Virus record (IMG/VR): IMGVR_UViG_3300009431_000002
Coordinates: 96,001-160,000 of that record
Strand: one strand, 5' to 3'
Length of the DNA: 64,000 bases
From: a virus
Taxonomy: Duplodnaviria; Caudoviricetes
The translations under genes were made by a program, and so were the position numbers. Shown one piece after another: positions 1-64,000 of the stretch (position 1 is the first letter of the stretch; the number at the start of each line of letters is the position of its first letter). The notes under the pieces were generated by a model. The model made no database searches, had not been told where the DNA came from, and saw nothing but the letters and a program-made list of their open reading frames with translations.

Positions 1-535
1 GGACCACGCCGGCCGCCGACCGGACCATGCCGGACAGCAGCTCGGGGGTGGTGCCGGAGCCGAACGCGCCGACGGTGACCGGCATGCCGGCCGCCAGGGC
101 GGTCGCCTCGTTGGCACCCAGGGCGAACTCGTCGCCCCAGACGAGCTTGGTGGCCGCGTCGGCGCCGTCGGTGAGGGTGGCACCGGACAGGTACATCCTC
201 ACGCCGGCGGTGGACTCGACCAGGACGTAGGTGTTGCCCACCGCGCCCGGGGTCTGCGAGACCACGTAGAGCACGCTGACGCCGTCGTCGTCGACGTAGA
301 CGTCGGGGCTCTCGGCGTTGATCTTGGCCTTGGCCGCGGCGAGGGTGGCCACGAGACCACCGGACTGGTCGATCTCGTTGGCGCCGGCGCCCCCGACGTT
401 GAACGTCCAGGTGATCGAACCGATCTCCAGGGTGTCGCCCACGTTGGGGTTGTTGGCGAAGAAGACGGACCCGCATGCGGTCTTGGCGGGGACCTCCTTC
501 ATCACCGGCTTGAGCTGACTGCGTTGCAAGCTCAT
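1..535 (-). CDS. Tail-associated structural protein (partial, runs off the window start)
   Basis: My translation: ATG at 535 after GGAGG gives MSLQRSQLKPVMKEVPAKTACGSVFFANNPNVGDTLEIGSITWTFNV..., open to base 1. It shares the 'P..G.T.TI...LA.A..IN...G..GN' module with neighbouring genes. Confidence 0.7.
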   Translation of the reverse strand, partial: MSLQRSQLKPVMKEVPAKTACGSVFFANNPNVGDTLEIGSITWTFNVGGAGANEIDQSGGLVATLAAAKAKINAESPDVYVDDDGVSVLYVVSQTPGAVGNTYVLVESTAGVRMYLSGATLTDGADAATKLVWGDEFALGANEATALAAGMPVTVGAFGSGTTPELLSGMVRSAAGVV

Positions 536-548
536 GGTCTACCTCCGA

Positions 549-1238
549 TCAGCCCGTCGTGAAGATGAAGCCGATGACGTCGCCGGTCTGCAGGACAGCG
601 CCGGCGTCGGTCAGCAGGATGGCGTACTCGTCGCCCGCGAGATTGTCGAGGTCGATCTCCACGTTGACGAGGGACTGGTAGGACCCCGCGGCCGTCCGCC
701 GGATGGCGCTGAGCAGCTTGGGGGCCTCACCGAGGGTCACGGTGCTGATGGCGACCTGGCCGCCACCGGCGAGCATGGCCACCTCCTGGGCGGTCATGGC
801 GTGCTCGTTGGGCACCAGGATCTCCACCTCTTCGGCGTGGCCGTCGACCATCGCGTGGGCCACGCCGTTGGCCGCGGCCTCCTGGTCGGCGGCGAAGGCG
901 GCCATGGCGATGTCGAGGGTGATCTCCAGCCCCACGCCGGCTCCGGCGGTCTGGGCGACGATCAGGCAGACGTCGCCGCCGATGTCGTAGGCGTCGAACA
1001 GGGCGCTGGGGCCCCCGGCCACGTTGCCGTTGTTGATGGCGTCCACCAGCTGGGCGATGCCGTTGGGGGCGGTGTCGTCGGCCAGGGCGTACGCCTCGGG
1101 GGTGACGCCGTCGGTGAGGGTGACGCCGTTGTTGGGTGCCGCGTTGAGGGCGCCGGAGAAGTACACCAGGGCGTGTGCCTTCTGCGCCGTGAACTTGGCG
1201 ATCTGGGACGAGAGCTGGGTGTCGAGCAATCCGGGCAT
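549..1238 (-). CDS. Tail-associated structural protein, 229 aa
   Basis: Acidic Ala/Gly-rich ORF with native-looking composition; contains the shared module (LVDAINNG); C-terminus resembles that of 1256-2656. Confidence 0.65.
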   Translation of the reverse strand: MPGLLDTQLSSQIAKFTAQKAHALVYFSGALNAAPNNGVTLTDGVTPEAYALADDTAPNGIAQLVDAINNGNVAGGPSALFDAYDIGGDVCLIVAQTAGAGVGLEITLDIAMAAFAADQEAAANGVAHAMVDGHAEEVEILVPNEHAMTAQEVAMLAGGGQVAISTVTLGEAPKLLSAIRRTAAGSYQSLVNVEIDLDNLAGDEYAILLTDAGAVLQTGDVIGFIFTTG

Positions 1239-1255
1239 TTTCTATCTCCCTCCGG

Positions 1256-2656
1256 CTATTCGCCGAGGATGAAGCGGACGATGTCGTTCTGCTGGAAGAG
1301 GCCCAAGCTGTCGTACAGCGAGAGCGCGAAGTACCCCGCGACGCCAGCCTGGTCCACGCGGTAGTCGAGGCCGTTGACCCCGATGAGGTTGCCCGCCCGG
1401 TCGGCGCAGATGCCGTACAGGTTGGGCGCGGCGGTGAACGGGAAGCAGCCCACCGGGACCCAGTTGGCCAGGGGGCCACCGTCGGCCCACCGCGCGACGT
1501 CCTGCGCCGAGACGGTGTACTCCTGGGTGAAGGCGCCCTGGAACGCGTCCGCGGCGCCGCCCTGCAGGTCCTGGTCGGTCATGTTGGTGACGCCGGTGGC
1601 GTCGAGCACCAGGTTGCCGGCGAGGCCCTCGGCGTCCTTGGGCACGATGCAGACGATGGCCTGGCCGGCCGCGCTGTTGAACCCGATGACGGCGTCCGCC
1701 AGGACGCTGTCGGTGTTGATCGCCGTGATGAGGGCGTTGGCCACGGCCTGGGCGTTGGCCAGGTTGCGCTGGACCTCGAAGGGCGCCGCCGGTGCGCCGT
1801 CCACGAAGGTGAACGTCTCGAGGGTGGTGCCGTCGGTGATGGTGAACGTCTCGGCCGCGACGGGAAGACCCGTCAGGTAGCCGTAGCCCGCGCCGCCGCG
1901 CTCGATGCGCGACTGCCCCGAGACCGAGGACAGCGACAGGTGGAAGAACCGCTCGATGCCGTCGGCGATGACCATGATCTCGACGACGTCGCCGTCGCTG
2001 TAGCCGCTGAGGTCCAGGAGCGCGTCGATCTGGTGGGCGCTCCAGTCCATCAGCTGGGTGACGATGTTGGTGGGCTCGAGGGCGAACTCGCCCTGGCCCG
2101 CACCGCCGCTGAGCTCCACCTCGGCGGCGTCCGTGGGCGCCACGGCGCCGGTGGCGCCTGCCTCGAGCGTGCAGTTGACGAGGTCCGAGGTGTTGAGGAG
2201 CACGTCGGCCGCCGCGAGGACCACGTCGGAGGCGTCGTGGCCGGCGCCGACGGAGTCGTAGCCGACGGTGACGTCGTCGCCCACCGCCGTGATGAACGGA
2301 CCCGCGGCGTGCGCCACGTCGTCGTCCATGGTGATGGTGATGTCGTTGCCGTCGGCCCCCGGCCGGATGGCGTACCAGTCGATGCCGGCGTTGGTGCCGG
2401 TGTCGCTCGTGCCCTCCGCCTGCAGGCTGTCCTGCAGGAAGTTCTCGCCGGTGATGCTGACCTCCTGGTCGGCCAGCGGGGCGATCCCGCTCATCGGCAC
2501 CTGGGTGATGTGGTGGATGGAACCATCGTCGACGGGCGAGAGCGCAATCAGCGCCAGGTTCTCTCGCACGGCGTCGAGGTGCCGGTGATGCCGGTGCTGG
2601 CGGTTCGCGGGGTTCCACGACGTCAGCAGCGGGATACGGGAGCGGTCACGAGCCAT
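1256..2656 (-). CDS. Tail-associated structural/fibre-like protein, 466 aa
   Basis: Acidic beta-rich composition; module FTITDG...ANALITAIN...GLAGN resembles the sheath insertions. Confidence 0.65.
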   Translation of the reverse strand: MARDRSRIPLLTSWNPANRQHRHHRHLDAVRENLALIALSPVDDGSIHHITQVPMSGIAPLADQEVSITGENFLQDSLQAEGTSDTGTNAGIDWYAIRPGADGNDITITMDDDVAHAAGPFITAVGDDVTVGYDSVGAGHDASDVVLAAADVLLNTSDLVNCTLEAGATGAVAPTDAAEVELSGGAGQGEFALEPTNIVTQLMDWSAHQIDALLDLSGYSDGDVVEIMVIADGIERFFHLSLSSVSGQSRIERGGAGYGYLTGLPVAAETFTITDGTTLETFTFVDGAPAAPFEVQRNLANAQAVANALITAINTDSVLADAVIGFNSAAGQAIVCIVPKDAEGLAGNLVLDATGVTNMTDQDLQGGAADAFQGAFTQEYTVSAQDVARWADGGPLANWVPVGCFPFTAAPNLYGICADRAGNLIGVNGLDYRVDQAGVAGYFALSLYDSLGLFQQNDIVRFILGE

Positions 2657-2803
2657 TGTTCGTTCCCTCGGTCGAGGCGGCGTAGCGAGCTACGCTGCCG
2701 GTTTGCGGCCCCCAGCCGGGACGAGCCTTGTGGGTCAAGTCCTGTGGGAACGCCCGATGCGCCCACCGTTGGCCGGGCCAGTTGCGATTACCTTAGAACA
2801 CCC

Positions 2804-2818
2804 CGACACGTAGTGTCG
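2804..2818. repeat. Spacer variant of the palindrome (CGACAC-GTA-GTGTCG)
   Basis: Same arms as the six-copy palindrome but a 3-nt centre; intergenic, just past the stop at 2823. Confidence 0.4.
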
Positions 2819-2822
2819 AGGG

Positions 2823-2894
2823 CTAACCTCCTACCAACAGACCGGCCAGAGCGCCGAGTCCGACGATGAACAGGGCTACGGACACCATCCACAT
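2823..2894 (-). CDS. Putative 23-aa membrane peptide MWMVSVALFIVGLGALAGLLVGG
   Basis: ATG overlaps the upstream stop (TGATG at 2892-2896); product is entirely hydrophobic. Confidence 0.35.
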   Translation of the reverse strand: MWMVSVALFIVGLGALAGLLVGG

Positions 2895-3340
2895 CACGGT
2901 GGCTGAATCCAGTCGGTGATGTTGAAGCCGAGCTCTGCCAAGACCACGGCGAACAGCAGCAGCCCGAGGATCACTGCCACGGAGGCCAAGGGCTTCTTCT
3001 CCACCAGCCCCACCAGCTCCCGGAAACACCACAGCCATTTCGGCTGTCGTGGGGCCAAAGCGCAGACCTTCTTGATCTGCTCCTCCAGCTCCCGCAGCCG
3101 CTCCTCGATCTTCTCCTTGAAGTCCGTCTCCGACTGGATGAGCACGTCGATCCGGGCCTGGGTCAGTCGCTCCGACTCCTCCCGATCCTTCATGCAGTGG
3201 TCGGTGCTGCGCACCATCTCCTTGGTGGTGTCGTCCAGCCCCCGCAGGGAGTCGCTCGTCCGTTCCACCAGGGACAGGACAGATTCGAGATAGGCCGCGT
3301 CCGTCGTCTGGGGCGTGCTGGGCTTGTCGTCCGTCCCCAT
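2894..3340 (-). CDS. Coiled-coil protein with C-terminal transmembrane helix (holin-like candidate)
   Basis: GAGGAG RBS; heptad-like middle; hydrophobic LASVAVILGLLLFAVVLAELGF near the C-terminus. Confidence 0.55.
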   Translation of the reverse strand: MGTDDKPSTPQTTDAAYLESVLSLVERTSDSLRGLDDTTKEMVRSTDHCMKDREESERLTQARIDVLIQSETDFKEKIEERLRELEEQIKKVCALAPRQPKWLWCFRELVGLVEKKPLASVAVILGLLLFAVVLAELGFNITDWIQPP

Positions 3341-3472
3341 TCCAGCTCCTCACAGTCGCCAGTGCTTCAGCCGAGGTATTCTCCAGGGACGTCAGGTTCG
3401 CTTCCCAAGATGCGAGCGCGTCGTCTCTCGAGCTCATGGCTCTGGCCCCTTCTCCCCTCTCCATCGTACCAC

Positions 3473-3826
3473 CTACGGGCTCGCCTCCCCGACCTTCTTC
3501 GCGGCCTCGATCTCCCCGACAGTCTCTTCCCGGGCGACCGGGACGATCTTGCCGTTCTCCTTCTTGCTGCCGACCGCTCCGAGGATACGGTACTCCGCCT
3601 CCAGGTTCCCCAGGTTCACGGCCTCGAGGGACGCGATGGTGGGTCCGACCACCTGGTCCATGTGCTCGTCCATGCCCGCGCTCACCTGCGACACGCCGCG
3701 ACGCCGGGTGTACACCACACACGAGGTATCCACGTCCAGCTCGGCTGTGTCAGGGAAGACCAACACCCTACCCAGCTCGTCGGTGACGAGCGACCCATCT
3801 GTCAGTTCTGCAACGACCCAGCCCAT
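3473..3826 (-). CDS. Hypothetical protein, 117 aa
   Basis: GGAGGG RBS before ATG; in the minus-strand operon. Confidence 0.6.
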   Translation of the reverse strand: MGWVVAELTDGSLVTDELGRVLVFPDTAELDVDTSCVVYTRRRGVSQVSAGMDEHMDQVVGPTIASLEAVNLGNLEAEYRILGAVGSKKENGKIVPVAREETVGEIEAAKKVGEASP

Positions 3827-3835
3827 GCCGCCCTC

Positions 3836-4582
3836 CTAGTAGTGGACCAACGTCGCGTCTGGGATTTCGACGTCGAAGACCCTCGTAGCCGCGTCCCACT
3901 TGTTGAAGTAGTAGTAGACGCGGAAGGTCAGGCCGCCGCCTTGGTCCATCCTATGAGCGTCGGCCGCAACAGCGCCGTAGATCCCCATCTGTTCGGTCAA
4001 GTAGGTCCGCCCCGTGTTGAGGTTGTCCAAGATGCGGTAGCCACCCTGGGGGCTGTAGGTGAAACAATACCTTCCGTCGTCGGAGTTGTCCCACCGGGCG
4101 TTCGCACCCCAGTTCATCTGCGTCCCGGTGTTCTTCGTAATGATGTCCAGCCGCTGGCGGTCCGGGTTGCCCCCGTCACAAGACAGGCGGAGCCGCATCG
4201 AATCGTCCGCTAGCAGGGGGTCGATGAATTGAATCCGAAGCCAGAACTCCTTGTTGCTCGCCAGCGTATCCGCCATGTTCAAGATGGTTTCCCAGGTGAA
4301 ATCGGGCCACAGCTCGATAGGGATGTTCGCCGTGTAGTCCTTGTAGATCCCGCTCGACCCGTTGGGGGCGTCGGTGATGTTCCTCATCTTGAGGATGCCG
4401 CCCTCGAACTTGCAGATGTCCATGCTGGCCTTGGCAACCGTCGTCCAACCCTCCCAGGGATCGGCCTCGGTCAGGAAGTCGTGGTCCACAGCCCACTCAT
4501 CTGCGGAGAAGTTGATGAGAGACTGGATAGGAGCGGGACCGCTGCCGCCTCCGCCTCCACCTGGGGTCTGCGTGTAGCCCAT
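3836..4582 (-). CDS. Hypothetical beta-rich protein, possibly receptor/carbohydrate binding
   Basis: Follows the tail-spike-like gene; Gly linker at the N-terminus, aromatic-rich body, visibly more A/T in codons than flanks. Confidence 0.55.
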   Translation of the reverse strand: MGYTQTPGGGGGGSGPAPIQSLINFSADEWAVDHDFLTEADPWEGWTTVAKASMDICKFEGGILKMRNITDAPNGSSGIYKDYTANIPIELWPDFTWETILNMADTLASNKEFWLRIQFIDPLLADDSMRLRLSCDGGNPDRQRLDIITKNTGTQMNWGANARWDNSDDGRYCFTYSPQGGYRILDNLNTGRTYLTEQMGIYGAVAADAHRMDQGGGLTFRVYYYFNKWDAATRVFDVEIPDATLVHY

Positions 4583-4591
4583 GATCTTCTC

Positions 4592-7105
4592 CTACAGCCC
4601 TGTCATCCACACACGGAACTTGGGGTAGACGCTGAAGACGGCAACGCTCCCCACGACGTTGTTCCTCACCACGTTGATGGCGAGGGTGTCCCCCGGGTCG
4701 GGGGCGATGCCCCCAATCAGACCGTCGGGATCGGTCATGGCGATGCGCTGGGACTCCGTCACCTCCTGGAGATTCAATGACTCCGGGATGGCCTCGTTCG
4801 CCACCGTCTCCAGGTTGGCGGGCGGGTTGACGTCGGCGTCGTTGTCGTCACGGTACAGCGCCGTGTTGAACGTGAAGTCCGCATCGGCCAGAGCCGCCGC
4901 ACTGCTGGAGTACTTGAAGTCGAACTCCAGCTCCGCCCCCTGGCGGAACTCATCGGGCACGGTGAAGTGTCCCACGATGCTCTCACCGGCCGGAGGGGCG
5001 GCAAAGTCCATCGACAGCAGGTAGCCGATGAGACCACCTGGGGGACCAACTGCCGGAGCGGGACCGCCTGCCCAATCGTCCACCACGTACAGCAGCTTCT
5101 CGCCGTTGCCGGTGCCCCAGATCTCCACGTCGTGCTCGAAGTACGCCTCGGCGCCCCCGATGCCACAGACGTTGGCGCCCAGAGCCGTGGTGAAGTTCGG
5201 AGCCTCCATGAACTCCCAGTGCTGACGCCCCTGGTTGGCGGGCGCCTGTAGGGCGATGAGGTAGTTGTCCGTGACCGTACCGAAGACGGCGGGCAGCTCG
5301 ACGCGAGACTCCCCCACCTCGACGGTGATCTGCTGCTCGAACAGGTGGCCACAGCCGTGCATCCGGATGAACCGGCCGTCGTTGGCCACGCCGCAGGTGA
5401 TGGTGGGGCAACCGATGTGGACCTGGTCCACGTCTGCGAACACGACCTCCTGGTCGAAGTGCAGGTCCATGTCCCAGGTGTTCATGTTGATGGACCGGGC
5501 GGCGCCTCCGCCCCAACCATCGACCACGCTGGGGCCGCTGTTGAAGATGAACTTCGCGCCCCGGGTGCCCAGCATCATGTTGCGCTGGCCGCTGGCCTGG
5601 TTCCACAGGTAGACGCTGTCGCCCAAACAAGAGCCGCCATCCACCATGTTGAGGAAGGAGCCCGCGGCGTTCCCCAGCCTGATGCGCGTCACCGCGAGCT
5701 GGACGAACATCTGCTGCATGTTCAGCGCGCCCTGGACCTCGATGTCGCAGTTGATGAACGACACGGAGCCCAGCACCTCGGCCACCCCGCCTGCGATGAC
5801 CAGGTTGGCCGGGAAGTCGGTGATGAGCACGTCGTCGGCGGCCAAGGTGCCGAAGTTGTTGGTGTCCAGCTCGACGAACAGACTGGTGGCGTCGTTGTCG
5901 TAGACCCAGCCGACCGCGCCGGACTCGGCGCCGGAGGTCAGGGCGATGCGCTTCCCCTTGTGCTCGTGGGCCGCCCACGCGCCTCCGGGGATGTCGCCGG
6001 CGGCGAAGGTCAGCTGCCGTCCCCCAGCCCTCGTGTCGGAGGCCACGGCGTTGATGGTGGCCGTGCCGTCGCCGCTGTTGAAGATGCCGGCGTCCGCGGC
6101 GAGGTCGGGGCCCCGGATGACCAGTCGCGGCCACCCGCCCCGGTATTCGATGCCCGCTCCGAAGTCCAGGGTGCCCCCGACGCTGTCCCAGTCGATGATG
6201 TACCCGAAGATGTTGGTGCCGCTGTGGTACGTCGGGATGTCCAGCAGGGCACGTGCGAGCGTGGCGTAGGCGGTGGGCGCGGTCGTGCCGTCCCCAGCGT
6301 CATCGTCACCGGTGTCCCGGACGAAGATGGTCTGGTCGGCCACCAGGGGCTCGTCGTACTCGCGCTTGCGGATGCCCCAGGCGTTGGGGCCGACCTCGCG
6401 CAGCCGTCCGACGTCCGTGGCGACGACCAGGGACCCGACGGGGAAGGAGGTGTAGGACACGCCCGAGAAGGTCGGGATGTAGTACACGCTCGTGGCCACG
6501 TCGGGCAGGGGGTCAGCGCCGACGATCAGCGAGATGTACGACAGGTTGTGGATCCGCCGATGGAGCTTCAGCCCGTAGCTGTAGTCGCCATCCGGCAGGT
6601 CGTACAGGGCCATGTTCGGCAGGCCCGGCGTGGCGTGCGGCCGGTAGACGAAACTGATCTGCGCGTTCTCCACGGCAGCGGCGGCGACGGCGTCTCCATC
6701 GGCGACCGTGGCCTCGGCCTGCAGGAGCCCGAACACCTGCTCACCGTCGGGGGTCTCGACCTTCTCGCCGCGGTCGTCGAAGATCTCCACGGCGTTGATG
6801 ATGGCGTCGTCGATGGCAAGGTAGTCGGCAGCGCTGGGCGTCTCGGTGCCCGGCACGTTGAATCCCGCCGAGACCACGGCCTCGTACCCGCCGTCGTTGG
6901 TGCTCGCGGGCCCGCCGATGGCGAAGGTCCCGACCCCGCCGGGGAGCATCGTGACGTCGACGACCACCCCCTGCGCCGGTGCGCCGAGAGTGAACTCCGT
7001 CGTGCCCACGTGGACGGGCACGCGCTGTGCAAAGGTCTTGGCTCCCAGCGCCGACGCGATGGCCGAACTGACGAGCTGAAGGCCGTGCCTGACTGCTCCG
7101 AGCAT
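4592..7105 (-). CDS. Tail fibre/spike-like protein with probable beta-helix region, 837 aa
   Basis: Motif IFVRDTGDDDAGDGTTAPTAYATLARAL is typical of the lead-in to pectin-lyase-like beta-helices; located in the tail cluster. Confidence 0.6.
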   Translation of the reverse strand: MLGAVRHGLQLVSSAIASALGAKTFAQRVPVHVGTTEFTLGAPAQGVVVDVTMLPGGVGTFAIGGPASTNDGGYEAVVSAGFNVPGTETPSAADYLAIDDAIINAVEIFDDRGEKVETPDGEQVFGLLQAEATVADGDAVAAAAVENAQISFVYRPHATPGLPNMALYDLPDGDYSYGLKLHRRIHNLSYISLIVGADPLPDVATSVYYIPTFSGVSYTSFPVGSLVVATDVGRLREVGPNAWGIRKREYDEPLVADQTIFVRDTGDDDAGDGTTAPTAYATLARALLDIPTYHSGTNIFGYIIDWDSVGGTLDFGAGIEYRGGWPRLVIRGPDLAADAGIFNSGDGTATINAVASDTRAGGRQLTFAAGDIPGGAWAAHEHKGKRIALTSGAESGAVGWVYDNDATSLFVELDTNNFGTLAADDVLITDFPANLVIAGGVAEVLGSVSFINCDIEVQGALNMQQMFVQLAVTRIRLGNAAGSFLNMVDGGSCLGDSVYLWNQASGQRNMMLGTRGAKFIFNSGPSVVDGWGGGAARSINMNTWDMDLHFDQEVVFADVDQVHIGCPTITCGVANDGRFIRMHGCGHLFEQQITVEVGESRVELPAVFGTVTDNYLIALQAPANQGRQHWEFMEAPNFTTALGANVCGIGGAEAYFEHDVEIWGTGNGEKLLYVVDDWAGGPAPAVGPPGGLIGYLLSMDFAAPPAGESIVGHFTVPDEFRQGAELEFDFKYSSSAAALADADFTFNTALYRDDNDADVNPPANLETVANEAIPESLNLQEVTESQRIAMTDPDGLIGGIAPDPGDTLAINVVRNNVVGSVAVFSVYPKFRVWMTGL

Positions 7106-7114
7106 GGGCTCCTC

Positions 7115-7966
7115 CTACACGCCGTCGCGCACGGTCCTCATGTAGCGGACCTCGAGCGTGTCGTCCGCGTCGGGCTGCACGTCCGTGGTCACCAGCATCT
7201 TCACCATCGGGTCGTGGATCGGGATCGAGAGACGCTTGTGGTAGTACCGCACGCCGGCGGCCGGGGCCGCGACGGGGAACTGGTACTCCACGATGGGCGT
7301 GGCGACGGGCAACACGCCGGCGGCCACGAGCCCCACGTCGAGGCCCACCTCGTCGTACAGCCGACCGTGGCCGCGCTGGCCCTCACCCATGCCGTACCGC
7401 AGCCGCAGCTGCACCTGCGTCACCGGGCTGGCGTTGGTGATGGCGAACTGCAACCAGATCTCCAGGTAGTCGTTGGCGTTCATCTCGACGTTGCCGCCGG
7501 AGTTCCCCTCCGAGTCCCAGAACTGGTGGAAGTTCTCCAGCTGCGAGTTCCACACGCCGTTGAGCAGCAGGCCCGTCGGTGCGTCCGAGGCGACGGTCGG
7601 CACCAAGCCCCAGTCCGCCGCGTTGGCCAGCAGGACGACGGTGTCGCCGACAGCCGTGGCCGTGCCGGGGTTGCCGAGCGCCGCCATCGGGACGTTGAGC
7701 ACGGCCGCGAGGTTCGTGGCCGACTCCTCCGGGGTGCCGCCGGCGTCCCAGTCCGGCCCACCACCGCCGGCCTCGGTGTGGACGGTGGCGCCGCCACCCA
7801 GGGCCGTGAGGTCCAGGGTGACGACTGCGCCGGTGAGGTTGTCGTTGTCGATGACGGCGACGAACGCCTGGGGTGCCATCTGGAACGAGGCCTCGGCCCG
7901 CAGCTCGACGGGGAAGAGGTCCATGTCAGCGTCGCCGCGCACGGCGGACGCATTTGCCTGGCTCAT
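7115..7966 (-). CDS. Tail-associated structural protein, 283 aa
   Basis: Segment TLDLTALGGGATVHTEAGGGGPDW...ATNLAAVLN closely matches sheath insertions (TIDTTVAGGGALTATEGGGADW). Confidence 0.65.
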   Translation of the reverse strand: MSQANASAVRGDADMDLFPVELRAEASFQMAPQAFVAVIDNDNLTGAVVTLDLTALGGGATVHTEAGGGGPDWDAGGTPEESATNLAAVLNVPMAALGNPGTATAVGDTVVLLANAADWGLVPTVASDAPTGLLLNGVWNSQLENFHQFWDSEGNSGGNVEMNANDYLEIWLQFAITNASPVTQVQLRLRYGMGEGQRGHGRLYDEVGLDVGLVAAGVLPVATPIVEYQFPVAAPAAGVRYYHKRLSIPIHDPMVKMLVTTDVQPDADDTLEVRYMRTVRDGV

Positions 7967-7978
7967 CGGTCACCTCCC

Positions 7979-8001
7979 GTCGACGACACAGTGTCGCCGA
8001 C
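7979..8001. repeat. Palindrome copy 1 (GTCGACGACACAGTGTCGCCGAC)
   Basis: Core CGACAC-A-GTGTCG at 7984-7996; intergenic, after the sheath stop. Confidence 0.85.
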
Positions 8002-8009
8002 CGGCTGCA

Positions 8010-11000
8010 TCACACGATCAGGCGCACCCGGATGTAGTTGCAGGGGTACGGCAGATCGAGCGTGACGTCGATCAGCACGGTGTCCGGGTTGTCCTCGTCC
8101 TGGGTGATGGAGTTGAGCGTGTACCCGATCAGGGACCCGCTGGCCTTCAGGAACTCCAGGAGGCCATCCACAACCGCGGTGAGGGTGTCCAGGAACGCCG
8201 TGGTGATGTTGAAGATGCCCAGGAAGTTACGCAGGGCCGCCCGCAGGAACTTCGACACGAAGTCGAGGTTCTTGGTGATGGACAGCTCGCGCGTCTCCAG
8301 GGTCGTGACGTCGGTCGAGTTCTGGTGGCGGCAGATCAGCGGGGCGCCGTCGTACTCCTGCACCAGGATGTACACACCGCCGCCGGAGATCTCGTTGAGC
8401 AGCGACTCCCGGAAGGTGTCGTTCGAGCCGTAGACGTTGCTGAACCCCGCGATGGGGTAGCGGCTGAAGCCCTGCTGGGGCAGCTGCTGGCTGACCATGC
8501 CGGCGACGGCCGCGCAGGCGTAGTACGCCGGCAGCAGCGTGGTGCCGTCGTCGAGCTCGGCCTCCACCTCGTCGGGGAAGATCATGTACAGGCGGCGGTC
8601 GGCGTAGGTGCTCGCCACGCCGGCCACGGTCTCGGCGATGCCGTCGAGGTCGGGCTGACCCGCCACCTCCAGCGCCGCGCCGCGGATCTTGACGGCCCAC
8701 GTCACGCTGGACACGGTCTCGTCGAAGTCCTCGGTGTCGTAGAACAGGTCGTCGTTCTCGCCCGTGACGAAGGTGGTGTTGATGGCGCACAGCGCCCCGT
8801 TCACCAGGTTGAGGTTGTAGCGGCGCAGCTCGCTGCCCACCGTCGCCTCGAGGTACACGCCGTCGGAGACCGCCAGCGCCGCCGGGTTGAGTCCCTGGGC
8901 CACCAAGCCGTTGGCCGGGCTGGAGTCGCAGATGAACTGGTTCACCGCGCCCGTGGACCGGCCGTCGGTGCCGCTGGCCACCGTCGTCGGCGTCGCCTCG
9001 GTCGGCACCTCGGGGTTGAAGAACAGGATCCGCTCGCCGCGCTGCGCGGCCGCGCTCATCCAGTCCACGTGGGTCTGGAAGAGCTGGTGCACCGTGTCCT
9101 GGTGCGTCAGCGGGGCGATGGCGTAGACCTCCTCGCTCTCGAGGAACTCGGCGGCCCGGGTGAAGGCGCTCAGCGTACCCTCCGGGTGCGCCGAGGAGAC
9201 CTCGTCGACACCGAGCCCCGTCACGCTCACGCCCGAGGCGTTGAGCTTGGCGAAGAACAGGCCCAGGCCGAGCGGGTTGTCGGTGGTCAGCGGCGACAGG
9301 AGCTCCTCGAGCTCGGTGGTGTCGTCGATGACCAGCAGCCCCGGGTTGGAGGCCGCGGCCGCGCTCACGTCCAGACGCAGGCCGTGGTAGCCGATGTAGA
9401 TGCCAGAGGACCCGAGGTACTCGTTGTCGTGCGGGATGCCGGTCATCGTGTCCCGCAGGATCTGCGCACCGATGACGACGCCGCCCGAGGAGTCCAGGTA
9501 GAAGTCCGGGTTGGGCCGGCCGGAGCCGTCCGCCTCGTGGTCGGGGTCGACCATGCCCACGGCCGTGGCCGCGGCCAGCCGGCTGGTGGTGTCGGCCAGG
9601 ACCTCGACTCTGGACGCCTGGCCCAGCAGGAGGCTGGTCAGCACGAGCTGGCGGGTGTTGGTGCCGCCGGCGGACGCCACGATGTTGTCGTTGACCTCCT
9701 CGTTGATCCTGTCGATCAGGTCGTCGAGGGAGTCGCCGATGGGAGTCACGGACCACTCGTGCGGGTTGTAGTCCAGCTGGAAGACGAACTCCTCGCCGGT
9801 GAGGTTGTCCGCGCCGGTGTCCAGATCGTTGTCGCTGGTGCCGCCGGTGAGCTCGTGCTGCAGGAGGTCGCCGGCGCCGGCCACGTCGATGTTGGCGGCG
9901 TCGTTGCCCTGCATCCAGCACTGGTTGCCCAGGAAGCTGTTGACGATGACGTAGACCGTCACCGTGGCCGTGGCCACGCCAGCGGCGTCGGTGTTGTGGG
10001 CGTAGACCTCACCGGCCTGCGCGCCCGCGTTGATGGCCGCGGCGAGGGAGGTGGCACCGGCGATACCCACGCCGGCCCACGCGCCGCCCTCGATGTACTC
10101 CACCTGGGAGCCACCGAGGGCCGTGGTGTCCACGATGAGCGAGTCGGGTCCGGCGGCCGCGCCGCCGATGATCACGTGCTGCTCGGCCGTCGCCGTGCCC
10201 CCCGTGAAGAAGGCCGCGACCGCGCCACCCTGGATCGTCATGTTGGTGAAGTCGTCCGACACGATGGTGCAGAGGTTGCCCTCCCAGCCCGCCAGGTCGA
10301 TGGTCACGGTCACCGTGTCCACGCCGTCGTCGATGGCCGAGATGCCGGCCAGCGTGTCGAGGAAGGCCGCCAGGGCTGCGACGGTGGCCGGAATGTCGCC
10401 CACCACCCTGGACCAGTCCGCGCCGCCGCCCTCCGTGGCCGTCAGTGCGCCACCACCGGCCACCGTGGTGTCGATGGTGATGATGTGCCCCGCCCCGGGG
10501 TCGCCTGTCAGAACGATGTCGGCCGTCGCGCTCACCTCGGCGCCGCCGAAGTTGAAGGCCGCGTCGGTGGTGACCTCGTCCACGTCGACCTCGGTGCCGT
10601 TGCCACCCTCGAGGACCGTGATGGTCAGCCCGCGGGATCCCGCCACGTCGCTGCCCGAGAACTCCACCATCGGGCAGTTGGGCATGCCGTTGGAGGGCAG
10701 GGCCGTGCCGTTGCCGCCGGCCGTGAGCTGCGCGGCGAGCAGGGCCCAGGTGCCTCCGGCGACGTCCGCAGCGTCCAGGGCGTAGCTGAGGTTGAGTCCC
10801 GTGCCGTTGCGGTCGGTGACCGTGAAGGCCAGGACCTCGCCACCGACCAACGGGAAGGCGTAGGGCGCGGGGGTCTCCCCAGCGTCCGGACCGCCGGTGA
10901 CCGAGGCCTGCGTGGAGAACTCGGCGTCCACGCCCTCCCCGCTGCCTCCGCTCAGGGTGTCCATGCCCACGTCGGCGATGGCGTTGTTGGAGCCGGTGGC

Positions 11001-12530
11001 CGCGATCTCCACGCCCTGGTCGGCGCCGGTCGCGGACGTCTGCAGCGTGAGGTACTGCTCGTTGGCCGTGGCGTCGGTGTAGGCGCTCGCCACGATGTCG
11101 GTGGCCGCGGCGTTGATGTCGTCGGCGATGGCCTGCATGCTGGCGTAGTCGCCGGCGAGGGTGATGGTCTGCTCCGCGCCGCGGACGCCGTCGACCGTCG
11201 CCCGCAGGTACAGGCTCTTGCCGGTCAGGCCCATCGGGAAGTTGGCGTTCGCCACCGGCGACCCAACGAGGTACCCGAACAGCGCTGCGTTGGCCTCCAC
11301 GGTGCCCGTGAGCGCGGCAGCGACCGGCGTCGGGACGACATCGCCCTCGACCAGGCCCTGCGCACCGAACCACGCGTACCGCGGAGCCAGCGGGGTGGCG
11401 TCGAACAGGTTGCCCACCTCGTAGGTGGTGTACACGCGCGAGGTGATGTCGCCGTCGTCGTCGTACACCGAGTTGACGATGTCGATGGTGCCCACCCGGA
11501 AGCGGGAGGTCTGGACCTCGGTGACCTCGGCCGTGGTGCCCACCTGGGCGCCGTCGGCCATGAACACGTCGCCGGGTGCCGTGGTCGTCGCGGCCTGCAG
11601 CGGCACGTCGGGGCTCACCCCCGCGAAGGTGCGGGCCGGGGCCCGGGAGCCGAGGTAGGCGTCGGCGTCATCCACCAGCTGCGCGGAGGCGGACCACGCG
11701 GGCCCACCGACGTCCTGCGTGCCGACGCCGTCCTCGTAGTACTCCCCGCGGAAGTACTCGATCCACGGCGTGGTGGTGTCGGTGTCGCCGTCGTCCTGGC
11801 CGCGGAAGCCGGCGGCCTCCACCCGGTACTCGGTGGCCTTGCCGCCGATGGACGTCCAGAGGATGTCGGACGCCGTGCTGCCGGCGCGGATGGTGATGGA
11901 CGACCCGGCGCCGTAGGTGGTCGAGATGATCTGGAGGTAGAAGTCGCCCGGGACGAGCGGGTCCTCCCAGGTCTCGGCCACGGTCTCGCCCACGGCGTCG
12001 TTGATGGCGTCGGCGACGTCGTCCGAGGCCATCACGCCCGACAGGCTCACGGTCACGTCGTTGTCGGTGCTGGTGCGCACGACGTTGTCGACGGCCAGCA
12101 CCAGGAGCATGCCCGTGCCGAAGTTGTAGCCCGCACCCTCGAGCTCGGAGGCGCGGAAGCCGGCCCGGTACGCCCAGTTGGCGAAGGCCAGGAAGGAGGA
12201 GCCGTAGTCGCCGTAGACCGAGTCGCCGTTGTCCAGCTCGGTGGTCTCACCGCCGTGGCTGATGTGCGCCTCGATGGTGCCCTCCTGGACGTCCACCTCG
12301 TCGATGTTCCCGCGGGGCGACGGGAAGGAGGACTGGGCGATGTTCTGCTCGAACTGGTCGTACTCCCCGAAGTACGCGTCCTCGTCCAGCAGCTGGCTGG
12401 AGTCGTACACCTCGATGACCTCGAAGGCCGCCCCGACGACGTTGGTCCGGAGGGTGGGCACGAGGATGGTGGCGCTGGTCGACTCGAACTCCTGGATGAC
12501 CTGCACGCTGGGCTGCTCGAGAGCGGGCAT
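8010..12530 (-). CDS. Contractile tail sheath protein, about 1506 aa
   Basis: N-terminus MPALEQPSVQVIQEF after AAGGAG; C-terminus ...RELSITKNLDFVSKFLR...DEDNPDTVLIDVTLDLPYPCNYIRVRLIV is a typical sheath C-terminal domain. Confidence 0.85.
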   Translation of the reverse strand: MPALEQPSVQVIQEFESTSATILVPTLRTNVVGAAFEVIEVYDSSQLLDEDAYFGEYDQFEQNIAQSSFPSPRGNIDEVDVQEGTIEAHISHGGETTELDNGDSVYGDYGSSFLAFANWAYRAGFRASELEGAGYNFGTGMLLVLAVDNVVRTSTDNDVTVSLSGVMASDDVADAINDAVGETVAETWEDPLVPGDFYLQIISTTYGAGSSITIRAGSTASDILWTSIGGKATEYRVEAAGFRGQDDGDTDTTTPWIEYFRGEYYEDGVGTQDVGGPAWSASAQLVDDADAYLGSRAPARTFAGVSPDVPLQAATTTAPGDVFMADGAQVGTTAEVTEVQTSRFRVGTIDIVNSVYDDDGDITSRVYTTYEVGNLFDATPLAPRYAWFGAQGLVEGDVVPTPVAAALTGTVEANAALFGYLVGSPVANANFPMGLTGKSLYLRATVDGVRGAEQTITLAGDYASMQAIADDINAAATDIVASAYTDATANEQYLTLQTSATGADQGVEIAATGSNNAIADVGMDTLSGGSGEGVDAEFSTQASVTGGPDAGETPAPYAFPLVGGEVLAFTVTDRNGTGLNLSYALDAADVAGGTWALLAAQLTAGGNGTALPSNGMPNCPMVEFSGSDVAGSRGLTITVLEGGNGTEVDVDEVTTDAAFNFGGAEVSATADIVLTGDPGAGHIITIDTTVAGGGALTATEGGGADWSRVVGDIPATVAALAAFLDTLAGISAIDDGVDTVTVTIDLAGWEGNLCTIVSDDFTNMTIQGGAVAAFFTGGTATAEQHVIIGGAAAGPDSLIVDTTALGGSQVEYIEGGAWAGVGIAGATSLAAAINAGAQAGEVYAHNTDAAGVATATVTVYVIVNSFLGNQCWMQGNDAANIDVAGAGDLLQHELTGGTSDNDLDTGADNLTGEEFVFQLDYNPHEWSVTPIGDSLDDLIDRINEEVNDNIVASAGGTNTRQLVLTSLLLGQASRVEVLADTTSRLAAATAVGMVDPDHEADGSGRPNPDFYLDSSGGVVIGAQILRDTMTGIPHDNEYLGSSGIYIGYHGLRLDVSAAAASNPGLLVIDDTTELEELLSPLTTDNPLGLGLFFAKLNASGVSVTGLGVDEVSSAHPEGTLSAFTRAAEFLESEEVYAIAPLTHQDTVHQLFQTHVDWMSAAAQRGERILFFNPEVPTEATPTTVASGTDGRSTGAVNQFICDSSPANGLVAQGLNPAALAVSDGVYLEATVGSELRRYNLNLVNGALCAINTTFVTGENDDLFYDTEDFDETVSSVTWAVKIRGAALEVAGQPDLDGIAETVAGVASTYADRRLYMIFPDEVEAELDDGTTLLPAYYACAAVAGMVSQQLPQQGFSRYPIAGFSNVYGSNDTFRESLLNEISGGGVYILVQEYDGAPLICRHQNSTDVTTLETRELSITKNLDFVSKFLRAALRNFLGIFNITTAFLDTLTAVVDGLLEFLKASGSLIGYTLNSITQDEDNPDTVLIDVTLDLPYPCNYIRVRLIV

Positions 12531-12568
12531 GGGCGTCTCCTTCAGTGGGTGCGGCGTCTCTCGCCGCG

Positions 12569-13318
12569 TCACACACCAAATTCTGTATCGGTGTCCGGGC
12601 TATTGGCTAGCCCATAGTGCGCCAGGAACGCGATGTCGTTGAGCACCTCGAAGGGGGGCTTCTCGACATCACTCGCCCGTGGCTCACCAAACACCAGGTC
12701 GAGGGTGGTTCGCTGCGGCGGAACGGTGGGCGTCTCGCTCCACGTCCACTGCATGAACCAGGGAATGGTGACATCGACCATTACGGCCTCTGCCTCGGCG
12801 GATCCGTTGACGATGGCCCCCGGCGGCGTTTCGGGTCCGACAGCGGCCTTCTGTCCGATGTGGTGGAACCCACCTTCCTTCTGCAACAGGCGCCGATGGA
12901 AGACGGTTCCGCGGCTGACGAGGTCGGCGATCCTCCCGGCCTCCATCCCCGTCTCGGCGACGCAGTGCGCCACGAGGTTGCCGGGGATCAGGTCCGTGTG
13001 GGTGCGCTCACCCGTCATCGTGTTCATGGTCCGCAGCTTGTCCATGACGAGCCCGGACCACTCGTAGCCGCCGCGCATCACGACGATGTGCGGCTTCTGC
13101 GCGATGGCCTCCCGGTCGACGGGGGCCTCGGCGGTGATGATGATCTTGGAGTCGTGGTCGTCCGGCTCCCAGCGGAAGGCGTCGACGTGGAAGTGGTTGA
13201 AGAGCCCCTGCAGGAAGCACACGTACAGCCGGCGCGTCCAGTCACCGATGCCCTCGTAGGGGTCTCGGTAGCCCGAGTCCGGCGTGACGGGCGCGACGGT
13301 GGGGACTCTGGAGCTCAA
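12569..13318 (-). CDS. Putative tail terminator/completion protein
   Basis: Immediately upstream of the sheath; TTGA overlap with the previous gene. Function inferred from synteny only. Confidence 0.5.
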   Translation of the reverse strand: MSSRVPTVAPVTPDSGYRDPYEGIGDWTRRLYVCFLQGLFNHFHVDAFRWEPDDHDSKIIITAEAPVDREAIAQKPHIVVMRGGYEWSGLVMDKLRTMNTMTGERTHTDLIPGNLVAHCVAETGMEAGRIADLVSRGTVFHRRLLQKEGGFHHIGQKAAVGPETPPGAIVNGSAEAEAVMVDVTIPWFMQWTWSETPTVPPQRTTLDLVFGEPRASDVEKPPFEVLNDIAFLAHYGLANSPDTDTEFGV

Positions 13319-13710
13319 GCTGTCTCCTCAGCGGCCGCGGCCTCGCGGCGCTTCCGGTCTTCGTGCATCTGCTGGTAGGCCTGGTGGCGATGATACCCGA
13401 GGGCGACGCCGCCGAGAGCTCCGCCTGCGGTCCCGAGGACCTTCAGCGCACGCGCCGCCGTGACCTGCTGTGCGGGGGTGAGGCCGTGCCAGAGTTCCGA
13501 GATGTGCGGCGCCTTGGACAGCGCGTAGTGGCCGGCGCCGCCACCGAGGTACCCGAGACCCACACCGAGGCCGACGGGCAGCCCCACGCGGCCCAACGGC
13601 TCCAGGACGCCGTAGCGGACGCCCTGCCAGAAGGTCGGGGCCTGCGGGTCCTCCGCACGCTCCTCGCCGATCTTCTGGAGCTCGTCGAAGAAGGCGCCGG
13701 TGTCGATCAT
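13315..13710 (-). CDS. Small tagged glycine-zipper protein (putative internal head protein), 131 aa
   Basis: Starts MIDTGAFFDELQKIG (TGATG coupling at 13708-13712); two Gly-rich hydrophobic segments. Confidence 0.7.
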   Translation of the reverse strand: MIDTGAFFDELQKIGEERAEDPQAPTFWQGVRYGVLEPLGRVGLPVGLGVGLGYLGGGAGHYALSKAPHISELWHGLTPAQQVTAARALKVLGTAGGALGGVALGYHRHQAYQQMHEDRKRREAAAAEETA

Positions 13711-14414
13711 CACTCGTACTCCAGCCGCATCGTCTTCACTTCTGGGTTCGCCATCAGTGCCTTCGCCTTGTTGACGAACGCTTGCACCTGCCGGTCGTAG
13801 CTCTCCCGGTCCTCGATCCCGCCGAGGGCCTTCGGGTCCTGGCTGGCCCTCTGGTAGATGGCGAGCACCCTCTGCATGTCCTCGCGGGACAGATTCCGGA
13901 TCGTGGGGGTGTCGCCGTAGGACGTATCCGTGGTGCTCTCCCACAGCTCGTTGGCGGCGTTGGCCGCGATCCAGTCGTTGAGCTTGTAGTTCGTGCCCTT
14001 GTCGTGCGGGGTCCTCACCCGCAGGTCGCGCATGGCGAAGAACGAATCGTCGGGTGGGGGGTTGTCCTCGTAGTACTTGCGCCGCGCGCCGCGGTAGGCG
14101 TCGGCGGCCTGCTGCCAGTCCTGTTGCGCCTGCAGACTCTTCTTGGTCTGCTTGGCCTGCCCCCACGGCAGGAGGCGGAACCGCCGCTTGATCTCAGGCT
14201 TCTTGCCCGGCCACTGCGGTGCACCGACGAGGTCGGCCTCCATCTTCTTGTCGTAGGCGTCTCCGGCCGCCTCGAGGGGCGCAACGGCAGCCTCCGGATC
14301 CGGGACCGAGTAGCCATGAACGTCCCAGCCGACGCCGGCGACCTTGGCCATCAGCGGACCAGCACCGATCTTCTGGAGCTCGTCGAAGAAGGCCGCAATG
14401 GATGGGGAGCTCAC
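13710..14414 (-). CDS. Tagged hypothetical protein (putative internal head protein), 234 aa
   Basis: GTG start overlapping the upstream stop (GTGA); begins SSPSIAAFFDELQKIG. Confidence 0.7.
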   Translation of the reverse strand: MSSPSIAAFFDELQKIGAGPLMAKVAGVGWDVHGYSVPDPEAAVAPLEAAGDAYDKKMEADLVGAPQWPGKKPEIKRRFRLLPWGQAKQTKKSLQAQQDWQQAADAYRGARRKYYEDNPPPDDSFFAMRDLRVRTPHDKGTNYKLNDWIAANAANELWESTTDTSYGDTPTIRNLSREDMQRVLAIYQRASQDPKALGGIEDRESYDRQVQAFVNKAKALMANPEVKTMRLEYE

Positions 14415-15313
14415 GGCATCCTCCACTGGTAGATGTCCAGGATCTCGTCCATCTCCATCTCCATGCCGTCGGACGACTCGATGGTCTGTGGGTTGATGAA
14501 GTCGCGGTTCACCAGCTGATCCCACTCCTGGAACTCGTCGGGCACGGGCAGCAGGAACTCGATGGAGCCAGGCGGAATCTTCCGCATCTGGATCTCCTGG
14601 TGGATCGGCGACCGCAGGCGCTTGGTCTTCGGTACCTTGGCGACGCGCCACCGGACGTTCTCGAGCTCGACGATCACGTCCTTGGGGGCGACGGGCGGGA
14701 AGAAGGTGCAGCGCGCACGCACCACCTGCTCCTGGCCCTCACCGAGCGCAGACGTCTGCACGTCGTCGGTCTCCGGGTCCACCTGCATCCAGAAGAGGAT
14801 GGGCGCGTGGTACCCGTGCATGAACGTGCCGCCGAAGCAGGCCTCGCAGCGCTTGGTGGTCTGCCGGCCCTGCCGCTCGTCGTAGCAGTGGGGGCAGCGA
14901 GGACCGAAGGTCCGGCGCTTGTACAGCAGGCACGGCCGGCCCGTGTGCTCGCGCAGCAGCGTCTCCTCGAACCGCGCGGCCTCCATGGCGTCGAGAGGCA
15001 GCGGCGGCTCCACGGACGCACCGTGGTTGTCCGGGAAGTCACGCTCCTCGCCCGAGGCCCGGTGGACCAGCCGCACGCGGTAGTACAGCTGCCGCCAGTT
15101 GTGGAGGAGCCCCGGCTGCGTGTCGCGGAACCAGTACAGGTCGCGCAGCGGCTCCGGCGTCAGCAGCGTGTAGGGGCCGAGCGGCGAGTCGACGGAGCGC
15201 AGGATGTACGTGTCGTAGTCCTGCGGGTCCTCAGAACTGGTCGAGATCTCCCAGAAGAGGTCGAGGCGATCCAGGTCGAAGGACCTGGCACGGATGTGGC
15301 GAACCTCGATCAA
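14411..15313 (-). CDS. Putative neck/head-closure protein with zinc-binding motifs
   Basis: CPHC and CEAC motifs; lies between tail completion and capsid genes; TTG start after GGAG. Confidence 0.5.
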   Translation of the reverse strand: MIEVRHIRARSFDLDRLDLFWEISTSSEDPQDYDTYILRSVDSPLGPYTLLTPEPLRDLYWFRDTQPGLLHNWRQLYYRVRLVHRASGEERDFPDNHGASVEPPLPLDAMEAARFEETLLREHTGRPCLLYKRRTFGPRCPHCYDERQGRQTTKRCEACFGGTFMHGYHAPILFWMQVDPETDDVQTSALGEGQEQVVRARCTFFPPVAPKDVIVELENVRWRVAKVPKTKRLRSPIHQEIQMRKIPPGSIEFLLPVPDEFQEWDQLVNRDFINPQTIESSDGMEMEMDEILDIYQWRMP

Positions 15314-15322
15314 CCATGTCTC

Positions 15323-17041
15323 CTACGCCGTGAGCAGCTTCTGGTACGCCTCCGGGAGGTGGTTCTCCCAGCCGCCCTTGGCCAGGAGCCGCTCGTGGAC
15401 GGTGCTGGTCTTCTCCTCGTCCGCCTTGTCCTTCTTGATGGGCGTGCCGAACGGGACCTTGGTCGGCGTCTCGCCGCGCTCGTGCGCCCCGGCCATCTGG
15501 TGCATCCGGATGCCCTGGCCGGCGGTGCCTCCAACCAGTCCGGTGAGCGCGCCTGCGCCTGCGCCCAGCAGCGTGGACCGGAGATCGCCACCGTGCGACG
15601 CGCCGATCAGGCCGCCGCCCACTGCGCCACCGACGCCCATCGGCAGTCCGCTGCCCAGCCCGGCGGCCAGCAGTCGCCCACCGGGGCCGATCTCGGACGC
15701 GTACTGCTGGTAGTTGGCCAGGTTCTGCAGTGCCTCGGCCTCCGTCGGCCGCCCGGACTCCTGCACGGGTCCCGGGGCATCGAAGGCGCTGCGCCGTTCG
15801 CCCTCGGCGGCGCCGGTCTTCTCGCCGGCCCGCGCCAGCTCGGACTTCATCCGCTCGATGTACTCCAGGGCCTCGTCGCCCACCGGGGCGAAGGTGGCGC
15901 TCACGCTGGAGCCCAGCGGGGCCTTGCGGGGCGCCGGCATCCGGCTCATGTAGTCGGCCACCTCGTCCCGCCGCTCGGGGTTGCCGGCGTAGAACTCACC
16001 CAGGGCGCCCGGCATCTGCTGCAGGGCGTCCTCGATGTTGGACTCGCGGCGCTCGCGGAGCAGACGCTGCGTGCCGAGGGTGCCGATGGCACCACCAGCC
16101 ACCCCGGCCCCGAGGCCGAGCGCGCCGGCACCGACCGGGCCCAGCGCCTCCTTCTTCAGGTCGGGCTTCTCGGCGCCAGGCTTCTTGGGGTCCTGGGCCT
16201 CCTGGACCTTCTTGGCGTTCTCCTGCAGGGCCTCCATCATGTCGCCGTTGGCCGCCTTGACCAGGGCCTCGCTGAACGAGATCCCCTGCTGCTCGGCGTA
16301 GGCGGCGACCTTCTCCTGCATCTCCTTGTACGCCTCGGGCGTTGGCGCGCTCATCTTGGCCTTGGGCTTGGAGGGAGCCGGCCCCGCTGGGCCCGCGCCC
16401 GGGGGCATGGCGGGCATGCCGATGCCGCCCATCGCCGGCTGACCGGCCATCGGCACGGAGGGTCCCGGAGCGGGGGCCATCGGCGGGCCGCCTGCCGGCG
16501 GACCGGCTTCCGGGCCACCCATCCCCATGGCGTCCATGCCCATGCCAGCCGCGCCACCGGCCATGCCGCCGAGCGCTCCTCCGCCGGCCATGCCGGCCAG
16601 ACCGCCACCGACCCCGCCCACGACGGCGCCGCCGGGGCCACCGCCTGCCTGGATGCCGGCGCGGATGCCTCCGATCATCCCCAGCAGGGTGCCGGTGGCC
16701 GCGCCGAGCATGGTGCCGATCTGCGCGGGGCTCGGGGGCACGTCCTCGGTGATGGGAGCGGTCGAGTCCTCGGCCACCATCTCGGACGCCGGCATCTCAC
16801 CACCCTCCGGCGGCATGCCCTCGTCCATCATGGGCTCCTCCATCTCCGGCGGTGCGCCGGGGGTCGGAGGCGTGCCCGGGGGTACGGCCGGGGGCGGCTC
16901 CGGGAGCTGGAGGTCACCGGGGGCCATGGCGAGCTTCAGGAGGTCCTCCATCGACATCTCCTGGAGCATCTCCTGTCGAGACGCGCGCTTCTCGAGGGCG
17001 GCCTCTTCCTGGGCGGCGTCGTTCAGCCAACGGTCGAGCAT
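15323..17041 (-). CDS. Low-complexity Pro/Met/Gly-rich protein with glycine zippers (putative internal head protein), 572 aa
   Basis: EKRAS, LKLAM, EKVAA motifs; three GxxxG-rich hydrophobic stretches; no Cys seen. Confidence 0.7.
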   Translation of the reverse strand: MLDRWLNDAAQEEAALEKRASRQEMLQEMSMEDLLKLAMAPGDLQLPEPPPAVPPGTPPTPGAPPEMEEPMMDEGMPPEGGEMPASEMVAEDSTAPITEDVPPSPAQIGTMLGAATGTLLGMIGGIRAGIQAGGGPGGAVVGGVGGGLAGMAGGGALGGMAGGAAGMGMDAMGMGGPEAGPPAGGPPMAPAPGPSVPMAGQPAMGGIGMPAMPPGAGPAGPAPSKPKAKMSAPTPEAYKEMQEKVAAYAEQQGISFSEALVKAANGDMMEALQENAKKVQEAQDPKKPGAEKPDLKKEALGPVGAGALGLGAGVAGGAIGTLGTQRLLRERRESNIEDALQQMPGALGEFYAGNPERRDEVADYMSRMPAPRKAPLGSSVSATFAPVGDEALEYIERMKSELARAGEKTGAAEGERRSAFDAPGPVQESGRPTEAEALQNLANYQQYASEIGPGGRLLAAGLGSGLPMGVGGAVGGGLIGASHGGDLRSTLLGAGAGALTGLVGGTAGQGIRMHQMAGAHERGETPTKVPFGTPIKKDKADEEKTSTVHERLLAKGGWENHLPEAYQKLLTA

Positions 17042-17045
17042 GTCA

Positions 17046-18098
17046 TCACCTCACGGGTAGGGCGGCTGCGCCGCCGGCTCCCAGCACTGCCCCGGTCAGC
17101 GCGCCGAGCAACGCGGCCTTTCCCGGGTGGTCTACGTTCACGTCGGCGACGCCCTCGGAGGCGCGCGCCAGCACGGCGCCCAGCCTCTTGGCGTAGCCGG
17201 GGTCCTCGGTCTCGTCCAAGGCCCGCTCCGACTTCTCCCGGCCGAGCTCGGCCAGGGCTTGCTCCTTGCTCCTGCCGCTCATTGTAGGCCTGCTGAACGC
17301 GTACTGCCCAGCGCCTCCGAGCGCTGCACCCACGGGCGCGCCGATGATGGCACGCTGCATCCGGGGGTCCAGGGCCTGCCAGGCGGCCACGAGATCCTGG
17401 GCCGCGCTGGTCTTCACCGGCGACCGCTTGATCTTCGTGTCGGCCTCGTCGTGGGGCTCCCACGTCCTCCCCAGCAGGCCAGCACCAGCTCCTGCAGCCG
17501 TCGCCGCTCCGCCGGCGAGGCCGAGGGTGAGCAGCCCGCCCTTGACGGCCTGGGGCCCGAACTGCCTCACCAGCTCCTTGACGTGGGGCTTGACGGCCTG
17601 GCCGCCGGCGGACTCCGACACGCCCTTCAACCCCGAGAAGATCCCCTTCAGGGTGTCGTACTTCCCCATCATCATGCGGCCGGCGATCCCGCGCTGCCTC
17701 TGCCCTCCTGCCATGCCCTCGAGGCCGCCCTGCAGCATGCTGCCGACGCTGTGCTCGTCGAGGCTGTTGGCGAGTGCCGCAGCGGCCTGGGAGTGCATGG
17801 CGTCGCTGATGAGCCTGTCGAGGGCCTGCCCCCGCAGGTAGGCGACGCCTCCGCCCGCCGCAGCGCCCGCCGGGACACCGAGGGAGACGCCACGGAGCTC
17901 GCGTTCGTCGCCACCGCCGAAGTAGCCGCCAGCACCTCCGAGCACTGCGCCGAGAGCGGCATGGGGCACGGCCGTCGCCAGCGGGAGCCTGCGGAGCAGG
18001 TGCTTCCGCTTGTCCACCTCCCGGGCGAGGATCTCCTCGGGGCCTGGCGCGGCGTCCTCGGACATGGCTCCGGTGATGGCGCTGAACGGTCGGGTCAC
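17046..18098 (-). CDS. Glycine-zipper protein (putative internal head/ejection protein), about 350 aa
   Basis: GTGA overlap at 18095-18098 taken as the start; four Gly/Ala hydrophobic segments; VKTSAA motif; no Cys seen. Confidence 0.65.
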   Translation of the reverse strand: MTRPFSAITGAMSEDAAPGPEEILAREVDKRKHLLRRLPLATAVPHAALGAVLGGAGGYFGGGDERELRGVSLGVPAGAAAGGGVAYLRGQALDRLISDAMHSQAAAALANSLDEHSVGSMLQGGLEGMAGGQRQRGIAGRMMMGKYDTLKGIFSGLKGVSESAGGQAVKPHVKELVRQFGPQAVKGGLLTLGLAGGAATAAGAGAGLLGRTWEPHDEADTKIKRSPVKTSAAQDLVAAWQALDPRMQRAIIGAPVGAALGGAGQYAFSRPTMSGRSKEQALAELGREKSERALDETEDPGYAKRLGAVLARASEGVADVNVDHPGKAALLGALTGAVLGAGGAAALPVR

Positions 18099-18592
18099 GA
18101 CTCCCACCCCCCGTACCAGCCGTGCGAGTACCAGATGTACTCGGAGTGGATGCCGCCGCCCCAGCCGGCGCGGATGTTGCGCGACGCCTTGAGCCGCAGC
18201 TTCTTGTGCTCATACTCGTTCGAGATGAGCTGGATCCACGCCATGATGGCCCGGCTCTTGTCGGTGTTGTACGAGAAGCCGCCGTCGGTGAAGGCGATGG
18301 CGTTGCGGGTGTTGAGCAGTCCCACCGACGTCAGGAGGTTCACCACGGTCCCCCGGAGCAGCAGGTGCATCGACGGGAAGGTCGAGACCGTCCAGGTGCC
18401 GATCTCCGGGGGCGTGGTGTTGAAGTCGTCGATGCAGTCCAGCACCGCCCAGGCGATCATGCGGTTGCTGCTCTCCTCACCCCGCGTGAGGCGGTTGAGC
18501 TGCGGGTGGTCACGCATGAACGTGCGTACCATCTTGACGACCTGCGCCAGGCGCTGGTCCTCGGATGGTGTGTAGCTGGACGGCGTGAGCAT
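18095..18592 (-). CDS. Putative head-tail adaptor protein
   Basis: Size and position downstream of the capsid gene; helical AWAVLDCIDDFNTTPP...LLLRGTVVNLL pattern resembles connector proteins. Confidence 0.55.
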   Translation of the reverse strand: MLTPSSYTPSEDQRLAQVVKMVRTFMRDHPQLNRLTRGEESSNRMIAWAVLDCIDDFNTTPPEIGTWTVSTFPSMHLLLRGTVVNLLTSVGLLNTRNAIAFTDGGFSYNTDKSRAIMAWIQLISNEYEHKKLRLKASRNIRAGWGGGIHSEYIWYSHGWYGGWES

Positions 18593-18595
18593 CGA

Positions 18596-19120
18596 CTACT
18601 CCAGCAGCTCGTCGAGCTTCGTCAGCGGCGTCAGCTTGGAGCCGCCCTCGACCGCGAGGTCCACGGCGTCCTTGAGCTCGGTGAGCTTCATGCGGTCGCT
18701 GAGGAGCGGCGCCGGTCGGACGTACTTGGCGAACGCCAGCACGTCCTTCTTGGTCCGCATCTTCCGCATGGCCTCGAGGTATGGGGTGTAGTCGACAGCG
18801 GCGTCGCCGGTGTCCACCTCGTCGCGCTCCGCAGGCTCCGGCCGCCCCGGCGGCTTGTAGGCCTGCGCCGCGCGGCGCTGCTGGTCGATCTCGCGCTTGC
18901 GGCGGACGTACCAGGCCGGCGGGGTGGCGCCGACGTGGATGTCCCGAGCCTTCTGCATGCGCGCAAGTCGCGCGGTGTGGATGGGCCCGGCGATCTTGGA
19001 GACCGGGACCACCAGCCTACCGCCAGGCGGCACACGGACGCGGAAGATGGTCAGGGGCCGAGGCCTGTCCTGCACGTCCGTGAGGTTGTAGATGTTGGTC
19101 CGCTTGGTCTTCGCCGCCAT
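18596..19120 (-). CDS. Hypothetical virion-module protein with C-terminal HeH/Rho-N-like helical pair
   Basis: C-terminal MRTKKDVLAFAK...MKLTELKDAV pattern. Confidence 0.5.
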   Translation of the reverse strand: MAAKTKRTNIYNLTDVQDRPRPLTIFRVRVPPGGRLVVPVSKIAGPIHTARLARMQKARDIHVGATPPAWYVRRKREIDQQRRAAQAYKPPGRPEPAERDEVDTGDAAVDYTPYLEAMRKMRTKKDVLAFAKYVRPAPLLSDRMKLTELKDAVDLAVEGGSKLTPLTKLDELLE

Positions 19121-19121
19121 C

Positions 19122-19844
19122 TCAGTCCTCCATCGACACGATCTTGGCGTCCAGGGCCTTCATGGCGCCGGTGCGGGTCTTGCCCGACTGCTCGGCGTCA
19201 CGCAGGGCCAGGACGTGGTCGGCGTCCTCGCAGGTCTCGAGGAAGGCCTCGAGGTCCCCGATGTTGCCGTCGAGGACCGACAGGTCGTAGGTGACCTCGA
19301 CCTCCTCGGGCTTCTCCTCGAGGTCTTCGGGCTCGTCGGTCTCCGCGGGCGCGCCCGGCCCCGTCTCCTCCCCCAGATCCCCCTCCTCTTCCCCGTCGGC
19401 CTGGGAATCCTCGCCGACATCGGCGTCCTTCTCCTCGGGTGGGTCCTCGAGGTCGTCCAGGCCGACAGGCTCGTCCGCGTCCTCGTCGACCTCCTTCTCG
19501 GCCGGCTCCTCGGGCTCCGGCGGCACGAGCGCCTCCATGTGCAGCGCCGTGAACCGGGCACCGTCGCCGGCCTGCAGGGCCTCGATGGCCTCCTGCCGCT
19601 TGGCCGGGTCCTTGAAGTCGTCGAACAGTTCGGTCAGGTCCGGGCCGGGCTCCGGCTCCGACGACACTGTGTCGTCGACCTCCGGCACGACCTCCTGGAT
19701 GAAGCCGTTCTTGGTCAGGTGTTGGATGTGTCGCCGATCCTTCTTCGCGTCCGCGTCCGAGACGGGGAGCGGTACGGATCCCAGGCACTTGCCTGCGATG
19801 GCGATGTTGGGCGGAGCGCCCGCGAGCTTGCGGTAGTACTTCAT
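19122..19844 (-). CDS. Hypothetical protein with long acidic linker, 240 aa
   Basis: E/D/P-rich central tract and a compact helical C-terminus (LALRDAEQSGKTRTGAMKALDAKI). Confidence 0.7.
   Translation of the reverse strand: MKYYRKLAGAPPNIAIAGKCLGSVPLPVSDADAKKDRRHIQHLTKNGFIQEVVPEVDDTVSSEPEPGPDLTELFDDFKDPAKRQEAIEALQAGDGARFTALHMEALVPPEPEEPAEKEVDEDADEPVGLDDLEDPPEEKDADVGEDSQADGEEEGDLGEETGPGAPAETDEPEDLEEKPEEVEVTYDLSVLDGNIGDLEAFLETCEDADHVLALRDAEQSGKTRTGAMKALDAKIVSMED
19659..19677. repeat. Palindrome copy 2 (CGACGACACTGTGTCGTCG)
   Basis: 19-bp inverted repeat with one unpaired centre base, inside a CDS (VDDTVSS). Confidence 0.85.
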
Positions 19845-19878
19845 GATGGGGTCCCTCTCTCCTCTGCTTCCGAGGGCC

Positions 19879-19919
19879 CCCGCCCCCGCGCCGCCGCGCG
19901 GGTTGGGAGCGGGGGCGGG
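19879..19919 (-). terminator. GC-rich stem-loop downstream of the major capsid gene
   Basis: CCCGCCCCCGC (19879-19889) pairs with GCGGGGGCGGG (19909-19919); no U-tract, so it may be an attenuator or mRNA stabiliser. Confidence 0.45.
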
Positions 19920-19950
19920 ACCCCGGTAGAACGTCAGGCCACTGGCCTGA

Positions 19951-21072
19951 TCAGAACTGGTTGACCTGCGGGTACGTCAGGCCATCCTCGGCACGGTTGT
20001 TCATCGCGCCCAAGTCCTCGATATCGACGGGCTGACGATCGGCGAAGTTCGCGTCCTCCGCGCCCGTCGTGACGGAACCGCGGTAGAGCTCGAGCTTGCG
20101 GACTGCGGCGATGTTGCCGAAGCCCATGCCGATATCTTCCCACGCCTGCCAGAAGATCCGGTTGGCGCGCTTGTCGATGTAGAACTTCGTCTGGTTCAGG
20201 ATGTAGAACCGGCCGAAGAACTCGGGCTTGGTGAAGATGTAGACGTTGCCATCCCGCAGGATGTCCGTCTTGATCGTCCGGATGAAGTTGGTGCCGAGGA
20301 GCATGTTGTACTTGTAGCCGTCGACCACGGTCTCGGACTGGATCTTGTCCCCGAAGTCCTCGACGGTCCACTGCAGCACGTCCTCGAAGTCCGGCTCGGA
20401 CATGAGCATGCGCTCGGGCCGCAGGCGGTTGCGGCTCAGGAGCTTGCGCAGGTTGACGATGTCCGGCCGCAGGATGGGCCGCACCTCGAAGTCGTCCACG
20501 CCACCGAGGGTCAGGGCGTTGAGGCCCTTCACGCGGGACACGCCGACCACGGTGCCGTTGTTGACGTTGGTGCGGTTGAAGGCGACGGTGCCGTTGGTCT
20601 CGAACTGCAGCGCCTCGATGCAGGCCTCCACGTGGAGCAAGAACTCGCGGTCCTCGATCTCCTGGATGTCCTTGGCGCTGTTGTCCTCGATCACCTTCGT
20701 GATCGGCATCTCGTACGCCAGCAGCTCCTGCTCCGTCTTCTCGAACTTCTCCGAGGAGATGGTGAAGAAGGGGATGGCGTACCGCGGCGCGCTGATGTAC
20801 CGCGCGGTCGGCTGGCCCCGGAAGGTCAGCGGCATGGCGCGGGACTGCGGCTCGATGTCCACGATCCGCACGAGCGTGTCGTGGTTCTCGGACCGCTGGC
20901 ACTCGTTGCGGGTGATGGGGGTGGGCGGGACCACCTTGCGCGCGAAGCTGACCTCACGCAGGTGGTCACGGATGAAGGTGCCGCCGTACTCGGCGATCTT
21001 CTCTTTGCCCTCGGCGGTCTCCAACTTGCGGTTGAAGAGCTCGTTGAGGACCTCGGCGGGGGTGCTGGACAT
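19951..21072 (-). CDS. Major capsid protein (HK97 fold), 373 aa
   Basis: Position after protease and scaffold-like genes; size; motifs RDHLREVSFARKVVPP and IEDNSAKDIQEIEDREFL; highly optimised codons. Confidence 0.85.
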   Translation of the reverse strand: MSSTPAEVLNELFNRKLETAEGKEKIAEYGGTFIRDHLREVSFARKVVPPTPITRNECQRSENHDTLVRIVDIEPQSRAMPLTFRGQPTARYISAPRYAIPFFTISSEKFEKTEQELLAYEMPITKVIEDNSAKDIQEIEDREFLLHVEACIEALQFETNGTVAFNRTNVNNGTVVGVSRVKGLNALTLGGVDDFEVRPILRPDIVNLRKLLSRNRLRPERMLMSEPDFEDVLQWTVEDFGDKIQSETVVDGYKYNMLLGTNFIRTIKTDILRDGNVYIFTKPEFFGRFYILNQTKFYIDKRANRIFWQAWEDIGMGFGNIAAVRKLELYRGSVTTGAEDANFADRQPVDIEDLGAMNNRAEDGLTYPQVNQF

Positions 21073-21132
21073 GTTGTGTCCTCCTCGACTCGGTTCGTTG
21101 GTCCTACGACCCTTGGTTGAGCCCTTCAGGGC

Positions 21133-21642
21133 CTAGCTGGGCACTCCGACGATGCCGCGGATGCGTCCGTGCACGGCGTCGATGTGCGTCAGGCGTGCGA
21201 CGACCAGCCCGGCACCGGCGCCCACCTGGTCGGCCAGGACGCGGCGGATCACGCCGGCGCCTGCCAGGTCGAAGTCGATGACGGTCAGGGCGTTGTTGGT
21301 GTCGAGGTCGAGGCCGGTGTCGTCGTAGACGTCCGTCTCGAACTCGTAGAAGCTCGGGAGCAGCACGTGCCCCATGCCACCGTTGATGGCCTGGGCGTCG
21401 TAGCGTCCCTCCTCGAGCCAGAAGCAGTACTGCGGCCGCGCGGCCACGTCTGCGGTGGCGTCGTTGTTGTCCCCTCCGCGGCGGAGGTTCCAGTCGTCGT
21501 CGTACTCCAGCCACTCGCCCTCGACGAGCGAGCGCCCGTCCTGGGGCCACAGGGGCCGGTGTCCGGCAGCGTCGCCGGTGCCGGCGACCACACGACGGTC
21601 CCGCGTGGGGAGCGTCTCGTACTCGGTGATCAGTCGAAACAT
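21133..21642 (-). CDS. Putative capsid decoration/stabilising protein
   Basis: 169-aa beta-rich ORF directly upstream of the capsid gene; synteny-based call. Confidence 0.5.
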   Translation of the reverse strand: MFRLITEYETLPTRDRRVVAGTGDAAGHRPLWPQDGRSLVEGEWLEYDDDWNLRRGGDNNDATADVAARPQYCFWLEEGRYDAQAINGGMGHVLLPSFYEFETDVYDDTGLDLDTNNALTVIDFDLAGAGVIRRVLADQVGAGAGLVVARLTHIDAVHGRIRGIVGVPS

Positions 21643-21682
21643 GGTGCGTCCTCCATCGGCTCAGTGAGCCGAGTCGTTGCTG

Positions 21683-22054
21683 CTAGTCCTCGTCCAGGAT
21701 GAAGGCCTCCAGCTGGGTCTTGCCCGCGCCGGCGACCTTCTCTTCGCCGTCGCCCAGCTCGAAGAAGGGGACGTCGCCCGCGGCCATGCCGATGGCTTCC
21801 TCCCTCGTGGAGAGCTTGTCGGGCTCGGACAGGAGCTCGGCCGTCTTGGTGCCGACGTCGTCCTCGTCGATGAGGCCCTTCTGCGCCATCTTGTCCGCGA
21901 GTGCGGCGGCGCGCTTCTCCAGCTTGAGCTGTGCGTTCTCCACCCGGAGCTGCTCGTTCTCGGACTCGAGGTCGCTCGCCCGCTTGGTCAGAACGCGCAA
22001 GGCGCCCGGGACCTGCTTGAAGACGGTGTGTGCCTGCTGCCGGTCGATGGTCAT
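21683..22054 (-). CDS. Small coiled-coil head assembly (scaffold-like) protein
   Basis: Heptad LESENEQLRVENAQLKLEKRAA; located in the capsid operon. Confidence 0.55.
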   Translation of the reverse strand: MTIDRQQAHTVFKQVPGALRVLTKRASDLESENEQLRVENAQLKLEKRAAALADKMAQKGLIDEDDVGTKTAELLSEPDKLSTREEAIGMAAGDVPFFELGDGEEKVAGAGKTQLEAFILDED

Positions 22055-22066
22055 CGTCGGTACCTC

Positions 22067-23767
22067 CTACACCGTCGCCGGGACGTCCGGCGCGGCGGCG
22101 GGGGCCACAGGCTCCCCGGTTCCCTCGCCCTCGGCGCGAGCCGCGGACTCCAGGATGTCTGCGAACTGCTGCTCGGACCGCTCCGTCTGCTGACGGTCGG
22201 CCTCGTCGGGATCCTCCACGTCCGAGGCGGGTGGCACCTCGTCCATGGGGTTGTCGGCGAGCTTCGCCATCGCCTGCTTCAGCGCAGCCTCCTTCTCCGG
22301 GCCGTCGTCACCGGCGAGGACACGTCGGAGGAGCTCACGCGCCGCGTCGGCCTCGATGGTGCCGTCGGACGCGATCTTCGCTCCCGCGGAGTCCACCACG
22401 GGGCCGAGGTTCTCGTGGAGCTTGGAGTCGGTCGCCTTCGACTGGGCCGGCTCGTCCAGGACCTTGCCCATGTCCTTCTTGGGCTCGGCCTTTGCCTCCC
22501 GCTTGGTGTACTGGATGGCGGCGTCGTTGGAGCCGACCATCTTGTCCTGCCCGCGGGTCTTCTTCTCGGGGACGCCCTCGCCCGCCTCGGTGCCCGGGAA
22601 GTCGCCACCGTCCACGGTGGTGCCTCCCTTGCCGGCGGAGGGCTTGGCGCCGGAGTTGTCCTCGGCCAGCTTCCGCAGCACGAAGTCCACGAGGGGGCTC
22701 CGGCCGCGGACGGAGGCCGTGACCTCCTGGCCACCGCCCAGCACGGAGGCGCCGCCGGCGCCGAGCGCGCCGAGGCCGGCCACGCCACCGGCGCCCTTGC
22801 CGACGGCCTTGGCGCCCTCACGGCGGGCCTGCTGCTGGAGCTCCGGGATCTGCCCGGTGATGGCAGCCAGGGCCTCGTCGCCGAAGCCGCGCCGGCCCAT
22901 GTCGCCGGCCATCTCGCCGGCCTCACCGGCCTGCTCCAAGAGCTCGCGGCGGAGGGCCAGGTTCTCCAGCGGGTTGACGGCCTTGACGGCCTTGCCGCCG
23001 GCGCCCTGGATCGCCTGCAGGATCTCGGCTGGGCCGGCCTGCTTGACCATCACGCGGGCGTAGCGTGTGGGGATGCCCTGGGCCTCCAGTGCGGCCTGGG
23101 CCTCCTTGAACACGCCCTCGTCCGGGTAGCCGGCGGTGGGCACGGAGCCGGAGTTGCCGCCCGGCGCCTGGTTCTCGTCGGTCTCCATGGCGGTGGACGA
23201 CGAGCCGGCGGCGAGCTCGGGGCTCTCCAGCGGCGTCTCGTTGGGGATGGTGGTGGTCTTGGCCTTGTCGTGCTTGTAGGGCTGCTCGCCCGCACCACCC
23301 GGAGCATCCTCCTGGGTGTTGGCCATGGCGTTGCTGGGCGCCGGGGACTCCTGGAGCCCCTTGCCCGTGGCGGGCTTCATCGGCGGCGTCAGGTCCGCCG
23401 GCGCGTTGCCGGCGTCCTTGGTGTCGGTCTTGAGGGCCGTCTTCTCGTAGCCCATCAGCTCGGCGACGATGAGGGCCTCGGCGACCTTCTCCTCGTTGGA
23501 GCGGCCGTCGACGATCTCGTCGAGGTGGTCGTTCGCGTACTCCACCGCACCCGCGAGCTTGTCGAAGTACGCGTAGTCGAGCTCCGCGGACTTCTCCTCA
23601 CCCTCGTCCTTCTTGACGAAGGGCGGCACGTCCTTCTTGTCCTTGGGCTTGTCCTCGGCCTCGCCCTCGTCCGCCTCGGCGGTCTTCTGCATCCGCTCGT
23701 GGCCGCGGTGGTAGGCGTCCTTGAGCATCTCGGTGAGCTGGAAGCCGTGGGTGGTGCTTTCGGGCAT
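22067..23767 (-). CDS. K-x-A-rich scaffold/internal head protein, 566 aa
   Basis: QKTAE, EKSAE, EKVAE, EKTAL, VKQAG, RKLAE, AKIAS, AKLAD motifs; disordered composition; no Cys seen. Confidence 0.65.
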   Translation of the reverse strand: MPESTTHGFQLTEMLKDAYHRGHERMQKTAEADEGEAEDKPKDKKDVPPFVKKDEGEEKSAELDYAYFDKLAGAVEYANDHLDEIVDGRSNEEKVAEALIVAELMGYEKTALKTDTKDAGNAPADLTPPMKPATGKGLQESPAPSNAMANTQEDAPGGAGEQPYKHDKAKTTTIPNETPLESPELAAGSSSTAMETDENQAPGGNSGSVPTAGYPDEGVFKEAQAALEAQGIPTRYARVMVKQAGPAEILQAIQGAGGKAVKAVNPLENLALRRELLEQAGEAGEMAGDMGRRGFGDEALAAITGQIPELQQQARREGAKAVGKGAGGVAGLGALGAGGASVLGGGQEVTASVRGRSPLVDFVLRKLAEDNSGAKPSAGKGGTTVDGGDFPGTEAGEGVPEKKTRGQDKMVGSNDAAIQYTKREAKAEPKKDMGKVLDEPAQSKATDSKLHENLGPVVDSAGAKIASDGTIEADAARELLRRVLAGDDGPEKEAALKQAMAKLADNPMDEVPPASDVEDPDEADRQQTERSEQQFADILESAARAEGEGTGEPVAPAAAPDVPATV

Positions 23768-23770
23768 GGT

Positions 23771-24046
23771 TCACCTCACGCTCGGGGGCTGTAGGCCTTT
23801 GCCCATGTCGCCCGCCGGGGTGTTCTTGATGGGGGACTCCAGGCGCATCGGAGGTGCCAGCGACGGCCCCTTCACGCCCTTCACACTGGGGATGGCTCCA
23901 CTACGAGGAGACTGCACGAGCTTGGGCGCCGACGAGGTGGGGGATGTCAGTCCTGGCATCTTCGCACTCAACGCGATCTTCTCCAGCTCGTCGACGAACC
24001 CGGCCACCACTACGGGGTTGGCCGTCTTCGTCAGCTCCTTCAGCAC
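23771..24046 (-). CDS. Small tagged basic protein, 91 aa
   Basis: LTKTANPVVVAGFVDELEKIA at the N-terminus followed by a Pro/Lys/Ser-rich tail. Confidence 0.6.
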   Translation of the reverse strand: MLKELTKTANPVVVAGFVDELEKIALSAKMPGLTSPTSSAPKLVQSPRSGAIPSVKGVKGPSLAPPMRLESPIKNTPAGDMGKGLQPPSVR

Positions 24047-24055
24047 CGCGCTCCT

Positions 24056-24715
24056 CTACTGGAGCAGGTGGCCGTAGCCGTTGGCCTGCAACAGCTGCGC
24101 GGCGGCCTGGTCGATGCGGTCCTGCTGCGAGGGCTGCTCCGGCGCGGCCGCGGTCTTGGCGGTCTCGCAGTCGCCCTTGCAGTCCGCCTTCAGGCACCGG
24201 CACAGCTGGTTGGCGGCGACCTTCTCGGCCAGGAACTCGTTGGCGCGGGCGGTGGCCAGCTCGACGAGCAGCGGGTCGGCCTGCGGCTGCTCGGGCTGGG
24301 CCTGCGCGGCCGCGGCGGTCTTCTGGATGACGTCCAGCTCGTTGACGAAGGCGTGGGCCATCTGCCGGCCGAGCAGATCCGCCTCGGCCATCTCGGCCGC
24401 GGCCTTCTTCTCCTCGTCGTTCATCGGCGGGCCCTCGTCCTTCTTCTCGTCCTTCTTCTCCTCGTCCTTCTCCTCCTTCTTGGGCGGGAAGGGGGGAGCG
24501 GGCGGCGCGTCGGCCGGGGCCTCCTCGGCCGCTACCTTCTTGAGGTAGTGCTGGAAGGTGGCCTGGACCTGGGCGTCGGACATCTGCGAGATGTCGTAGC
24601 CGTCGGCCGAGGCCAGCTTGTCCAGCGCGTCGTAGACGGCCTGCTGGTCGACCTGCTCCTGGTTGCGGGCGTGGCCGTAGGCCGCTGCGAGGACCGGGTT
24701 CATCTGGTCGGGCAT
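24056..24715 (-). CDS. K-x-A-rich scaffold/internal head protein, 219 aa
   Basis: DKLAS, KKVAA, AFVNELDVIQKTAA, EKVAA, AKTAA; AGGAA RBS. Confidence 0.65.
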   Translation of the reverse strand: MPDQMNPVLAAAYGHARNQEQVDQQAVYDALDKLASADGYDISQMSDAQVQATFQHYLKKVAAEEAPADAPPAPPFPPKKEEKDEEKKDEKKDEGPPMNDEEKKAAAEMAEADLLGRQMAHAFVNELDVIQKTAAAAQAQPEQPQADPLLVELATARANEFLAEKVAANQLCRCLKADCKGDCETAKTAAAPEQPSQQDRIDQAAAQLLQANGYGHLLQ

Positions 24716-24728
24716 TTCCTCTTGCTCC

Positions 24729-26420
24729 TCATGCTGGCTGCGCTGAGGCTAGCTTCACCGCCAGCTGTGGGTTGCTCTGAACGATTCGTTCTCCAAGCTC
24801 CGGGCCCAGCCTCTTTCCCGCATCCCAGTGTGCACGGACGAGGTACACGACGGGGCCTGACGAGAACAATCCTGCCAGCGGCCCACCCTCAATGGCAACA
24901 GGCTTTCGCCCGAAAAGCTCAGCGAGGGGGTCCAACTGGTCGGTTGGTAGCCCAAAGTGTGGTTGCGCAGTTTCCCGTGCCAGCAGGGAGAGCAGAGCTC
25001 TCCTGTACCCGTTGTAGGCCCGAGAGATCTCACTCAACAGCGGGTTGTCCGCGTAGTTCGGGGCCGAGGGCTTGGGCACTTCCATGCGGATGATGACGGT
25101 CAGCCTCTTCTTCAGGGGGCCGCCGAACATCGAACGGCCGCCGACCAGTGGGGCCAGCAGCTCCTGCAGGTCTGGCGCGTGGCCAGAGAGGGACGGGCAC
25201 TCGCCCATGTCCATGCACGGCTTGAATACGCTGCCGGCGGAGTCAAGCTCGTCGGCCAGCGGCTTGTTGCCGCAGCGGACCAAGGTGATGCGCTGGAACT
25301 CACGGGGCGTCAGCACGATCCCCATGCGGCCAGCAGTCCCCAGGGCGGTCCCGAGGTCCGACGACACTGTGTCGTTTGGCGCCGCCATCCGGTCGAGGAC
25401 CTTGGAGGGCAAGGGCTTCTCGGTCTTCTCCAACAGGGGGACGGCGTGTCCGGCGGCCTGGCTGGGCGGCAGCTCCTTGATGATGTCGGCGAGCTTCTGC
25501 TGACTGGCCGTCTTCGGGCTGTCCGCCACCATCTCCTGGAGCGCCTCCGCGTACGCGCCCGCGGTCTTCTCGTACCCGAGATCCGCAGCGCGCTCTGCTG
25601 ACGGCGCGGAGAGGGTGCCGGGCTTGACCACGACGAACGTCCTCTTGCCTGACGCCAGCAGTGCCATCACCTTGGCAGTCCTGTCCGCTCCGATCAAGAC
25701 GTACGAGATGTCGAAGAACCGCGGGTGCGGGTTCCACACGAAGATCTGCTGGCCGTCCGGCAGGATCATGTTGGGCCGGTACCGCGGGTCCTTGCGGCTC
25801 ATGTGCTCGCAGTAGTCAGCCCGAGTCTTGGACTTGTGGCCGCAGATCGAGCACACGTCGTACTTGACCCGGCAGCCCATGCTCACCGGCAAGTACTCGC
25901 CCCGCTCCAGGCGCTCGATGATGTCGTAGCCGCCGGCCTGGCGGCACAGGCCGTGGTCCAGCTCCTGGACCAGCTCGACCCGCTTCATCAGGTCGTTCCA
26001 CACCGCCAGCACGACGTCGCCGTACTTCGGGTGGTTGTGCGGCGGGTAGGGCTTGTTCTTGTGGTGCCGGAACGCGTTGGCCAGGTAGAAGGTCGTGTAC
26101 CCGTAGGGCGCGTGCGCGGCGAGACGCCGGCGGCCCTCGATGTCCCAGGGCGGGACGTTGCGCCAGCCCGGCGGCTCCAGCTTCAGGGAGTCGATGCTGA
26201 ACCCGTCGGCGTTGATGTTGGGGCCCCAGATCTCTGTGGCTCCCAGCGCGTTGACCAGTGCGTAGGTCTTGTCGGGCTTCGGCTCCAGCTTGGCGATGAA
26301 CTGCTGCACCTCGTCGTGCAGGGGCGCCGCGGTCTTCACGAGACCGGGCTCACCTGGAGTGACGAGCTGGGAGTAGACGCCCCGCTCGTCCTCCCCCTGG
26401 TAGTGCAGCAGCTTGATCAT
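24729..26420 (-). CDS. Prohead maturation protease (HK97/herpesvirus assemblin-like) with C-terminal extension
   Basis: AFRHH and PVSMGC motifs (candidate His and Ser catalytic residues), CSICGH...YCEH zinc motif; upstream of the capsid gene. Confidence 0.8.
   Translation of the reverse strand: MIKLLHYQGEDERGVYSQLVTPGEPGLVKTAAPLHDEVQQFIAKLEPKPDKTYALVNALGATEIWGPNINADGFSIDSLKLEPPGWRNVPPWDIEGRRRLAAHAPYGYTTFYLANAFRHHKNKPYPPHNHPKYGDVVLAVWNDLMKRVELVQELDHGLCRQAGGYDIIERLERGEYLPVSMGCRVKYDVCSICGHKSKTRADYCEHMSRKDPRYRPNMILPDGQQIFVWNPHPRFFDISYVLIGADRTAKVMALLASGKRTFVVVKPGTLSAPSAERAADLGYEKTAGAYAEALQEMVADSPKTASQQKLADIIKELPPSQAAGHAVPLLEKTEKPLPSKVLDRMAAPNDTVSSDLGTALGTAGRMGIVLTPREFQRITLVRCGNKPLADELDSAGSVFKPCMDMGECPSLSGHAPDLQELLAPLVGGRSMFGGPLKKRLTVIIRMEVPKPSAPNYADNPLLSEISRAYNGYRRALLSLLARETAQPHFGLPTDQLDPLAELFGRKPVAIEGGPLAGLFSSGPVVYLVRAHWDAGKRLGPELGERIVQSNPQLAVKLASAQPA
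25361..25375. repeat. Palindrome copy 3 (ACGACACTGTGTCGT)
   Basis: Inside the protease CDS (NDTVSS). Confidence 0.85.
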
Positions 26421-26424
26421 GCCA

Positions 26425-27099
26425 TCAGCCAGAGACGGCCTTCATCGCCCCCGTGAACGCGGCTCCCGCGCCGCCCGCGGCCTGCGTGCCGACGGGCCGT
26501 CCCATGTCCTTGCGAGCCCGGATCAGCTCGCTGACGGTCTTGTGGTCGATCAGCTCGGCGTCGGAGACCCGCTTGACGAAGGTGCCGGCGACCAGTGGGT
26601 CCGCGGCCATCTCCGGTGCGAAGCGGTGCATCGTGTTCCAGGCGCGGTTGACCATGGTGCCGTCGTACTGGTCGGCGTCGGCGAGTTCCGGGTGGACCTC
26701 GACCATCTTCTTGAAGCGGTGCTTCTTCATCGCCTCCTGGACGACGACGTCCGCGGCGTTGACGCCGGCCTGCGCCGCGGCACCCGCGGCGACACCGCCG
26801 GCGGTGAGGGCGCCGCCGAGCCCACCGACCATCAGCGCGGCCTCATGCGGCTTCTTCCCGCTGAGCAGTCCCAGTAGCCCCTTCGCCGGAGGCGCCTGCC
26901 CGATCAGCTCGCCGATCTCGGCGAGGGTCTCCGGCGTGACGCCGCGCATCTGCGGGAAGCGGCTTTCGACGGCCCGGAGGGTCGCCGCTGGGATCGCCGC
27001 GACCTTCTCCATCGCAGCGCTCACCAGGCTGTCAGCCTGCTCCTCGGACAGCTGGCCGCTGGACACCAGCTGGTCGATGTGGTCGGTCGCGGCGCTCAT
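26425..27099 (-). CDS. Glycine-zipper head-module protein, 224 aa
   Basis: MEKVAA motif; hydrophobic AALMVGGLGGALTAGGVAAGAAA; no Cys seen. Confidence 0.65.
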   Translation of the reverse strand: MSAATDHIDQLVSSGQLSEEQADSLVSAAMEKVAAIPAATLRAVESRFPQMRGVTPETLAEIGELIGQAPPAKGLLGLLSGKKPHEAALMVGGLGGALTAGGVAAGAAAQAGVNAADVVVQEAMKKHRFKKMVEVHPELADADQYDGTMVNRAWNTMHRFAPEMAADPLVAGTFVKRVSDAELIDHKTVSELIRARKDMGRPVGTQAAGGAGAAFTGAMKAVSG

Positions 27100-27108
27100 G
27101 GGGCCTCC

Positions 27109-28017
27109 CTACTGGCGGACGCGCTTGTCGACGTCCTCGTACTGGCGCTCGAGTTCGGCCTTCGCAGCCTTCACCACGCCGAGGCGCTGCTGCAGCAGGT
27201 CGAGGTGGCGGGTCGCCTTGGCGAGCTGGCTGTCCAGGTCGACCTCCCGGCTCTGCGCCGCGGCCACCTTCTCGGCGTCGAAGTGGATCTCGAGGTCGGG
27301 GTCGTTCCGCAGCGCCGACTTCATGCCGACGATGATGTGCGGGAGCATGCTGGCCATCTTCTCGGGACCGGAGACGAACTCCACCACGGCGCCGACGTCC
27401 TCGAGCGGCACACCCTCCTGCAGGGCCTGCTGCATCACGGCGTCGAACTGCTCGGCTGCCTCCTTGTAGAAGGTCCGGACCTCCGCCTCCTCCGCGCTGA
27501 CGTGCTCGATGGCGCCGCGGAGCTGCTGCCACTGCCGGACGTCGGCGGAGGCGTCCACGTGCTCCGATGCCACCTTCTCCTGCTCGACGCCGAAGGCATC
27601 GGCGAGGACGTCGTCGGCGATGTCCTCGTGCAGTCCCTCCCGGAAGTCCTGGACCTGGACGCCGTAGGCCTGCGCGGCCGAGAGCTTCACGGCGGGGCGC
27701 GACTGCCCCTCCAGGTGCGCGAGGATCACGACGGGGTCGCCGTAGTCGAACACCACGTTCTTGACGGCGCCGGCCTCCTTCTGGAAGAGCTGGTCGTAGG
27801 CCTCCTGGTTGGCGGCCTCGGTGATCCGGTGGACGTGCTGGGGCGTCAGGTCGGGGTTGGCCTGGGCGATCTTGAGAACGGCGTCGTTCAGTGAGGTACC
27901 CTGGTTCAGGAACTCCGACGCGGCCTCCTTGCCCAGCAGCTTCAGCTTGGTCGCTTCGACCCCGGAGGTCTTGGTCTTGGTCGACGTGAGGAACGCTTCG
28001 AGAGCGGTGTCGGGCAT
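27109..28017 (-). CDS. K-x-A-rich head-module protein, 302 aa (first gene of the capsid operon)
   Basis: LKIAQ, QKEAG, VKLSA, EKVAS, YKEAA, EKMAS, EKVAA; GAGGTG RBS. Confidence 0.7.
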   Translation of the reverse strand: MPDTALEAFLTSTKTKTSGVEATKLKLLGKEAASEFLNQGTSLNDAVLKIAQANPDLTPQHVHRITEAANQEAYDQLFQKEAGAVKNVVFDYGDPVVILAHLEGQSRPAVKLSAAQAYGVQVQDFREGLHEDIADDVLADAFGVEQEKVASEHVDASADVRQWQQLRGAIEHVSAEEAEVRTFYKEAAEQFDAVMQQALQEGVPLEDVGAVVEFVSGPEKMASMLPHIIVGMKSALRNDPDLEIHFDAEKVAAAQSREVDLDSQLAKATRHLDLLQQRLGVVKAAKAELERQYEDVDKRVRQ

Positions 28018-28046
28018 GGTTCACCTCTGGGGTTGGACCTCTTCTG

Positions 28047-28076
28047 GTTATAGGTGGGCGCGCGAATCAGTGTCAA
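28047..28076 (-). promoter_or_regulatory. Sigma70-like promoter TTGACA-N18-TATAAC for the capsid operon
   Basis: Plus-strand TGTCAA at 28071-28076 and GTTATA at 28047-28052; 30 nt upstream of the ATG at 28017. Confidence 0.75.
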
Positions 28077-28098
28077 CGGCAAAGCCCGGGGCGGGGCG

Positions 28099-28106
28099 GG
28101 CACAAG
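28099..28106 (+). promoter_or_regulatory. Intergenic motif GGCACAAG
   Basis: Immediately upstream of the RBS of 28123; one of six similar intergenic copies. Confidence 0.5.
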
Positions 28107-28122
28107 TGGGTCGGAGGAAACG

Positions 28123-28818
28123 ATGACACAGACCCTATCCAAGAAGGAGGCGGCCGTACATCTGGGCGTCTCCGTGCGCTCTGTCGAGAAGTTCATTCAG
28201 GACGGCCTGCTCCCCAAGTACACCCAGGGGAGGCGTGTGCTGCTCATGGCCGACGATGTCGAGGAACTCCGCGTCGAACGCGAGGAGGCAACGGTCCCGC
28301 TGCTGAACCGGAAGGTCATCGCCGACCTGCGCCGCCGCGTCCGCGTGCTCGAGCACCGCGTCTCCATCGTCCTGAGCATCCATGAGATCTCCGAGCCGCC
28401 ACTCGCCCTCACCGACGAGGACGCACTGCGCGTCTTCACCATGGCCGTGCACGCCGTGGAGCACCCGACCATCGAAGCCTGCACGCGGTGGGCCGCGCTG
28501 CTGCCCCGCATCAACGAGGACGTGCTGGCGCAGATGCAGCGCGTGGCCAAACGGCTCAACCCCGGCGCCACCTTCCTCAAGCTGAGCCTGTCGTTGCAGC
28601 GGCACCTCAAGGAGAACGAGCACTTCGCCACCAGCCTCGAGATGCAGAAGCTCCACGCCCAACTGAGCAACCTCCATCCATTCCTGCGCACCGTCGTCGT
28701 CGCCTTCATCGACATGCAGGAGGGCCTGTCGATCCAGGATCGCGTGAATCTCATCGGCGGGCCCGAGTCCTCCATCGAAGAGGACATCGTCTCCCAGATC
28801 TGCAAGTCCAGCCGCTGA
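28123..28818 (+). CDS. Excisionase/MerR-like helix-turn-helix DNA-binding protein
   Basis: LSKKEAAVHLGVSVRSVEKFIQDGLLP...GRRVLL matches the excisionase-type wHTH pattern; ATG after GGAGG. Confidence 0.8.
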   Translation: MTQTLSKKEAAVHLGVSVRSVEKFIQDGLLPKYTQGRRVLLMADDVEELRVEREEATVPLLNRKVIADLRRRVRVLEHRVSIVLSIHEISEPPLALTDEDALRVFTMAVHAVEHPTIEACTRWAALLPRINEDVLAQMQRVAKRLNPGATFLKLSLSLQRHLKENEHFATSLEMQKLHAQLSNLHPFLRTVVVAFIDMQEGLSIQDRVNLIGGPESSIEEDIVSQICKSSR

Positions 28819-28821
28819 TCC

Positions 28822-28829
28822 GGCACAAG
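28822..28829 (+). promoter_or_regulatory. Intergenic motif GGCACAAG
   Basis: 3 nt after the stop of the HTH gene, upstream of 28962. Confidence 0.45.
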
Positions 28830-28884
28830 GGCGTCAGAACCCCCGCATTTCCGCCCAAAAACCGCAAATATGGCGCGCGGTTAC

Positions 28885-28900
28885 GGGATAAGAAAAGTAG
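28885..28900 (+). promoter_or_regulatory. Intergenic motif GGGATAAGAAAAGTAG
   Basis: 14 of 16 positions identical to GGCATAAGAAAAGCAG at 59213-59228. Confidence 0.55.
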
Positions 28901-28961
28901 CCCGCAGACAGACTGCTCATGCTGTCGGTGGGAAAACTCACCCCACAGAGGAGGTACGATT

Positions 28962-29717
28962 ATGAGCGACCAGGCAACCGCGAAGAAGAAGGCCCCCGCC
29001 AAGGCCACGAAGACCACGGCCGCCCCCACGGCCACGGGGGCGGACACCGCCCGCAAGGCCGCGCCGGCCAAGGCCAAGAAGACCTCGACGTCCAAGGCCC
29101 CGACCACCGCCCAGCGCCTGAGCGCGATGGACAAGCGGATCGGCGGCATCGGTGACGAGGTCGCCGCGATGGCCGAGACGGTCAACGGCATCCCCGGCGC
29201 CCTGGAGGACCACGCCAAGTCCGTGTCCGGCCAGATCCACGCCGGCGTGACCGAGGCCGTGACCGAGGGCCTCCGGCCCGTCGCCGAGGCCGTCGAGACC
29301 GTGGCCGAGACCGAGCGCCGCGTGGCCCACCTGGAGCGCGGCCAGGACGAGATCGCCGACGAGATGGACTGGCTGGCCAACCGGGTCCGCCCCGGCCACG
29401 ACCGCGGCACCGTCGGCGCCATCGTGCTGGCGCCCGTGGACGCGGCCCGCACGCCGGTGACCCCGGCGCAGGTCGGCGGCACCGTGGCCGGCAGCGCCGG
29501 CGCGCTGGCCCTGGGCAGCCGGTTCGAGAACGGCTTCCTGTCCGGCCCGCTCGGCATGGTGACCGGCGGCGTGACCGGCTACGTCGTGACCCGCGTCGGC
29601 GGCTGGGCCATCGGCAAGGGCATCACCCGCGCCGGCCAGTTCCTGGCCGACCGCAAGGCCCGCCGCGAGGCCGCCCAGCAGGTCGAGGCGCCCGCCGAGG
29701 CCCCGGCCCAGTCCTAG
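28962..29717 (+). CDS. Protein with histone-H1-like Ala/Lys/Thr N-terminus, coiled coil and C-terminal glycine zipper, 251 aa
   Basis: ATG after GAGGAGG; AKKKAPAKATK...AAPAKAKK; hydrophobic GPLGMVTGGVTGYVVTRVGGWAIG. Confidence 0.75.
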   Translation: MSDQATAKKKAPAKATKTTAAPTATGADTARKAAPAKAKKTSTSKAPTTAQRLSAMDKRIGGIGDEVAAMAETVNGIPGALEDHAKSVSGQIHAGVTEAVTEGLRPVAEAVETVAETERRVAHLERGQDEIADEMDWLANRVRPGHDRGTVGAIVLAPVDAARTPVTPAQVGGTVAGSAGALALGSRFENGFLSGPLGMVTGGVTGYVVTRVGGWAIGKGITRAGQFLADRKARREAAQQVEAPAEAPAQS

Positions 29718-29786
29718 CGACCCCGCCACCCACCGTCCTCACAGCGCACCCGCGCCCCGTCCCGGGGCTGCGACGCGAGCGCACCT

Positions 29787-29807
29787 GGAACCACCGCGGT
29801 TCCTCTT
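29787..29807 (+). terminator. Possible weak intrinsic terminator between convergent genes
   Basis: GGAACC-ACCGC-GGTTCC followed by TCTT. Confidence 0.3.
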
Positions 29808-29816
29808 ACCTCGGGA

Positions 29817-31586
29817 TTACGCGGCGAGCTTCTGCGGCACGAAGATGTCCGGCCGCGGGATGCGGCGGGTCGATGCGAGCAAGCACAACAGCGCGGCGTG
29901 GTAGGAGTCATCCGTGGTCTCCGGCGCCAGCTTGTACTCGTCCTGTCGGGTCTTCTCGTTGTACTCGGTGAAGATGTTGACGAAGTCCGAAGCGAACGGC
30001 TCCTTGAACTGCCGCCAGTTGGGGAACCGGATCAGCTGCTTGCCCTGGTTCTTCATCGCGTTGAAGAAGTCGGCCATCACGGCGGTCCGGTTGACGACGT
30101 ACCTGTGCAGGCCGGGGTCCCAGCGCCACTTCTCGTTGGGCTGGCTGTACTGCCACTTCGTGATGCGCTGAGGGCCGAAGGTCTTGATGAGCTCGTTGTT
30201 GGGGAAGTGGCCACCACCGAAGTCGCAGGCCACGACCTCGACCTTCCAGGTGTTGATCAGCTGCTTGATGAGGTCGAGCTGGACATCCGGCTCAGCCTCT
30301 GGCCCCTCGAACCTGTGCAGGTAGAAGATGGTGAAGCGGTCGTCGCCCGGGAAGTAGGTGCCCAGGCACACGACGGTGTAGCTGGACTCGCTGCCACCCG
30401 CCCAGTCCACGCCCATGAACACGCGGCCGCTGCCGCCGAGCCGGGCGCCGAACTTCCGCATGCTGTCGGCGTCCATGCTGATCTTCGAGTCGCACAGCAT
30501 CTGGAGCTGACGGCGCGTGATGGGCCGGACACCAGAGTCGTAGCTCAGACCCAGGACCTCGTTGAAGAACCGGACCCGCGGGTAGAACTGCTGCTTCTGC
30601 AGGATGTCGGTCCAGCTGATCCACGGCACCATCAGCTGCGGGATCCGGAAGCCCTCGAACGGCTCGGGGATGTCCGGGTGCGGGTTCATCATCGCCCACT
30701 GCGCCATCGGGTGCATGGGGTCGATGGGCCGGCCGCAGCGGTCGCAGATGCAGCCGTGCTTGCCGATGTTCCGCTCGGTCAGGATGTTCCAATGCCAGGA
30801 GCTCGGGTCCTTCGGCGTGCCGTGACGCTCGCAAGGAACCACCCACTCGTTCTGGGTCGAGTAGTAGACCCAGTAGTGCTCCATCGGATTGTCGGTGGAT
30901 TTCGGCGTGCCCGAGTAGGTGAACAGGCCCCACGGCGAGTGGGAAGCCGTCTCCTCGATCACCGGAATGTTGCCGAGCAGGATGTCCTGGAGCTCGTCGA
31001 TGCACACCATGTCCGCAGAGATCCCGCGGGTCCGGTCGGCGTTGTGGTAGGCGTAGCGCAGCCGGATGAAGGCGTGGTTGATGAACTTCTTGAGGTGGAT
31101 GTTGTCGGCGAGTTTCGTGGTCGTCCAGCTCGCCAGCACGGGGCTGATGCTGATGGGGTCGGCCAGCCGATCTCGGGAGAACTGGTTCGTCTGGGTGTGG
31201 GTCGGGGAGACGTAGAGGCTCTTGAAGCCGGTGTTGATGCACGAGTAGCTCAGCATCTTGTTGCCGAGCATCGTGCTCTTCTCGACCTGTCGGCCGGTCT
31301 TCAGTAGAACTCTCTTGTAGCTGGTGTCATAAGGGCGTCGTAGGTAACGGCGCTCGGAGAAATCGAAGGGGACGATGCGGTTCTTCTCTTGGTCGACGAC
31401 CTTGATGGCGTACTCGGTGAAGTCTGAGGGGCGCGCGTAGATGAGCGCCTCTTCCGTCTTCTCCTCAACGTAGTCCTCGCTGACGGGGTCGTAGGGTTCG
31501 ACCTCGAGGTCCCAATCCTCGGTCTCGACCCACTCGCCGTTGTTCCGCCAATCTTGGATGACGCGCGGCGCTACCTCGAATGTCAT
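29817..31586 (-). CDS. terL: Terminase large subunit
   Basis: Walker A-like LLKTGRQVEKST, Walker B VCIDELQD preceded by RGISAD, nuclease motif FMGVDWAGG and C-terminal DDSYHA. Confidence 0.9.
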   Translation of the reverse strand: MTFEVAPRVIQDWRNNGEWVETEDWDLEVEPYDPVSEDYVEEKTEEALIYARPSDFTEYAIKVVDQEKNRIVPFDFSERRYLRRPYDTSYKRVLLKTGRQVEKSTMLGNKMLSYSCINTGFKSLYVSPTHTQTNQFSRDRLADPISISPVLASWTTTKLADNIHLKKFINHAFIRLRYAYHNADRTRGISADMVCIDELQDILLGNIPVIEETASHSPWGLFTYSGTPKSTDNPMEHYWVYYSTQNEWVVPCERHGTPKDPSSWHWNILTERNIGKHGCICDRCGRPIDPMHPMAQWAMMNPHPDIPEPFEGFRIPQLMVPWISWTDILQKQQFYPRVRFFNEVLGLSYDSGVRPITRRQLQMLCDSKISMDADSMRKFGARLGGSGRVFMGVDWAGGSESSYTVVCLGTYFPGDDRFTIFYLHRFEGPEAEPDVQLDLIKQLINTWKVEVVACDFGGGHFPNNELIKTFGPQRITKWQYSQPNEKWRWDPGLHRYVVNRTAVMADFFNAMKNQGKQLIRFPNWRQFKEPFASDFVNIFTEYNEKTRQDEYKLAPETTDDSYHAALLCLLASTRRIPRPDIFVPQKLAA

Positions 31587-31612
31587 CGACCCTCCGCTTG
31601 TCAGCCAATCAG

Positions 31613-31642
31613 TTTACACGCCGTAACGTAGGCCTCTACCAT
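31613..31642 (+). promoter_or_regulatory. Sigma70-like promoter TTTACA-N18-TACCAT upstream of parB
   Basis: Hexamers at 31613-31618 and 31637-31642, followed by GAGGAGGAG RBS and ATG at 31658. Confidence 0.45.
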
Positions 31643-31657
31643 ACCCGAGGAGGAGAT

Positions 31658-32674
31658 ATGAAGGTCCAGCTCATTCCACGGGGCGAGATCCGCCTCGACC
31701 TCAACCTGCTGCCCAATCCACGCGAGTGGCACATCCGGGAGGAGTCGGGGTTCGCGCTCCGCATCATCCAGGTCGGCCGCCTCGACCAGCCCATCGACGT
31801 CTGGTTCGACGGCGAGCACTACTACCTGGTCAACGGACTCCGCCGATGGCTCGCCCTGGAGTGGATGGAGGAACACCGCCCCGACGAGTACCACGCCATG
31901 TTCGACGACGGCATCGAGTGCCTCGTCCGGACGGGCGACATCGAGGACGTCATCGTCGCGGCCATCGTGGTCAACGCCGACCGCGAGGAGTACACCCCGC
32001 TCGAGATCGCCAACGCCTGCGAGATCCTGCGCAGCCGGGGCTACGGCAACAAGAAGATCGCTGCCATCGTCAACAAGGACGTCCGCACCGTCCAGCGCGC
32101 CCTGGAGTTCAAGGACAAGACCGACGAGTCCGTCACCGAGCTCGTGCGCGAGGGCGTCCTCAAGTTCAGCGCCGCCTGCGACGTCGTCAAGGCCCCCCGC
32201 AACACGTGGAAGGGACTGCTGGACGAGCTGATGGGCGTGAAGCCGCACATCGACGAGAAGGCCGACCCCAACACCATGCCCCACAAGAAGCGGAAGAAGG
32301 GCCCCAAGGGCAAGACCTCCTCCAAGGAGGCGGGCGCCAAGGAGCTCAACCCGCGGTCGCCGACCCGCCGCAAGAAGCCGGCGCCGAAGAAGGACGGGAT
32401 CACCAAGACCCGGGAGCGCGCCAAGAAGCTGGGCGGCCGAGCCGGCGGCAAGAAGACCATCACCGAGATCCGGTCGCTCGTCGGGGAGACGGAGCAGCAG
32501 CTCAAGCAGCACGAGATCGACGGCAAGGGCCAGATCCTCGAGCCGGACGAGGTGGCGCGTCGGAAGGGCGAGAACGCGGCCGGTGCCATCTCGTACCACT
32601 ACGACAAGGGCAAGCTCGAGGGCATGATCGCGGGCCTCAAGTGGGCGCTGGGTGAGGGCAAAGACGCATCCTGA
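31658..32674 (+). CDS. parB: ParB/Spo0J-family protein with Lys-rich C-terminus
   Basis: QPIDV...YYLVNGLRRWLA (GxRR motif), NADREEYTPLEIANA, HTH GNKKIAAIVNKDVRTVQRAL. Confidence 0.85.
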   Translation: MKVQLIPRGEIRLDLNLLPNPREWHIREESGFALRIIQVGRLDQPIDVWFDGEHYYLVNGLRRWLALEWMEEHRPDEYHAMFDDGIECLVRTGDIEDVIVAAIVVNADREEYTPLEIANACEILRSRGYGNKKIAAIVNKDVRTVQRALEFKDKTDESVTELVREGVLKFSAACDVVKAPRNTWKGLLDELMGVKPHIDEKADPNTMPHKKRKKGPKGKTSSKEAGAKELNPRSPTRRKKPAPKKDGITKTRERAKKLGGRAGGKKTITEIRSLVGETEQQLKQHEIDGKGQILEPDEVARRKGENAAGAISYHYDKGKLEGMIAGLKWALGEGKDAS

Positions 32675-32678
32675 TTCT

Positions 32679-32686
32679 GGCACAAG
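32679..32686 (+). promoter_or_regulatory. Intergenic motif GGCACAAG
   Basis: 4 nt after the parB stop, upstream of 32744. Confidence 0.5.
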
Positions 32687-32743
32687 GGATGTAGTCAACC
32701 ACAGGGGAACAGCCCCAAGCTCACCCATAGGAGGGAATCACAC

Positions 32744-33175
32744 GTGACGAAAATCGACCGCCCCGTCAACCGCCAGATGACCGCCGAGGCCATCACCTAC
32801 CGGCTGATCCAGAGCCAGCGCAACCGCCAGAACACCGGATGGGACGACCCCGTCGTCCTGGTGGAGATGGCCGTGCACGACGCCAGCATGGAGCAGTACA
32901 ACGCGCGCCTGTCCCGGACCGTCATCACCCCGGACATCGGTGATGGCCGCCTCACCGAGACCACCATCGAGGCCATCATCCGCAAGGCCAAGGCCGACCA
33001 CGGCCTCGAGGGCAAGGCGCTGCTGCACCGCCGGTGCGTCGTCACCCTCAAGCCCAGCAACCGCCGGGACAAGCGCCCCAACGCCGACTTCGTGCGGCTG
33101 GGGATGCTCACCGACGAGGAGAAGGACGCGGACGCGCCGTCCGCGGACTCGCTCCAGGAGCTGGCGGGAGGGTGA
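32744..33175 (+). CDS. Hypothetical protein, 143 aa
   Basis: GTG after GGAGG; native codon usage. Confidence 0.7.
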   Translation: MTKIDRPVNRQMTAEAITYRLIQSQRNRQNTGWDDPVVLVEMAVHDASMEQYNARLSRTVITPDIGDGRLTETTIEAIIRKAKADHGLEGKALLHRRCVVTLKPSNRRDKRPNADFVRLGMLTDEEKDADAPSADSLQELAGG

Positions 33176-33609
33176 CCCGCAGCCGCGACCAGAAGGCTTC
33201 GGCCGGGGGATGCCCCCCGGCCGGGGCCGGCCGTGTGGACCCGTTGTTAGCTCAGAGGCTCGTGTGGGTGGACGACCTCGGCGCGGCGCTGTCCGACGCC
33301 ACCGACAAGGTGGAGCACGTCTTCATCACCGTGGACCCCGTCCGCAAGATGGCGGTCAGAATCGACATGAGGCTATCGGAACCCCTGGAGCCGGGGTCCG
33401 AGAAGCATTTCGCCAACGTGATTCGCGGCTGGGCCGCGGTCAACGACGTGGACGTGCTGAAGGTGACGACACAGTGTCGTCGCGTGTTGGTGGACGCCCA
33501 CGTCAAGTACCTTGGAGGTGGAGAGTGCCGTCACAGTATATGGGATCTGCGCCCAGCCCCGCGAAGCCGCCACCGCTTCGTGCGCATCGGGGACCGCGGA
33601 AGAAAATGA
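33172..33609 (+). CDS. Hypothetical protein, about 145 aa
   Basis: GTGA coupling at 33172-33175 and ATGA coupling with the next gene. Confidence 0.55.
   Translation: MTRSRDQKASAGGCPPAGAGRVDPLLAQRLVWVDDLGAALSDATDKVEHVFITVDPVRKMAVRIDMRLSEPLEPGSEKHFANVIRGWAAVNDVDVLKVTTQCRRVLVDAHVKYLGGGECRHSIWDLRPAPRSRHRFVRIGDRGRK
33465..33481. repeat. Palindrome copy 4 (GACGACACAGTGTCGTC)
   Basis: Inside 33172-33609 (reads TTQCR there), about 0.8 kb downstream of parB. Confidence 0.85.
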
Positions 33610-34229
33610 GAGTCGCCGGCCTGGACGAGGCGGGTGCCGGAGCCCTGGCCGGTCCCGTCATCGCCGCGGCCGCGCTCTACGACGACATGACGTGCCCGTT
33701 CGAGCCGCTCATCGACGGCGAGGGGTACAAGGACAGCAAGCAGCTCACGAAGCTGGCGCGCGAGAAGCTGGTCCCCCAGCTCATCGCTGGCGCCGTGTCC
33801 ATCGGGCTCGGATGGGCGGACCCCGAAGAGGTCGACCGCATGGGCATGCGGGAGGCTCACCTGCTCTGCCTGCGGCGCGCCGTGGGGGATCTGCAGACGC
33901 CGCCGGAGATGCTCTACGTCGACGGCCGCGCCTACGAGCTCAGTGGCCTGCCCTTCCCGCAGCTCGCCGAGAACCGAGCCGATACCATCTACTGGCAGGT
34001 GGCGGCCGCATCGGTCATCGCCAAGACCTACCGCGACGGCATCATGTACGAGCAGCACGCGAAGTACGATGGCTACGGGTTCAACACCAACGTGGGGTAC
34101 GGGTCCAACCAGCACCTCGAGGCTCTGGGCAGGCTCGGCCCGACGCCCATCCACCGCAAGCTGTTCATCCGCAAGCCCATGGCCCGGGCTGGGCAGCAGG
34201 TCCCCCTGTCCCGGAGGTACACCCTGTGA
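33606..34229 (+). CDS. rnhB: Ribonuclease HII
   Basis: MRVAGLDEAGAGALAGPV, KDSKQL, YVDG, VAAASVIAKTYRD, NVGYG...H, GPTPIHR: canonical RNase HII motifs. Confidence 0.93.
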   Translation: MRVAGLDEAGAGALAGPVIAAAALYDDMTCPFEPLIDGEGYKDSKQLTKLAREKLVPQLIAGAVSIGLGWADPEEVDRMGMREAHLLCLRRAVGDLQTPPEMLYVDGRAYELSGLPFPQLAENRADTIYWQVAAASVIAKTYRDGIMYEQHAKYDGYGFNTNVGYGSNQHLEALGRLGPTPIHRKLFIRKPMARAGQQVPLSRRYTL

Positions 34230-35059
34230 GCGGCGAGGTCACCACGGCCCGCATCGCCCGGCTACTGCACGCCCGCCACGAGCCGCCGGAATGGGCGTGC
34301 TTCCAGGAGTTCACGACGATGACGGGCGGCGGGTTCCGCCGGTCTGGCGGCTACAGGACCGTGCGGTTCGTCGACTTCCTCGCCGTGAACCTCTGGCCCT
34401 CGAAGGGGATCTCCAAGTCGCCCAGGGTCGTCGCCTACGAGATCAAGGTCAGCCGCTCCGACTTCTTCCGGGAGATCCAGGACCCCAGCAAGCGGGCCCA
34501 GGCCATGGCGATGTCCAGCGAGTTCGTGTTCGCCGTCCCCAGTGGGCTGGTGAAGAAGGACGAGGTCCCCGAGGGCTGCGGGCTGCTCTACGCCACGACG
34601 GCCGGCCTGCGGCAGATGAAGGCGCCGCGGCAGAAGAAGCCGGACGACTGGGACTGGAACCTCATCTGCTCGCTGGCACGCCGCGTCGCCGACGAGCGTC
34701 CGAAGGACTCGCTGGCCGCCTGGAGGGTGGCGGGCCGCGAGCTGACCTACGAGGAGCTCGTGCAGCTGGCCATCAGCTCGTACAAGCGTGACGTCGGCGA
34801 GACCGCGGAGGCCATCGCCAACGGCGCCACCAAGAAGCTGATCGCCTCCAAGCCCTACCAGGACCTGCTCGACATCGCCGCGGCCGTGAAGGAGAAGTGT
34901 GGCTGGCGCGTGCAGACGGGCGACCAGTTCCGCCGGTGGTTCGATGAGCAGCTGCAGGGCGCGGTAGACCGCGACACGATCAGTGGAATCCGGCAAGCGC
35001 GGAGCACGCTGGATCGAGTGCTGGAGCGAGTCGCGCCAGCTCCGAAGCAAACCCGCTGA
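34226..35059 (+). CDS. MmcB-like PD-(D/E)xK nuclease/DNA repair protein
   Basis: VDFLAV...AYEIKVSRSDF...FVFAVPSGLVKKDEVPEGCGLL pattern; GTGA coupling. Confidence 0.7.
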   Translation: MSGEVTTARIARLLHARHEPPEWACFQEFTTMTGGGFRRSGGYRTVRFVDFLAVNLWPSKGISKSPRVVAYEIKVSRSDFFREIQDPSKRAQAMAMSSEFVFAVPSGLVKKDEVPEGCGLLYATTAGLRQMKAPRQKKPDDWDWNLICSLARRVADERPKDSLAAWRVAGRELTYEELVQLAISSYKRDVGETAEAIANGATKKLIASKPYQDLLDIAAAVKEKCGWRVQTGDQFRRWFDEQLQGAVDRDTISGIRQARSTLDRVLERVAPAPKQTR

Positions 35060-36230
35060 CGGCCCCCTCCTTCTCCAGCAGGGTCTTGTAGCCGCGGGGC
35101 TGCATGCCTGCGTCGAGCGCCTTCTTGAACCTGCGGACGTGCTTGCAGTCGCTGCCCTTGTGCGACCGCTTGTAGTACCAGTCCGGGCACGTGCATCCGA
35201 CTCGACCCGAGGACATGAGCTTCAGGGTGTACCGCTTGGGTCCGACATCGGACTTGACCCGGCGGACGTGCTCGGCGCCCTGCATGCCCTCCATGGCCCG
35301 CACGTGCCTTTTTAGCTTCGAGTCGGCCTCGGGGTGCAGGAGGATGGCCTGGCGGAACCCCGGGGACCGCAGGGCGCGGCCCTTGTACTTCTTCCACGCG
35401 TCCTGCGTGGGCGCGGGATCCGTGACGAGCCTGTCGGCCTGCTGCAAGTGCTTGGGCTTCGGGATGGTCGGCGGCAGCGGGCCCTGCCGGGCCTCCTTGA
35501 CCGCCGACGTCTTCTCCGCCACGAACCGCAGATTCTGCGACCCGGGCGTCGGCACCCTGTGGTACCCGACCTTCCCGGTGGCCGGACTGTAGATCGCGTG
35601 CCACTCCCCTGCGCCGCCCGGCATCCTCGCCCCGTGGATGTCCACGCTGCTGGGCCACACCTCCGGGGACACGAGCCCGCGCACCACATCCCGCGCGCGG
35701 CGAGCGTGCCGAAGGTTGCCTGGGGTGGGCCGGTCGAGATCGACGCCAGCAGCGGCCATCAGCTCCTCGAACTCTGGGCTGAACGGCTCTGGTCGGAGTT
35801 CCTGCGCAAGGTCACGCTCGATCATGGCGGGGTCTGGCGGGTCGCCGGGGTGGCTGTGGGCCGTCGGGCGCGAGGGTCCCGTGCGGTTCGCGGAGACGGG
35901 CCGCAACGCCACCGTCCCACCATCGCCGTGGACTAGATGGCGCGAACGCCCGCGCACGCCCACCTCGCCTACCTCATCCGCGCTCGCAGCCGCCAGATCC
36001 TTCATCCTGGCGGTCGGCGCGGCAGTCGATGGGTGGTCGATCTTCCCCTTCCTGAGCATCTTGGCCAGCCAGCGCCAGTCGCCCTCGCCCACCGAAACAC
36101 CGGCCGCACGTGCCGTCCGCGCGAGGTCCTCCGTGCGCGCTGACGTCTTGGCCAACTCGACGAAGTTGGCGCCCAAAATCGACCCCAGGCTATGGGCGAT
36201 TTCTGGGCGGCTGGTCAGATCTGATTTCAT
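34980..36230 (-). CDS. SWIM zinc-finger protein with N-terminal tag
   Basis: GCTCPDW...DCKHV (CxC-xn-CxH); N-terminal ANFVELAKTSA; TGATG coupling to the Snf2 gene. Confidence 0.75.
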   Translation of the reverse strand: MKSDLTSRPEIAHSLGSILGANFVELAKTSARTEDLARTARAAGVSVGEGDWRWLAKMLRKGKIDHPSTAAPTARMKDLAAASADEVGEVGVRGRSRHLVHGDGGTVALRPVSANRTGPSRPTAHSHPGDPPDPAMIERDLAQELRPEPFSPEFEELMAAAGVDLDRPTPGNLRHARRARDVVRGLVSPEVWPSSVDIHGARMPGGAGEWHAIYSPATGKVGYHRVPTPGSQNLRFVAEKTSAVKEARQGPLPPTIPKPKHLQQADRLVTDPAPTQDAWKKYKGRALRSPGFRQAILLHPEADSKLKRHVRAMEGMQGAEHVRRVKSDVGPKRYTLKLMSSGRVGCTCPDWYYKRSHKGSDCKHVRRFKKALDAGMQPRGYKTLLEKEGAVSGFASELARLAPALDPACSALAGFH

Positions 36231-39073
36231 CAATGGCTCGGGATGTAGTGCTCGGTCTTCTGGACCTTCTCCTCGGTCACGGACAGCCCACGCAGCATGG
36301 CACGGAGCTGCTCGTCACCGAGTCGCGCCCGCTTGCGCGCGTGGGTCTTGGGCGTCGTGAAGTACGGGTCGCGCAGGCCCAGCAGCATCTCTGGCGTGAG
36401 CATCAACGCAGCGAGCCCTGTGCCGGCGGCGACGGCGCCCCCGATGCCCACCGCGGCCTGGGTGACCGAGCGGGACCGGGGCAGTAGGTCTTCGGCGAGC
36501 CCGATGCCCAGTGGAGCGAAGGCAGGGGCGCCAGACAGGCCGACCAGCGGCGTGGCGATGCCCAGGACCTTGGCCGTGTTCACCAGCCTGTCCTTGTCGG
36601 TCTTCATCCCCTTGGGCGCCGGCGTTCCGCGCGCGGCCGCGCGGTAGTACTGGCGCAGGGTGTCGATGAAGTACTGCTCGCGCGCCTGCTTCTTCTCGTT
36701 GCCCACGGCCTCGACGTACGGGTCGGCCATGTCCTCGATCTTGTCGCCGAACTCGTTCCAGTACGCCTCCATGATGGGCTGGTCGGACTTGACGAGGCTG
36801 CGGCCCTCCTGGAAGGGGATGCGCTTGGCTGCGGCCCGCAGCTTCTTCTTGTCCACCTTGGCCGCGGAGATCTTCTCCATCTCGTCGTCGAAGGCGGCCT
36901 GCATCACGGCGAGCTTGAGCAGGGAGTCCTCGGCGAGCTCACCGACGGCGTAGTCGAACTCGGACTCCACGCTGGCGGCCTTGGACTTGCCCTTCAACTG
37001 GTGGCGGAACGACTCGTTGAGCACGTCCTTGCGCTTGGCGACGTCGTACATCCACTCGTCGGGCGAGGTCTCCCGCTTGAACGGGTTGTACATGATCGGC
37101 GCGCCGGCGGTGGTCAGGCGGTCGAGGAAGCCTCCAGGGGAGATGAGCTTCAGCGTGTCCTTGGCGGTCTGCGTGGCCGAGCGGGGCACGACGCTGACGT
37201 ACCGGCGGATGACGACCTTGCGCTGCTCCGGCTCCCGGTGCGCGAGCCCGCCGGCGCGGACCGCGCGGGCCTCGGCCTGCTGGATCTTCTCGGGGTTGAA
37301 GTGGCCGTCGAGCGCCGCGAACATCGTGGCGTTCTTGAGGTCCAGCCCCTCGCCGCCGGCGGCAGAGATGACGAGGACCTTGTTCTTGCCCTTGTTGAAG
37401 TCGCGCACAGACCGTTGGCGCTTCTCCTCGGTCACCCCGGGCTGGCCCTTGCCCACGAAGGTGCCGAAGGGGATGCCGCGGTCCTTCAGCCCCGCGGACA
37501 CGACGTCGACCCCACCCTTGATCAAGTTCGAGTGGATGACGACCTGGCCGTCTTCGGTCTCGGCGAGGTGGTCCTCGACGTCGTCCAGCATCACCTTGAC
37601 CTTCGGCGTCTTCTGCGCCGACTCGGTGATGTCCATGTCGTTGTCGATGGTGTGGATCGAGTTCGAGACCTGCCGGGCCTGGATGATCTTGGCGAAGATG
37701 TTGTTGAGGTCCCGGCTCTTGAGCTGGCTGGCACCGAAGCGCAGCTTGATGGCCGTGACGGGGTCGAGCTTGTCCACCACGTAGCGGTAGAGCTCCTCCT
37801 GTCGCGGGCTCATCATCACCTTGACCTCTTCGACGACCTTGTCGGGCATGCGCTCGTCGTCCATGTCCTTGGTCTCGAAGTGGTCGACGAACGGGTTGAG
37901 CAGGGCGCGCACCATCCGCGGCCGCGCGATGGTCTTCTGCCCCTTCTTGTCCTCGCGGACGAAGCGTCGCTCGAAGTGGTTCTTGGTGCCCAGGCGGTGC
38001 TTGCCGCCGGTCATGGCGTCGACCAGCGGGACCATGTCGCCCGGGGTGTTGTTCATGATCGACCCAGTCAGGCCGATGAAGTTCTTGTGGTGCGGGCGCG
38101 CGTCCTTCAACGTCTTGTAGGTCGCGCCCTCCTCGTTGCGGATCCGGTGGAGCTCGTCGTAGATGACGGTGTCCGCGCCCGAGGCCTTGATGTACTTCTC
38201 CGGGTCCTTGCGGAACATCTCGTAGCTGACGACGTGGTAGCGGGCACCGTCGTCGGGGTCCTCGGCGGCCCTGGCAACGCCCTTGGCTACCTCCTGGCTG
38301 TTGCCGAAGATCGCACCGCGGGCGTTGGTGAACTTGCGGACCCCGTTGTCCAGGAAGTTGGCGCGCAGCGACGCCGGCGTCACGACCAGCGCGCGGCTGG
38401 CGTCCCCGGAGTCTCGCATCTTCTCGAACGAGGCGATGGCGGTGATGGTCTTGCCGGACCCCGTGCCGTGGGACAGGAGCAGGGAGCCACCGCGGTTCAT
38501 CACCTTGTCGACCGCAGCCCTCTGGTGCTCGAACAGCTCGACGTTGCGCTTCAGTCCCTTGGGCTCGAACCTCTGTTCCTTCTTGCGCTTCGCCACCTTC
38601 ACCGAGCTAGCCTTGGCCATGCCCGGCGCCGCCTCTCCCATCGTCTCCGCGGACCGCCCGACGACCCGGCCCAGGTGCTCCGGCAGCTTCCGCAGCTTGC
38701 CCTTCAGCAGCTGCTCCGCCTCCACCGAGCTGGGTGAGGGTGCGAGGCCGAGGAGCTTCGACGCGAGCATGTCTCCCTTGAGGGCACCGAGTCCCGCGAC
38801 CTCCGCTGTGCCAGGCACGGGCAGGGCTGCTGCTGCACCCATCGCCGCGGGGATGGTGGCGATGTTGTCGGTAGCGGCGCCGACCAGGACTCGCTGGGTC
38901 TCAGGGTTGAGCAGGTGGAATCGAGAGGTCCCCGGAACCTCCGTCAGCAGCACGCGCTGGAGAGCGTCGGACGCGCCGCCCGCAGCCTGCTCCACCGCCT
39001 GCCCGACGCGCGGCAGCCCGACGCGGCGGAGGAGTTCGCCTGTGATCTGCCCACGTGCCGCCGCCTTCTCCAT
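36230..39073 (-). CDS. SWI2/SNF2-family ATPase, 947 aa
   Basis: HGTGSGKT, VVTPASL, VSYE, YDELHR, LTGSIMNN, AGGEGLDL, QAEARAVRAG; flanked by K-x-A motifs and AAFDDEMEKIS. Confidence 0.9.
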   Translation of the reverse strand: MEKAAARGQITGELLRRVGLPRVGQAVEQAAGGASDALQRVLLTEVPGTSRFHLLNPETQRVLVGAATDNIATIPAAMGAAAALPVPGTAEVAGLGALKGDMLASKLLGLAPSPSSVEAEQLLKGKLRKLPEHLGRVVGRSAETMGEAAPGMAKASSVKVAKRKKEQRFEPKGLKRNVELFEHQRAAVDKVMNRGGSLLLSHGTGSGKTITAIASFEKMRDSGDASRALVVTPASLRANFLDNGVRKFTNARGAIFGNSQEVAKGVARAAEDPDDGARYHVVSYEMFRKDPEKYIKASGADTVIYDELHRIRNEEGATYKTLKDARPHHKNFIGLTGSIMNNTPGDMVPLVDAMTGGKHRLGTKNHFERRFVREDKKGQKTIARPRMVRALLNPFVDHFETKDMDDERMPDKVVEEVKVMMSPRQEELYRYVVDKLDPVTAIKLRFGASQLKSRDLNNIFAKIIQARQVSNSIHTIDNDMDITESAQKTPKVKVMLDDVEDHLAETEDGQVVIHSNLIKGGVDVVSAGLKDRGIPFGTFVGKGQPGVTEEKRQRSVRDFNKGKNKVLVISAAGGEGLDLKNATMFAALDGHFNPEKIQQAEARAVRAGGLAHREPEQRKVVIRRYVSVVPRSATQTAKDTLKLISPGGFLDRLTTAGAPIMYNPFKRETSPDEWMYDVAKRKDVLNESFRHQLKGKSKAASVESEFDYAVGELAEDSLLKLAVMQAAFDDEMEKISAAKVDKKKLRAAAKRIPFQEGRSLVKSDQPIMEAYWNEFGDKIEDMADPYVEAVGNEKKQAREQYFIDTLRQYYRAAARGTPAPKGMKTDKDRLVNTAKVLGIATPLVGLSGAPAFAPLGIGLAEDLLPRSRSVTQAAVGIGGAVAAGTGLAALMLTPEMLLGLRDPYFTTPKTHARKRARLGDEQLRAMLRGLSVTEEKVQKTEHYIPSH

Positions 39074-39074
39074 G

Positions 39075-40052
39075 TCAGTGCCCTTCCTGCCGGCTCACCG
39101 ATGGGTACAGGCCGCCGGTCTTGATGAGTCCCTCGGAGATCCGCTTGCCCCGCACGTCGCGGCGACGCAGCAGTCGTCGGAAGTCGTCGAACGACATCGT
39201 CGTCATCGACCCGAAGAACTTGGGGCTGTTGTAGTGCTTGAGGTACGCCCGCTTCGCCTCCTTGGCATTGCGGAACCCCAGCATGCACTTGTCCTCGTCG
39301 TACTCCTTGAAGCCGGGCTTCTTCATCTGGTGGACGATGTACACCACGTCGGAGTGGAGGTCTGGCCCGACGTACACGTCGACGGGGTCGCCGTCGGGGG
39401 CCATGGTCCGTCGGACCTCACCGTAGTGGTGCTGCATCTTCGTGCTGCCGGACTCGCCGGTGTTCTCGTCCTTCCAGTGCCGGCTGGAGCCGCGGCGGTT
39501 CTCGATGTAGATCTTCAACCCACGGAAGTCGATGGTCCCCTGGTAGGGCCACTCCTTCCTGTTCCGCTTCGGCGGCGGGCCCACCTTGGGCTTGACCTCC
39601 TTGGGGTCAGCGCCGTTGGCCTTGGCCACCTTCTCCAGCGCCGCGATGATGGCGAGCCCACTGGCCTTGTAGAAGTTGCCCTCGTTCACACCGACCGTCT
39701 CACTGTTCCGCGCGTCCTCCAAGCCCTTCAGCCCGTCCTTCGTCAGCTCGGGGCCGCCCTTGACCTTCAGGAACTCGTGCCCGTCGCCGTCGACACTGGT
39801 CTTGTAGGCGCGGCTGGCGCCGATCTGGCTGTTGTGCTCGACCGCTCGGAGCAGCCGGACCATCTTGGCGACGGTCTCCGGGTGGCCCTCGAGCTCCAGC
39901 TTCACCGAGGCGCGCGGCTGCTCACCGACCTTCTCCGGCAGCTTCTCGTCCGGTGTGTGCCTCTCCCACTTCTTGACGGTGCCCTTGGGCACACGACCAT
40001 CCGCCTCCATGGCGTGGAAGAGTCGTCGCTGTGCCTCGCTCTGGAATGGCAT
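39075..40052 (-). CDS. Protein with N-terminal MPFxSxAQ module and C-terminal inorganic pyrophosphatase-like (InPase) domain
   Basis: GLKIYIENRRGSSR...MQHHYGEVRRT.APDGDPVDVYVGP...VYIVHQ...YDEDKCMLGF...AKRAY matches the phage/polyvalent-protein InPase pattern. Confidence 0.75.
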   Translation of the reverse strand: MPFQSEAQRRLFHAMEADGRVPKGTVKKWERHTPDEKLPEKVGEQPRASVKLELEGHPETVAKMVRLLRAVEHNSQIGASRAYKTSVDGDGHEFLKVKGGPELTKDGLKGLEDARNSETVGVNEGNFYKASGLAIIAALEKVAKANGADPKEVKPKVGPPPKRNRKEWPYQGTIDFRGLKIYIENRRGSSRHWKDENTGESGSTKMQHHYGEVRRTMAPDGDPVDVYVGPDLHSDVVYIVHQMKKPGFKEYDEDKCMLGFRNAKEAKRAYLKHYNSPKFFGSMTTMSFDDFRRLLRRRDVRGKRISEGLIKTGGLYPSVSRQEGH

Positions 40053-40055
40053 CGT

Positions 40056-40865
40056 CTACCCCAGGTTCGGGCCGAACACCTTCCGCGGCCAGCTGCCCGT
40101 GCCTGTGGTGGGCAGCGGGGCCTGCGAGAACATGTTGAACGCCTTCATGGCAGCCGGCAGCGCGACCAGTGCGCCGCCGACCCGCCCCCACTTCGGCAGC
40201 CTGCTGGCGAGCTGGGCTGCCTCGTCCGCGGTCATCAGCCCCTTCTCCACCGACTTCTGCAGGGTGCCGGCGAGCATCTTCCCGCCACCGTGGCCGAGCA
40301 TCGACGCACCGCCGACGGTGCCCGCCATCCCAGCCAGCCCCCACGTCGGTCCGGCGGGGACCACCTGCACAGGCTGCTGGTACTGCATCGGGTAGGCCGC
40401 GGTCTTCTCGCCCGTGTAGTTGCGCAGCTTCTCGGACATCTCCGCGACGTGTGCTCGCTCCTCTTCCTCAGACATGCCGTGCGTGATGTAGATGCTGCCG
40501 ATCCCGCCGTCGCCCCGCCGCACAGACAGGATCTTCTTGTAGGGGGAGTAGTGGTCGCGGGTGCCTCCGGCACCGAGGGTCCGCCGCAGCGCGTTGATCA
40601 TCCCCGGCAGCTTCTCCGTATGCACCGGCTTCTTGACGTAGACGCCACCAGGCTCGAACGCGGAGTCTGGAATGGCCTTGCCCGTCCGCTCCTCCTCAGC
40701 CATCACGGCCTCGACAGCATCGAGGTCGTCCCACAATCCCTGACTGTCGGGAACATGCGTATTGAGGAGCTTGTACCCTTCCGGGGTCAGCGACCTCGGG
40801 TCGACGCGCTTCGGGCCGAACGCGGTCTTCACCAATCCGAAGGGCACGATGGGTCGCTCGGTCAT
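40056..40865 (-). CDS. Tagged glycine-zipper protein, 269 aa
   Basis: LVKTAF and EKTAA motifs; hydrophobic C-terminal segments; no Cys seen. Confidence 0.65.
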   Translation of the reverse strand: MTERPIVPFGLVKTAFGPKRVDPRSLTPEGYKLLNTHVPDSQGLWDDLDAVEAVMAEEERTGKAIPDSAFEPGGVYVKKPVHTEKLPGMINALRRTLGAGGTRDHYSPYKKILSVRRGDGGIGSIYITHGMSEEEERAHVAEMSEKLRNYTGEKTAAYPMQYQQPVQVVPAGPTWGLAGMAGTVGGASMLGHGGGKMLAGTLQKSVEKGLMTADEAAQLASRLPKWGRVGGALVALPAAMKAFNMFSQAPLPTTGTGSWPRKVFGPNLG

Positions 40866-41284
40866 GCTGCTGCTCCTCGGAGCCTGTGCGCCAGGCGCTC
40901 ACCGAACTCGGCGGTGAGCATCTCCAGCGCCTGGCCCTTGCGCTTGCCGTAGCCGGCGAGCTTCACGCCCCAGCTGTCGACCTCAGCGGTGTAGGTCCCG
41001 ACCGCCGCCTCGCTGGACCCGAGGATCTCGTCGAAGGTGGTGCCGATGGCCTCGCGCATCGCGGACTCCGGCGGCCACGGGAACGGGTCCACGCGGTAGA
41101 TGTGGTAGAGCAGGTCGTCGCCGGCGAACACCCACTGGATCCGGATGGGGCCGAAGTCCACCATCGGTGTGCGGTCGTGGGTACCCACGGCCTCCATCTT
41201 GAAGGACCGCTGGCCCCCGGCAATCTGGCCGAGCATCTCCTGCGCCCAGTCAGGCGTCCTCGTCAATGTCTTCGGACCCGTCAT
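40862..41284 (-). CDS. Hypothetical protein, about 140 aa
   Basis: ATG at 41284 after GGAGAGG; ATGA coupling to the next gene. Confidence 0.6.
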   Translation of the reverse strand: MTGPKTLTRTPDWAQEMLGQIAGGQRSFKMEAVGTHDRTPMVDFGPIRIQWVFAGDDLLYHIYRVDPFPWPPESAMREAIGTTFDEILGSSEAAVGTYTAEVDSWGVKLAGYGKRKGQALEMLTAEFGERLAHRLRGAAA

Positions 41285-42194
41285 CGTCCTCTCCCAAGGT
41301 GTCAGCGACATCCGCGGTGTCGCTGTACGTTCCTCCCGCCTCCGGGTCGGCCAGCTGATGCAGGGACACCGGCGGCTGTTTGTCATTCTGCACGCGCATC
41401 CGCTCGAAGTCCTTGAGCAGACGGCGCAGTTCATCCTCGCTCGTGGCCACGCGCTTGTCGATGGCCAATGCCGTGTTGGCCAGCCCGGTGAGCATCGTGA
41501 TCTTGTCCCGGCTCAACGACACTGTGTCGTCGACCGTCACGAAGTTGATGTACAGGCGACGCCGCATGTCCTGCAGCATCTCCTGCCCCTCGAGGCCGGC
41601 CCGCAGGCCCATGCGGTGGAGCGTGGCCTCTCGGCCAGACCGCAGCGCGACCTCGTGGTCCTCCTGCACCATCGGCGGCAGGTCCTGGGACAGGATGGTC
41701 TCGGACCACTCCTCCAGGCTCATGGCCCGGACGTTCCAGTAGTAGTGCGCGAACGACTGGACGCCGTCTGTGGTGATCCGTAGACCCTCTGCCCGACCCA
41801 CCTCGCGTGCGATGACGTGGAAGGGCACCTGCCCCAGCAGTCCGACCTCTACTCGCCGGCGGACCCGGAAGTCCAGGAGGATCGTGTTGGCCTCCTCGAC
41901 GGCGCGCGTCGGGTGGTGCAGCGAGAAGATGCGGTGCCGTCGCAGGTACCGTGCGGTCCGGATGTTCCTGCGGTCCCGGGGCAGGAAGGGGTTCGGGATG
42001 TCCTTGAGCAGCTGGGCACGGAGGCGGCTGACGTACTGCTCCTCGGCCTCGGGCAGCCGATACATCTCCAGGTGCGTCTTCACGAACTCGTAGCTGCACT
42101 TCTCCGGATGCCCCTGCGTCAGCAGGAAGAGGATGAACCGTTCGCTCGGATGAGCACGCTGCTCCCGAGCGGGTGGGAGCAGATCCATCGTCAT
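41250..42194 (-). CDS. Hypothetical protein, 314 aa (helical; possible packaging accessory/terminase small subunit)
   Basis: ATGA coupling; globular composition without the K-x-A signature. Functional guess is weak. Confidence 0.55.
   Translation of the reverse strand: MTMDLLPPAREQRAHPSERFILFLLTQGHPEKCSYEFVKTHLEMYRLPEAEEQYVSRLRAQLLKDIPNPFLPRDRRNIRTARYLRRHRIFSLHHPTRAVEEANTILLDFRVRRRVEVGLLGQVPFHVIAREVGRAEGLRITTDGVQSFAHYYWNVRAMSLEEWSETILSQDLPPMVQEDHEVALRSGREATLHRMGLRAGLEGQEMLQDMRRRLYINFVTVDDTVSLSRDKITMLTGLANTALAIDKRVATSEDELRRLLKDFERMRVQNDKQPPVSLHQLADPEAGGTYSDTADVADTLGEDDDGSEDIDEDA
41516..41530. repeat. Palindrome copy 5 (ACGACACTGTGTCGT)
   Basis: Inside 41250-42194 (VDDTVSL). Confidence 0.85.
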
Positions 42195-44335
42195 GCGTGT
42201 GACAGCAGCTTCAGCCCGTTGACCACCGACTCCAGAGAGAAGAGCGCCGTCCGCACCGACGACTCGTTGATGATCTTCTGGCCGATGCGGACGGCCAGCA
42301 GGAGGTCCGCGAGACGGTTCACGGAGTCCTCGAGGTACGGCATGTAGCTGACGAACACCGACATCGTCTCGGGCGACAGGAAGCCCAGCGACAGCACGGC
42401 GTCCACGGTGTCGGCGTCGCCGTCGGCGAGGTCACCGGCCTCCTTGACCAGCAGCACGGCCTTGGGCAGGTCCTTGATCCTCTCGGCCGCGGTCTTGACC
42501 GCCTCCTCGCGGACCTCGGACAGCGGGACGATGGGGCGGAGCCCACCGAGCTCAGCGTGTCCGACCTCCACCGACTCCGCCAGCTTCTCCTTGGCCACCC
42601 GCGGGTGGACACCGGCGCAGACCATGAGGAACTCGGCGCCAGCCCGGTCCACGAACTGGTAGTCCTGCTGCGCCAGCTTGTGGAAGGCGCGGCCCTTGAG
42701 GCTGTACTCGGGGCCGTGGCACATCAGCGTGCCCACCTGCGCGACACCGCGGGCCTCGGACTCCTTGTTGAATCCCTCCGGCGCGTCCACCAGCTTGGTC
42801 ATCTGTCCCTCGAGGGGGCAGAAGCGGTAGTGATCGGGCACCGCGAACAGGCCGTCGCCCAGGAACTGGATCTTCTGGATGTTGGGGGCGAACGAGAACC
42901 GGACGAACTCCCCGATGTCCGTGATGGCCTGGTACGCCTGCATCCCACCCTGCTGCTGGTCCAGCTGCACTTGGAAGGGCACCGTGGCCTTGGCGTTGCC
43001 GCCCTCCACGCAGTAGAGGAAGCCGTGCCCGCGCACGGGCCCGTGCGGGAGGTTGCCGCCCTTGCCGACGCGGATGCCGGCGACGCCGGGCTGCACCGAG
43101 AACTCCGAGCCGTTGGTGAACAGGCTCATCGGCACCAGGTCCTCGCCCATGCTGGGCTGGAACTGCATCAAGCCGGGGAACACCCAACCGATGAGGTGCC
43201 GGCCGTCGCAGGTGGCGACGCGCCACTCGCCGAACTCGTCGACCAGTCGGATCTCCTCGTCCTCGGAGTCCGGTTCCATCGCCGCGGCGTCGACGATGTC
43301 GGACTCGCCCGGGGCCAGATCGCCAGCGCCCGGCGCGATACCCTCGGCCTCGGCCGCCCCCATCTCCTGCTGTTGGGGAGCGAACGCCTCGGGGTTGGCC
43401 CACTTCGCCATCACCGTGCCGCTGGCGGTCTTGGTGAGCTGGACCACCGTGGGCTTGATGCCCGTGGCAAACTGGCTCCACATGTCGGCCGCGGCCACCT
43501 TGTCCAGCGTGCTGGCACCGGCGATGTACCCCAGCATCTCGGCCGCGGTCTCCGACGACCGGAAGGCGCGGCGCAGGGCGGGGTCGTCGGCGATGGCGGC
43601 GGCGACCTTCTCGACCGTGGCGGCGTCCATCGACGGCGCGAGCGCACGCAGCAAAGGCACGCCAGCCTTCTTCTCGTGCAGCTTCTTCTTGGCCTCGAGG
43701 GTGGAGTCCCAGGACTCGCCGGACGCCTCCTCCAGCTTCTTGAGCTGGTCCTCGTCGAACTTCTTGGCCAGGAAGCTGTCGACCACACCGGCGGCCTTCT
43801 CGACCCCCAGCATCTCGGCGAGCGCCTCCTCATGGGCGGAGCCGGTCACCGTCATGCCGCCGAAGTACCCGCCGTACTGGCCGCCGCCGAAGGGCGGGGC
43901 GAGGTCGCTGGCCATGTACTTCTGCGCCGGCGGCGTGCCGGGGCCGTCGAAGGTCTCGGCGCGGAACATGTGCTGACGGAAGCGAGCCTCCGTCAGCGGC
44001 CACGTCTTCTCCCCCTGCATGAACAGGTCGAACGGCGCCAGCTGGAACTTGTGGATCACGATGGGGATGCGGGAGTGCTTGACCGACTTCCCCAGCAGCT
44101 CCTCCCCCGGCGACCTGTCGGTCTTGTTCTTGACCTCGACGTAGCCGATGGCCGTGCCCTGCTCGGGCACCGAACGGGGGATGTTGACGGAGACGTCGTA
44201 CTCCGCCAGGAACGGAAGCTGGCGGTACGCCTCCTGCAGGAGCTGCGTCGGCCAGTGGTCGGCGTTGCTGACCATGCGGGCCGAGGAGACCATCGCGGTC
44301 TTGGTCTTGGGGGATTCGTCGAGGAAGAGGTCCAT
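42191..44335 (-). CDS. K-x-A-rich head-module protein, 714 aa
   Basis: TKTAM, EKAAG, KKAGV, EKVAA, DKVAA, TKTAS, HKLAQ, VKTAA, VKEAG. Confidence 0.7.
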   Translation of the reverse strand: MDLFLDESPKTKTAMVSSARMVSNADHWPTQLLQEAYRQLPFLAEYDVSVNIPRSVPEQGTAIGYVEVKNKTDRSPGEELLGKSVKHSRIPIVIHKFQLAPFDLFMQGEKTWPLTEARFRQHMFRAETFDGPGTPPAQKYMASDLAPPFGGGQYGGYFGGMTVTGSAHEEALAEMLGVEKAAGVVDSFLAKKFDEDQLKKLEEASGESWDSTLEAKKKLHEKKAGVPLLRALAPSMDAATVEKVAAAIADDPALRRAFRSSETAAEMLGYIAGASTLDKVAAADMWSQFATGIKPTVVQLTKTASGTVMAKWANPEAFAPQQQEMGAAEAEGIAPGAGDLAPGESDIVDAAAMEPDSEDEEIRLVDEFGEWRVATCDGRHLIGWVFPGLMQFQPSMGEDLVPMSLFTNGSEFSVQPGVAGIRVGKGGNLPHGPVRGHGFLYCVEGGNAKATVPFQVQLDQQQGGMQAYQAITDIGEFVRFSFAPNIQKIQFLGDGLFAVPDHYRFCPLEGQMTKLVDAPEGFNKESEARGVAQVGTLMCHGPEYSLKGRAFHKLAQQDYQFVDRAGAEFLMVCAGVHPRVAKEKLAESVEVGHAELGGLRPIVPLSEVREEAVKTAAERIKDLPKAVLLVKEAGDLADGDADTVDAVLSLGFLSPETMSVFVSYMPYLEDSVNRLADLLLAVRIGQKIINESSVRTALFSLESVVNGLKLLSHA

Positions 44336-44339
44336 TGGT

Positions 44340-45431
44340 TCACCTCAAGTACGTGTTCTGGGCCAGGATGGAGCTGGCCGGAGTCGTCGGGGCCGCGGCT
44401 GTCGTACCCGCCACGGAGTGCGTGTGCGACTGGAGCCAGGAGACGAGCGTGTCTCCCAACACACCCTTCTGCGCGCCCTGCTGACCGCCGACCGTTACCT
44501 TCCCGCTGGGCTCCACCACGACGGAGCCTCCGCCCATCGTGATGTTGCCGGTGGCCGTGATCTCCACGTCGCCACCGCTGTCTATCTTCACACTGGTTCC
44601 ACCCTTGAGCATAGCTTCTTGAGTGGCTTCGACCTTCGCGTTCTCCTGTGCCACGAGCTCGATGTTCTTCTTGGCCGCCACCAAGAAGCTGTCCTCGACC
44701 GCCCAGGAGACCTCGCCGTTGTGCTTCACCGTCAGCTCGGCGTTGAGCGTCGCCTCCTCGGCGCCATCCACGTTCACGCCGAGCCGTAGGGCCACGTCTT
44801 CGTCGTCAGGGTCGTGGCCGAGCAGCAGGGAGCACACGTAGCCTGGGTCCGTGGCCTTCTCCTTGGCCCGCAGCAGCAGCGTCGTGGTCTTGTCTCCGTC
44901 CGCGTTCTTCTCCGGCCGGTCGACCAACCAGGTCAGCTCGCCGCCGAACGTCCGCAACTCGTACTGTGAGCACACGTCGCGGATCATCCGATGGATCGGC
45001 AGGTACAGGCGCTGGGCCAGGGGGCCGGCCATCACCTGCACCACGCCACCGCGTCGGATGGTGATGCCGTTGCCGTCCCTCGTGCTCATGTGGATGTCGC
45101 CGGGGTTGAGGTCCTTGCGGGTGGCGCGCCACCCCTCCTCCCCCGGCGGCGGCGCGTACCCCAGGATGAACGGGTGCTCCCCGTCGCTCGGCCAACAGAC
45201 CCAGCACATCGCCCCGACCTCCGGCATGATGTACACGCCTTCGCCGAAGTAGTGGTGCATGTACGGCGACATGAACGGCACGTCCCCGTAGTAGCGCATC
45301 GAGTGCTGGGTCACGAAGTCCACGGAGTACAACGGCGGGTTCACGTTGATGACCTGGGCGGACTCCACGTACGCCTCGGTGAGCTCACCGAGAGCAATCG
45401 GTCGCGGTTCCTGGTGGGTCGCCCGAGTCAC
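44340..45431 (-). CDS. Baseplate central spike (gpV/gp138-like)
   Basis: N-terminal OB-fold-like AQVINVN...MPEVGAMCWV; beta-repeat body; C-terminal LVSWLQSHTH with the HxH metal-binding tip motif. Confidence 0.8.
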   Translation of the reverse strand: MTRATHQEPRPIALGELTEAYVESAQVINVNPPLYSVDFVTQHSMRYYGDVPFMSPYMHHYFGEGVYIMPEVGAMCWVCWPSDGEHPFILGYAPPPGEEGWRATRKDLNPGDIHMSTRDGNGITIRRGGVVQVMAGPLAQRLYLPIHRMIRDVCSQYELRTFGGELTWLVDRPEKNADGDKTTTLLLRAKEKATDPGYVCSLLLGHDPDDEDVALRLGVNVDGAEEATLNAELTVKHNGEVSWAVEDSFLVAAKKNIELVAQENAKVEATQEAMLKGGTSVKIDSGGDVEITATGNITMGGGSVVVEPSGKVTVGGQQGAQKGVLGDTLVSWLQSHTHSVAGTTAAAPTTPASSILAQNTYLR

Positions 45432-45438
45432 GTCCTAC

Positions 45439-45861
45439 TCAACGACGGAGCAGCGTCGCGCCCCCGAGGCCCAACGTGCCGAGACCAGCCATGCCTCCGG
45501 CGCCGGCCAGCGCACCGCCGCCGACGTCACGGGCGAGGTCGCCGCCCTCCTGGACCTGCTTGCCCCAGCCCTCGAGGCCCTCGCCCCAGCCGCGGCGTGT
45601 CTTGCCGGCGTCCAGGGCCTCCGTGCTCATCTTGCCCTTGGGCTGGGCCTTCACGGCGCGGGCCATGGCGTCGTCGCCCGACTGGGTGAGCTTGCCGCCC
45701 AGCCACTTGGCGCCGCGGCCGATGAGCTTGCCGGCCTGCTCGATGAGCGCGAGCTTCTCGAGGTCGCTCAGGCCACGGGCGTCTGCCACCTTCTCGAGCT
45801 CGTCGAGGAACCCGCCGACGAAGGCGTGCTCGCATGCGGCCGCGTGCTTCTCCATATCCAT
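45439..45861 (-). CDS. Tagged small membrane-anchored protein, 140 aa
   Basis: MEKHAA...GGFLDELEKVA...LEKLA; C-terminal GGGALAGAGGMAGLGTLGLGGATLL. Confidence 0.7.
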   Translation of the reverse strand: MDMEKHAAACEHAFVGGFLDELEKVADARGLSDLEKLALIEQAGKLIGRGAKWLGGKLTQSGDDAMARAVKAQPKGKMSTEALDAGKTRRGWGEGLEGWGKQVQEGGDLARDVGGGALAGAGGMAGLGTLGLGGATLLRR

Positions 45862-45870
45862 GCGGTCCTC

Positions 45871-46656
45871 CTATCCAAAGTGGCGCGGCGTTGGCGCGTC
45901 GAGCCACAGATATTTGCTTTCGTGCGCTGACAGCCGAGGCTTGAGCCACCGCATGGCTTCCTGAGGCCCGCGGCTCTGCAACTGCTCCCGGTACGCGTCC
46001 TGTATCTGACTGTACTCTAAATCTCGTCGGTCGACCGACCGCTCCAGCAACGCCCGAAACCGACGTCGCATAGCCTTCGGCATCTTCTGCCCAGGACGGC
46101 CAACGAACCCACCTGCGCGGGCGTCCCCGAACGCCTCGGACGCCTGCCTGGACAGACGCCTGTACTCCGGTTCGCGCAGCCTACGCCACAATCCAGCCGT
46201 CTCCCAGCCACCGCCCGGGCCCTCTAAGGTGTTAATGAGATTGGACTCCTGGACCAGCACATCTGGCTCTGCGTGACCAGAGACCAGTTCCGTGAGCTTC
46301 TCGCCGTAACGGCCAGCTTTCCGCTCCGCAGCCTCGTGTATGGTGGCGATCCCACGAAGGTTGGTTTGTGCCTCCCTGGAGGCGTGTGGGGCAATACCGC
46401 GACCCGCGGATGGCGCCACGTAGACGGCACCTGCAGCCCGAGCCAGGGCCGGGGACTGATCCTTTATGGCCTCCGGCAAACGCTTCGGTATGTGGAACGC
46501 GCCAGCGCGCATCGGTGTGGTGCCGAGCTCCTCCCAGGCTTTCGCTGGTAGCCTACGCAGTGGGGCGATGCGCTCGGTAGCCACGCGAAGATCTGCAGCT
46601 GACACCGCGATCTTCACAAGCTCGTCGCAAAACGCCGCCAGTCGCCTCCGCTCCAT
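45871..46656 (-). CDS. Tagged hypothetical protein with HExxE motif, 261 aa
   Basis: LAAFCDELVKIA at the N-terminus; TIHEAAE...SGH...QE; A/T-richer codons than flanks. Confidence 0.6.
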   Translation of the reverse strand: MERRRLAAFCDELVKIAVSAADLRVATERIAPLRRLPAKAWEELGTTPMRAGAFHIPKRLPEAIKDQSPALARAAGAVYVAPSAGRGIAPHASREAQTNLRGIATIHEAAERKAGRYGEKLTELVSGHAEPDVLVQESNLINTLEGPGGGWETAGLWRRLREPEYRRLSRQASEAFGDARAGGFVGRPGQKMPKAMRRRFRALLERSVDRRDLEYSQIQDAYREQLQSRGPQEAMRWLKPRLSAHESKYLWLDAPTPRHFG

Positions 46657-46664
46657 GCGATCTC

Positions 46665-49600
46665 CTAGTACCCGACGCGGAACTCCGTGGTGCCGGGTGT
46701 TCCTTTCTCAGGCTGCCCGAACTCGGAGCCATAGGCTAGCGCCGGGATCGGATGCAACCCGTGGATGTTGCTGGACCAGCCCCTCAAGGCACCGTCGACG
46801 ATGGTGTCCTTCAGCTTCTGGTACTGGAGCCGCGCCATCCAGTCCTCCTGCATGTCCAGCGGCGTCTGCGTGACCCCGCGCAGGATGGGCGTGAACTTGA
46901 CGGGCTTCTTGCGCTTCTTGTTGTGGTACCCGACATTCGACGTGGACACCAGGTCTCCTGGGAGGAGGTCGGTGTCGCCGGCGTCATCCACTACGCCGAG
47001 GTCGGTGATGGCGCGGACCGCGGTCTCCACGTTGCGCCGGAGCACTGGGCCCGCGTCCGAGTACGCCTTGTGGACCTCGTCCGCGAGGTAGCCGCGCACC
47101 GTGTTGATGTTGGTCAGCGGCAGCATCTCGTGCGGATTGATGGGCCCGCCGGAGAGCCGGTCCCCCTTGCGGACCTTCACGCCCTTGCGCAGCTTGATCT
47201 TCTCGTTGACCAGGTGCTCGGGGACGTAGTGCCTCTTCCCCTTGACCCAGATGTTGAGGCCGCCGACCTCGGCGTCCTTCTCCACCCGCTCTACGGTGCC
47301 CGTGGTCGTCGCCAGCGTCGCCGAGTCCGCCAGCACCTTGGGCATGCGCAGCAGGTCCTGGACCCTGGTGAACTTGTCGGTGGACCGGCCGCTCTTCGAG
47401 GCAGCGACCCCGCCTTCGTGGAACGCGCGCATCGACAACTGCGTGGCGGGCTCGCCCAGTGCCTGCGACGCGATGACCCCGATGTTGGTCCCCGGGTCGG
47501 GCAGCTGGCCGTCCGGCAGGTTGCCGTAGTCCCGTGCGTACAGTCCCTTCGGGGCCACCGACTTCAGCGGGCTGCGGATCGACACGCGCCGGACGCCGCT
47601 GTTCTTCATCCTCGTCTGGACCCGGTCGGTGACCTCGGTGTTCCTCGGCAGGACGTCGCCGCCCCGGAGCTTCACGGGCCGCGCGAGGTAGCGACCGATG
47701 ACCTCGCGGTCCTCGGGGTCCGCGCTGATGCCGTCGTCGGCGTCGTCCGGCGCGTCCCCATCGACCACGACGAGGTTCATGGCAGAGTTCACGACGTCCT
47801 TGGTCAGCGCGCCGGGCTTGGCGGTCTCCTTCGTCTTCTGGATCATGCCCTTGCGCGCACCGTGCATGGCCGTGAAGTAGCTGGCGGAGTCCAGGCCCTC
47901 GGCGTAGCTCTTGGTGATCGGCACCGGCACGATGCGGTCGGCCGCGTCCTTCACCAACATGGGGGCGATGAGGATCTGCCGGACCTGGTCCCAGTTGCCG
48001 CGAGCACCGGCGTTGACCATCTCCAGGGCGTGGTTGCCCTGCCGCTCCAACTTCGGACGGATGGCCCGGCTCAGGTCCTCGGTGGCCTTGGAGTAGAGGT
48101 CGACGAGGCGCTGGTCCTTCTCCTCCTGGGTCAGCGACTTCATCTTCTGGATGCGCTTGGCCGCCTTGTGGACCCCAGCCAGGGCGCGGTCGCGCACAGC
48201 CTGCTGCGCCTGGAAGTCGTCGAGGGTGAACGACGCGCCAGACTCGTAGGCGTAGTCGTTGCCCATGTCCTTGAGGTCGTTGACGACGTCGCCGAAGTCG
48301 GCCGAGTGCTCCTTGGCCATCCGGGTGAGGAGGTCCTTGGTCGGGCCCTTGGACATCCGGAAGTCCTTGGAGTGGAGCAGCTGCGCGTCCCCTCGCATCC
48401 CCTCCGGCAGCACGCGGTCGAGGAGGATGCGACCGAGGGTCGTCTCCCTGCCCTTCACCGAGACCACGTCGGTCATGCCGAGGCCGAGCTTGCGGGCCTT
48501 GGCCGCCACCTGCGCCGGCGAGTCGAAGCGGTGCGACGTCTTCTTCCCCCACTCTGTCAGCCGGTACAGCCCGAGCTGGGCCTCGTGGCCCGGGGAGTAC
48601 ATCACCCGGCCGGTGGTGGTGTTGAACAGGTTGTTGGACGGGAAGAGCTTGCGCGCCTCCTCCACCGCCTCCTTGGCGAGCGGAACGTAGGCGGACATCT
48701 GGTCGCCGTCGAAGTCGGCGTTGTACCCCGAGGTCACCAGGGGGTGGATGCGGATGGCCTTGCCGCCGACGAGCTTGGGCTTGAACGCCATGACCCCGAA
48801 CTTGTGGAGCACCGGGTCACGCTTCAGCAGCACCGGCCGCTCCTCCATCACGCGCTCAAGCGCGTGCCGGGCGACCTTGGAGTTGGTCCGGACCAGGTGC
48901 TGTGCCTCGGCGGGGACGTAGCCCTGCTCCCGCACCAGCTTTCGCACGACGAAGGGCTTGTACGTCTCCTTCGCCAGCTTGTAGGGGATGCCCACCTCGT
49001 CCAGTCCCATGTCGGGCTCGGGGATGATGGTGGACCGCATCGACAGGTCCTGCCGGCGGGAGACGAGGTTCTTCTGGAAGAACGAGTCCTTGGGCTGGGG
49101 CACGCCCTTCATCGTCTCCATCACGCCGCGGTGCTTGCGGCCGTTGATGGTGGAGCCGGTCATCATCAGGGCGCGGAGCCCGTCGTAGAGCTCGGCGGTC
49201 AGCTTGCTCTTCGTCTTCTCCCCGAGTCCGGGGTCGTAGTCCCGCAGCTGGATGTTGGTGATGCCGAGGCTCTTGTACAGGCCGTTGATGTCCGAGTCGT
49301 TGAGCTTGCCCGACTCCATCACCGAGACCGGCCGCATCACCGGCGGCATGACGGGCACGACCGAGGTGAAGTACGCCTGGTCGGGGGTCAGGTCGTTGGC
49401 GACCAGCGCCTCGAGGAACCGGATCTGCTTGCGCAGCTTCGCCATCGTCGACACGGCCTTGGTGGTCTCGGCCTGGCGACGGAGCGTCTCCAGCTGCTGC
49501 CGTGGGTCGATGGCCGCCAGCCGTGCGCGGATGGCTTCGGGCCCGGTCTTCCCGTCGAGCGTCTTCTCGCCGGCGATGACGGCCTGGTAGTCCTTGTTCT

Positions 49601-52600
49601 TCAGCCCCGTGAAGGTGAGGATGGCCTTCTCGAACACCGGGTTCGGCATGGGCTCGGCCAGCCGGATGTGGGACCAGCGCTTGCCGTCCACACCGCCCGT
49701 GGCGTAGGGGTCGAACAGCCCGCCGCGCTCCGGCTTGAGGTCCTTGCCCCGGAACATCAGGCCCGGGTCCTTCAGTTCGCCGCTGGACATCCGCAGGATC
49801 TGCTCGTCGGTGAGGGGCGCGAGGTTCAGGGTCGAGCCCTGCTTCTTGACGTCGACGCCCAGCACGTTGAGGTAGCCGTTGAACTTGTCGAAGGCGAACG
49901 AGGTGGACGGCGGTGGGAGCTGCTCCCCAGTCTGCAGGGCCATCCACAGCTCGGGGTTCTTCTGGCTCTTGTAGGTGGCCATCTCCCGGATGTTGGCCTT
50001 CGCTCCATGAGCCAACATGGCGTACATGCCCAACGCGTCCATGGCCTGGGCGCCGTGGGCACCACCGCCCTTCGGAACCTCGTTGACGCTGTACGCGTAC
50101 CCGGCCCCGCCCGCGCGGGCGTGGGACTTCTTGTCGATCTGGTGCTTGAGCTTGAGGATGTACTGGTCGCCCGTGAGGATCGGCCCCAGGCTCTGCCCGG
50201 ACTTGGGGTCCACCAGCTCCTCGGTGTCGGACAGGCCCTCCTTCGCCAGCTCCGCCTTCATCTCCTTGGCGTAGTTGCGGTTGGCCCCGCCGAAGTTGTT
50301 GGTGACGTACCGCTTGCCCCGCTTCCGGGCGATCTTCCCGGCCATCGTCTCGAGGACCTGGCCGAGGTTGATGCGGCCGGGGATGCCAGCCGGGTTGAGC
50401 AGGACCTCGACCGGGGCGCCCTCTTCGCCAGAGGCGCGCGGCATCTCGTGGTCAGGCAGCACCGCCGTGACGATGCCCTTGTTGCCGTGGCGTCCGACCA
50501 GCTTGTCCCCGACGCGGGCAGGCTCCTCGGTGGCGACGTGGACGCTGACGTCCTTGCCCCGCTTGACGACGCGGACCACCCGGCCCTTCGTGTCCTTGTC
50601 CCAGACGATGGGCTTGGGGTCCATGTCCCGCACGAGGCTCTTGTGCAGCCGCGCCCGCATGCGACGCTCGCTGGTCTGCTCCGGCTTCTTCAGCGCGGCG
50701 ACGAGGATGTCCCCCTCGTTGACCTCCTGCCCCACCTGGATGACGCCGTCGTCGTCGAGCTTGTCGTAGACCTCGCGCTGCACGCGGTCGGGTGGCGCGT
50801 ACGCGCGGAACTTCTTCTTGTCCAGGACCGTGTTCTTGGTCAGCCGCATGCTCTTGCGGTGCATGTGCTGGGACTTGAGCTTCTCGGCCGCGGACTCGGA
50901 GACGACGATGCCGTCCTCGAAGTTGTACCCACGGTACGGGATGTAGGCCACCCGGAGGTTCTTGCCCAGCGCGAGCTTGCCTTCGCGCGTGAAGTTGGTG
51001 TCGGCCACCGTCTGGCCGCGCTTGACCTTGTCCCCCTTCTTCACGAGGGGCTCGGAGTGCAGGACGCTGGACGCCTCGTTGAGCGGGAAGTGGTCGTAGA
51101 GCTGGACCTCCTCCAGCTTCCCGGCCTTGCTCCGGATCTTGATGGCGCCGGGCCTCACCGACACCACGGTGCCTTCCACCGGGGACTCGTGGGAGTTGAA
51201 CTGGCCCAGCACGTCCTCGAAGGTGGACCTCACCTCGGTCTTGGACTGCACCAGCGGCTCGTCGCGGTCCACCAGGGGCACGGCCTGCTCCTGCTGCCGG
51301 GACGCCGTCATGGCCCTGTTGCCCTGGTTGTTCTGCAGGAAGGGCACGAGGTTGGTGGCCATGCTGAACAGGCCCTTGGCCGACGGGAGGATGTAGTCCA
51401 CCTCGCTGGCCGGCACCTGCATCACCTCGCCGCCCGGGCCGCTGACCGTCACCTCCTTACCGATGGGGACGAGCCGGTTCTTCACCTTCTTGTACTGGTC
51501 TGGGAAGGCGACGGTGGAGCGGTGCGCCTTGTGCGGATCGATCTTCTCCCGGCGGCCCGTCTTCGTGTTGTAGGCCTGGATGTAGAGGGTCTTGCCCTTC
51601 CGCGACACCCCCAGCGGGAGCTGGAGGGTGATGCCGGTGCGGTCACCCTCCGGGGTGTGGATGGGGTCGAGGAAGCCGAGGTGCGTCGGGTCGATGAGCT
51701 GGTCGGCGTCGGTCAGGGTGTGGGTGCTCTTGACCCCGCCCTCGCCCATGATGGTGGTCTTGGACTGGCCGGAGATGAACTCCAGCGGGTTGACCTGGTC
51801 GGGCATCTGCGACAGCTGGGTCTGGGTGAAGAAGGTCTTGATGGGCTTGTCGAACAGCCCGGGGGTCACGACCTCCCTGACGTCGGCCTTGCGGTCGATG
51901 TTGTTCTCCATCTTCCGCTGCAGATCCCAACGGCCGCGGGTCAGCCGCTCGGCCACGAAGTCGTCGACCGACAACGCGTCCTTGTAGAACAGGTGCTCAC
52001 GCGCGTCCGGGGTGTCCTCGCCCCTCGAGATCCGCGCGAGCTTGTGGGCCGAGGCCAGGAGCGACGGGCCGCTCACCTTGTCGTAGGCCTTGCCCAGGGT
52101 GATCTTCGTGCTGTCGGGGCGCAGCACGGTCGTGCCGAACTCATCTCGGAGGTGGCGCTCGGCGTCCTCGATGCTGGGTGCCTGCTTGCCCGTCGACGCC
52201 TTGTAGAAGGCGCGCATGGCGACGTCGTGCTTCTCCTTCTTCCCCTGGTTGAGGATCCCGCGGCCCAGCTCGCGCTCGATGGTGTCGTCGTCGACCCCCA
52301 GCACCTTGAGCATCGGGTAGAGCGGGATGTGGGAGTTGCCGTACCGGACCAGGAACCGCCGGTCCTCCGGGTGGAACCGGAGCCGGAAGTTCTTGCCTTT
52401 CGCCATGTTCCACTGGGACTCCAGCTCACCCTTGGCGCTGACGCGGTGGTACACCCCAGCCTTCAACCGGAACTGGTTGTCGACCTGGTACTCCTTGCCG
52501 TCGACGATGTAGGAGTGCCGCTTGGTCACGCGGGGCAGGTTGCCCACGCGCATGGACTTGCGGCTGATGACCTTGCCCGTCTCCTTGTTGACCAGGGAGA

Positions 52601-52811
52601 CGTCGGCCATAACAGGGTCAGCCCAAGTCCTGCCCTTGAGCTTCGCGTCCTGCTGGGACCGGATGTCGTCGATGCCCTTCTTGTCGTCGACCCAGACCCG
52701 GTGGAGCTCCAGCCGGTTCTCTCGCCCCTCGAAGGGGAACATCGACGAGATGGCGTCGCTGACACGGTCTTTGAGGGCACCGTAGGAACCCTCTGGGTTC
52801 AGTGTCGCCAT
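46665..52811 (-). CDS. rpoBC: Single-chain fused beta-beta' multisubunit-type RNA polymerase, 2048 aa
   Basis: Beta motifs GDKLVGRHGNKG, LNPAGIPGRINLGQVLE, ILKLKH; beta' motifs KPERGGLF, PVMPPVMRP, LLKRDPVLH, YNADFDGDQM (catalytic), HGARKG (bridge helix), SQALGEPATQLSMRAFH (trigger loop). Confidence 0.97.
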   Translation of the reverse strand: MATLNPEGSYGALKDRVSDAISSMFPFEGRENRLELHRVWVDDKKGIDDIRSQQDAKLKGRTWADPVMADVSLVNKETGKVISRKSMRVGNLPRVTKRHSYIVDGKEYQVDNQFRLKAGVYHRVSAKGELESQWNMAKGKNFRLRFHPEDRRFLVRYGNSHIPLYPMLKVLGVDDDTIERELGRGILNQGKKEKHDVAMRAFYKASTGKQAPSIEDAERHLRDEFGTTVLRPDSTKITLGKAYDKVSGPSLLASAHKLARISRGEDTPDAREHLFYKDALSVDDFVAERLTRGRWDLQRKMENNIDRKADVREVVTPGLFDKPIKTFFTQTQLSQMPDQVNPLEFISGQSKTTIMGEGGVKSTHTLTDADQLIDPTHLGFLDPIHTPEGDRTGITLQLPLGVSRKGKTLYIQAYNTKTGRREKIDPHKAHRSTVAFPDQYKKVKNRLVPIGKEVTVSGPGGEVMQVPASEVDYILPSAKGLFSMATNLVPFLQNNQGNRAMTASRQQEQAVPLVDRDEPLVQSKTEVRSTFEDVLGQFNSHESPVEGTVVSVRPGAIKIRSKAGKLEEVQLYDHFPLNEASSVLHSEPLVKKGDKVKRGQTVADTNFTREGKLALGKNLRVAYIPYRGYNFEDGIVVSESAAEKLKSQHMHRKSMRLTKNTVLDKKKFRAYAPPDRVQREVYDKLDDDGVIQVGQEVNEGDILVAALKKPEQTSERRMRARLHKSLVRDMDPKPIVWDKDTKGRVVRVVKRGKDVSVHVATEEPARVGDKLVGRHGNKGIVTAVLPDHEMPRASGEEGAPVEVLLNPAGIPGRINLGQVLETMAGKIARKRGKRYVTNNFGGANRNYAKEMKAELAKEGLSDTEELVDPKSGQSLGPILTGDQYILKLKHQIDKKSHARAGGAGYAYSVNEVPKGGGAHGAQAMDALGMYAMLAHGAKANIREMATYKSQKNPELWMALQTGEQLPPPSTSFAFDKFNGYLNVLGVDVKKQGSTLNLAPLTDEQILRMSSGELKDPGLMFRGKDLKPERGGLFDPYATGGVDGKRWSHIRLAEPMPNPVFEKAILTFTGLKNKDYQAVIAGEKTLDGKTGPEAIRARLAAIDPRQQLETLRRQAETTKAVSTMAKLRKQIRFLEALVANDLTPDQAYFTSVVPVMPPVMRPVSVMESGKLNDSDINGLYKSLGITNIQLRDYDPGLGEKTKSKLTAELYDGLRALMMTGSTINGRKHRGVMETMKGVPQPKDSFFQKNLVSRRQDLSMRSTIIPEPDMGLDEVGIPYKLAKETYKPFVVRKLVREQGYVPAEAQHLVRTNSKVARHALERVMEERPVLLKRDPVLHKFGVMAFKPKLVGGKAIRIHPLVTSGYNADFDGDQMSAYVPLAKEAVEEARKLFPSNNLFNTTTGRVMYSPGHEAQLGLYRLTEWGKKTSHRFDSPAQVAAKARKLGLGMTDVVSVKGRETTLGRILLDRVLPEGMRGDAQLLHSKDFRMSKGPTKDLLTRMAKEHSADFGDVVNDLKDMGNDYAYESGASFTLDDFQAQQAVRDRALAGVHKAAKRIQKMKSLTQEEKDQRLVDLYSKATEDLSRAIRPKLERQGNHALEMVNAGARGNWDQVRQILIAPMLVKDAADRIVPVPITKSYAEGLDSASYFTAMHGARKGMIQKTKETAKPGALTKDVVNSAMNLVVVDGDAPDDADDGISADPEDREVIGRYLARPVKLRGGDVLPRNTEVTDRVQTRMKNSGVRRVSIRSPLKSVAPKGLYARDYGNLPDGQLPDPGTNIGVIASQALGEPATQLSMRAFHEGGVAASKSGRSTDKFTRVQDLLRMPKVLADSATLATTTGTVERVEKDAEVGGLNIWVKGKRHYVPEHLVNEKIKLRKGVKVRKGDRLSGGPINPHEMLPLTNINTVRGYLADEVHKAYSDAGPVLRRNVETAVRAITDLGVVDDAGDTDLLPGDLVSTSNVGYHNKKRKKPVKFTPILRGVTQTPLDMQEDWMARLQYQKLKDTIVDGALRGWSSNIHGLHPIPALAYGSEFGQPEKGTPGTTEFRVGY

Positions 52812-52832
52812 GGAACGTCCAGTTGTGCCATC

Positions 52833-52861
52833 AGGCTACAGTGCAAGGGATGCTGTGGCAA
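52833..52861 (-). promoter_or_regulatory. Sigma70-like promoter TTGCCA-N17-TAGCCT upstream of the RNAP gene
   Basis: Plus-strand TGGCAA at 52856-52861 and AGGCTA at 52833-52838. Confidence 0.45.
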
Positions 52862-52863
52862 CG

Positions 52864-52871
52864 GGTACAAG
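52864..52871 (+). promoter_or_regulatory. Intergenic motif GGTACAAG
   Basis: Upstream of the RBS (GAGGAGG) of 52901. Confidence 0.45.
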
Positions 52872-52900
52872 TAGAGTAACCAACAGAGGAGGTCTGCTGC

Positions 52901-53107
52901 ATGATTGAAATCGTACCCACCGAAGACCACACCCTCGACGATCTGGACGACGAGCCCATCGTGCTCGCCGGCCCGGGCGATGACGAGGATGACAACGATG
53001 ACGAAGAGGAGGACAATGAGGAGGAGGTCGACGAGGACCGGGAGGACCGGACGAGTCCAGAGATCCTCGACGACGCCGTCGATGAGGCGATCTACGGCGA
53101 GGAGTAG
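52901..53107 (+). CDS. Small highly acidic protein, 68 aa
   Basis: Strong RBS; D/E tract DDEDDNDDEEEDNEEEVDED. Confidence 0.7.
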   Translation: MIEIVPTEDHTLDDLDDEPIVLAGPGDDEDDNDDEEEDNEEEVDEDREDRTSPEILDDAVDEAIYGEE

Positions 53108-53109
53108 CC

Positions 53110-53211
53110 ATGTTCTGGACGCTGGTGGGCGTCGGCCTGTTCCTGGGGCTGATGCTGTACATGAGACATTCGAGCGGGGACTTCGTGGCCTCGATGACCC
53201 GCTCGACCTGA
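53110..53211 (+). CDS. Putative 33-aa membrane peptide
   Basis: My translation MFWTLVGVGLFLGLMLYMRHSSGDFVASMTRST; ATG after GAGGAG. Confidence 0.5.
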   Translation: MFWTLVGVGLFLGLMLYMRHSSGDFVASMTRST

Positions 53212-53630
53212 CCGCCGACGACGCGGCGCCCGACGCTACGTTCGCACTGGCGTACTGCACCCTGCTCGCCCACGACATCATCGCTGAGGCGTTGGACGGG
53301 GACCCCGAGGACTGGCCCGACTACATCCAGCTGTGCTGCGACGAAGTGAACTGCGCCGAGTGCGCGCTCCTCGCCGGCTTCCTGGAGGGTTCCGAGTTCT
53401 CGTGGGTCTGCGCCACCTGCGCCACCGCCTTCCCACACCACATCGGCTTCTGGATCTCGGGGACCTGCGACGCCTGCGACGGCGTCGTCACAACAGGTAC
53501 ACGCCGCTCCCCCGTCGTCACGACCGACGACGACCACGCCGAGTCCTGCGTCCTTCAACTGATCGAGGAGCAGCCGGTCCTCCGCGACCGGCTCCGCCGG
53601 ATGCAAGCACTGGTGGAGCGGCATGCGTAG
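53208..53630 (+). CDS. Cys-rich hypothetical protein (start uncertain; possibly CTG)
   Basis: CCDEVNCAEC, CATC, CDAC in the native-looking part of the open frame; CTGA overlap with the upstream stop. Confidence 0.5.
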   Translation: MTADDAAPDATFALAYCTLLAHDIIAEALDGDPEDWPDYIQLCCDEVNCAECALLAGFLEGSEFSWVCATCATAFPHHIGFWISGTCDACDGVVTTGTRRSPVVTTDDDHAESCVLQLIEEQPVLRDRLRRMQALVERHA

Positions 53631-53928
53631 GGCGCTACGATTCAGCGACCTCACGCGCCGCGCCAAGGAGGACCGAGAGGAGGCCCTCCGCCAGGACGAC
53701 GCCGGCGAACCACGAGTCATCTGCGACTACTGCGACCAGCCAATCGTGCCCGGAGAGGTCGGCTTCGCCATCCAGCAATTCGAGGTGGTGGTGAGCAACA
53801 AGTCCGGGCGCGACGTCTACCAGGACATCCACATGGAGGACGGGTCCTCCGAGAAGTGCTACCACTTCACGTGTCTCGCCGAGCACATCACCCAGCCGTG
53901 CATCATCGGAGCCGAGCATGAAATGTGA
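53623..53928 (+). CDS. Small zinc-finger protein (CxxC...HxxC)
   Basis: ICDYCDQP...CYHFTCL. Confidence 0.7.
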   Translation: MRRALRFSDLTRRAKEDREEALRQDDAGEPRVICDYCDQPIVPGEVGFAIQQFEVVVSNKSGRDVYQDIHMEDGSSEKCYHFTCLAEHITQPCIIGAEHEM

Positions 53929-54187
53929 CTGGTGCGACTGCGAGTTCGAGCCCGATGAGGAGGCCATGCTGGTCATCGAGGGGCAGATGACCCTCTCCCC
54001 CAAGTCCGAGCGCCTGGTGCTGGGCAAGGAGATGACCCCCAAGTACTTCCACAAGGCCTGCCTCTACGAGGTGGCCATGCACGCGATGGAGCTCGACGAC
54101 GAGTACCTCGCCCAGGTCGGCGCCAACGTGCGCGAGATGCTGGAGGAGGAACTGCGCGAGAAGATCTACGACGAGCTGACTGCCTGA
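53918..54187 (+). CDS. Small zinc-finger protein (CxxC...HxxC), paralog of 53623-53928
   Basis: KCDWCDCE...YFHKACL. Confidence 0.7.
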   Translation: MKCDWCDCEFEPDEEAMLVIEGQMTLSPKSERLVLGKEMTPKYFHKACLYEVAMHAMELDDEYLAQVGANVREMLEEELREKIYDELTA

Positions 54188-54202
54188 CGACACAGTGTCG
54201 TC
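54186..54202. repeat. Palindrome copy 6 (GACGACACAGTGTCGTC)
   Basis: Begins at the stop of 53918-54187, just before the terminator. Confidence 0.85.
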
Positions 54203-54208
54203 GACGCC

Positions 54209-54232
54209 GAGTGGGGGCCGCCCCACTCTTTT
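54209..54232 (+). terminator. Intrinsic terminator
   Basis: GAGTGGGG-GCCG-CCCCACTC followed by TTTT, between convergent genes. Confidence 0.85.
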
Positions 54233-54241
54233 AGATCGGGA

Positions 54242-56239
54242 TCAGACGACCGCCCGCTCGAGGGGCCGGCGCGGGGGCTTCTGCTCGGGGAGGGGCTGCT
54301 GAAGCGGATTCAGCGTGTCTCGCTGGCCTCCATCGCCCTCGCTCAGCAGGGCCTGGACCATGCGGTAGATGTCGGGGCTGCCCATCCGCAGCTTCTGCAT
54401 GGCCTGCGGGAACATGGCCGGCTGCTCGTCCTGGATCCGGCGCATCTCCGTGGCGATGCGTCGCGCGACGAAGCGGACGTCGACCATCTCGTTGCCGCCG
54501 GTCATCTGCCCCATGTGCATGGGGGACTGGACCTCCTGCGGGAGGTTGTCGACGTACACGGCCGCGCCGTCCGGCACACCCGGACCGATCTGCTCGCCGC
54601 GCATGACCGATGGCTGGGTCTGCGGCAGCTCGGCGTAGGACGGCGGGGACTCCGGCGGCTGCTGCATCTGCATCTGCATGTGCTGGGCCTGGATCTCGTA
54701 GCGGAGGGCCGCCAGCTGGGCCTCCCCCTGCGCCGCGGCCTGGGCCACCACCATCTCGCGGTTGGCTGCCACCTGCTTGACCAGCTCCTGCTTCTTCCGC
54801 TTCTCCTCGGTCTCCAAGTCCTCGCCGAGCTCGCGGAGGAACGTGGTGTCGGAGATCTTCATGGCCTGGTTCGCCTGGAAGTAGACCATCAGCCTCTGCA
54901 GGTCGTCGGCCATCTTGAACCGCTCGAACCGGATGGGCACCCTCGGCCAGCCGAGGAACTCGCAGATGCGGCCCATGACGAAGTCGCCAACCAGCCGGAG
55001 TTGGTCGTCGCGGTACCCACTGAACTGGTTCTCGAGGATGCGCATCGACACGTTGGTGCCGGTGTACTGCATGCCACCGAAGATGAACTCGATGGGCACG
55101 TTCATGCCCGCGATGATCTGCTCGCTCCAGACCCGCAGCTCCTGGTGGAGGATGAGCGCCCGTCCCTGGCCGCCGATCATCTCGTGGCCGAGTGGGATGG
55201 GCATCAGCGGGATGTAGTTGGGGTCCTGGCGCCAGCGAGCGATCTCCTCCTGGACCTGGTCCTTCCACTCCCCGAGGTTGATCATCGTGATGGGGTCGCC
55301 GGTCTGCCCGTTGGCCTGCGGGTACAGCACGCGCAGCGGGACGATGTGCTCCTGGGCGATCATCTCCTGGCCCTTGCGCAGGACCTGCAGGTAGAAGATG
55401 TCCTTGAGCACGGGCAGGACCAGCGGCATGCCCCAGCCCTGGTCCTTCTGGGCGATGATGGGCCGCTTGAGGTGGAACAGCGTGCCCGGCGCGAACTTCA
55501 CCGACTTCTTCTTCCGCATCGCCTCGATGAAGGTGTCGGGCACCGTCTCGATGACGTTGCGGCGGCCGATGGTGATGGCGTTCTTCAGCTTCTGCGGCAG
55601 CTTGTAGAAGTAGGTCGGGTCGGTGACGCCCTCGTTGTCGTCGATCTCCACCCGCTCCGGGTCCCACCGGACCAGCCGGATGCCCTTGGCCGTCCGCATG
55701 GCCTCGTCGTGGACCTCGGCCGGCCGGCGCTCCCCGCACTCGGGGCAGGTCAGGTAGTAGACCATCTCCTGGTAGCGGTAGTGCCTGCGGAGCTTGTCGA
55801 TGGGCGCCTTGTGGCCGCAGTGACGGCACTTGAGGTGCTTGACGAAGGGGAAGTGCACCGTGACGAAGGCGTTGCCGTAGTTGTAGTAGTCCAGCCCCAC
55901 CTCGATCTGGAACTTGCGGACCTGGAGCTGGTCCTCGAAGAGGTGGCGGTACCGCTCTCGGACGTCCTTGTCGTCGGCCTCGTAGATGATCTTGGTGATG
56001 GGGTACTCGGCCAGCTTGTACACGACCGCGTTGATGAGCGGGTTCGTGAAGAAGAAGTACCGGCACCACTGCAGCATCTGCTTGAGGCGCGCGGGGAAGT
56101 ACGTCTGGGCGGCGTCGAAGAACGGGTTGGGGTACCGCACCCCGGTCCGCTGCATGCTCGAGCCGAGCGTGACGGGCGTGCGGGAGAAGCGGGTCAGCCC
56201 GTCACCGTAGGAGACGCCGGTGTACCCGAGGCCTGGCAT
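54242..56239 (-). CDS. Portal protein with zinc-ribbon insertion, 665 aa
   Basis: NPLINAVVYKLAEYPIT, GLDYYNYGNAFV, GWGMPLVLPVLK are portal-like; insertion CRHC...CPEC; Q/M/P-rich C-terminal tail. Confidence 0.85.
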   Translation of the reverse strand: MPGLGYTGVSYGDGLTRFSRTPVTLGSSMQRTGVRYPNPFFDAAQTYFPARLKQMLQWCRYFFFTNPLINAVVYKLAEYPITKIIYEADDKDVRERYRHLFEDQLQVRKFQIEVGLDYYNYGNAFVTVHFPFVKHLKCRHCGHKAPIDKLRRHYRYQEMVYYLTCPECGERRPAEVHDEAMRTAKGIRLVRWDPERVEIDDNEGVTDPTYFYKLPQKLKNAITIGRRNVIETVPDTFIEAMRKKKSVKFAPGTLFHLKRPIIAQKDQGWGMPLVLPVLKDIFYLQVLRKGQEMIAQEHIVPLRVLYPQANGQTGDPITMINLGEWKDQVQEEIARWRQDPNYIPLMPIPLGHEMIGGQGRALILHQELRVWSEQIIAGMNVPIEFIFGGMQYTGTNVSMRILENQFSGYRDDQLRLVGDFVMGRICEFLGWPRVPIRFERFKMADDLQRLMVYFQANQAMKISDTTFLRELGEDLETEEKRKKQELVKQVAANREMVVAQAAAQGEAQLAALRYEIQAQHMQMQMQQPPESPPSYAELPQTQPSVMRGEQIGPGVPDGAAVYVDNLPQEVQSPMHMGQMTGGNEMVDVRFVARRIATEMRRIQDEQPAMFPQAMQKLRMGSPDIYRMVQALLSEGDGGQRDTLNPLQQPLPEQKPPRRPLERAVV

Positions 56240-57178
56240 CTACGCCCTCCTCTCGGCCGAAGGCGCGAAGAGCGTGGTGCTGGGCGTCGTCGCCCCCGAG
56301 GGCGTGGGCGGCGGCCGCAGGGACTGCTGCCTGCGCTTGTGGTAGCCCAGCAGCTTGTCGATGCCCTTGCCCAGCGTGCCCATCGACCTGGAGCCGACCT
56401 CCCAGCCCGCGATGGATCCCCCGAAGCCGGTGGGCATCCCCGCGACCATGCCGGCGTGACCGCCGAGGTGCTGCAGCGCTCGTTCTGCGTGGCCCCGCGG
56501 CTTCCCGCCACCGAAGGCGTGCGGGTCGTCGCGCTTGACGATGTGAGGGGAGAAGGCTCCGCCGAAGCCCGCCAGCATGGACTTGCCTCCCACCGGCGCG
56601 TACTTGGTCAGCTCGCCGGACCCAGTCCAGCCGCGGCGCGACAGCTCCTCAGCCAGCTCACGAGGCCGGGTCGCCACGTCACGGAGCCGCTGCGACTCGT
56701 CGAAGAGGTGACTCGTCTCGGCGTGGGGCCGCACGGCCTTGGCTTGCTCCCCCATCGCGCGCCGAGTGCCCGAGCCGCCGGCCCACTCCGGTGCGTACCA
56801 CCTGTAGGCGCCCTCGGCCTTCCGGGTCTCCTTCATACCCTCCTGCAGCGCCTTGTGCGCGGCGGGGTCACCCCTGACGGCCTGCATGATGTCCTCGGGC
56901 AGGCCCTTGGTCTTGGCGTAGCTGGCCCAGTCGTCGAACCCGGCCCGGCGGGCCTCGAGCATCAGCCGCTGCGTGGCCCCCTCCACCGGGCTGAGGTGCT
57001 CCCAGCCCCGACGAAGGATCTGTCCCGTGCGGCGCGGGTCGAAGGTCTTGGCGGCGGTGGCGGTGCCGTGCGCCGCGGAGGTGAGCTGGTTGAGGAGGAA
57101 GCGAAGCGGGTTGGCCTGCTTCTCCAGCTCGTCCTCGAACGCATCCAGTCGAGCTGGCGTCAGGGCGCGAGAAGCCAT
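56240..57178 (-). CDS. Tagged glycine-zipper protein, about 312 aa
   Basis: RLDAFEDELEKQA near the N-terminus; two hydrophobic Gly-rich segments near the C-terminus; no Cys seen. Confidence 0.65.
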   Translation of the reverse strand: MASRALTPARLDAFEDELEKQANPLRFLLNQLTSAAHGTATAAKTFDPRRTGQILRRGWEHLSPVEGATQRLMLEARRAGFDDWASYAKTKGLPEDIMQAVRGDPAAHKALQEGMKETRKAEGAYRWYAPEWAGGSGTRRAMGEQAKAVRPHAETSHLFDESQRLRDVATRPRELAEELSRRGWTGSGELTKYAPVGGKSMLAGFGGAFSPHIVKRDDPHAFGGGKPRGHAERALQHLGGHAGMVAGMPTGFGGSIAGWEVGSRSMGTLGKGIDKLLGYHKRRQQSLRPPPTPSGATTPSTTLFAPSAERRA

Positions 57179-58041
57179 GGCCGCATCATCTCCATCTGTT
57201 GGGCCAGCTGGCGCCGGCGCAGCTTCATGTACTCCCGCGCCCGCAACACTCTGGCCACGCATCGATCCACCTGGGTCTCCCCCAGATCTACTTGGTCCAG
57301 GCCCTTACCGGCAACTGATTCGTACCGCTCCTTGACCGGCCGGTAGTCGTTGATGAAGTAGCGCTCGACCTTCCCGTGCCCCAGCTTCTTCGCCGGCGAG
57401 TCCGCCGTGGGCTTGCCATCGAGGTTGTGCTCACCTCGGAAGCGCTTGGCGCAGACGTCACACGTGTCGTCCTCGAGGTCGTCCTCGTCCTCGTTGCCGC
57501 AGCTGGTACACCTGTACATCGGCCGCGCGGCCAGCCGCTGTGCGAAGTCCAACGGCGGCGGGAGGAACCACACGCCGTCCGACAGCGCGGCCGCGGCGAC
57601 GAACCGGGCCACCTCGTCCGAGAACTTCCGGCCGTCCACACTCTCCATCATGTCCACGCCGGCCGCCAGCGCGTCGAAGGAGGGCTGCTGGATGATGTCG
57701 AACCTCGGGATGTTGTTGTTCAGCGCCTGGATGGTGGGGACGAAGGCGTCCCAGCTGATCCAGCAGGCGTCCGTGGCGTGCAGCGTCTTCACCGCCATGA
57801 TCTTGTTGCGGTTCAGCTCGCTGATCTCCAGCTGTCCACCGCCGAGCAGAGCCTGCCCGAAGTACCGCTTGATGCCGTCCCACACAGCCTCCGGCACCCA
57901 CTCCCACCAGTCCTTCCCGAAGGCGGTGACGATGACGGCGTCGAGGACCAAGGGGTGTGCGTCGTGGTGGCGAAAGAGCGTGGCTGGCCGAATGTCGTCC
58001 GGCTGGGTGGTCAAAGCGGTGGCCGGGGACGCATCAGCCAT
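57160..58041 (-). CDS. Hypothetical virion-module protein with CxxC...CxxC motif
   Basis: RCTSCG...TCDVC; overlaps neighbours in the operon. Confidence 0.7.
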   Translation of the reverse strand: MADASPATALTTQPDDIRPATLFRHHDAHPLVLDAVIVTAFGKDWWEWVPEAVWDGIKRYFGQALLGGGQLEISELNRNKIMAVKTLHATDACWISWDAFVPTIQALNNNIPRFDIIQQPSFDALAAGVDMMESVDGRKFSDEVARFVAAAALSDGVWFLPPPLDFAQRLAARPMYRCTSCGNEDEDDLEDDTCDVCAKRFRGEHNLDGKPTADSPAKKLGHGKVERYFINDYRPVKERYESVAGKGLDQVDLGETQVDRCVARVLRAREYMKLRRRQLAQQMEMMRPWLLAP

Positions 58042-59128
58042 GCGCAATCGTCTGCATGCCGACAGGGCTGTGGCCCGTGTCCGAGGCCAGCCGGGCGAGC
58101 GTGACCTTGTTGATGTCGGGCAGCGACTTGAACACGGAGACGGGGTCCTTGGCGAACTGCGTGGCGAAGTCGTCGCCGAAGTGGTCCTTGAGCAGCTGCC
58201 GATTGGCAGACAGGAGCCGCAGGTCGGCCTCGGTCACGCGCTCGGCGCCCTCCACCCACACGAAGTCCTCGGCGGTCTTCTCGAAGCAGGTGGAGACGGG
58301 GTCCAGCACGTGCTGGTCCCAGAGGTGGTCGAGGCCCGTCTGCTCGTCGAACAGCGTCAGGGCCGTGGCGAGCTTCTCGGGGTTGGCGCGTTCGTCGCCG
58401 GCGGACTTCACGAGGACGTCGAGCACCGGGTGCATGCTGGCCGGCACGTACTGGCGCCGCGCCTCGATGTACATACCGGCGTCGGGAGCGAGCGCGGTGC
58501 CGGCGTACTTCTCGATGTCGTGCGATGGCACGGGGATCCCCAGGTCGGCGGCGCGGGACGCCAGCTTCGTGGCGAACTCGCGGCGGTCGTTGGGATGGAA
58601 GCGCAGCATGTTCTCCCGGAAGAAGCCCATGCCGGCGGCGACCTCCTCGTAGGAGCGCAGCGGGTACTTGCCGAGGGCCACGCAGTCCGCTTCGGCCAGC
58701 TTCTCCTGCTCCATCACCGGCGCAGTGGCCAGCACGGAGTCCACGACCTCGGCCGTCTTCACGCCATCGGCGGTGAGGGCCAGCCCGATCTTCACCAGAT
58801 CCAGCGGGACCTGCATCTGGTGGGCCTCGTGGGCGTCGATCAGGTTGTTCACGACCTGCAGCTGGGCCTCCTTGGACAGGTGGCCCCGCTGGGACAGGAA
58901 GTAATGGGCGGACATCCATGTATTGCCGGGGTCGATGGTGGCATACTTGCAGAACAGGTTGCCGTCGACGGACGCGACGAGCGCGAAGTTCTTGGCCGGC
59001 AGAGCCTGACGCTCCTCGGGAGACAGGAAGGCTGCCGTCTTGGCCATGTCGGGGAGTTGGTCCTGGGGGACGGTACTGGCGAGCAGCGCCGCCTGGTCGT
59101 CATAGACGTCGAGGATCAATCCAGACAT
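58034..59128 (-). CDS. K-x-A-rich head-module protein, 364 aa (first gene of the portal operon)
   Basis: AKTAA, VKTAE, EKLAE, VKSAG, EKLAT, EKTAE; AGGAG RBS. Confidence 0.7.
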   Translation of the reverse strand: MSGLILDVYDDQAALLASTVPQDQLPDMAKTAAFLSPEERQALPAKNFALVASVDGNLFCKYATIDPGNTWMSAHYFLSQRGHLSKEAQLQVVNNLIDAHEAHQMQVPLDLVKIGLALTADGVKTAEVVDSVLATAPVMEQEKLAEADCVALGKYPLRSYEEVAAGMGFFRENMLRFHPNDRREFATKLASRAADLGIPVPSHDIEKYAGTALAPDAGMYIEARRQYVPASMHPVLDVLVKSAGDERANPEKLATALTLFDEQTGLDHLWDQHVLDPVSTCFEKTAEDFVWVEGAERVTEADLRLLSANRQLLKDHFGDDFATQFAKDPVSVFKSLPDINKVTLARLASDTGHSPVGMQTIAHG

Positions 59129-59160
59129 GGAGACTCCTGTGAATGAGGCGGTCCAGTGGA

Positions 59161-59190
59161 ATCGTAGGCCCCTGCGCGCACGCGAGTCAA
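59161..59190 (-). promoter_or_regulatory. Sigma70-like promoter TTGACT-N18-TACGAT for the portal operon
   Basis: Plus-strand AGTCAA at 59185-59190 and ATCGTA at 59161-59166. Confidence 0.7.
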
Positions 59191-59212
59191 GTGCAACGTC
59201 TCCCGGGAAGCC

Positions 59213-59228
59213 GGCATAAGAAAAGCAG
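59213..59228 (+). promoter_or_regulatory. Intergenic motif GGCATAAGAAAAGCAG
   Basis: Upstream of the replication operon starting at 59259; near-identical to 28885-28900. Confidence 0.55.
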
Positions 59229-59258
59229 ATTGTAATCTGAAACCCTGCTCCGAGGAGG

Positions 59259-59645
59259 ATGCCTATCGTGACCCGAGCAGCCGCGAGAGCGATTCGTTAC
59301 TCAGACCTTGCGCCGTCACCGACGACGTACCCCCGCAACCGCCCGCCGTGTTTCGGCAAGCAGTACGACCCAGCCGACGCCGAGTGCCGGCACCAGTGCT
59401 CCCACAAGAGCGCCTGTGCCCCGATCTTCCGCCAGACCCACGGGGTCCGCGTCCCCGCAACCACCACCAGCTCCGCCGTGGCGGACCGAGAGCAGACCGA
59501 GCTCCCGGAGTACACGGAGGTCGCTGCCCCCGACGAGAGCTTCTGGGCGAAGCTCGCCTTCAACTCCGCCCTGCAGGCTGTGGAGTCCGTGGTCCACGAG
59601 ATGCACTACGCCATCCGCTCCGTCCCGAGGAAGGAGTACTTCTGA
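59259..59645 (+). CDS. Small protein with four-Cys cluster, 128 aa
   Basis: CFGKQYDPADAECRHQCSHKSAC; GAGGAGG RBS. Confidence 0.7.
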   Translation: MPIVTRAAARAIRYSDLAPSPTTYPRNRPPCFGKQYDPADAECRHQCSHKSACAPIFRQTHGVRVPATTTSSAVADREQTELPEYTEVAAPDESFWAKLAFNSALQAVESVVHEMHYAIRSVPRKEYF

Positions 59646-60043
59646 TGGCCATGCTCAGCGTGGGCCAGACGTTCAAGCGATACCGCGAGCGCGCCAGGTT
59701 CAGCAGCTGTGCCGCCGTGGCTGGCCCCATGGGCATCTCGGGTGAGTACATCCGGCAGATCGAGAAGAAGGGGAAGATCCCCAGCGACAAGGTCGTGAAC
59801 AGCTTCATCGAGGTCTGCCGGATGCCGACCGAGGCTGCCGACGCCCTGCGGAAGGCGGTCGTCGCCGCCCGCCTCAAGCGCACACACGGCCGCAACCTCA
59901 CCCATTTCAAGGGTGCGGACCAGGTGGCCTCCGGCGTCTGCGACGACCTCCGGGAACTGCTCGACAAGATGGGGCTCATCGAAGAGGATGTGGACGCCAT
60001 CCTCGAGACCGCTCGTCAGGGGATCGTATCGAGGCTCCGGTGA
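59645..60043 (+). CDS. XRE/Cro-family HTH protein
   Basis: VGQTFKRYRER...AVAGPMGISGEYIRQIEKKGKIPS; TGATG coupling. Confidence 0.75.
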   Translation: MAMLSVGQTFKRYRERARFSSCAAVAGPMGISGEYIRQIEKKGKIPSDKVVNSFIEVCRMPTEAADALRKAVVAARLKRTHGRNLTHFKGADQVASGVCDDLRELLDKMGLIEEDVDAILETARQGIVSRLR

Positions 60044-61425
60044 TCCAGTTCCACAGGCTCGACCGAGACAAAGCGTACCGGGAATCCATGCTCTGGGTGC
60101 CCAAGTACCTCGTGCCCGTGGAGACCCTGGAGGCCTCGCTGACCTACTGGTTCACCGAGACCGACGACGAGGGCAACTCCTTCGTCGCCAAGCTGGAGTG
60201 CTGGGCGGAAGAGGCTCGGCACTTCGTGCTGCCGCGGGAGTTCCCGCAGGAAGAGGTCCCCTGCGAGGTCGTCGACCTCTCTCCACGCACCGAGCGCGTC
60301 ACGTTCAACGACGACATCGCTCCCCGCGACGACGTACAGGTCGAGGCCATGGCGGCGATGCGCGGAGCCCAGACAGGCATCCTCAACCTCGGCTGCGGCC
60401 GGGGCAAGACCGTCGTCGCTCTGGAGCGCATCGCCCGCGGCGGCGGACCCGGGCTCGTCGTGGTCAACAACACCGGCATCCAGGCGCAGTGGCGCAAGGA
60501 GGCACGCGCCCGGCTCCGACTCCCGGCGGCCGACATCGGCATGGTCGGCGGGGACAGCCCCAAACGCAACGAGCTGCTCGAGTGGATGAAGCCGCTGGTC
60601 CTCGTGACCGTCCAGACCCTGTGGCGTCGCATCGTCGAGGGCCGCGTCCCTGAGACCGTCCGTCGGCGGTTCACGACGGTGGCGTTCGACGAGGCCCACC
60701 ACATGAGCGCGCCGAAGTTCAACATCGCCAGCGGCTTCTTCACCGGCGACCGCTTCGGCCTGACGGCCACGGCTCAGCGCACCGACGGCAACGAGAGGTT
60801 CTACCTCTACCACCTGGGGCAGGTCCTCTACCGGAACATGGAGGTGGACGTACCGCCCATCTGCTACTTCGCCCACACGGGCATCGCGCCGACCGTCGCA
60901 GAGCGGAACAGGTTCTTCGTCAACGACATGGTGAACATCGGCCGCGTCCGTGAGTGGCAGGCCAAGAACGCGCGACGCAACACCATGATCGCCAGGCTGG
61001 CGAAAGACGCGGTGGGCGGCGGCAACAAGGTGATCGCCCTCACCCACAACAAGAAGGATCACATCCCGCGGCTGAAGAAGAAGCTGCCGGAGTCTGGGGA
61101 GGTGACCGGGAACGTCAAGGGCGAGGCGCGACTGGTGAATCTGCACGGGAACGACGTGGTCGTCGGGACGGTGCAGGCTGCACAGGAGGCGCTGGACAAG
61201 CCGGAGCTGAACGTCGGCATCTGGTGCACCACCTTCCCCAACGAGAACGAGTTTCAGCAGGGGACCGGCCGTCTGGCTCGCCAGTACCCCGGGAAGGACG
61301 TGGCCAAGGCCATCTTCCTGGTGGACGACGTCCCCATCTGCCACGACCACGCCCGCAAGCTGGAGCGATACGCCCGCAAGCGGGGATACCGAACCGAACA
61401 CTTCAAGCTGGAGGACATCGCATGA
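60040..61425 (+). CDS. Superfamily 2 helicase (UvsW/XPB-like)
   Basis: GCGRGKT, DEAHH, LTATAQRTDG, QEALDKPEL, QQGTGRLAR. Confidence 0.88.
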   Translation: MIQFHRLDRDKAYRESMLWVPKYLVPVETLEASLTYWFTETDDEGNSFVAKLECWAEEARHFVLPREFPQEEVPCEVVDLSPRTERVTFNDDIAPRDDVQVEAMAAMRGAQTGILNLGCGRGKTVVALERIARGGGPGLVVVNNTGIQAQWRKEARARLRLPAADIGMVGGDSPKRNELLEWMKPLVLVTVQTLWRRIVEGRVPETVRRRFTTVAFDEAHHMSAPKFNIASGFFTGDRFGLTATAQRTDGNERFYLYHLGQVLYRNMEVDVPPICYFAHTGIAPTVAERNRFFVNDMVNIGRVREWQAKNARRNTMIARLAKDAVGGGNKVIALTHNKKDHIPRLKKKLPESGEVTGNVKGEARLVNLHGNDVVVGTVQAAQEALDKPELNVGIWCTTFPNENEFQQGTGRLARQYPGKDVAKAIFLVDDVPICHDHARKLERYARKRGYRTEHFKLEDIA

Positions 61426-61913
61426 ACAAACCCGTCAAGATCCACACCGCCGGCCCCAATGAGAAGCAGGCCGAGTTCCGCAGGGAGCTGGAGGAGCTCT
61501 ACGAGAAGGCCGAGGGCGACCACCTCATCCTCATGTACGCCCACCCGACCGCCGCCTACATGGGCCGCCGTACGAACTCCGTGACCGACACGGTCGTCAA
61601 GCTCGAGAACGTCTGCTCCGTGCTCACGGCTCGCGTCCCGCAGGGCGGCGCCCTCGTCGGGACGGGCAAGCCGCAGATGGGCCGGGCGCTGGTGATCGAG
61701 CCCCCCGCCGGCGGCGAGCTGGGCATGGTCGAGAAGATGACGTTCCCCACGAGCATGCCCATCGCCGAGCTCCAGAACCTGTCTCCTCGGGACCAGCACC
61801 GGCTGCTGGAGAGCTACCTCGACCTCATCGTGGGGTCCGAGCGGAACCGCGAGACCGCCCTCGGCCCCGACCCCGAGGAGGACGACGGTGAGCCGAGTCC
61901 TGTCGAAGCGTGA
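61422..61913 (+). CDS. Hypothetical protein, 163 aa
   Basis: ATGA coupling; native codon usage. Confidence 0.7.
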   Translation: MNKPVKIHTAGPNEKQAEFRRELEELYEKAEGDHLILMYAHPTAAYMGRRTNSVTDTVVKLENVCSVLTARVPQGGALVGTGKPQMGRALVIEPPAGGELGMVEKMTFPTSMPIAELQNLSPRDQHRLLESYLDLIVGSERNRETALGPDPEEDDGEPSPVEA

Positions 61914-62742
61914 GCTGCTGACCCGCGACAAGTGGGCCCGCGCCCAGATGGACGCGCTGGAGGAGGAGTACGCGGAGTGCGCGCGCTGCCCCACCATGGT
62001 CGACACCGGATGGTGGACGCGCGGCCACATCGTCTTCGGCGAGGGTGCGGCCAACGCGGACATCTCGGTCTTCGGCATCGCCCCCGGCGAGCAGGAGGAC
62101 GAGACCGGGCTCCCCTTCATCGGCCCCACCGGCCAGTTGCTCGACGACCTGCTCCTGCGGGCCTGTCCCTACAAGGAGCTGGACCCCTACCGTGTCGAGC
62201 GCAACCTGAACAGAGGGGAGTGGCGCGAGGTGCGCCAGATCCTCGTGGAGAAGGAGCGGCTCTTCTACTCCAACGTCACCCTCTGTCGTCCGGTCAAGCA
62301 AGAATACAACGACCGGAAGGACGTGATGGAGCTGCGCAACCGTGACCCGTCCAAGGTGGAGTACGACAACTGCGCCGAGCGGCTGCGCGAGACCTTGTAC
62401 ATCAACGACCCCTTCCTCGTGATCGCCCTCGGAGGTGTCGCGCTCACCGCGCTGATGGCACTGGACGAACGCGTGGCCCGCTCCAAGAAGTTCAGCGTCC
62501 TCGACCTGCTGGGCGAGGTCCTCGAGCTCCAGATCCCAGGGGTCATCCGGCCCGTCCGCTACCCGCTCCTGGTGCTTCCGCACCCAGCCTTCCTGCTGCG
62601 CAAGTGGGATCCCAGAGAGCGCCGAGGCTTCGTCCAACGCACCCAGCAGGGCCTCAAGCGAGGTCTTCGCATCGTCGACACCGCAAGACACGAAACGATG
62701 GGGACGGCTGTCCCCGAACGCACAGAGAAGAAACGGAGGTGA
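61888..62742 (+). CDS. Uracil-DNA glycosylase, family 4-like (Fe-S)
   Basis: CARC, VFGEG, GIAPGEQED...PFIGPTG, SNVTLCRP...NRDP...C, LPHPAFLLR. Confidence 0.88.
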   Translation: MSRVLSKRELLTRDKWARAQMDALEEEYAECARCPTMVDTGWWTRGHIVFGEGAANADISVFGIAPGEQEDETGLPFIGPTGQLLDDLLLRACPYKELDPYRVERNLNRGEWREVRQILVEKERLFYSNVTLCRPVKQEYNDRKDVMELRNRDPSKVEYDNCAERLRETLYINDPFLVIALGGVALTALMALDERVARSKKFSVLDLLGEVLELQIPGVIRPVRYPLLVLPHPAFLLRKWDPRERRGFVQRTQQGLKRGLRIVDTARHETMGTAVPERTEKKRR

Positions 62743-62744
62743 AT

Positions 62745-63200
62745 ATGAGCGAGGTCGGAGCTCAGCTCATGGAGGCGGCGCACCGCGCCATCGAGAAGTT
62801 CGAGGAGGCGGACCGCCTGTACACGGATACCCTGGCGGAGCTGGAGGAGGAGGACCCCGAGGGGTTCCAGGAGCTCTACCGCTGCCTCGAGGAGCGCAAC
62901 ACCGCGGTCACGGTCGCCCGCGCGGCCGTCCGCAAGGCCAAGACCAAGGTCGGCAAGTTCCGCGTCGTCGTCAACCGCGGCGTCGAGTTCGACGTTGACG
63001 CCTTCATCGAGATGGCCAAGAAGCTGGGCATCTACGAGGAGCTGGTCGACGCCGGCGCCGTCAAGACCACCATCAACCAGACCACGCTCAAGAAGAACGT
63101 CACGGAGGACCAGCTGCAGCGCCTCAAGGAGGGCTGCGGCAAGGTCATCGAGAAGAGCGTCTCCGTGTACGGACCCAAGGAGCTGGGGACGCTGAAGTGA
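62745..63200 (+). CDS. Coiled-coil protein, possibly Gam/gp157-like
   Basis: Long helical N-terminus and KTTINQTTLKK-like C-terminal segment; weak resemblance only. Confidence 0.55.
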   Translation: MSEVGAQLMEAAHRAIEKFEEADRLYTDTLAELEEEDPEGFQELYRCLEERNTAVTVARAAVRKAKTKVGKFRVVVNRGVEFDVDAFIEMAKKLGIYEELVDAGAVKTTINQTTLKKNVTEDQLQRLKEGCGKVIEKSVSVYGPKELGTLK

Positions 63201-63595
63201 CGGGCAGCCACATCGTCCGGCGCCGGCTGGAGTTCTCGATGGAGCGCTACGCAGTGCTCCACTCAGACGCCGCGCCGGTGCGGGACGTGTGGGAGGGCCC
63301 CGAACTTCCGTTCCCGGAGGAGATCCTGGACATGATCGACAACCTCGTGACGACCGAGAACCCCGGGCGGATGACGCTCGGGTCCAACCTGGACTTCAAG
63401 GAGTTCGGCTCCGGCTTCGGCGCCCACGTCTCCCTGTCCTTCGACATCGACCAGACCACCGAGGCCGCCGAGACGGCGCGCGAGCGGGTCGGCGAGTTCC
63501 TCGTCGGGCTCGTCGCCGAGCAGACCGTGGAGGCCCAGCACATGTGGGAGGACCTGAAGTCCGGAGCCCAGGCAACGCTGAAGGCCAGCACGTAG
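63197..63595 (+). CDS. Hypothetical protein, 132 aa
   Basis: GTGA coupling; native codon usage. Confidence 0.7.
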   Translation: MTGSHIVRRRLEFSMERYAVLHSDAAPVRDVWEGPELPFPEEILDMIDNLVTTENPGRMTLGSNLDFKEFGSGFGAHVSLSFDIDQTTEAAETARERVGEFLVGLVAEQTVEAQHMWEDLKSGAQATLKAST

Positions 63596-63619
63596 CGGTG
63601 ACTGCACCGCGGAGGCGCC

Positions 63620-64000
63620 ATGGCGCACCCTGAGATCATCCTGCTCACGCAGATCATCGAGGACGGCAACTACCAAATCCTCAAGGACAACGACGTCGAC
63701 GTCACCTACTTCACTACGCAGGAGGGGCGCGCCGTCTACCGACTGCTGACCAAGCGGTTCCACAACCGCACGACCTACGGCACCGTCCCCTCCATGGACC
63801 TCGTCCGACACACGGTCCAGGGGTTCCGGCCGGTCTCGACCGGCGACGACGTCGACATGCTGGTCGAGGACCTGCTGGCGTCGAAGCTGCGCAACGATCT
63901 GCTGGGGTTGAGCGAGGAGATCACGGACCTGGTCGACCGGGACCAGTCCGAGAAGGCGGTTCGCGCCGTCATCGACGCGTCGACACAACTGGGGAAATCC
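63620..64000 (+). CDS. Probable DnaB-like replicative helicase, N-terminus (partial)
   Basis: My translation MAHPEIILLTQIIEDGNYQIL...GTVPSMDLVRHTVQGFRPV..., open to the window end, after GGAGG. Helicase call rests on the N-terminal pattern and replication context; ATPase motifs are outside the window. Confidence 0.5.
   Translation, partial: MAHPEIILLTQIIEDGNYQILKDNDVDVTYFTTQEGRAVYRLLTKRFHNRTTYGTVPSMDLVRHTVQGFRPVSTGDDVDMLVEDLLASKLRNDLLGLSEEITDLVDRDQSEKAVRAVIDASTQLGKS

Follow-up and report, generated by a model that had tools for sequence, protein, structure and literature searches.

A single-chain RNA polymerase–spike operon with putative polyvalent-like cargo in an uncultured Arash-like phage

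The DNA analyzed here, a stretch of 64,000 nucleotides referred to below as the window, comes from an uncultured phage of ~202 kb in the Arash-like lineage, whose members are tailed and have RNA polymerases (RNAPs) of bacterial type. Positions 34980-52811 are best explained as one 11-gene operon within the virion-gene region of this phage. Its conserved core is best explained as the single-chain RNAP, small tagged glycine-rich proteins, a spike, and proteins of 714 and 314 amino acids (aa), and its 3' half (InPase, Snf2, SWIM, and two small proteins) as a lineage-specific, swappable module. We lean, with slightly better than even confidence, towards an overall explanation in which a conserved RNAP-spike core carries swappable polyvalent-like cargo and the RNAP is packaged and ejected together with a sigma factor. 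The helper-enzyme "kit" around the RNAP is not conserved, and the RNAP is not self-sufficient.

The operon and its conserved core

The operon lies on the minus strand and is tightly coupled, with the order fused beta-beta' RNAP, two small N-terminally tagged proteins, spike, 714-aa protein, 314-aa protein, two small proteins, InPase, Snf2, and SWIM. Junctions from RNAP to SWIM range from -4 to +9 nt, except for a possible overlap of ~35 nt at the gene at 40862-41284, whose start is uncertain. The RNAP, Snf2, SWIM, and InPase genes named in the initial annotation are all present on the minus strand. The operon does sit between the terminase and portal genes, as had been proposed, but the three are separate units with plus-strand gene clusters between them. 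The portal protein (665 aa; 54242..56239, minus strand), assigned from weak PHROG portal matches and synteny, is 30% identical to Arash gp204 (E 3e-79), and its gene is a member of the upstream unit, outside the RNAP operon. Small opposite-strand genes (52902..54228, plus strand), the first encoding a very acidic protein, separate the two units and end in a hairpin-TTTT terminator at 54209-54228. On the other side, the large terminase subunit (29817..31586, minus strand; phrog_675, 4e-55) forms its own unit, divergent from a plus-strand ParB-like cluster (~31580-34900). Because opposite-strand genes and a terminator cut the RNAP operon off from the portal, late timing does not follow from its location.

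The RNAP (46665..52811, minus strand) is a fused beta-beta' bacterial-type enzyme of 2048 aa, identified by Pfam, NCBIfam, and PDB alignment, and the genome encodes no other RNAP. Pfam matches include Rpb2_6 (PF00562, 7e-64), which covers the beta catalytic double-psi barrel region (Rpb2 domain 6), as well as Rpb1_2 (2e-29) and Rpb1_5 (3e-24). The beta part ends at about aa 985 and the beta' N-terminus begins directly after it, at about aa 998. The beta' Mg-binding motif NADFDGD is present, as YNADFDGDQMS, in the alignment to PDB beta' chains (E 5e-60). The enzyme contains no Cys among its 2048 residues (P ~1e-10 given the genome average of 1.12% Cys), and neither of the two beta' zinc sites, the N-terminal C4 domain and the second C4, is found in it: the region matching beta' 57-172, which holds the first zinc domain, is shortened to ~48 aa, and the second site is without its Cys ligands. 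The RNAPs of relatives retain the second zinc site only (C-x61-67-C-x6-C-x2-C); in 69 of 88 family RNAPs the four residues of one zinc site are the sole Cys, and the present lineage has none. The Snf2 ATPase likewise has no Cys (P ~3e-5 against the same average), and its homologues carry 0 or 1, so the earlier remark that the two largest enzymes lack Cys was accurate. Such scarcity fits proteins that survive outside the cell or are threaded through a tail.

An alpha subunit gene, already reported as missing from the window, was not found anywhere in the 202-kb genome by matches to PF01000 or PF01193, and the RNAP may use host alpha. The reported lack of a sigma gene is correct for the window, but a 240-aa ORF of the sigma-70 type (L084:1051-1773, minus strand; Sigma70_r3, 39.7 bits, cut-off 25.3) sits at the record end, outside the 64,000 nt. 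Its orthologue in Arash is gp10 (E 2e-29), a protein detected in virions, and a sigma gene was found in five of seven complete relatives. It is a putative partner of the phage RNAP. Since this sigma-70-type gene lies elsewhere in the genome, the first proposal, a self-sufficient early-transcription machine, is not supported.

The 363-aa product of 44340..45431 (minus strand) is assigned as a cell-puncturing central spike of the gpV, R2-pyocin spike, or VgrG type. Although its structural model has a pLDDT of only 62, the top 24 Foldseek matches are all spikes (4s37, E 5e-5, prob 1.0), among them the R2 pyocin, PVC/AFP/eCIS spikes, VgrG, phi92 gp138, and P2 gpV (prob 1.0, E 5e-5 to 5e-3); the matches suggest an N-terminal OB-fold followed by a beta-helical spike. 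Pfam matches to Phage_base_V and DUF2345 are weak and below cut-off. Downstream lies a 714-aa protein (g714; 42191..44335, minus strand), identified by synteny as always following the spike and with no fold match. The next protein (314 aa; 41250..42194, minus strand) has an acidic C-terminus and tblastn matches in 22 loci, and its gene overlaps the preceding one by ATGA; that it is the small terminase is only a guess. Two further small genes on the minus strand complete this stretch, one for a protein of ~124-140 aa (40862..41284) kept only in the three nearest relatives, the other for a 269-aa protein with glycine-rich hydrophobic stretches (40056..40865) that has no homologue among the fetched loci.

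Conservation sets this core apart. Among sub-clade loci whose RNAP is at least 40% identical, the spike and 714-aa genes lie directly downstream of the RNAP in 25 of 25 and the portal is found no more than 6 kb upstream in 15 of 17. Arash and Vibrio phage D181 have their portal and RNAP genes in this order as well, and portal adjacency persists over an identity range of 27-67%. The RNAP gene does stand in a virion-gene context, as the initial annotation held, in a tight operon with the spike and with conserved synteny, yet as a unit separate from portal and terminase. Spike coupling could also mean that the RNAP is delivered in a tail-tip or tail-lumen complex instead of the capsid, which we consider very improbable. 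A folded enzyme of 230 kDa is too big for a tail tube, no tail protein is fused to the RNAP, and adjacency to the portal is equally conserved in distant relatives. The invariant spike gene after the RNAP speaks for such a complex, as does the precedent of a tail-borne, tape-measure-fused virion RNAP in Thermus phage P23-45 (PMC10770324).

Tagged proteins and the variable module

Two of the core proteins begin with a variant of the motif F-x-D-E-L-x-K-I-A. One is a 140-aa protein (45439..45861, minus strand; tag GGFLDELEKVA) with a glycine-rich hydrophobic C-terminus, equivalents of which sit just downstream of the RNAP in relatives. The other is a 261-aa protein (45871..46656, minus strand; tag AAFCDELVKIA), preceded by the ribosome-binding site TAGGAG 5 nt before its ATG and without a family match. 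Several tagged proteins had been described in 34980-52811; these two carry the tag at the N-terminus and Snf2 has one internal tag-like site (~aa 726), but there are no others in the interval. Across the genome there are 9-10 copies (9 N-terminal, 1 internal); every one is on the coding strand, the reversed sequence used as a control has 0, and some tagged genes are situated among tail genes. Related motifs occur in relatives on small proteins right after the RNAP. The capsid-targeting sequence (CTS) of T4 internal proteins and gpAlt is comparable as a short N-terminal amphipathic peptide common to unrelated small proteins, and the motif is likewise an N-terminal peptide shared by unrelated proteins, but the two have no sequence homology. 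The motif also has a hydrophobic-x-Glu pattern resembling the site of the T4 prohead protease. By analogy, the motif is probably a CTS-like incorporation signal, a protease-cleavage signal, or both; the product of g571 gives a weak head-protease match (phrog_18299, 2e-4).

The 3' half of the operon presents a different picture. The InPase protein (325 aa; 39075..40052, minus strand) has a conserved N-terminal MPFQSEAQRRLF motif and, at aa 171-294, an InPase domain of the polyvalent-protein type (PF18823, 1e-35; 122.9 bits, cut-off 26.8) that has an intact acidic active site and the PPase signature DGDPVDV. The Snf2 ATPase (947 aa; 36230..39073, minus strand; SNF2-rel_dom 9e-20, Helicase_C 1e-12) retains intact motifs GTGSGKT (Walker A), DELH (DExH), and QAEARAVRAG (motif VI). 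It has lineage-specific extensions at both ends (1-165 and 700-947), the C-terminal one holding the tag-like AAFDDEMEKISA and a hydrophobic segment at 873-898. The SWIM protein (417 aa; 34980..36233, minus strand), whose start overlaps the Snf2 stop (ATGA), has a C-terminal CxCx13CxH finger, CTCPDWYYKRSHKGSDCKH, at aa 347-365; its Pfam match is below threshold (E 0.31), but the CxCx13CxH motif is exact and is conserved in the nearest relative. With the best PDB match of Snf2 to 1z63 (E 1.5e-15; RapA, E 3e-6), the pairing of its core with a SWIM CxCxnCxH finger matches the SWIM-associated SsoRad54-like type.

Gene-neighborhood comparison does not uphold the accessory set as a unit: co-location with the RNAP is not conserved for InPase and SWIM and is only patchy for Snf2. 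Of 22 relatives, 3 have the InPase; Snf2 is present in 5 of 19 and, among complete genomes, in 2 of 7. At the same position the nearest relative (G003; L091:3783-9587) encodes one 1934-aa polyvalent protein combining InPase, LigD_N (a LigD-type 3'-phosphoesterase), and SWIM, with no Snf2; the C-terminal part of our 417-aa SWIM protein is 57% identical to its end. In the window these effector domains do not share one giant polypeptide, InPase, Snf2, and SWIM being three genes, and no MuF/portal-binding domain was detected. The best reading of the module is variable, polyvalent-like cargo on a conserved RNAP-spike core, the counterpart of a phage polyvalent protein split into individual genes.

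We give a serious chance, somewhat short of even, to the view that InPase, Snf2, and SWIM are counter-defense cargo unrelated to transcription, a disaggregated DarB-type polyvalent protein in a variable slot before the terminase that protects or processes incoming DNA or destroys nucleotide signals. The 1934-aa protein without Snf2 in that slot of G003 agrees with this, as do the different genomic position of InPase in other relatives, which encode it within ORFs of 494-1239 aa, the PHROG matches of the InPase protein to minor head, virion, and DarB-like antirestriction proteins, the greater similarity of Snf2 to SsoRad54 than to RapA, and the polyvalent-protein concept itself (Iyer et al. 2017, PMC5512222). 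However, five independent arrangements place a Snf2 orthologue beside the RNAP gene or even within it (at most 8 kb away at loci L022, L024, L027, and L031 and in Arash), and D181 has a PF00176-positive helicase, a candidate orthologue, ~4-5 kb upstream of its portal. An analogous Snf2-RNAP linkage exists in phiKZ-like phages (PMC7824862), and removal of PPi would directly favor transcription; according to Iyer et al. (2017, PMC5512222), polyvalent-type InPases are predicted to be carried in virions and may clear PPi to the benefit of early transcription.

Evidence for and against virion delivery of the RNAP

That the enzyme travels in the virion is plausible, in part from data on cultured relatives. 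Mass spectrometry of Arash virions detected the RNAP protein gp206, with the most spectra of any protein, along with gp216, gp217, and sigma gp10 (PMC10585845); by our homology computation, gp217 is the Snf2 homologue adjoining the RNAP. Particles of YerA41 contain RNAP subunits and a sigma factor, although the early expression of its RNAP genes counts against packaging (PMC7354516). The Arash virion proteome comprises 116 of ~270 proteins (PMC10585845), and contamination is likely because the listing includes ribonucleotide reductases and a dNMP kinase. Further points against our favored explanation are that the RNAP has no F-x-D-E-L-x-K-I-A tag, as the initial annotation had conceded, that Arash has no such tags at all, and that the accessory genes are missing from most relatives.

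It is possible, but in our judgment unlikely, that the RNAP is a non-virion enzyme. Host RNAP would transcribe the operon early, and the phage RNAP and sigma would then transcribe middle and late genes, by analogy with T7 RNAP or the phiKZ non-virion RNAP; the position near portal and spike would be historical linkage, and the particle signal in Arash and YerA41 would come from an abundant DNA-bound enzyme carried over into the preparations. As the only RNAP, the enzyme has to transcribe middle and late genes too, and packaging therefore cannot be deduced solely from where its gene lies. The sole RNAP gene, the operon's own upstream region apart from the portal unit, the early class of the YerA41 genes, the many obviously non-structural enzymes in the Arash list, and the untagged RNAP all agree with this alternative. 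Hard for it to explain, unless regulation or assembly is shared, are the unbroken RNAP-spike coupling and the portal adjacency across 27-67% identity. Family-wide Cys loss in the RNAP also argues against it, as do the spectral counts of the Arash RNAP and adjacent helicase, which are among the highest and far above those of typical carry-over proteins.

Relation to other phages and proposed role

The initial annotation knew of no earlier description of such a set, but particles with RNAP, sigma, and helicase had been reported for YerA41 in 2020 (PMC7354516) and Arash in 2023 (PMC10585845), and the polyvalent-protein concept already covers InPase, Snf2, and SWIM cargo (PMC5512222). Arash and Vibrio phages D69, D148, and D181 have a homologous RNAP (~30-32% identity), portal, Snf2-type helicase, major capsid protein, terminase, and sigma, and Arash gp204-gp217 show the same portal-then-RNAP order. 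However, the Arash RNAP is two genes (gp206 and gp216) split by an inserted block and retains four zinc-site Cys, whereas ours is one uninterrupted chain with none; the tags, the InPase/SWIM module, and the spike directly after the RNAP are all present here and absent from Arash. The mReC lineage of Caudovirales with deep-branching beta and beta' RNAPs (Weinheimer & Aylward 2020, PMC7481178) is similar in comprising uncultured tailed phages, some >200 kb, from IMG/VR that encode beta and beta' homologues of cellular type, but that paper is silent on fusion, on linkage to portal or spike, and on sigma, helicase, and packaging, and no contig identifiers in its supplements matched the family of this phage.

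With the phiKZ-like, N4-like, crAss-like, and P23-45 phages this phage would share the idea of an RNAP that enters along with the genome and makes early transcription independent of the host, and phiKZ-like phages likewise link a Snf2-type helicase to RNAP genes (PMC7824862). Their enzymes differ from the bacterial-like fused one described here: those of phiKZ have 4-5 split subunits, no sigma, and virion and non-virion pairs, that of N4 is a T7-like single-subunit polymerase, and those of crAss and P23-45 are highly divergent. Unlike these virion-RNAP phages, the present phage has a putative sigma-70-type partner and no second RNAP. Polyvalent proteins (PMC5512222) share the PF18823 InPase, Snf2 ATPase, SWIM, and location among head genes with our module, in which the genes are instead separate, translationally coupled, and attached to the RNAP operon.

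A more far-reaching picture is one that we regard as a long shot. A large, widespread lineage of uncultured tailed phages would package a complete initiation machine of bacterial style, a Cys-purged single-chain beta-beta' RNAP with sigma; here it would be joined by a tag-addressed Snf2, anchored at the ejection channel by a removable hydrophobic tail and pulling or clearing DNA, while a co-ejected pyrophosphatase drives early transcription and loading depends on F-x-D-E-L-x-K-I-A as a new targeting and cleavage signal. In the explanation that we favor, a packaged RNAP on a conserved core with exchangeable cargo, the operon would be expressed together with structural genes. The RNAP, with sigma from the far end of the genome, would be taken up into the particle and leave it with the DNA upon ejection, and would then transcribe the first genes from sigma-70-like promoters. 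Where present, the Snf2 translocase would travel with the RNAP and assist it on DNA, in a RapA-like manner or by pulling DNA, and the InPase and SWIM proteins would be ejected accessory or counter-defense effectors, not obligatory transcription factors.

A conserved polymerase and spike unit beside the portal gene

The RNA polymerase (RNAP) gene of this phage (46665-52811, minus strand) encodes a fused beta-beta' protein of 2048 aa that contains every large-subunit RNAP domain in beta-then-beta' order. The protein matches the Pfam families Rpb2_6 (7e-64), Rpb2_3, Rpb1_1, Rpb1_2 (2e-29), Rpb1_4 and Rpb1_5 (3e-24), matches solved bacterial beta' chains with an E value of 1e-113, and carries YNADFDGDQMS. 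Beta homology ends at about residue 989 and the beta' N-terminus (…GELKDPGLMFRGKDLKPERGGLF…) starts at about residue 998, while the stretch equivalent to the bacterial first zinc domain is shortened from ~115 to ~48 residues. As the initial annotation had noted, the two largest enzymes of the region, RNAP and the Snf2 ATPase, have no cysteine at all, against a genome mean of 1.12% (P about 1e-10 for RNAP and 3e-5 for Snf2). No second RNAP of the bacterial type is present elsewhere in the genome (a 201,921-bp IMG/VR record, 100% complete by CheckV, with ~67% G+C, of which the window covers positions 96001-160000), and a search that had no positive control found no T7-like RNAP in it. The family to which the enzyme belongs comprises 295 IMG/VR loci. 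Its size in metagenomes is at least 578 protein clusters at 90% identity, nearly all of them single chains of ~2,050 aa, and inteins or homing endonucleases are common among these clusters. Many family RNAP genes (proteins P0003-P0117; loci L009, L022, L024, L027, L031, L043 and L002) contain inteins or homing endonucleases (PF14528, PF05204, PF14890) or are divided into two to three ORFs; the gene in the window is uninterrupted.

Third-position GC identifies the minus strand as the coding strand in this region. Eleven genes run from RNAP to SWIM, in the order RNAP, 261 aa, 140 aa, 363 aa, 714 aa, 314 aa, ~130 aa, 269 aa, InPase, Snf2 and SWIM, with junctions of -4 to +9 nt and Shine-Dalgarno sequences before most of them; the exception is a possible overlap of ~35 nt at a small gene (40862-41284) whose start is uncertain. 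The model of the 363-aa protein (pLDDT 62) has an OB-plus-beta-helix fold, and its 24 top matches in the PDB are without exception cell-puncturing spikes (E down to 5e-5, prob 1.0), including those of R2 pyocin, PVC/AFP/eCIS, VgrG, phi92 gp138 and P2 gpV. Sub-threshold Pfam matches to Phage_base_V and DUF2345 are consistent with this fold. Since the 363-aa protein is a spike by fold, a true structural gene lies within the translationally coupled array of RNAP. In loci with an RNAP identity of 40% or more, RNAP is directly followed by the spike and the 714-aa protein in 25 of 25, with the 314-aa protein and the terminase after them, and the portal lies no more than 6 kb upstream of RNAP in 15 of 17. 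We conclude that RNAP, the tagged small proteins and the spike, beside the portal, are the core unit, which is both conserved and the most interesting part of the region. The 714-aa protein gave no usable fold match in the PDB (Foldseek) or the ESM Atlas, a single uncharacterized homologue in BFVD, and only a C-terminal helical hairpin in a wide VIA-align search; neither Pfam nor PHROGs matched it or tag261 and tag140 (the small tagged genes after RNAP), g269, g190 or g314.

The initial annotation placed the gene set between the terminase and portal genes on the virion strand. Gene coordinates and strands agree, with the large terminase (29817-31586) on one flank and the portal (54242-56239) on the other, but the RNAP array is continuous with neither, as plus-strand genes intervene on either side. 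Between portal and RNAP lie an acidic protein gene (52902-53630, plus strand) preceded by the ribosome-binding site GAGGAGG, a conserved ORF (~53563-53928, plus strand) and a strong terminator (54209-54228, plus strand), and a plus-strand ParB-like cluster separates the SWIM gene from the terminase. Portal, RNAP array and terminase are thus three transcription units. The gene for this very acidic protein (MIEIVPTEDHTLDDLDDEP…DDEDDNDDEEEDNEEE…) is divergent from that of RNAP, only 90 nt from the RNAP start codon, behind a strong ribosome-binding site and within an AT-rich island, of which the genome has few, and its product may be a DNA mimic or an early regulator; plus-strand ORFs beyond it extend to 54187. 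At the other end, a ParB-like gene (31580-32674, plus strand; phrog_1033, 1.5e-16) is divergent from the large terminase, with overlapping predicted starts, and is kept in the nearest relative. A sigma-70 consensus scan upstream of RNAP yielded no RNAP-strand promoter within the region covered and a total number of sites not above that in shuffles, and no shared late-promoter motif could be defined from roughly extracted, noisy intergenic sequences. A near-consensus sigma-70-type promoter (TTGACA, 18-nt spacer, TATAAC; ~28025-28125) lies upstream of 27109-28020, before the head-gene unit, and a similar TTGACT-N18-TACGAT stands at ~59300, ahead of the unit whose last gene is the portal; nothing comparable was seen upstream of RNAP.

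The InPase, Snf2 and SWIM genes

The three accessory proteins named in the initial annotation are present as described. The Snf2 ATPase (36230-39073, minus strand; 947 aa) has all ATPase motifs, the InPase protein (39075-40052, minus strand) matches PF18823 at 1e-35 and keeps the DGDPVDV signature, and the SWIM protein (34980-36233, minus strand), although below the Pfam threshold, has a CxCx13CxH finger shared with its nearest homologue. The idea that they form a conserved, co-packaged accessory set is not supported: gene neighbourhoods do not keep the three together beside RNAP. Of 19 RNAP-bearing records, 5 have a Snf2 domain above the Pfam cut-off (among the complete ones, two of seven); InPase was found in 3 of 22 and is adjacent to RNAP only in the nearest relative. 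Snf2 orthologues are usually near RNAP: they occupy the same slot in L022 and L024, lie between portal and RNAP in L027 and within the split RNAP in L031, and directly follow beta' in Arash, a cultured Salmonella phage. These orthologues are 470-585 aa long with 0-1 Cys, and the protein in the window carries additional N- and C-terminal extensions. By sequence it is nearest to SsoRad54, of the SWIM-associated type, with a weaker match to RapA.

At the equivalent position of the nearest relative, a single 1934-aa protein (L091:3783-9587, plus strand) combines an N-terminal MPF(K/Q)SEAQRR motif with InPase, a RecX-like helical region, a 3'-phosphoesterase of the LigD type and the same SWIM finger, and has no Snf2. 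Only four cysteines occur in this protein, three of them in the SWIM finger. Its layout is the architecture of the polyvalent proteins, multi-domain phage cargo described by Iyer et al. 2017 (PMC5512222), and the window therefore represents a split polyvalent protein into which Snf2 has been inserted. The same authors predicted that this type of InPase is packaged in virions, where it may clear pyrophosphate for early transcription, and listed Snf2 and SWIM-associated Snf2 among polyvalent cargo (PMC5512222). The supposed transcription kit is a lineage-specific, polyvalent-protein-like cargo module in which a link to transcription is likely for Snf2 alone. This variable slot illustrates how polyvalent-protein domains shuffle between fused and split forms. 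The Arash "pyrophosphatase" gp23 was considered as an InPase homologue and rejected by tblastn; located in the nucleotide-metabolism cluster, it lends no support to InPase packaging.

A sigma factor gene and a shared N-terminal tag

The region had been described as a self-sufficient early-transcription machine with no alpha or sigma gene. The absence of alpha extends to the whole genome, in which neither PF01000 nor PF01193 was found. The absence of sigma holds within the window but not for the genome, since the record's extreme end contains a 240-aa ORF that scores above the Sigma70_r3 cut-off (Pfam), has features of regions 2 and 4 and matches models of group 1-3 sigma factors. This ORF is the orthologue of Arash gp10 (31% identity, E 2e-29) and is present in five of the seven complete relatives. 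Self-sufficiency is therefore not borne out, and the RNAP is most likely sigma-dependent. Complex prediction for the sigma-like protein and the clamp region of beta' (aa 1085-1420) gave 0.24, where the mark was 0.34. The ORF (G000:C1:201197-201919, minus strand, in whole-record coordinates) runs off the record end; on circular joining its place is just downstream of two further tagged proteins and one glycine-zipper protein (G000:C1:1-2500), so that the record, though classed as linear, was probably cut or permuted at the sigma gene. Pfam gave nothing for three large proteins nearby (927, 1121 and 544 aa). The 927-aa protein (G000:C1:6854-9637, minus strand), close to the sigma gene and the tagged genes, is a third large protein that lacks cysteine and might likewise be ejected.

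The tag F-x-D-E-L-x-K-(I/V/Q)-(A/G) has eight exact copies in the genome, all of them coding-strand and close to an N-terminus, and none in a reversed-sequence control. Two weaker copies accompany them. One is N-terminal (PAFVDELCKIKE; G000:C1:~13409, minus strand; 21 bits), the tenth in all, in an ORF outside the window and far from virion genes; the other is internal to Snf2 (about residue 726), at the start of the lineage-specific C-terminal extension that also carries the only clearly hydrophobic segment of the operon. In related phages, variants of the form (A/G)-F-x-(D/E)-E-(L/M/V)-x-K-I occur on small glycine-rich proteins exactly between RNAP and spike; none was found in Arash. The proposal of a shared address tag on the accessories holds for two small proteins, the only tagged ones inside the interval, and for the internal Snf2 site, but not for RNAP, InPase or SWIM, which are untagged; genes for other tagged proteins lie close to the sigma gene or are interspersed with those for head and tail. 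By analogy, the hydrophobic-acidic-Glu pattern at the N-terminus recalls the capsid-targeting and cleavage signal of T4, and a 570-aa head protein with a weak head-protease match is a candidate prohead protease that could process the tags. This protein (24729-26441, minus strand; phrog_18299, 2e-4, weak) is conserved with Arash gp222 and in Vibrio phage D181. The "membrane-zipper" description of the cargo had to be abandoned: the glycine-rich tails of tag140 and g269 fall below the Kyte-Doolittle threshold, and only Snf2 873-898 passes it. The shared tag is a possible usable cargo-loading signal.

Probable delivery of the polymerase in the virion

The RNAPs of the cultured relatives, Arash and the Vibrio phages D69, D148 and D181, are 30-32% identical to this one, and the portal-then-RNAP order is kept. 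Arash and this phage have in common the portal, terminase, major capsid protein, head protein, tail proteins, Snf2 helicase and sigma factor. Direct evidence on packaging comes from relatives. In virion mass spectrometry of Arash, no protein yielded more spectra than RNAP gp206 (3516); the counts were 1210 for gp216 and 1148 for the neighbouring helicase gp217, and sigma gp10 was covered at 100% (PMC10585845). The authors raise both injection and carry-over, and ribonucleotide reductases and kinases are among the 116 proteins that they list (PMC10585845). In YerA41, RNAP subunits, along with a sigma factor, were found in particles, and the RNAP genes are early (PMC7354516). With carry-over raised for Arash and early RNAP genes in YerA41, the RNAP studied here might be an ordinary enzyme with no place in the virion, a reading that we find doubtful given the cysteine content of the family. 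Among 88 intein-free family RNAPs, 69 have exactly four cysteines, all at the second beta' zinc site, and 13 have five; only the closest kin of this phage have none. Selection against free cysteines, in a cytoplasmic-type enzyme of ~2,000 residues and in its Snf2 partner, would fit a life outside cells or unfolding and refolding at ejection, an indirect argument for packaging. On balance, we lean slightly towards delivery of the RNAP in the virion.

Several elements of this picture have been published, namely tailed phages with bacterial-type RNAPs (PMC7481178), RNAP, sigma factor and helicase associated with particles (PMC7354516, PMC10585845) and injected cargo of several enzymes (PMC5512222). 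None of the IMG taxon identifiers of related contigs matched in the supplements of the paper on the mReC lineage (Weinheimer & Aylward 2020). The cultured members, Arash and the Vibrio D-phages, make the prediction directly testable. Should RNAP and sigma really be packaged, this enzyme would be the first polymerase delivered in a virion to be both near the bacterial enzyme and sigma-dependent. A packaged single chain devoid of zinc and cysteine would also be an attractive minimal model for bacterial-type transcription, and a model for how a 230-kDa enzyme traverses a phage tail.

What the first reader, a model, noticed from the sequence alone, without database searches (positions are those of the whole stretch)
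46665..52811. Streamlined beta-beta' fusion RNA polymerase closely following the bacterial motif order
Seen: one 2048-aa ORF with beta motifs, then a short junction (...FNGYLNVLGVDVKKQGSTLNLAPLTDEQILRMS) into beta' motifs. Established: E. coli beta plus beta' total about 2750 aa; natural fusions exist in Helicobacter and Wolbachia; phiKZ-type enzymes are instead split into several genes. Inference: a minimal two-barrel enzyme that may assemble without alpha subunits and recognise promoters without sigma.
Basis: partly seen in the sequence, partly recalled or inferred. Interest (0 to 1): 0.78.

Follow-up and report, generated by a model that had tools for sequence, protein, structure and literature searches.

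The report
Single-chain phage RNA polymerase with own sigma
A 202-kb uncultured marine phage encodes both large subunits of a bacterial-type RNA polymerase as one slimmed, cysteine-free 2048-residue protein, a layout shared by hundreds of related phages, but it most likely works with a phage-encoded sigma factor rather than without one.

Summary
Window 46665-52811 (-) is a real 2048-aa gene: beta (residues 1-992) joined with no linker to beta' (993-2048), with all catalytic motifs intact. The opposite-strand 2040-aa ORF is a high-GC shadow. The fusion is not an artefact. The same joint occurs in over 100 metagenomic proteins of about 2050 aa and in the cultured phages Arash and D69.

"Streamlined" is only partly special. 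Most of the shortfall against E. coli is the absence of E. coli-specific inserts. The real family losses are the beta' zinc ribbon, about 90 aa of the beta lobe, and the termini. This clade has also replaced all four Zn-II cysteines and has no Cys at all.

"Without sigma" is not supported. The phage encodes a 229-aa sigma70-family protein orthologous to Arash Gp10, which was found in virions. It is present in 13 of 15 near-complete lineage genomes, and a model docks it on the beta' clamp helices.

"Without alpha" is plausible but untested: no alpha or omega homologue was found in 12 lineage genomes.

The gene follows the portal gene, so the enzyme is probably packaged and injected.

This scan has already met the family on five other genomes. 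I found no paper describing it. The published mReC clade is a different lineage.

The parts
46665..52811 (-). Fused beta-beta' RNA polymerase gene (P0001, 2048 aa, no cysteine)
49836..52811 (-). beta module, residues 1-992. It has both lobes (the beta2 lobe is reduced), a diverged Rif pocket at 327-398, a flap, and the DPBB motif GDK..GRHGNKG at 768-779
   Evidence: Alignment. The fold model (pLDDT 78.9) matches bacterial beta over its full length, TMq 0.78-0.80, E 1e-73
46665..49835 (-). beta' module, residues 993-2048. The zinc ribbon (ZBD) is deleted near residue 1039. The Zn-II ligands are replaced by A1687, S1751, Y1758 and D1761. The bridge helix lies at 1638-1683 and the trigger loop at 1772-1808, with no SI3 insert
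48702..48722 (-). Catalytic NADFDGD motif (residues 1364-1370)
49191..49283 (-). Shortened beta' clamp helices (residues 1177-1207), the predicted docking site of the phage sigma
   Evidence: Alignment; interface
54242..56239 (-). Portal protein gene upstream of the RNAP gene, orthologue of Arash gp204
   Evidence: BLASTP E 3e-86. Arash and D69 have the same portal-then-RNAP order
45871..46656 (-). 261-aa protein starting 8 nt after the RNAP stop codon, with the N-terminal FCDELVKIA tag (candidate head-targeting peptide)
   Evidence: no family hit
45439..45861 (-). 140-aa protein with the tag variant FLDELEKVA
44340..45431 (-). Baseplate-spike-like protein with weak gp5/VgrG OB and DUF2345 hits
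   Evidence: sub-threshold
39075..40052 (-). Inorganic pyrophosphatase (InPase domain) in the same - strand gene run
   Evidence: PF18823, E 1e-35
36230..39073 (-). SNF2-family helicase, 947 aa, cysteine-free, homologous to Arash helicase Gp217
   Evidence: Pfam hits; 0 Cys; tblastn E 9e-40 to the gene next to Arash beta'C

Best explanation
P0001 is the catalytic core of a phage-encoded bacterial-type RNA polymerase, with beta and beta' made as one chain. Shown: the two modules are joined without a linker. Every catalytic element is kept: both double-psi barrels, NADFDGD, the bridge helix and the trigger loop. The beta' zinc ribbon is deleted family-wide. In this clade the second zinc site is also replaced and no cysteine remains. 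It is the only two-barrel RNAP in a complete 202-kb genome. The fusion is ancestral to a large phage lineage that also includes Arash-type phages, in which beta' was later split. The genome also encodes a compact sigma70-family protein that co-occurs with this RNAP lineage. Inferred: the sigma binds the shortened clamp helices of the fused core and directs it to phage promoters. The enzyme is made late from the portal/head gene run and packed into the capsid with the sigma and an SNF2 helicase. It is then ejected with the DNA and starts early transcription, and newly made copies may carry on later. The fusion, with no alpha or omega gene in the lineage, probably replaces the alpha-dimer scaffold. 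The diverged Rif pocket (H526->G, S531->T) predicts rifampicin insensitivity.
For: Gene and domains. Catalytic motifs and the deletion map against Salmonella (E. coli numbering) and B. subtilis. The beta fold model matches bacterial beta with TMq 0.78-0.80. Over 100 fused proteins of about 2050 aa come from independent assemblies, and 295 viral loci encode a relative. Tree: the junction-fused lineage forms one cluster (SH-aLRT 100), apart from the bacteria and from mReC, with the split forms nested inside it. There is a single RNAP in the genome. Sigma: phrog_351 E 1e-15, and Sigma70_r3 at 39.8 bits against a cut-off of 25.3. It aligns to regions 2-3 of RpoS/SigA and has a region 2/3/4 layout. 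It is orthologous to Arash_gp10, E 8e-29, and present in 13 of 15 lineage genomes that are at least 70% complete, against 0 of 2 mReC-type genomes. Complex model of sigma with residues 993-1460: ipSAE 0.68, best control 0.00, runs agreeing in at least 29% of contacts, partner pLDDT at least 65. That mark was reached by 51 of 78 solved complexes and 2 of 108 mismatched pairs. The interface is residues 1177-1207, the clamp helices. Packaging: portal-then-RNAP synteny, tagged proteins directly downstream, and family-wide avoidance of cysteine (77 of 91 members have only the 4 Zn ligands). In Arash virions, Gp206 gave the most spectra of any protein, and Gp216, sigma Gp10 and helicase Gp217 were also detected (PMC10585845). 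No alpha or omega.
Against: There are no experimental data for this phage. The Arash virion list is permissive: 116 proteins, including ribonucleotide reductases, and its authors allow carry-over. The RNAP itself lacks the N-terminal tag. Sigma with clamp helices is a textbook pair, so the complex pass may reflect likeness to solved holoenzymes, and it cannot tell the phage core from the host core. Phage sigmas that serve host RNAP are common (PMC13282480). One complete lineage genome (G005) shows no sigma match. Fused E. coli and Helicobacter enzymes still use alpha (my own knowledge), so fusion alone does not show alpha independence. The Arash mass spectrometry used a phage-only database, so host alpha would not have been seen.
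Confidence: 0.6

Rival explanations
1. The fused chain is a self-sufficient minimal enzyme that finds promoters without any sigma, and the phage sigma-like protein instead redirects host RNAP, as T4 gp55 or SPO1 gp28 do.
For: Other phage two-barrel RNAPs (phiKZ, AR9, crAss) lack sigma homologues, and RNAP-less jumbo phages use sigma homologues with host RNAP (PMC13282480). One complete relative lacks a detectable sigma. The clamp helices are shortened and only 19 of 67 positions match Salmonella.
Against: The sigma orthologue tracks this RNAP lineage, 13 of 15 genomes against 0 of 2. It is found in Arash particles together with the RNAP. It is modelled on the phage clamp helices with ipSAE 0.68 against 0.00 for the controls. 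The flap-tip helix and clamp coiled-coil are retained.
Confidence: 0.12
2. The enzyme is not packaged. It is a non-virion RNAP made during infection for middle or late genes, and host RNAP reads the early genes.
For: The RNAP lacks the head-targeting tag. The Arash virion list may include carry-over of abundant proteins. Ejecting a 230-kDa protein is demanding. The phage has only one RNAP, unlike phiKZ with its virion and non-virion sets.
Against: The gene sits in the portal/head gene run on the structural strand. Family-wide cysteine avoidance is hard to explain for a purely cytoplasmic enzyme. Arash Gp206 gave about 2.6 times the spectra of the major capsid protein.
Confidence: 0.25
3. The fused core still needs the host alpha dimer, and perhaps omega, to fold and assemble. 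It is not alpha-independent.
For: Natural (Helicobacter) and engineered (E. coli) beta-beta' fusions still use alpha (my own knowledge). The beta fold is complete. No experiment excludes host alpha.
Against: If the enzyme is packaged and acts on entry, it must be complete in the particle. No alpha or omega gene is found in 12 lineage genomes. Hosts range from Salmonella and Vibrio to an unknown marine high-GC host, while the core is only about 29% identical to any bacterial core.
Confidence: 0.3
4. The fusion is an assembly or read-level artefact, or a decaying captured host gene.
For: None was found. Only short contigs could be laid over the joint.
Against: The joint is identical across hundreds of independent assemblies and in cultured phages. 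The coding signature is strong, and all catalytic residues are conserved.
Confidence: 0.01

Closest known systems
RNAP of Salmonella phage Arash (Gp206 + Gp216, with sigma Gp10) and of Vibrio phages D69/D148/D181
   Same: The beta|beta' joint is fused and the zinc ribbon is lost in the same way. Both have portal-then-RNAP synteny, an orthologous sigma (E 8e-29) and a homologous SNF2 helicase next to the RNAP. They fall in the same tree cluster.
   Different: Identity is only about 30-32%. In those phages beta' is split at P0001 residue ~1455 into a second gene, whereas here the whole enzyme is one chain. The Arash paper annotates 'subunit beta' and does not note the fusion.
mReC phages (Weinheimer & Aylward 2020, PMC7481178)
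   Same: They are uncultured tailed phages with RNAP large subunits alignable to cellular ones, branching outside the sampled bacteria.
   Different: mReC have separate genes, in beta' then beta order, of about 900 and 1000-1400 aa. Identity is about 26%. They form a separate long-branch cluster, none of the 2 near-complete genomes has this sigma family, and their MCP is T4-type.
phiKZ / AR9-type virion and non-virion RNAPs
   Same: They are phage-encoded two-barrel enzymes with no alpha or omega. One of the two sets is packaged and injected.
   Different: Those are split into 4-5 polypeptides, come in two paralogous sets, and have no sigma70 homologue (PMC7824862, PMC13282480). Here there is one chain, one set and a canonical sigma. 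PHROG matches to their families are weak.
Natural bacterial beta-beta' fusions (Helicobacter, Wolbachia; NCBIfam PRK09603, PRK14844)
   Same: The beta C-terminus is joined to the beta' N-terminus in one ORF.
   Different: Those are full-size cellular enzymes of about 2840-2890 aa with zinc sites, alpha and omega. P0001 scores 595 bits against a cut-off of 5372, so the fusion arose independently.
Single-chain divergent two-barrel RNAPs (crAss gp66, YonO, P23-45 TMP-fused RNAP) and N4 virion RNAP
   Same: They are single-polypeptide phage RNAPs. The crAss, P23-45 and N4 enzymes are delivered from the particle.
   Different: Those are barely alignable to cellular beta/beta', or unrelated in the case of N4. 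P0001 aligns over nearly its whole length (93-97% of its residues) to bacterial beta and beta'.

Membership tests
Bacterial-type two-barrel RNAP core (beta + beta') | beta DPBB with the GDK..GRHGNKG lysines, and beta' DPBB with NADFDGD | tested here: met
   Residues 768-779 and 1364-1370
Bacterial-type two-barrel RNAP core (beta + beta') | Bridge helix, trigger loop and full domain order along beta then beta' | tested here: met
   The beta model matches with TMq 0.78-0.80
Bacterial-type two-barrel RNAP core (beta + beta') | beta' N-terminal zinc ribbon (C70/C72/C85/C88) and Zn-II site (C814/C888/C895/C898) | tested here: not met
   The ZBD is deleted family-wide. The Zn-II ligands are A/S/Y/D here and CCCC in 41 other aligned sequences
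Cellular rpoB / rpoC orthologues (NCBIfam equivalogs) | Score above the curated cut-off | tested here: not met
   rpoC 542 bits against 963.5, and rpoB 407 against 896. About 29% identity to both Salmonella and Bacillus, which are 57% identical to each other
Helicobacter/Wolbachia-type fused RpoBC | Score above the PRK09603 / PRK14844 cut-off | tested here: not met
   595 bits against 5372, and 522 against 4632
mReC clade | Separate beta and beta' genes, clustering with mReC RNAPs, and a T4-type MCP (PF07068) | tested here: not met
phiKZ/AR9-type split RNAP | beta and beta' each split into two or more polypeptides, with no sigma70 homologue | tested here: not met
   A single ORF and a sigma present
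Junction-fused phage RNAP lineage (Arash type and fully fused type) | Conserved beta|beta' joint and loss of the ZBD | tested here: met
   tree cluster with support 100
Junction-fused phage RNAP lineage (Arash type and fully fused type) | Lineage sigma orthologue, portal-then-RNAP synteny and an SNF2 helicase | tested here: met
Junction-fused phage RNAP lineage (Arash type and fully fused type) | Presence of the RNAP and sigma in virions | not testable with these tools
   Only the Arash proteomics exists (PMC10585845)
sigma70 family (for the partner protein, G000 201197-201886, - strand) | Regions 2, 3 and 4 | tested here: inconclusive
   Region 3 is above the Pfam cut-off (39.8 bits). Region 2 (16.6 bits) and the C-terminal HTH are below it. 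phrog_351 gives E 1e-15, RpoS/SigA give E 4e-8 over regions 2-3, and the layout is visible in alignment A3

The most novel reading that the evidence does not exclude
A complete, host-independent holoenzyme made of only two proteins: a zinc-free, cysteine-free single-chain beta-beta' core and a 229-aa phage sigma. It needs no alpha or omega. It is stored in the capsid and ejected with the DNA, which makes the phage's whole transcription programme independent of host RNAP and insensitive to rifampicin. It would be the smallest known sigma-dependent bacterial-type RNAP.
Probability: 0.35. Interest if true: 0.82.

Novelty: new variant of a known kind. Interest (0 to 1): 0.64.

Why it matters
Current reviews sort large phages into two groups. 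One group carries split, sigma-less RNAPs. The other has no RNAP and uses sigma homologues to redirect the host enzyme (PMC13282480). This lineage combines a bacterial-type core, fused into one chain, with its own canonical sigma, and has hundreds of members in metagenomes and in at least two cultured groups.

If the chain plus sigma is active on its own, it would be a two-protein model of sigma-dependent transcription. It would show that the alpha scaffold, omega and both zinc sites are dispensable. It would also give a test case for how a 230-kDa enzyme is packaged and ejected.

The near-total absence of cysteine is a testable signature of virion-delivered enzymes.

The tree bears on the origin of phage RNAPs. 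The fusion is ancestral in this lineage, and the beta' split, which lies near the cyanobacterial rpoC1/rpoC2 break, is secondary.

Tried and rejected
- **+ strand ORF.** The 2040-aa ORF 46752-52874 was rejected as a shadow frame.
- **mReC membership.** Rejected. The supplement lists only separate beta and beta' genes, the loci have beta'-then-beta order, and the tree cluster is separate. A search of the mReC supplement for my relatives' sample numbers found nothing.
- **T4-type MCP (PF07068).** No hit.
- **T7-type RNAP (PF00940).** No hit, but the controls were also blank, so this is uninformative.
- **Reciprocal test** (do all genomes with this sigma carry the RNAP?). This could not be run. 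The sigma alignment had no stretch conserved enough for a pattern scan, and the single-protein scan found nothing.
- **beta' fold model.** It matches bacterial beta' locally over its full length (E 1e-60), but its global arrangement is poor (pTM 0.41, TM 0.30), so I drew no domain geometry from it.
- **Read-level check.** Only short Logan contigs were available, and none bridges the joint with 31 nt or more on both sides.
- **Expression.** No RNA holder is listed for the stretch, so nothing can be said about it.
- **Promoter words.** The intergenic 8-mer count was dominated by tRNA sequence. The GGCACAAG motif is a lead only.
- **Literature.** Searches for a description of the fused phage enzyme found none. 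The library is not exhaustive.
Full report
**What the window is.** It is bases 96001-160000 of a single 201,921-bp IMG/VR virus record, which CheckV rates 100% complete, with 67% GC. A GC3-based gene call gives about 194 genes. They include a large terminase (phrog_675, 4e-55), a candidate major head protein and a portal. This is a jumbo-size tailed phage. The sequencing runs that hold it are marine metagenomes.

**The observation.** ORF 46665-52811 on the - strand encodes 2048 residues, with GC3 0.96 and GC2 0.41. The 2040-aa ORF on the + strand is a high-GC shadow. Pfam finds the beta domains and then the beta' domains in bacterial order. NCBIfam rpoB, rpoC and fused-RpoBC models all match, but far below their curated cut-offs.

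I aligned 41 family members with Salmonella (E. coli numbering) and B. subtilis beta+beta'. Beta ends at G992 and beta' starts at S993, with no linker. The joint is conserved in the family and in Vibrio phage D69.

**Not an artefact.** A protein search returned 891 hits, and the best 120 all have the fused architecture at 42-67% identity. They come from independent assemblies, on contigs of up to 204 kb. A scan of viral contigs found 295 loci that encode a relative. Cultured phages Arash and D69 carry the same joint inside a gene of about 1525 aa. A 151-nt contig from another marine run passes through the joint, but only 22 nt lie on one side, so it is weak support.

**How streamlined it is.** Against E. 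coli numbering, the large gaps are beta 220-357 (SI1), 938-1049 (SI2) and 1126-1179, and beta' 947-1146 (SI3). These are lineage-specific inserts that B. subtilis also lacks.

The family-specific losses are:
- about 37 residues at the beta N-terminus;
- about 90 residues of the beta lobe;
- the beta C-terminal tail and the first ~15-25 residues of beta';
- the beta' zinc ribbon (residues 64-95, carrying C70/C72/C85/C88);
- beta' 127-174;
- several loops of 10-17 residues;
- the beta' C-terminal tail.

Several elements are kept: the beta barrel lysines, NADFDGD, the bridge helix, the trigger loop, a flap-tip helix and a shortened clamp coiled-coil. The Rif pocket is diverged. H526 is G family-wide, S531 is T, R529 is K and F514 is M. 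I infer from this that the enzyme is insensitive to rifampicin.

The beta model (pLDDT 78.9, pTM 0.73) superposes on bacterial beta over its full length, with TMq 0.78-0.80. The isolated beta' model matches locally over its full length but is badly arranged globally.

**No zinc, no cysteine.** P0001 and its two 67% relatives contain no cysteine. About 23 would be expected from the proteome average of 1.13%. The four Zn-II ligands are replaced by A1687, S1751, Y1758 and D1761. Of 91 intein-free family members, 77 have exactly four cysteines (the Zn-II ligands), 9 have five, 2 have six and 3 have none. Cysteine avoidance is therefore a family trait, and this clade has taken it to completion.

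**Relatives and published clades.** P0001 is 29.3% identical to Salmonella and 28.7% to Bacillus. Those two are 57% identical to each other.

I built a tree with IQ-TREE (LG+C20, 29 taxa, 1972 columns). It has three clusters, each with SH-aLRT 100: five bacteria, six mReC-type phages on a long branch, and 18 junction-fused phages. Within the last cluster the fully fused forms are basal, and the Arash-type forms are a single nested clade (support 98). So the fusion looks ancestral, and the beta' split at residue ~1455 looks secondary. The tree is unrooted and samples only three bacterial phyla.

The mReC paper lists only separate beta and beta' genes. Its loci have beta'-then-beta order. It is a different lineage, and the paper never mentions a fusion.

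**Sigma, alpha and omega.** No alpha (PF01000, PF01193) or omega (PF01192) was found in this genome or in 11 other lineage genomes, while the controls gave hits in 14 of 14.

The genome does encode a 229-aa, cysteine-free sigma70-family protein at G000 201197-201886 (- strand), which lies outside the window. The evidence is as follows:
- phrog_351 'RNA polymerase sigma factor', E 1e-15;
- Sigma70_r3 above the Pfam cut-off;
- weak region 2 and C-terminal HTH signals;
- alignment to regions 2-3 of RpoS/SigA;
- a region 2/3/4 layout in the orthologue alignment.

Its gene heads a - strand run that includes structural proteins. It is orthologous to Arash_gp10 (E 8e-29). A profile of the orthologues finds it in 13 of 15 lineage genomes that are at least 70% complete, and in 9 of 10 complete ones. 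It finds it in neither of the two mReC-type genomes.

I modelled the sigma together with RNAP residues 993-1460. The score was ipSAE 0.68, against 0.00 for the best control. The runs agreed in at least 29% of their contacts, and the partner pLDDT was at least 65. In the calibration, 51 of 78 solved complexes and 2 of 108 mismatched pairs reached this mark. The confident interface is RNAP residues 1177-1207, exactly the clamp helices, against sigma residues 12-18, 40-55 and 86-87. Sigma with clamp helices is a textbook pair, so the pass may reflect likeness to solved holoenzymes. It also cannot tell whether the sigma prefers the phage core or the host core.

**Packaging.** This is the only two-barrel RNAP in the genome. 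Its gene lies downstream of the portal gene (E 3e-86 to Arash gp204), the same order as in Arash and D69. It sits in a long, tightly spaced - strand run. That run continues with two proteins carrying the F-x-D-E-L-x-K-[I/V]-A tag, a spike-like protein, a pyrophosphatase and a cysteine-free SNF2 helicase. The helicase is homologous to Arash Gp217 (E 9e-40).

In Arash particles, mass spectrometry gave:
- Gp206 (the beta plus beta' N-terminal-half fusion): 3516 spectra, the most of any protein;
- Gp216: 1210 spectra;
- Gp217: 1148 spectra;
- sigma Gp10: 467 spectra, at 100% coverage.

That list has 116 proteins, and the search used a phage-only database. Packaging is therefore suggested rather than proven, and host alpha could not have been seen.

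**Verdict.** The enzyme is real. It belongs to a large lineage for which I found no published description. A 2026 review still treats phage RNAPs and phage sigmas as belonging to separate groups of phages.

The sigma-free claim is contradicted by the evidence. The alpha-free claim remains open.

Earlier notes of this scan describe the same family on five other genomes, and the same stretch here. I reached the cysteine result before reading them. I tested the tag lead myself.

Noticed in passing
window 46752-52874 (+): A 2040-aa open frame lies antisense to the RNAP gene. Its translation is R/L/G/V/H-rich nonsense, so it is a high-GC shadow ORF and not a gene.
   Followed up: yes
G000 10890, 62692, 70075, 75472, 90880, 91022, 128679 (window 32679), 148864 (window 52864), 155213 (window 59213), 166250; all + strand: The motif GG[C/T]A[C/T]AAGG recurs 30-45 nt upstream of the start codons of + strand genes. 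Some copies have ATTAGC 10-23 nt further upstream. GGCACAAG is intergenic in 8 of its 10 occurrences. It is a candidate phage promoter or 5' leader element for one gene class.
   Followed up: partly
window 52812-52900 (-), and L010/L011/L014 upstream of position 10001: A conserved element, GTTGCCAC..CCCTTGCA..GTAGCCTG, lies 25-55 nt upstream of the RNAP start codon in this phage and in its 67% relatives. CCTTGC[A/G] also occurs in the 42% relatives. No Shine-Dalgarno sequence is evident before the ATG. It is a possible promoter of the RNAP gene.
   Followed up: partly
family proteins P0017-P0121: 30 of 121 family members carry intein-size inserts of 220-510 aa, with LAGLIDADG, Hom_end and Intein_splicing Pfam domains. 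The inserts recur at P0001 positions ~389, ~772-783, ~949, ~1370 (inside NADFDGD) and ~1796-1800 (trigger loop). Some proteins carry two.
   Followed up: partly
window 15323-17041 (-), 22067-23767 (-), 36230-39073 (-), 40056-40865 (-); G000 5176-6612 (-): Several other sizeable proteins of this phage (269, 478, 566, 572 and 947 aa) also have no cysteine. Two more have one cysteine in 863 and 1174 aa. The proteome mean is 1.13%. This may mark virion-delivered proteins.
   Followed up: partly
window 45871-46656 (-) and 45439-45861 (-): The two genes directly after the RNAP gene carry the N-terminal tags FCDELVKIA and FLDELEKVA. Four other strict copies of F-x-DEL-x-KI[A/G] lie in proteins elsewhere in the genome; the strict scan of the whole genome found six in all, one of them FCDELVKIA (FLDELEKVA is a looser variant). 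The RNAP, the sigma and the helicase lack the tag.
   Followed up: partly
L066, L069, L071, L076, L080-L082, L086: mReC-type phages encode beta' (about 900 aa) upstream of beta (about 1000 aa). This is the reverse of the bacterial rpoB-rpoC order.
   Followed up: partly
P0001 residue ~1455 (window ~48447): Arash-type relatives split beta' at this point. NCBIfam cyanobacterial gamma (rpoC1) models match residues 1087-1426, and beta'' (rpoC2) models match from 1487. The phage split therefore falls at about the same place as the cyanobacterial and plastid split.
   Followed up: partly
window 52901-54187 (+): A small cassette of three short + strand ORFs (68, 101 and 89 aa), with a 66-aa - strand ORF (53321-53521) lying among them, sits between the portal gene and the RNAP gene, which are both on the - strand. 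Arash has a single same-strand 92-aa gene at this position.
   Followed up: no
P0001 residues 547-608: There is a sub-threshold Pfam Peptidase_M23 hit (26.4 bits, cut-off 28.7) inside beta. It most likely reflects the shared hybrid beta-barrel fold and not a peptidase.
   Followed up: no

What the first reader, a model, noticed from the sequence alone, without database searches (positions are those of the whole stretch)
46665..52811. The RNAP has no cysteine in 2048 residues and has lost both beta' zinc sites
Seen: I find no C in the translation. The N-terminal beta' zinc ribbon is replaced by a short link (KPERGGLFDPYATGGVDGKRWSHIRL). The second site, Cys-rich in bacteria (RS..C....G.C..CYG), reads RSPLKSVAPKGLYARDYG. 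At about 1% Cys roughly 20 would be expected; portal, terminase and sheath here do contain Cys. Established: N4 virion RNAP is cysteine-free, which has been linked to its passage through the envelope. Inference: convergent adaptation of an unrelated RNAP fold to unfolding and ejection through an oxidising periplasm or cell wall.
Basis: partly seen in the sequence, partly recalled or inferred. Interest (0 to 1): 0.85.

Follow-up and report, generated by a model that had tools for sequence, protein, structure and literature searches.

The report
Cysteine-free, zinc-site-free phage RNA polymerase
A large uncultured phage encodes a bacterial-type RNA polymerase as one 2048-residue chain with no cysteine and neither of the usual zinc sites, most likely because the enzyme is carried in the virus particle and injected with the DNA, as in its cultured relative Arash.

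Summary
ORF 46665-52811(-) encodes a fused beta-beta' RNA polymerase of 2048 aa with no Cys codon. About 23 Cys are expected from this genome (P about 1e-10), and 79 cellular beta' subunits, 67 with their beta, carry a median of 20.

The beta' N-terminal zinc ribbon is deleted. The second site (E. coli C814/C888/C895/C898) reads A1687/S1751/Y1758/D1761.

The pattern holds across the family:
- In 266 homologs, non-zinc Cys makes up 0.031% of residues.
- 250 homologs keep exactly the second zinc tetrad.
- That tetrad was lost at least four separate times, once in this lineage.
- Inteins inside the same genes carry 1.86% Cys, against 0.046% in the mature parts.
- The phage's sigma factor and SNF2 helicase families are also nearly Cys-free.

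In the cultured relative Salmonella phage Arash, the polymerase, helicase and sigma orthologs are abundant in purified virions (PMC10585845).

Other injected polymerases also avoid Cys: N4 gp50, P23-45 gp96 and phi14:2 gp66. The phiKZ virion polymerase does so only about twofold.

Earlier notes of this scan described the same family, including one Cys-free member, on other DNA.

The parts
46665..52811 (-). Fused beta-beta' RNA polymerase gene, 2048 aa (P0001), with no Cys codon
   Evidence: It is the only multisubunit-type RNAP gene in the 201,921-bp record.
49842..52811 (-). Beta (RpoB-like) module, about residues 1-990. The RHGNKG active-site motif is at residues 774-779 (50475-50492).
   Evidence: Pfam Rpb2_3 at 335-398 and Rpb2_6 at 578-903. 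Full-length match to bacterial beta chains, query 16-988. Motif position.
46668..49814 (-). Beta' (RpoC-like) module, about residues 1000-2048. The catalytic NADFDGD motif is at residues 1364-1370 (48702-48722).
   Evidence: Pfam Rpb1_1, _2, _4 and _5. PDB beta' matches, E = 5e-113. Alignment; positions.
49659..49736 (-). Short linker (residues 1026-1051) standing where the beta' N-terminal zinc ribbon (E. coli C70/C72/C85/C88) normally lies
   Evidence: Alignment with Salmonella RpoC and 9 homologs. No conserved Cys column in this region in 91 sequences.
47529..47753 (-). Former second zinc site: A1687 (47751-47753), S1751 (47559-47561), Y1758 (47538-47540) and D1761 (47529-47531), in place of C814/C888/C895/C898
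   Evidence: 88 of 91 intein-free homologs have Cys in all four columns; only P0001, P0003 and P0004 have A/S/Y/D. Alignment to RpoC. 250 of 266 homologs have CCCC.
36230..39073 (-). SNF2-family helicase, 947 aa, 0 Cys. It is the ortholog of Arash Gp217, which is abundant in virions.
   Evidence: Pfam SNF2-rel_dom and Helicase_C; phrog_62; tblastn with Arash gp217, 28% identity, E = 4e-44. The family has 58 of 87 members Cys-free, 0.114% overall.
39075..40052 (-). Protein with an InPase pyrophosphatase domain (PF18823), 325 aa, 1 Cys. PHROG families matched by this domain are annotated as minor head or virion structural proteins, and one as DarB-like.
54242..56239 (-). Portal protein, 665 aa, 6 Cys, including a conserved CxxC-x23-CxxC cluster (C138, C141, C165, C168). 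It lies just upstream of the RNAP gene, as in Arash.
   Evidence: tblastn with the Arash portal gp204, 30% identity, E = 4e-80. Cys positions in this phage and four relatives.
44340..45431 (-). Possible baseplate spike protein, in the same gene run as the RNAP. The matches to the gp5/VgrG OB fold and DUF2345 are weak and below the Pfam cut-offs.
   Evidence: Suggestive only.

Best explanation
**What it is.** This is the catalytic core of a bacterial-type RNA polymerase written as one chain: a compact beta, then beta'. It belongs to a large family found in uncultured tailed phages of about 170-200 kb.

**Likely life cycle (inferred).**
- The enzyme is made late with the head genes and packed into the capsid.
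- It is packed together with a phage sigma-70-type factor and an SNF2 helicase, and perhaps a pyrophosphatase.
- It is delivered into the host with the DNA and transcribes the first phage genes.

**Why there is no cysteine (inferred).** A 230-kDa protein cannot pass a tail channel folded. It must be threaded out of the particle and across the cell envelope, then refold unaided. Free thiols would be a liability, either during long storage outside cells or during passage through a disulfide-forming envelope compartment. Selection has therefore removed essentially every Cys from the mature protein.

**Zinc sites.** The N-terminal zinc ribbon was deleted early in the family. The second zinc tetrad is the only Cys most members keep. 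This lineage replaced it with Ala/Ser/Tyr/Asp, which makes refolding independent of zinc.

**Shown versus inferred.**
- Shown: the composition, the site replacements, the family-wide pattern, the independent losses and the shared gene order.
- Shown only in a relative: presence in virions (Arash proteomics).
- Inferred: packaging in this phage, injection, the unfolded passage, and what exerts the selection.
For: 1. **Composition.** 0 Cys in 2048 aa against about 23 expected, while the catalytic motifs are intact.
2. **Family pattern.** Across 266 homologs, non-zinc Cys is 158 of 508,851 residues (0.031%). It is zero in 162 of 228 near-full-length members.
3. **Repeated zinc-site loss.** 250 of 266 keep only the second zinc tetrad. 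A 230-sequence tree rooted on Arash and D181 gives a zinc-bearing ancestor and at least 4 complete losses. Three of them are nested in zinc-bearing clades with support 0.96-1.0, including the P0001/P0003/P0004 clade; the fourth (P0262/P0266) branches next to the root.
4. **Internal control.** In 94 members with inserts, where Pfam was available intein and homing-endonuclease domains, the inserts have 1.86% Cys and the mature parts 0.046%. The avoidance therefore applies to the finished protein, not to the gene or genome.
5. **Partner proteins.** 53 of 60 sigma orthologs are Cys-free (0.059%). 58 of 87 helicase orthologs are Cys-free, and the Cys-rich exceptions largely carry intein domains.
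6. **Virion presence in Arash.** The RNAP beta part Gp206 is the top protein with 3516 spectra. Gp216 has 1210, helicase Gp217 has 1148 and sigma Gp10 has 467 (PMC10585845). These have 1, 4 (the zinc tetrad), 0 and 0 Cys. The second Arash sigma, gp196, has 3 Cys and was not among the virion proteins I saw quoted from the paper.
7. **Gene order.** Portal, RNAP, helicase, protease-like protein and capsid protein follow the same order here and in Arash, all on one strand.
8. **Other injected polymerases.** N4 gp50 and DEV gp71 have none (PMC11445570). P23-45 gp96 has 0 of 5002. phi14:2 gp66 has 2 of 2180, and its neighbours gp65 and gp67 have 1 each.
9. **Self-sufficiency.** No second RNAP and no alpha subunit were found in the genome, consistent with a self-sufficient single-chain enzyme.
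Against: - There are no virion or expression data for this uncultured phage.
- The Arash preparation listed 116 proteins, including ribonucleotide reductases. Its authors note that abundant non-structural proteins may have been carried over.
- 94% of the family keep one zinc site, so injection does not require a zinc-free enzyme.
- The phiKZ virion RNAP, which is injected, keeps 16 Cys in 2614 aa, only twofold below its non-virion paralog.
- Virion-gene regions of this genome are Cys-poor in general, at 0.35-0.7% against 1.3-2.1% elsewhere. Part of the effect is therefore not specific to injected proteins.
- The host, and so the existence of a periplasm, is unknown.
- The RNAP lacks the F-x-D-E-L-x-K-I tag shared by several neighbouring head-module proteins.
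Confidence: 0.7

Rival explanations
1. The enzyme is packaged, but the pressure comes from storage rather than passage. Cys and zinc-thiolate sites are removed because the enzyme must stay active for long periods in an oxidising extracellular particle. Unfolding or crossing a periplasm plays no part.
For: Virion-gene blocks of this genome are Cys-poor overall. The Arash capsid and tail-tube proteins have 0 Cys. The host may not have a periplasm.
Against: - The portal, which is equally exposed, keeps a conserved four-Cys cluster plus other Cys in all five phages examined.
- Tail proteins keep 0.5-0.8% Cys.
- The polymerase, sigma and helicase families are ten or more times lower than these resident virion proteins.
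Confidence: 0.15
2. The enzyme is not packaged in this phage. It is an ordinary intracellular phage polymerase, and its lack of Cys and zinc sites reflects another pressure, such as zinc scarcity (as with zinc-free ribosomal protein paralogs) or thiol-reactive host defences.
For: There are no direct data for this phage. Zinc-site loss recurs in only a minority of lineages, which could track particular hosts or habitats.
Against: - Zinc economy does not explain the removal of all non-zinc Cys in more than 250 homologs that keep a zinc site.
- The gene sits between the portal and the head genes.
- The Arash ortholog dominates the virion proteome.
- Replication and metabolic genes of the same genome have 1.3-2.1% Cys.
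Confidence: 0.07
3. The result is chance, base-composition bias, or an annotation or genetic-code artefact.
For: The high GC content produces long spurious ORFs, including a 2040-aa antisense ORF here.
Against: - P is about 1e-10 against the genome's own proteins.
- The other frames of the same DNA hold 110 TGY codons.
- Neighbouring genes use Cys normally.
- The pattern is conserved in hundreds of homologs at 35-67% identity.
Confidence: 0.01

Closest known systems
RNA polymerase of Salmonella phage Arash (Gp206 + Gp216) and of Vibrio phages D181/D148/D69
   Same: - Bacterial-type beta followed by beta', about 30% identical over 97% of the length.
- The gene lies after the portal gene and is followed by an SNF2 helicase.
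- The N-terminal zinc ribbon is missing.
- Almost no Cys outside the second zinc site: 1 + 4 in Arash and 1 + 1 + 4 in D181.
- A Cys-free sigma ortholog, 30% identical, E = 1e-28.
- The Arash enzyme was found in virions.
   Different: - Those enzymes are split into two or three polypeptides by inserted genes; this one is a single chain.
- They keep the second zinc tetrad (CCCC); this one has A/S/Y/D.
- No published analysis of their Cys content was found.
Cellular bacterial RNA polymerase core (RpoB + RpoC)
   Same: - Same domain order and catalytic motifs (RHGNKG, NADFDGD), at 27-32% identity.
- A sigma-70-family factor is encoded by the phage.
   Different: - One chain of 2048 aa, against about 2750 aa in E. 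coli.
- No alpha subunit in the genome.
- Both zinc sites absent.
- 0 Cys, against a median of 20.
Phage N4 gp50 / Pseudomonas phage DEV gp71 virion RNA polymerases (Schitoviridae)
   Same: Large, Cys-free polymerases carried in the virion and ejected. The neighbouring ejection proteins are Cys-free too. The published idea links this to passage through the periplasm (PMC11445570).
   Different: Those enzymes have an unrelated T7-like single-subunit fold inside a 3400-3500-aa ejection protein of short-tailed phages. They have no sigma factor and no beta or beta' homology.
crAss-like phage phi14:2 gp66 and Thermus phage P23-45 gp96 (virion two-barrel polymerases)
   Same: Single-chain, virion-carried polymerases that transcribe early genes. 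Both are nearly or fully Cys-free: 2 of 2180 and 0 of 5002.
   Different: They are distant QDE-1-like two-barrel enzymes without recognisable beta or beta' domains or a sigma factor. P23-45 gp96 is fused to the tape measure protein.
phiKZ virion RNA polymerase (gp80, gp149, gp178, gp180)
   Same: A multisubunit-type polymerase related to beta and beta', packed in the head and injected (PMC13282480).
   Different: It is split into four or five polypeptides, is very divergent (Pfam barely detects it), and has no sigma homolog. It keeps 0.61% Cys.

Membership tests
Bacterial-type multisubunit RNA polymerase (beta/beta' core) | Beta module with the double-psi barrel and conserved Lys motif (GNKG) | tested here: met
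   Pfam Rpb2_6, E = 7e-64. RHGNKG at residues 774-779. Full-length PDB beta matches.
Bacterial-type multisubunit RNA polymerase (beta/beta' core) | Beta' module with the catalytic NADFDGD motif and Rpb1 domains in order | tested here: met
   NADFDGD at residues 1364-1370.
Bacterial-type multisubunit RNA polymerase (beta/beta' core) | Beta' N-terminal zinc ribbon (E. coli C70/C72/C85/C88) | tested here: not met
   Deleted and replaced by a 26-residue linker, here and in the 9 aligned homologs. No conserved Cys column there in 91 sequences.
Bacterial-type multisubunit RNA polymerase (beta/beta' core) | Second beta' zinc site (E. coli C814/C888/C895/C898) | tested here: not met
   A1687/S1751/Y1758/D1761. 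The site is present in 250 of 266 family members.
Bacterial-type multisubunit RNA polymerase (beta/beta' core) | Assembly on an alpha dimer, with an omega subunit | tested here: not met
   No PF01000 or PF01193 match in the phage genome, with controls positive. Use of host alpha was not tested. Omega was not searched.
Bacterial-type multisubunit RNA polymerase (beta/beta' core) | Promoter recognition through a sigma-70-family factor | tested here: inconclusive
   A sigma-70-type gene exists (Sigma70_r3, E = 5e-10; phrog_351, E = 1e-15). Binding to this core was not tested.
Fused or adjacent beta-beta' RNAP family of Arash-like large phages | Beta directly followed by beta', next to the portal gene in the head module | tested here: met
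Fused or adjacent beta-beta' RNAP family of Arash-like large phages | High sequence similarity over the full length | tested here: met
   67% identity to P0003 and P0004, and 45-50% to more than 100 others over 99-100% of the length. The sequence is nested inside the family tree.
Fused or adjacent beta-beta' RNAP family of Arash-like large phages | Presence in purified virions | not testable with these tools
   Shown only for Arash (PMC10585845). This phage is uncultured.
Cys-free ejected virion RNA polymerases (N4 gp50 type) | T7-like single-subunit polymerase domain inside a giant ejection protein | tested here: not met
   The Pfam domains are all beta/beta' type. No PF00940 match in the genome, though the control for that search was uninformative.
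Cys-free ejected virion RNA polymerases (N4 gp50 type) | Near-absolute absence of Cys, conserved across homologs | tested here: met
Cys-free ejected virion RNA polymerases (N4 gp50 type) | Ejection into the host and transcription of early genes | not testable with these tools
   Inferred from the Arash proteomics and gene order only.

The most novel reading that the evidence does not exclude
A complete bacterial-type transcription starter kit is packed in the capsid and threaded through the tail. It consists of a single-chain beta-beta' core without alpha, a sigma factor and an SNF2 helicase. It refolds in the host without any thiol, and in this lineage without any zinc. The second beta' zinc site is found in all 79 cellular beta' subunits examined here, each with at least 8 Cys. 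If this reading is right, a small set of side-chain replacements can stand in for it. Nature found such replacements at least four times, twice with the same G-(V/L)-Y-A-(K/R)-D-Y-G solution.
Probability: 0.35. Interest if true: 0.8.

Novelty: new variant of a known kind. Interest (0 to 1): 0.62.

Why it matters
- **Extends a known rule.** Avoidance of Cys in ejected phage proteins is documented for N4-like phages. This finding extends it to a true bacterial-type RNA polymerase, whose cellular relatives all keep two four-Cys zinc sites.
- **A practical marker.** Extreme Cys avoidance may flag injected proteins in uncultured phages. Here it picks out the polymerase, the sigma factor and the helicase together.
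- **A natural experiment on the zinc site.** The second beta' zinc site was replaced at least four separate times, which bears on whether that site is dispensable.
- **A useful enzyme.** A single-chain bacterial-type polymerase without Cys, zinc sites or an alpha subunit would be an attractive minimal enzyme for structural and in vitro work.
- **An undescribed family.** I found no paper on this polymerase family beyond the Arash genome and proteome report. A June 2026 review of jumbo phages does not mention it.

Tried and rejected
- **DNA search.** Megablast of the gene against 50,697 phage records found nothing. Only the protein-level search found relatives.
- **Neighbouring genes.** PHROGs and Pfam gave no match for most neighbours, so the roles of the 714-, 314-, 269- and 261-aa proteins in the same gene run remain unknown.
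- **Host.** Scanning 185,579 species genomes returned only cellular rpoB/rpoC at 27-32% identity. These were useful as a Cys baseline but named no host.
- **Promoter.** Eight-mers enriched in intergenic DNA were dominated by tRNA sequence and gave no candidate motif. This line was dropped.
- **phiKZ control.** Pfam models barely detect its polymerase. The subunits were taken from the record's annotation and from my own knowledge of which gene products form the virion and non-virion enzymes.
- **Literature.** Searches for a description of this polymerase class found none.
- **Structure prediction.** Not run, because the tool returns no coordinates. The contacts among A1687, S1751, Y1758 and D1761 could not have been measured.
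- **Complex prediction of sigma with the core.** Not run. A pass would not tell the phage core from the host core.
- **Antisense ORF.** The 2040-aa plus-strand ORF was rejected as a high-GC artefact.

Full report
**Setting.** The window is bases 96,001-160,000 of a 201,921-bp linear virus record with about 67% GC. In such DNA both strands carry long open frames. Here a 2048-aa minus-strand ORF (46665-52811) overlaps a 2040-aa plus-strand ORF. Only the minus-strand product is a real protein. It has GC3 of 0.96. Pfam finds Rpb2_3 and Rpb2_6 followed by Rpb1_1, _2, _4 and _5. Its two halves match bacterial beta and beta' chains in the PDB over their full lengths, down to E = 1e-113. It is therefore a beta-beta' fusion of the cellular type, with RHGNKG at residues 774-779 and NADFDGD at 1364-1370. 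It is the only such gene in the record. No alpha subunit was found.

- The protein has no Cys. The coding frame has no TGC or TGT, while the other two frames of the same strand have 97 and 13.
- My GC3-based gene set for the whole genome has 1.13% Cys outside this gene. That gives about 23 expected and P(0) about 1e-10.
- Even the Cys-poor virion-gene blocks at 100-150 kb (95 Cys in 12,529 residues) predict 15.5, so P is about 2e-7.
- In 79 cellular rpoBC loci, beta' carries a median of 13 Cys and never fewer than 8. In the 67 with a long beta, beta plus beta' carries a median of 20 and never fewer than 13.
- Salmonella RpoC has Cys at 70/72/85/88 and 814/888/895/898, the E. coli numbering. 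Aligned with it, the N-terminal zinc ribbon is deleted and replaced by the linker at residues 1026-1051.
- The second site reads A1687, S1751, Y1758 and D1761, with a two-residue insertion after the first position.
- The portal (6 Cys) and large terminase (10 Cys) do contain Cys. I could not identify a sheath gene.

**The family pattern is the main new result.**
- The word-indexed search found 889 relatives at E <= 1e-10. The best 120 are about 2050-aa proteins on metagenomic contigs of up to about 200 kb.
- Of 91 members without large inserts, 77 have exactly four Cys, 11 have five or six, and three (P0001, P0003, P0004) have none.
- The four shared Cys fall in the columns of A1687, S1751, Y1758 and D1761, which is the second zinc site.
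- I added the 150 best representatives from the exhaustive search to give 266 sequences. Of these, 250 have CCCC at that site.
- Non-zinc Cys in columns homologous to P0001 is zero in 162 of 228 near-full-length members, and 0.031% of residues overall.
- The tetrad is absent in several groups: A/S/Y/D (this lineage), A/S/S/A, H/S/Y/D with D/C/A/S, V/D/A/D with I/V/P/S, and N/A/P/A. A few members have His or Asp at one or two positions.
- A FastTree phylogeny of 230 sequences and 2015 columns, rooted on Arash and D181, infers a zinc-bearing ancestor. It shows at least four complete losses. Three are nested within zinc-bearing clades with support 0.96-1.0; the fourth (P0262/P0266) branches next to the root. 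The clade of this window sits in a 12-member clade whose other nine members have CCCC.
- Two of the separate losses arrived at nearly the same local sequence, G-(V/L)-Y-A-(K/R)-D-Y-G.

**An internal control.** Many members carry inserts. For those, the precomputed Pfam domains are intein and homing-endonuclease families. In 94 insert-bearing members the inserts hold 1163 Cys in 62,506 residues (1.86%). The mature parts hold 88 non-zinc Cys in 192,063 residues (0.046%), and some of these may be intein residues forced into the fixed-length alignment. Codon supply, base composition and genome-wide habit are thus excluded. The avoidance applies to the finished protein.

**Is the enzyme in the virion?** There are no data for this uncultured phage.
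- The nearest cultured relatives are Vibrio phages D181, D148 and D69 and Salmonella phage Arash, at about 30% identity over up to 97% of the length.
- The Arash paper (PMC10585845) reports mass spectrometry of gradient-purified particles. The polymerase part Gp206 is the most-detected protein (3516 spectra). Gp216 has 1210, helicase Gp217 has 1148 and sigma factor Gp10 has 467.
- The authors caution that abundant enzymes might be carried over.
- By tblastn the Arash portal, both polymerase parts, helicase, a protease-like protein, capsid protein, terminase and Gp10 all have orthologs in this genome, in the same order.
- Gp206 has 1 Cys in 1525 aa. Gp216 has only the zinc tetrad. Gp217, Gp10 and the abundant 1097-aa Gp4 have none. 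The second Arash sigma, gp196, has 3 Cys, and I did not see it among the virion proteins quoted.

**The same signature marks the partner proteins.**
- The SNF2 helicase (36230-39073, 947 aa) has no Cys. Its family has 58 of 87 members Cys-free, and the Cys-rich exceptions largely carry intein domains.
- The sigma-70-type factor lies outside the window, at genome 201197-201886 on the minus strand. Its 5' end is cut by the end of the record, and the part present has no Cys.
- 53 of 60 sigma orthologs are Cys-free, at 0.059% overall.
- Next to the helicase lies a protein with an InPase pyrophosphatase domain. PHROG families matched by that domain are annotated as minor head or virion structural proteins, and one as DarB-like.
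- Polymerase, sigma, recycling helicase and pyrophosphatase make a coherent transcription set.

**Comparison with other injected polymerases.**
- PMC11445570 states that N4 gp50 and DEV gp71 lack Cys. Their homologs have 0.00075% Cys against 0.865% for the proteomes, and a requirement for passage through the periplasm has been proposed.
- I counted 0 Cys in the 5002-aa tape-measure-fused virion polymerase of Thermus phage P23-45, where neighbouring genes have 0.27%.
- In crAss-like phage phi14:2, gp66 has 2 Cys in 2180 aa and gp65 and gp67 have 1 each. Its ribonucleotide reductase and SNF2 genes have 0.9-1.6%.
- phiKZ is a partial exception. Its virion polymerase subunits have 0.61% Cys and the non-virion set has 1.16%. 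The subunit assignment comes from the record's notes and my own knowledge.
- Cys avoidance has therefore arisen repeatedly in packaged polymerases of unrelated folds, but it is not obligatory.

**What remains inferred.** The selective agent is not identified.
- Virion-gene regions of this genome are Cys-poor in general, at 0.35-0.7% against 1.3-2.1% elsewhere. Storage in an oxidising medium may contribute.
- Against storage alone: the portal keeps a conserved CxxC-x23-CxxC cluster plus other Cys in all five phages examined, and tail proteins keep 0.5-0.8%. The polymerase, sigma and helicase families are ten or more times lower.
- Most of the family keeps one zinc site, so passage tolerates it. 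The complete loss here is best read as a further, non-essential step in the same direction.
- The host is unknown, and I found no promoter motif.

**Novelty.** The idea that ejected phage proteins avoid Cys is published for N4-like phages. I found no description of this polymerase family beyond the Arash report, and a June 2026 review of jumbo phages omits it. Earlier notes of this scan had already described the fused family on other DNA, including one Cys-free member beside a portal gene, and on this genome had proposed a packaged transcription kit. My counts, tree and controls were made independently of those notes. I rate the finding as a new variant of a known kind: a zinc-site-free, Cys-free polymerase of the cellular type.

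Noticed in passing
window about 13692, 14390, 23998, 36892, 45810, 46632, 57139 (minus strand); also genome 1379, 1723, 13403: The peptide motif F-x-D-E-L-x-K-(I/V/Q) occurs 10 times in the genome, always in a minus-strand frame. It mostly lies near the N-terminus of small head-module proteins and once at residue 728 of the SNF2 helicase. It may be a capsid-targeting signal or a head-protease site. The RNAP itself lacks it. The lead came from an earlier scan note.
   Followed up: partly
window 54242-56239 (-), residues C138, C141, C165, C168: The portal protein carries a CxxC-x23-CxxC cluster. It is conserved in four relatives (L012, L014, Arash gp204, D181 0261) and is a probable zinc site in a portal.
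   Followed up: partly
homologs P0017-P0267 (RNAP) and P0349, P0361, P0368, P0410, P0413 (helicase): Both the polymerase and the helicase genes of this phage group are heavily invaded by inteins and homing endonucleases, giving products of up to 4739 aa. The inserts are Cys-rich while the host proteins are Cys-free.
   Followed up: partly
genome 201197-201921 (outside the window; L009:14198-14922): The sigma-factor gene runs off the end of the record and does not continue at base 1. The record is therefore not a closed circle, although it is rated 100% complete. About 30-38 N-terminal codons are missing relative to the 93%-identical P0268.
   Followed up: yes
L014:21297-22856 and homologs P0336, P0337, P0369, P0384, P0407: In some relatives a LigD_N or DNA-ligase domain protein follows the head-module genes (519 aa, 0 Cys) or is fused to the SNF2 helicase. 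This suggests that further enzymes join the Cys-free set.
   Followed up: no
genome 6854-10378 (-), 195331-197922 (-), 5176-6612 (-) (outside the window): Other large, nearly Cys-free proteins of unknown function: 1174 aa with 1 Cys, 863 aa with 1 Cys and 478 aa with 0 Cys. By gene order the first corresponds to Arash Gp4 (1097 aa, 0 Cys), the second most detected virion protein. The third matches Arash Gp6.
   Followed up: partly
P0213 and P0001/P0003/P0004, second zinc-site region: Two separate zinc-site losses share nearly the same replacement sequence, G-(V/L)-Y-A-(K/R)-D-Y-G. This is either convergence on one structural solution or exchange between lineages.
   Followed up: no
L022 (DATJQA010000074.1, an 18-kb contig binned as Candidatus Paceibacterota): One continuous match to residues 21-2019 of the fused polymerase at 27% identity. 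This may be a fused rpoBC gene or a phage contig placed in a bacterial bin.
   Followed up: no
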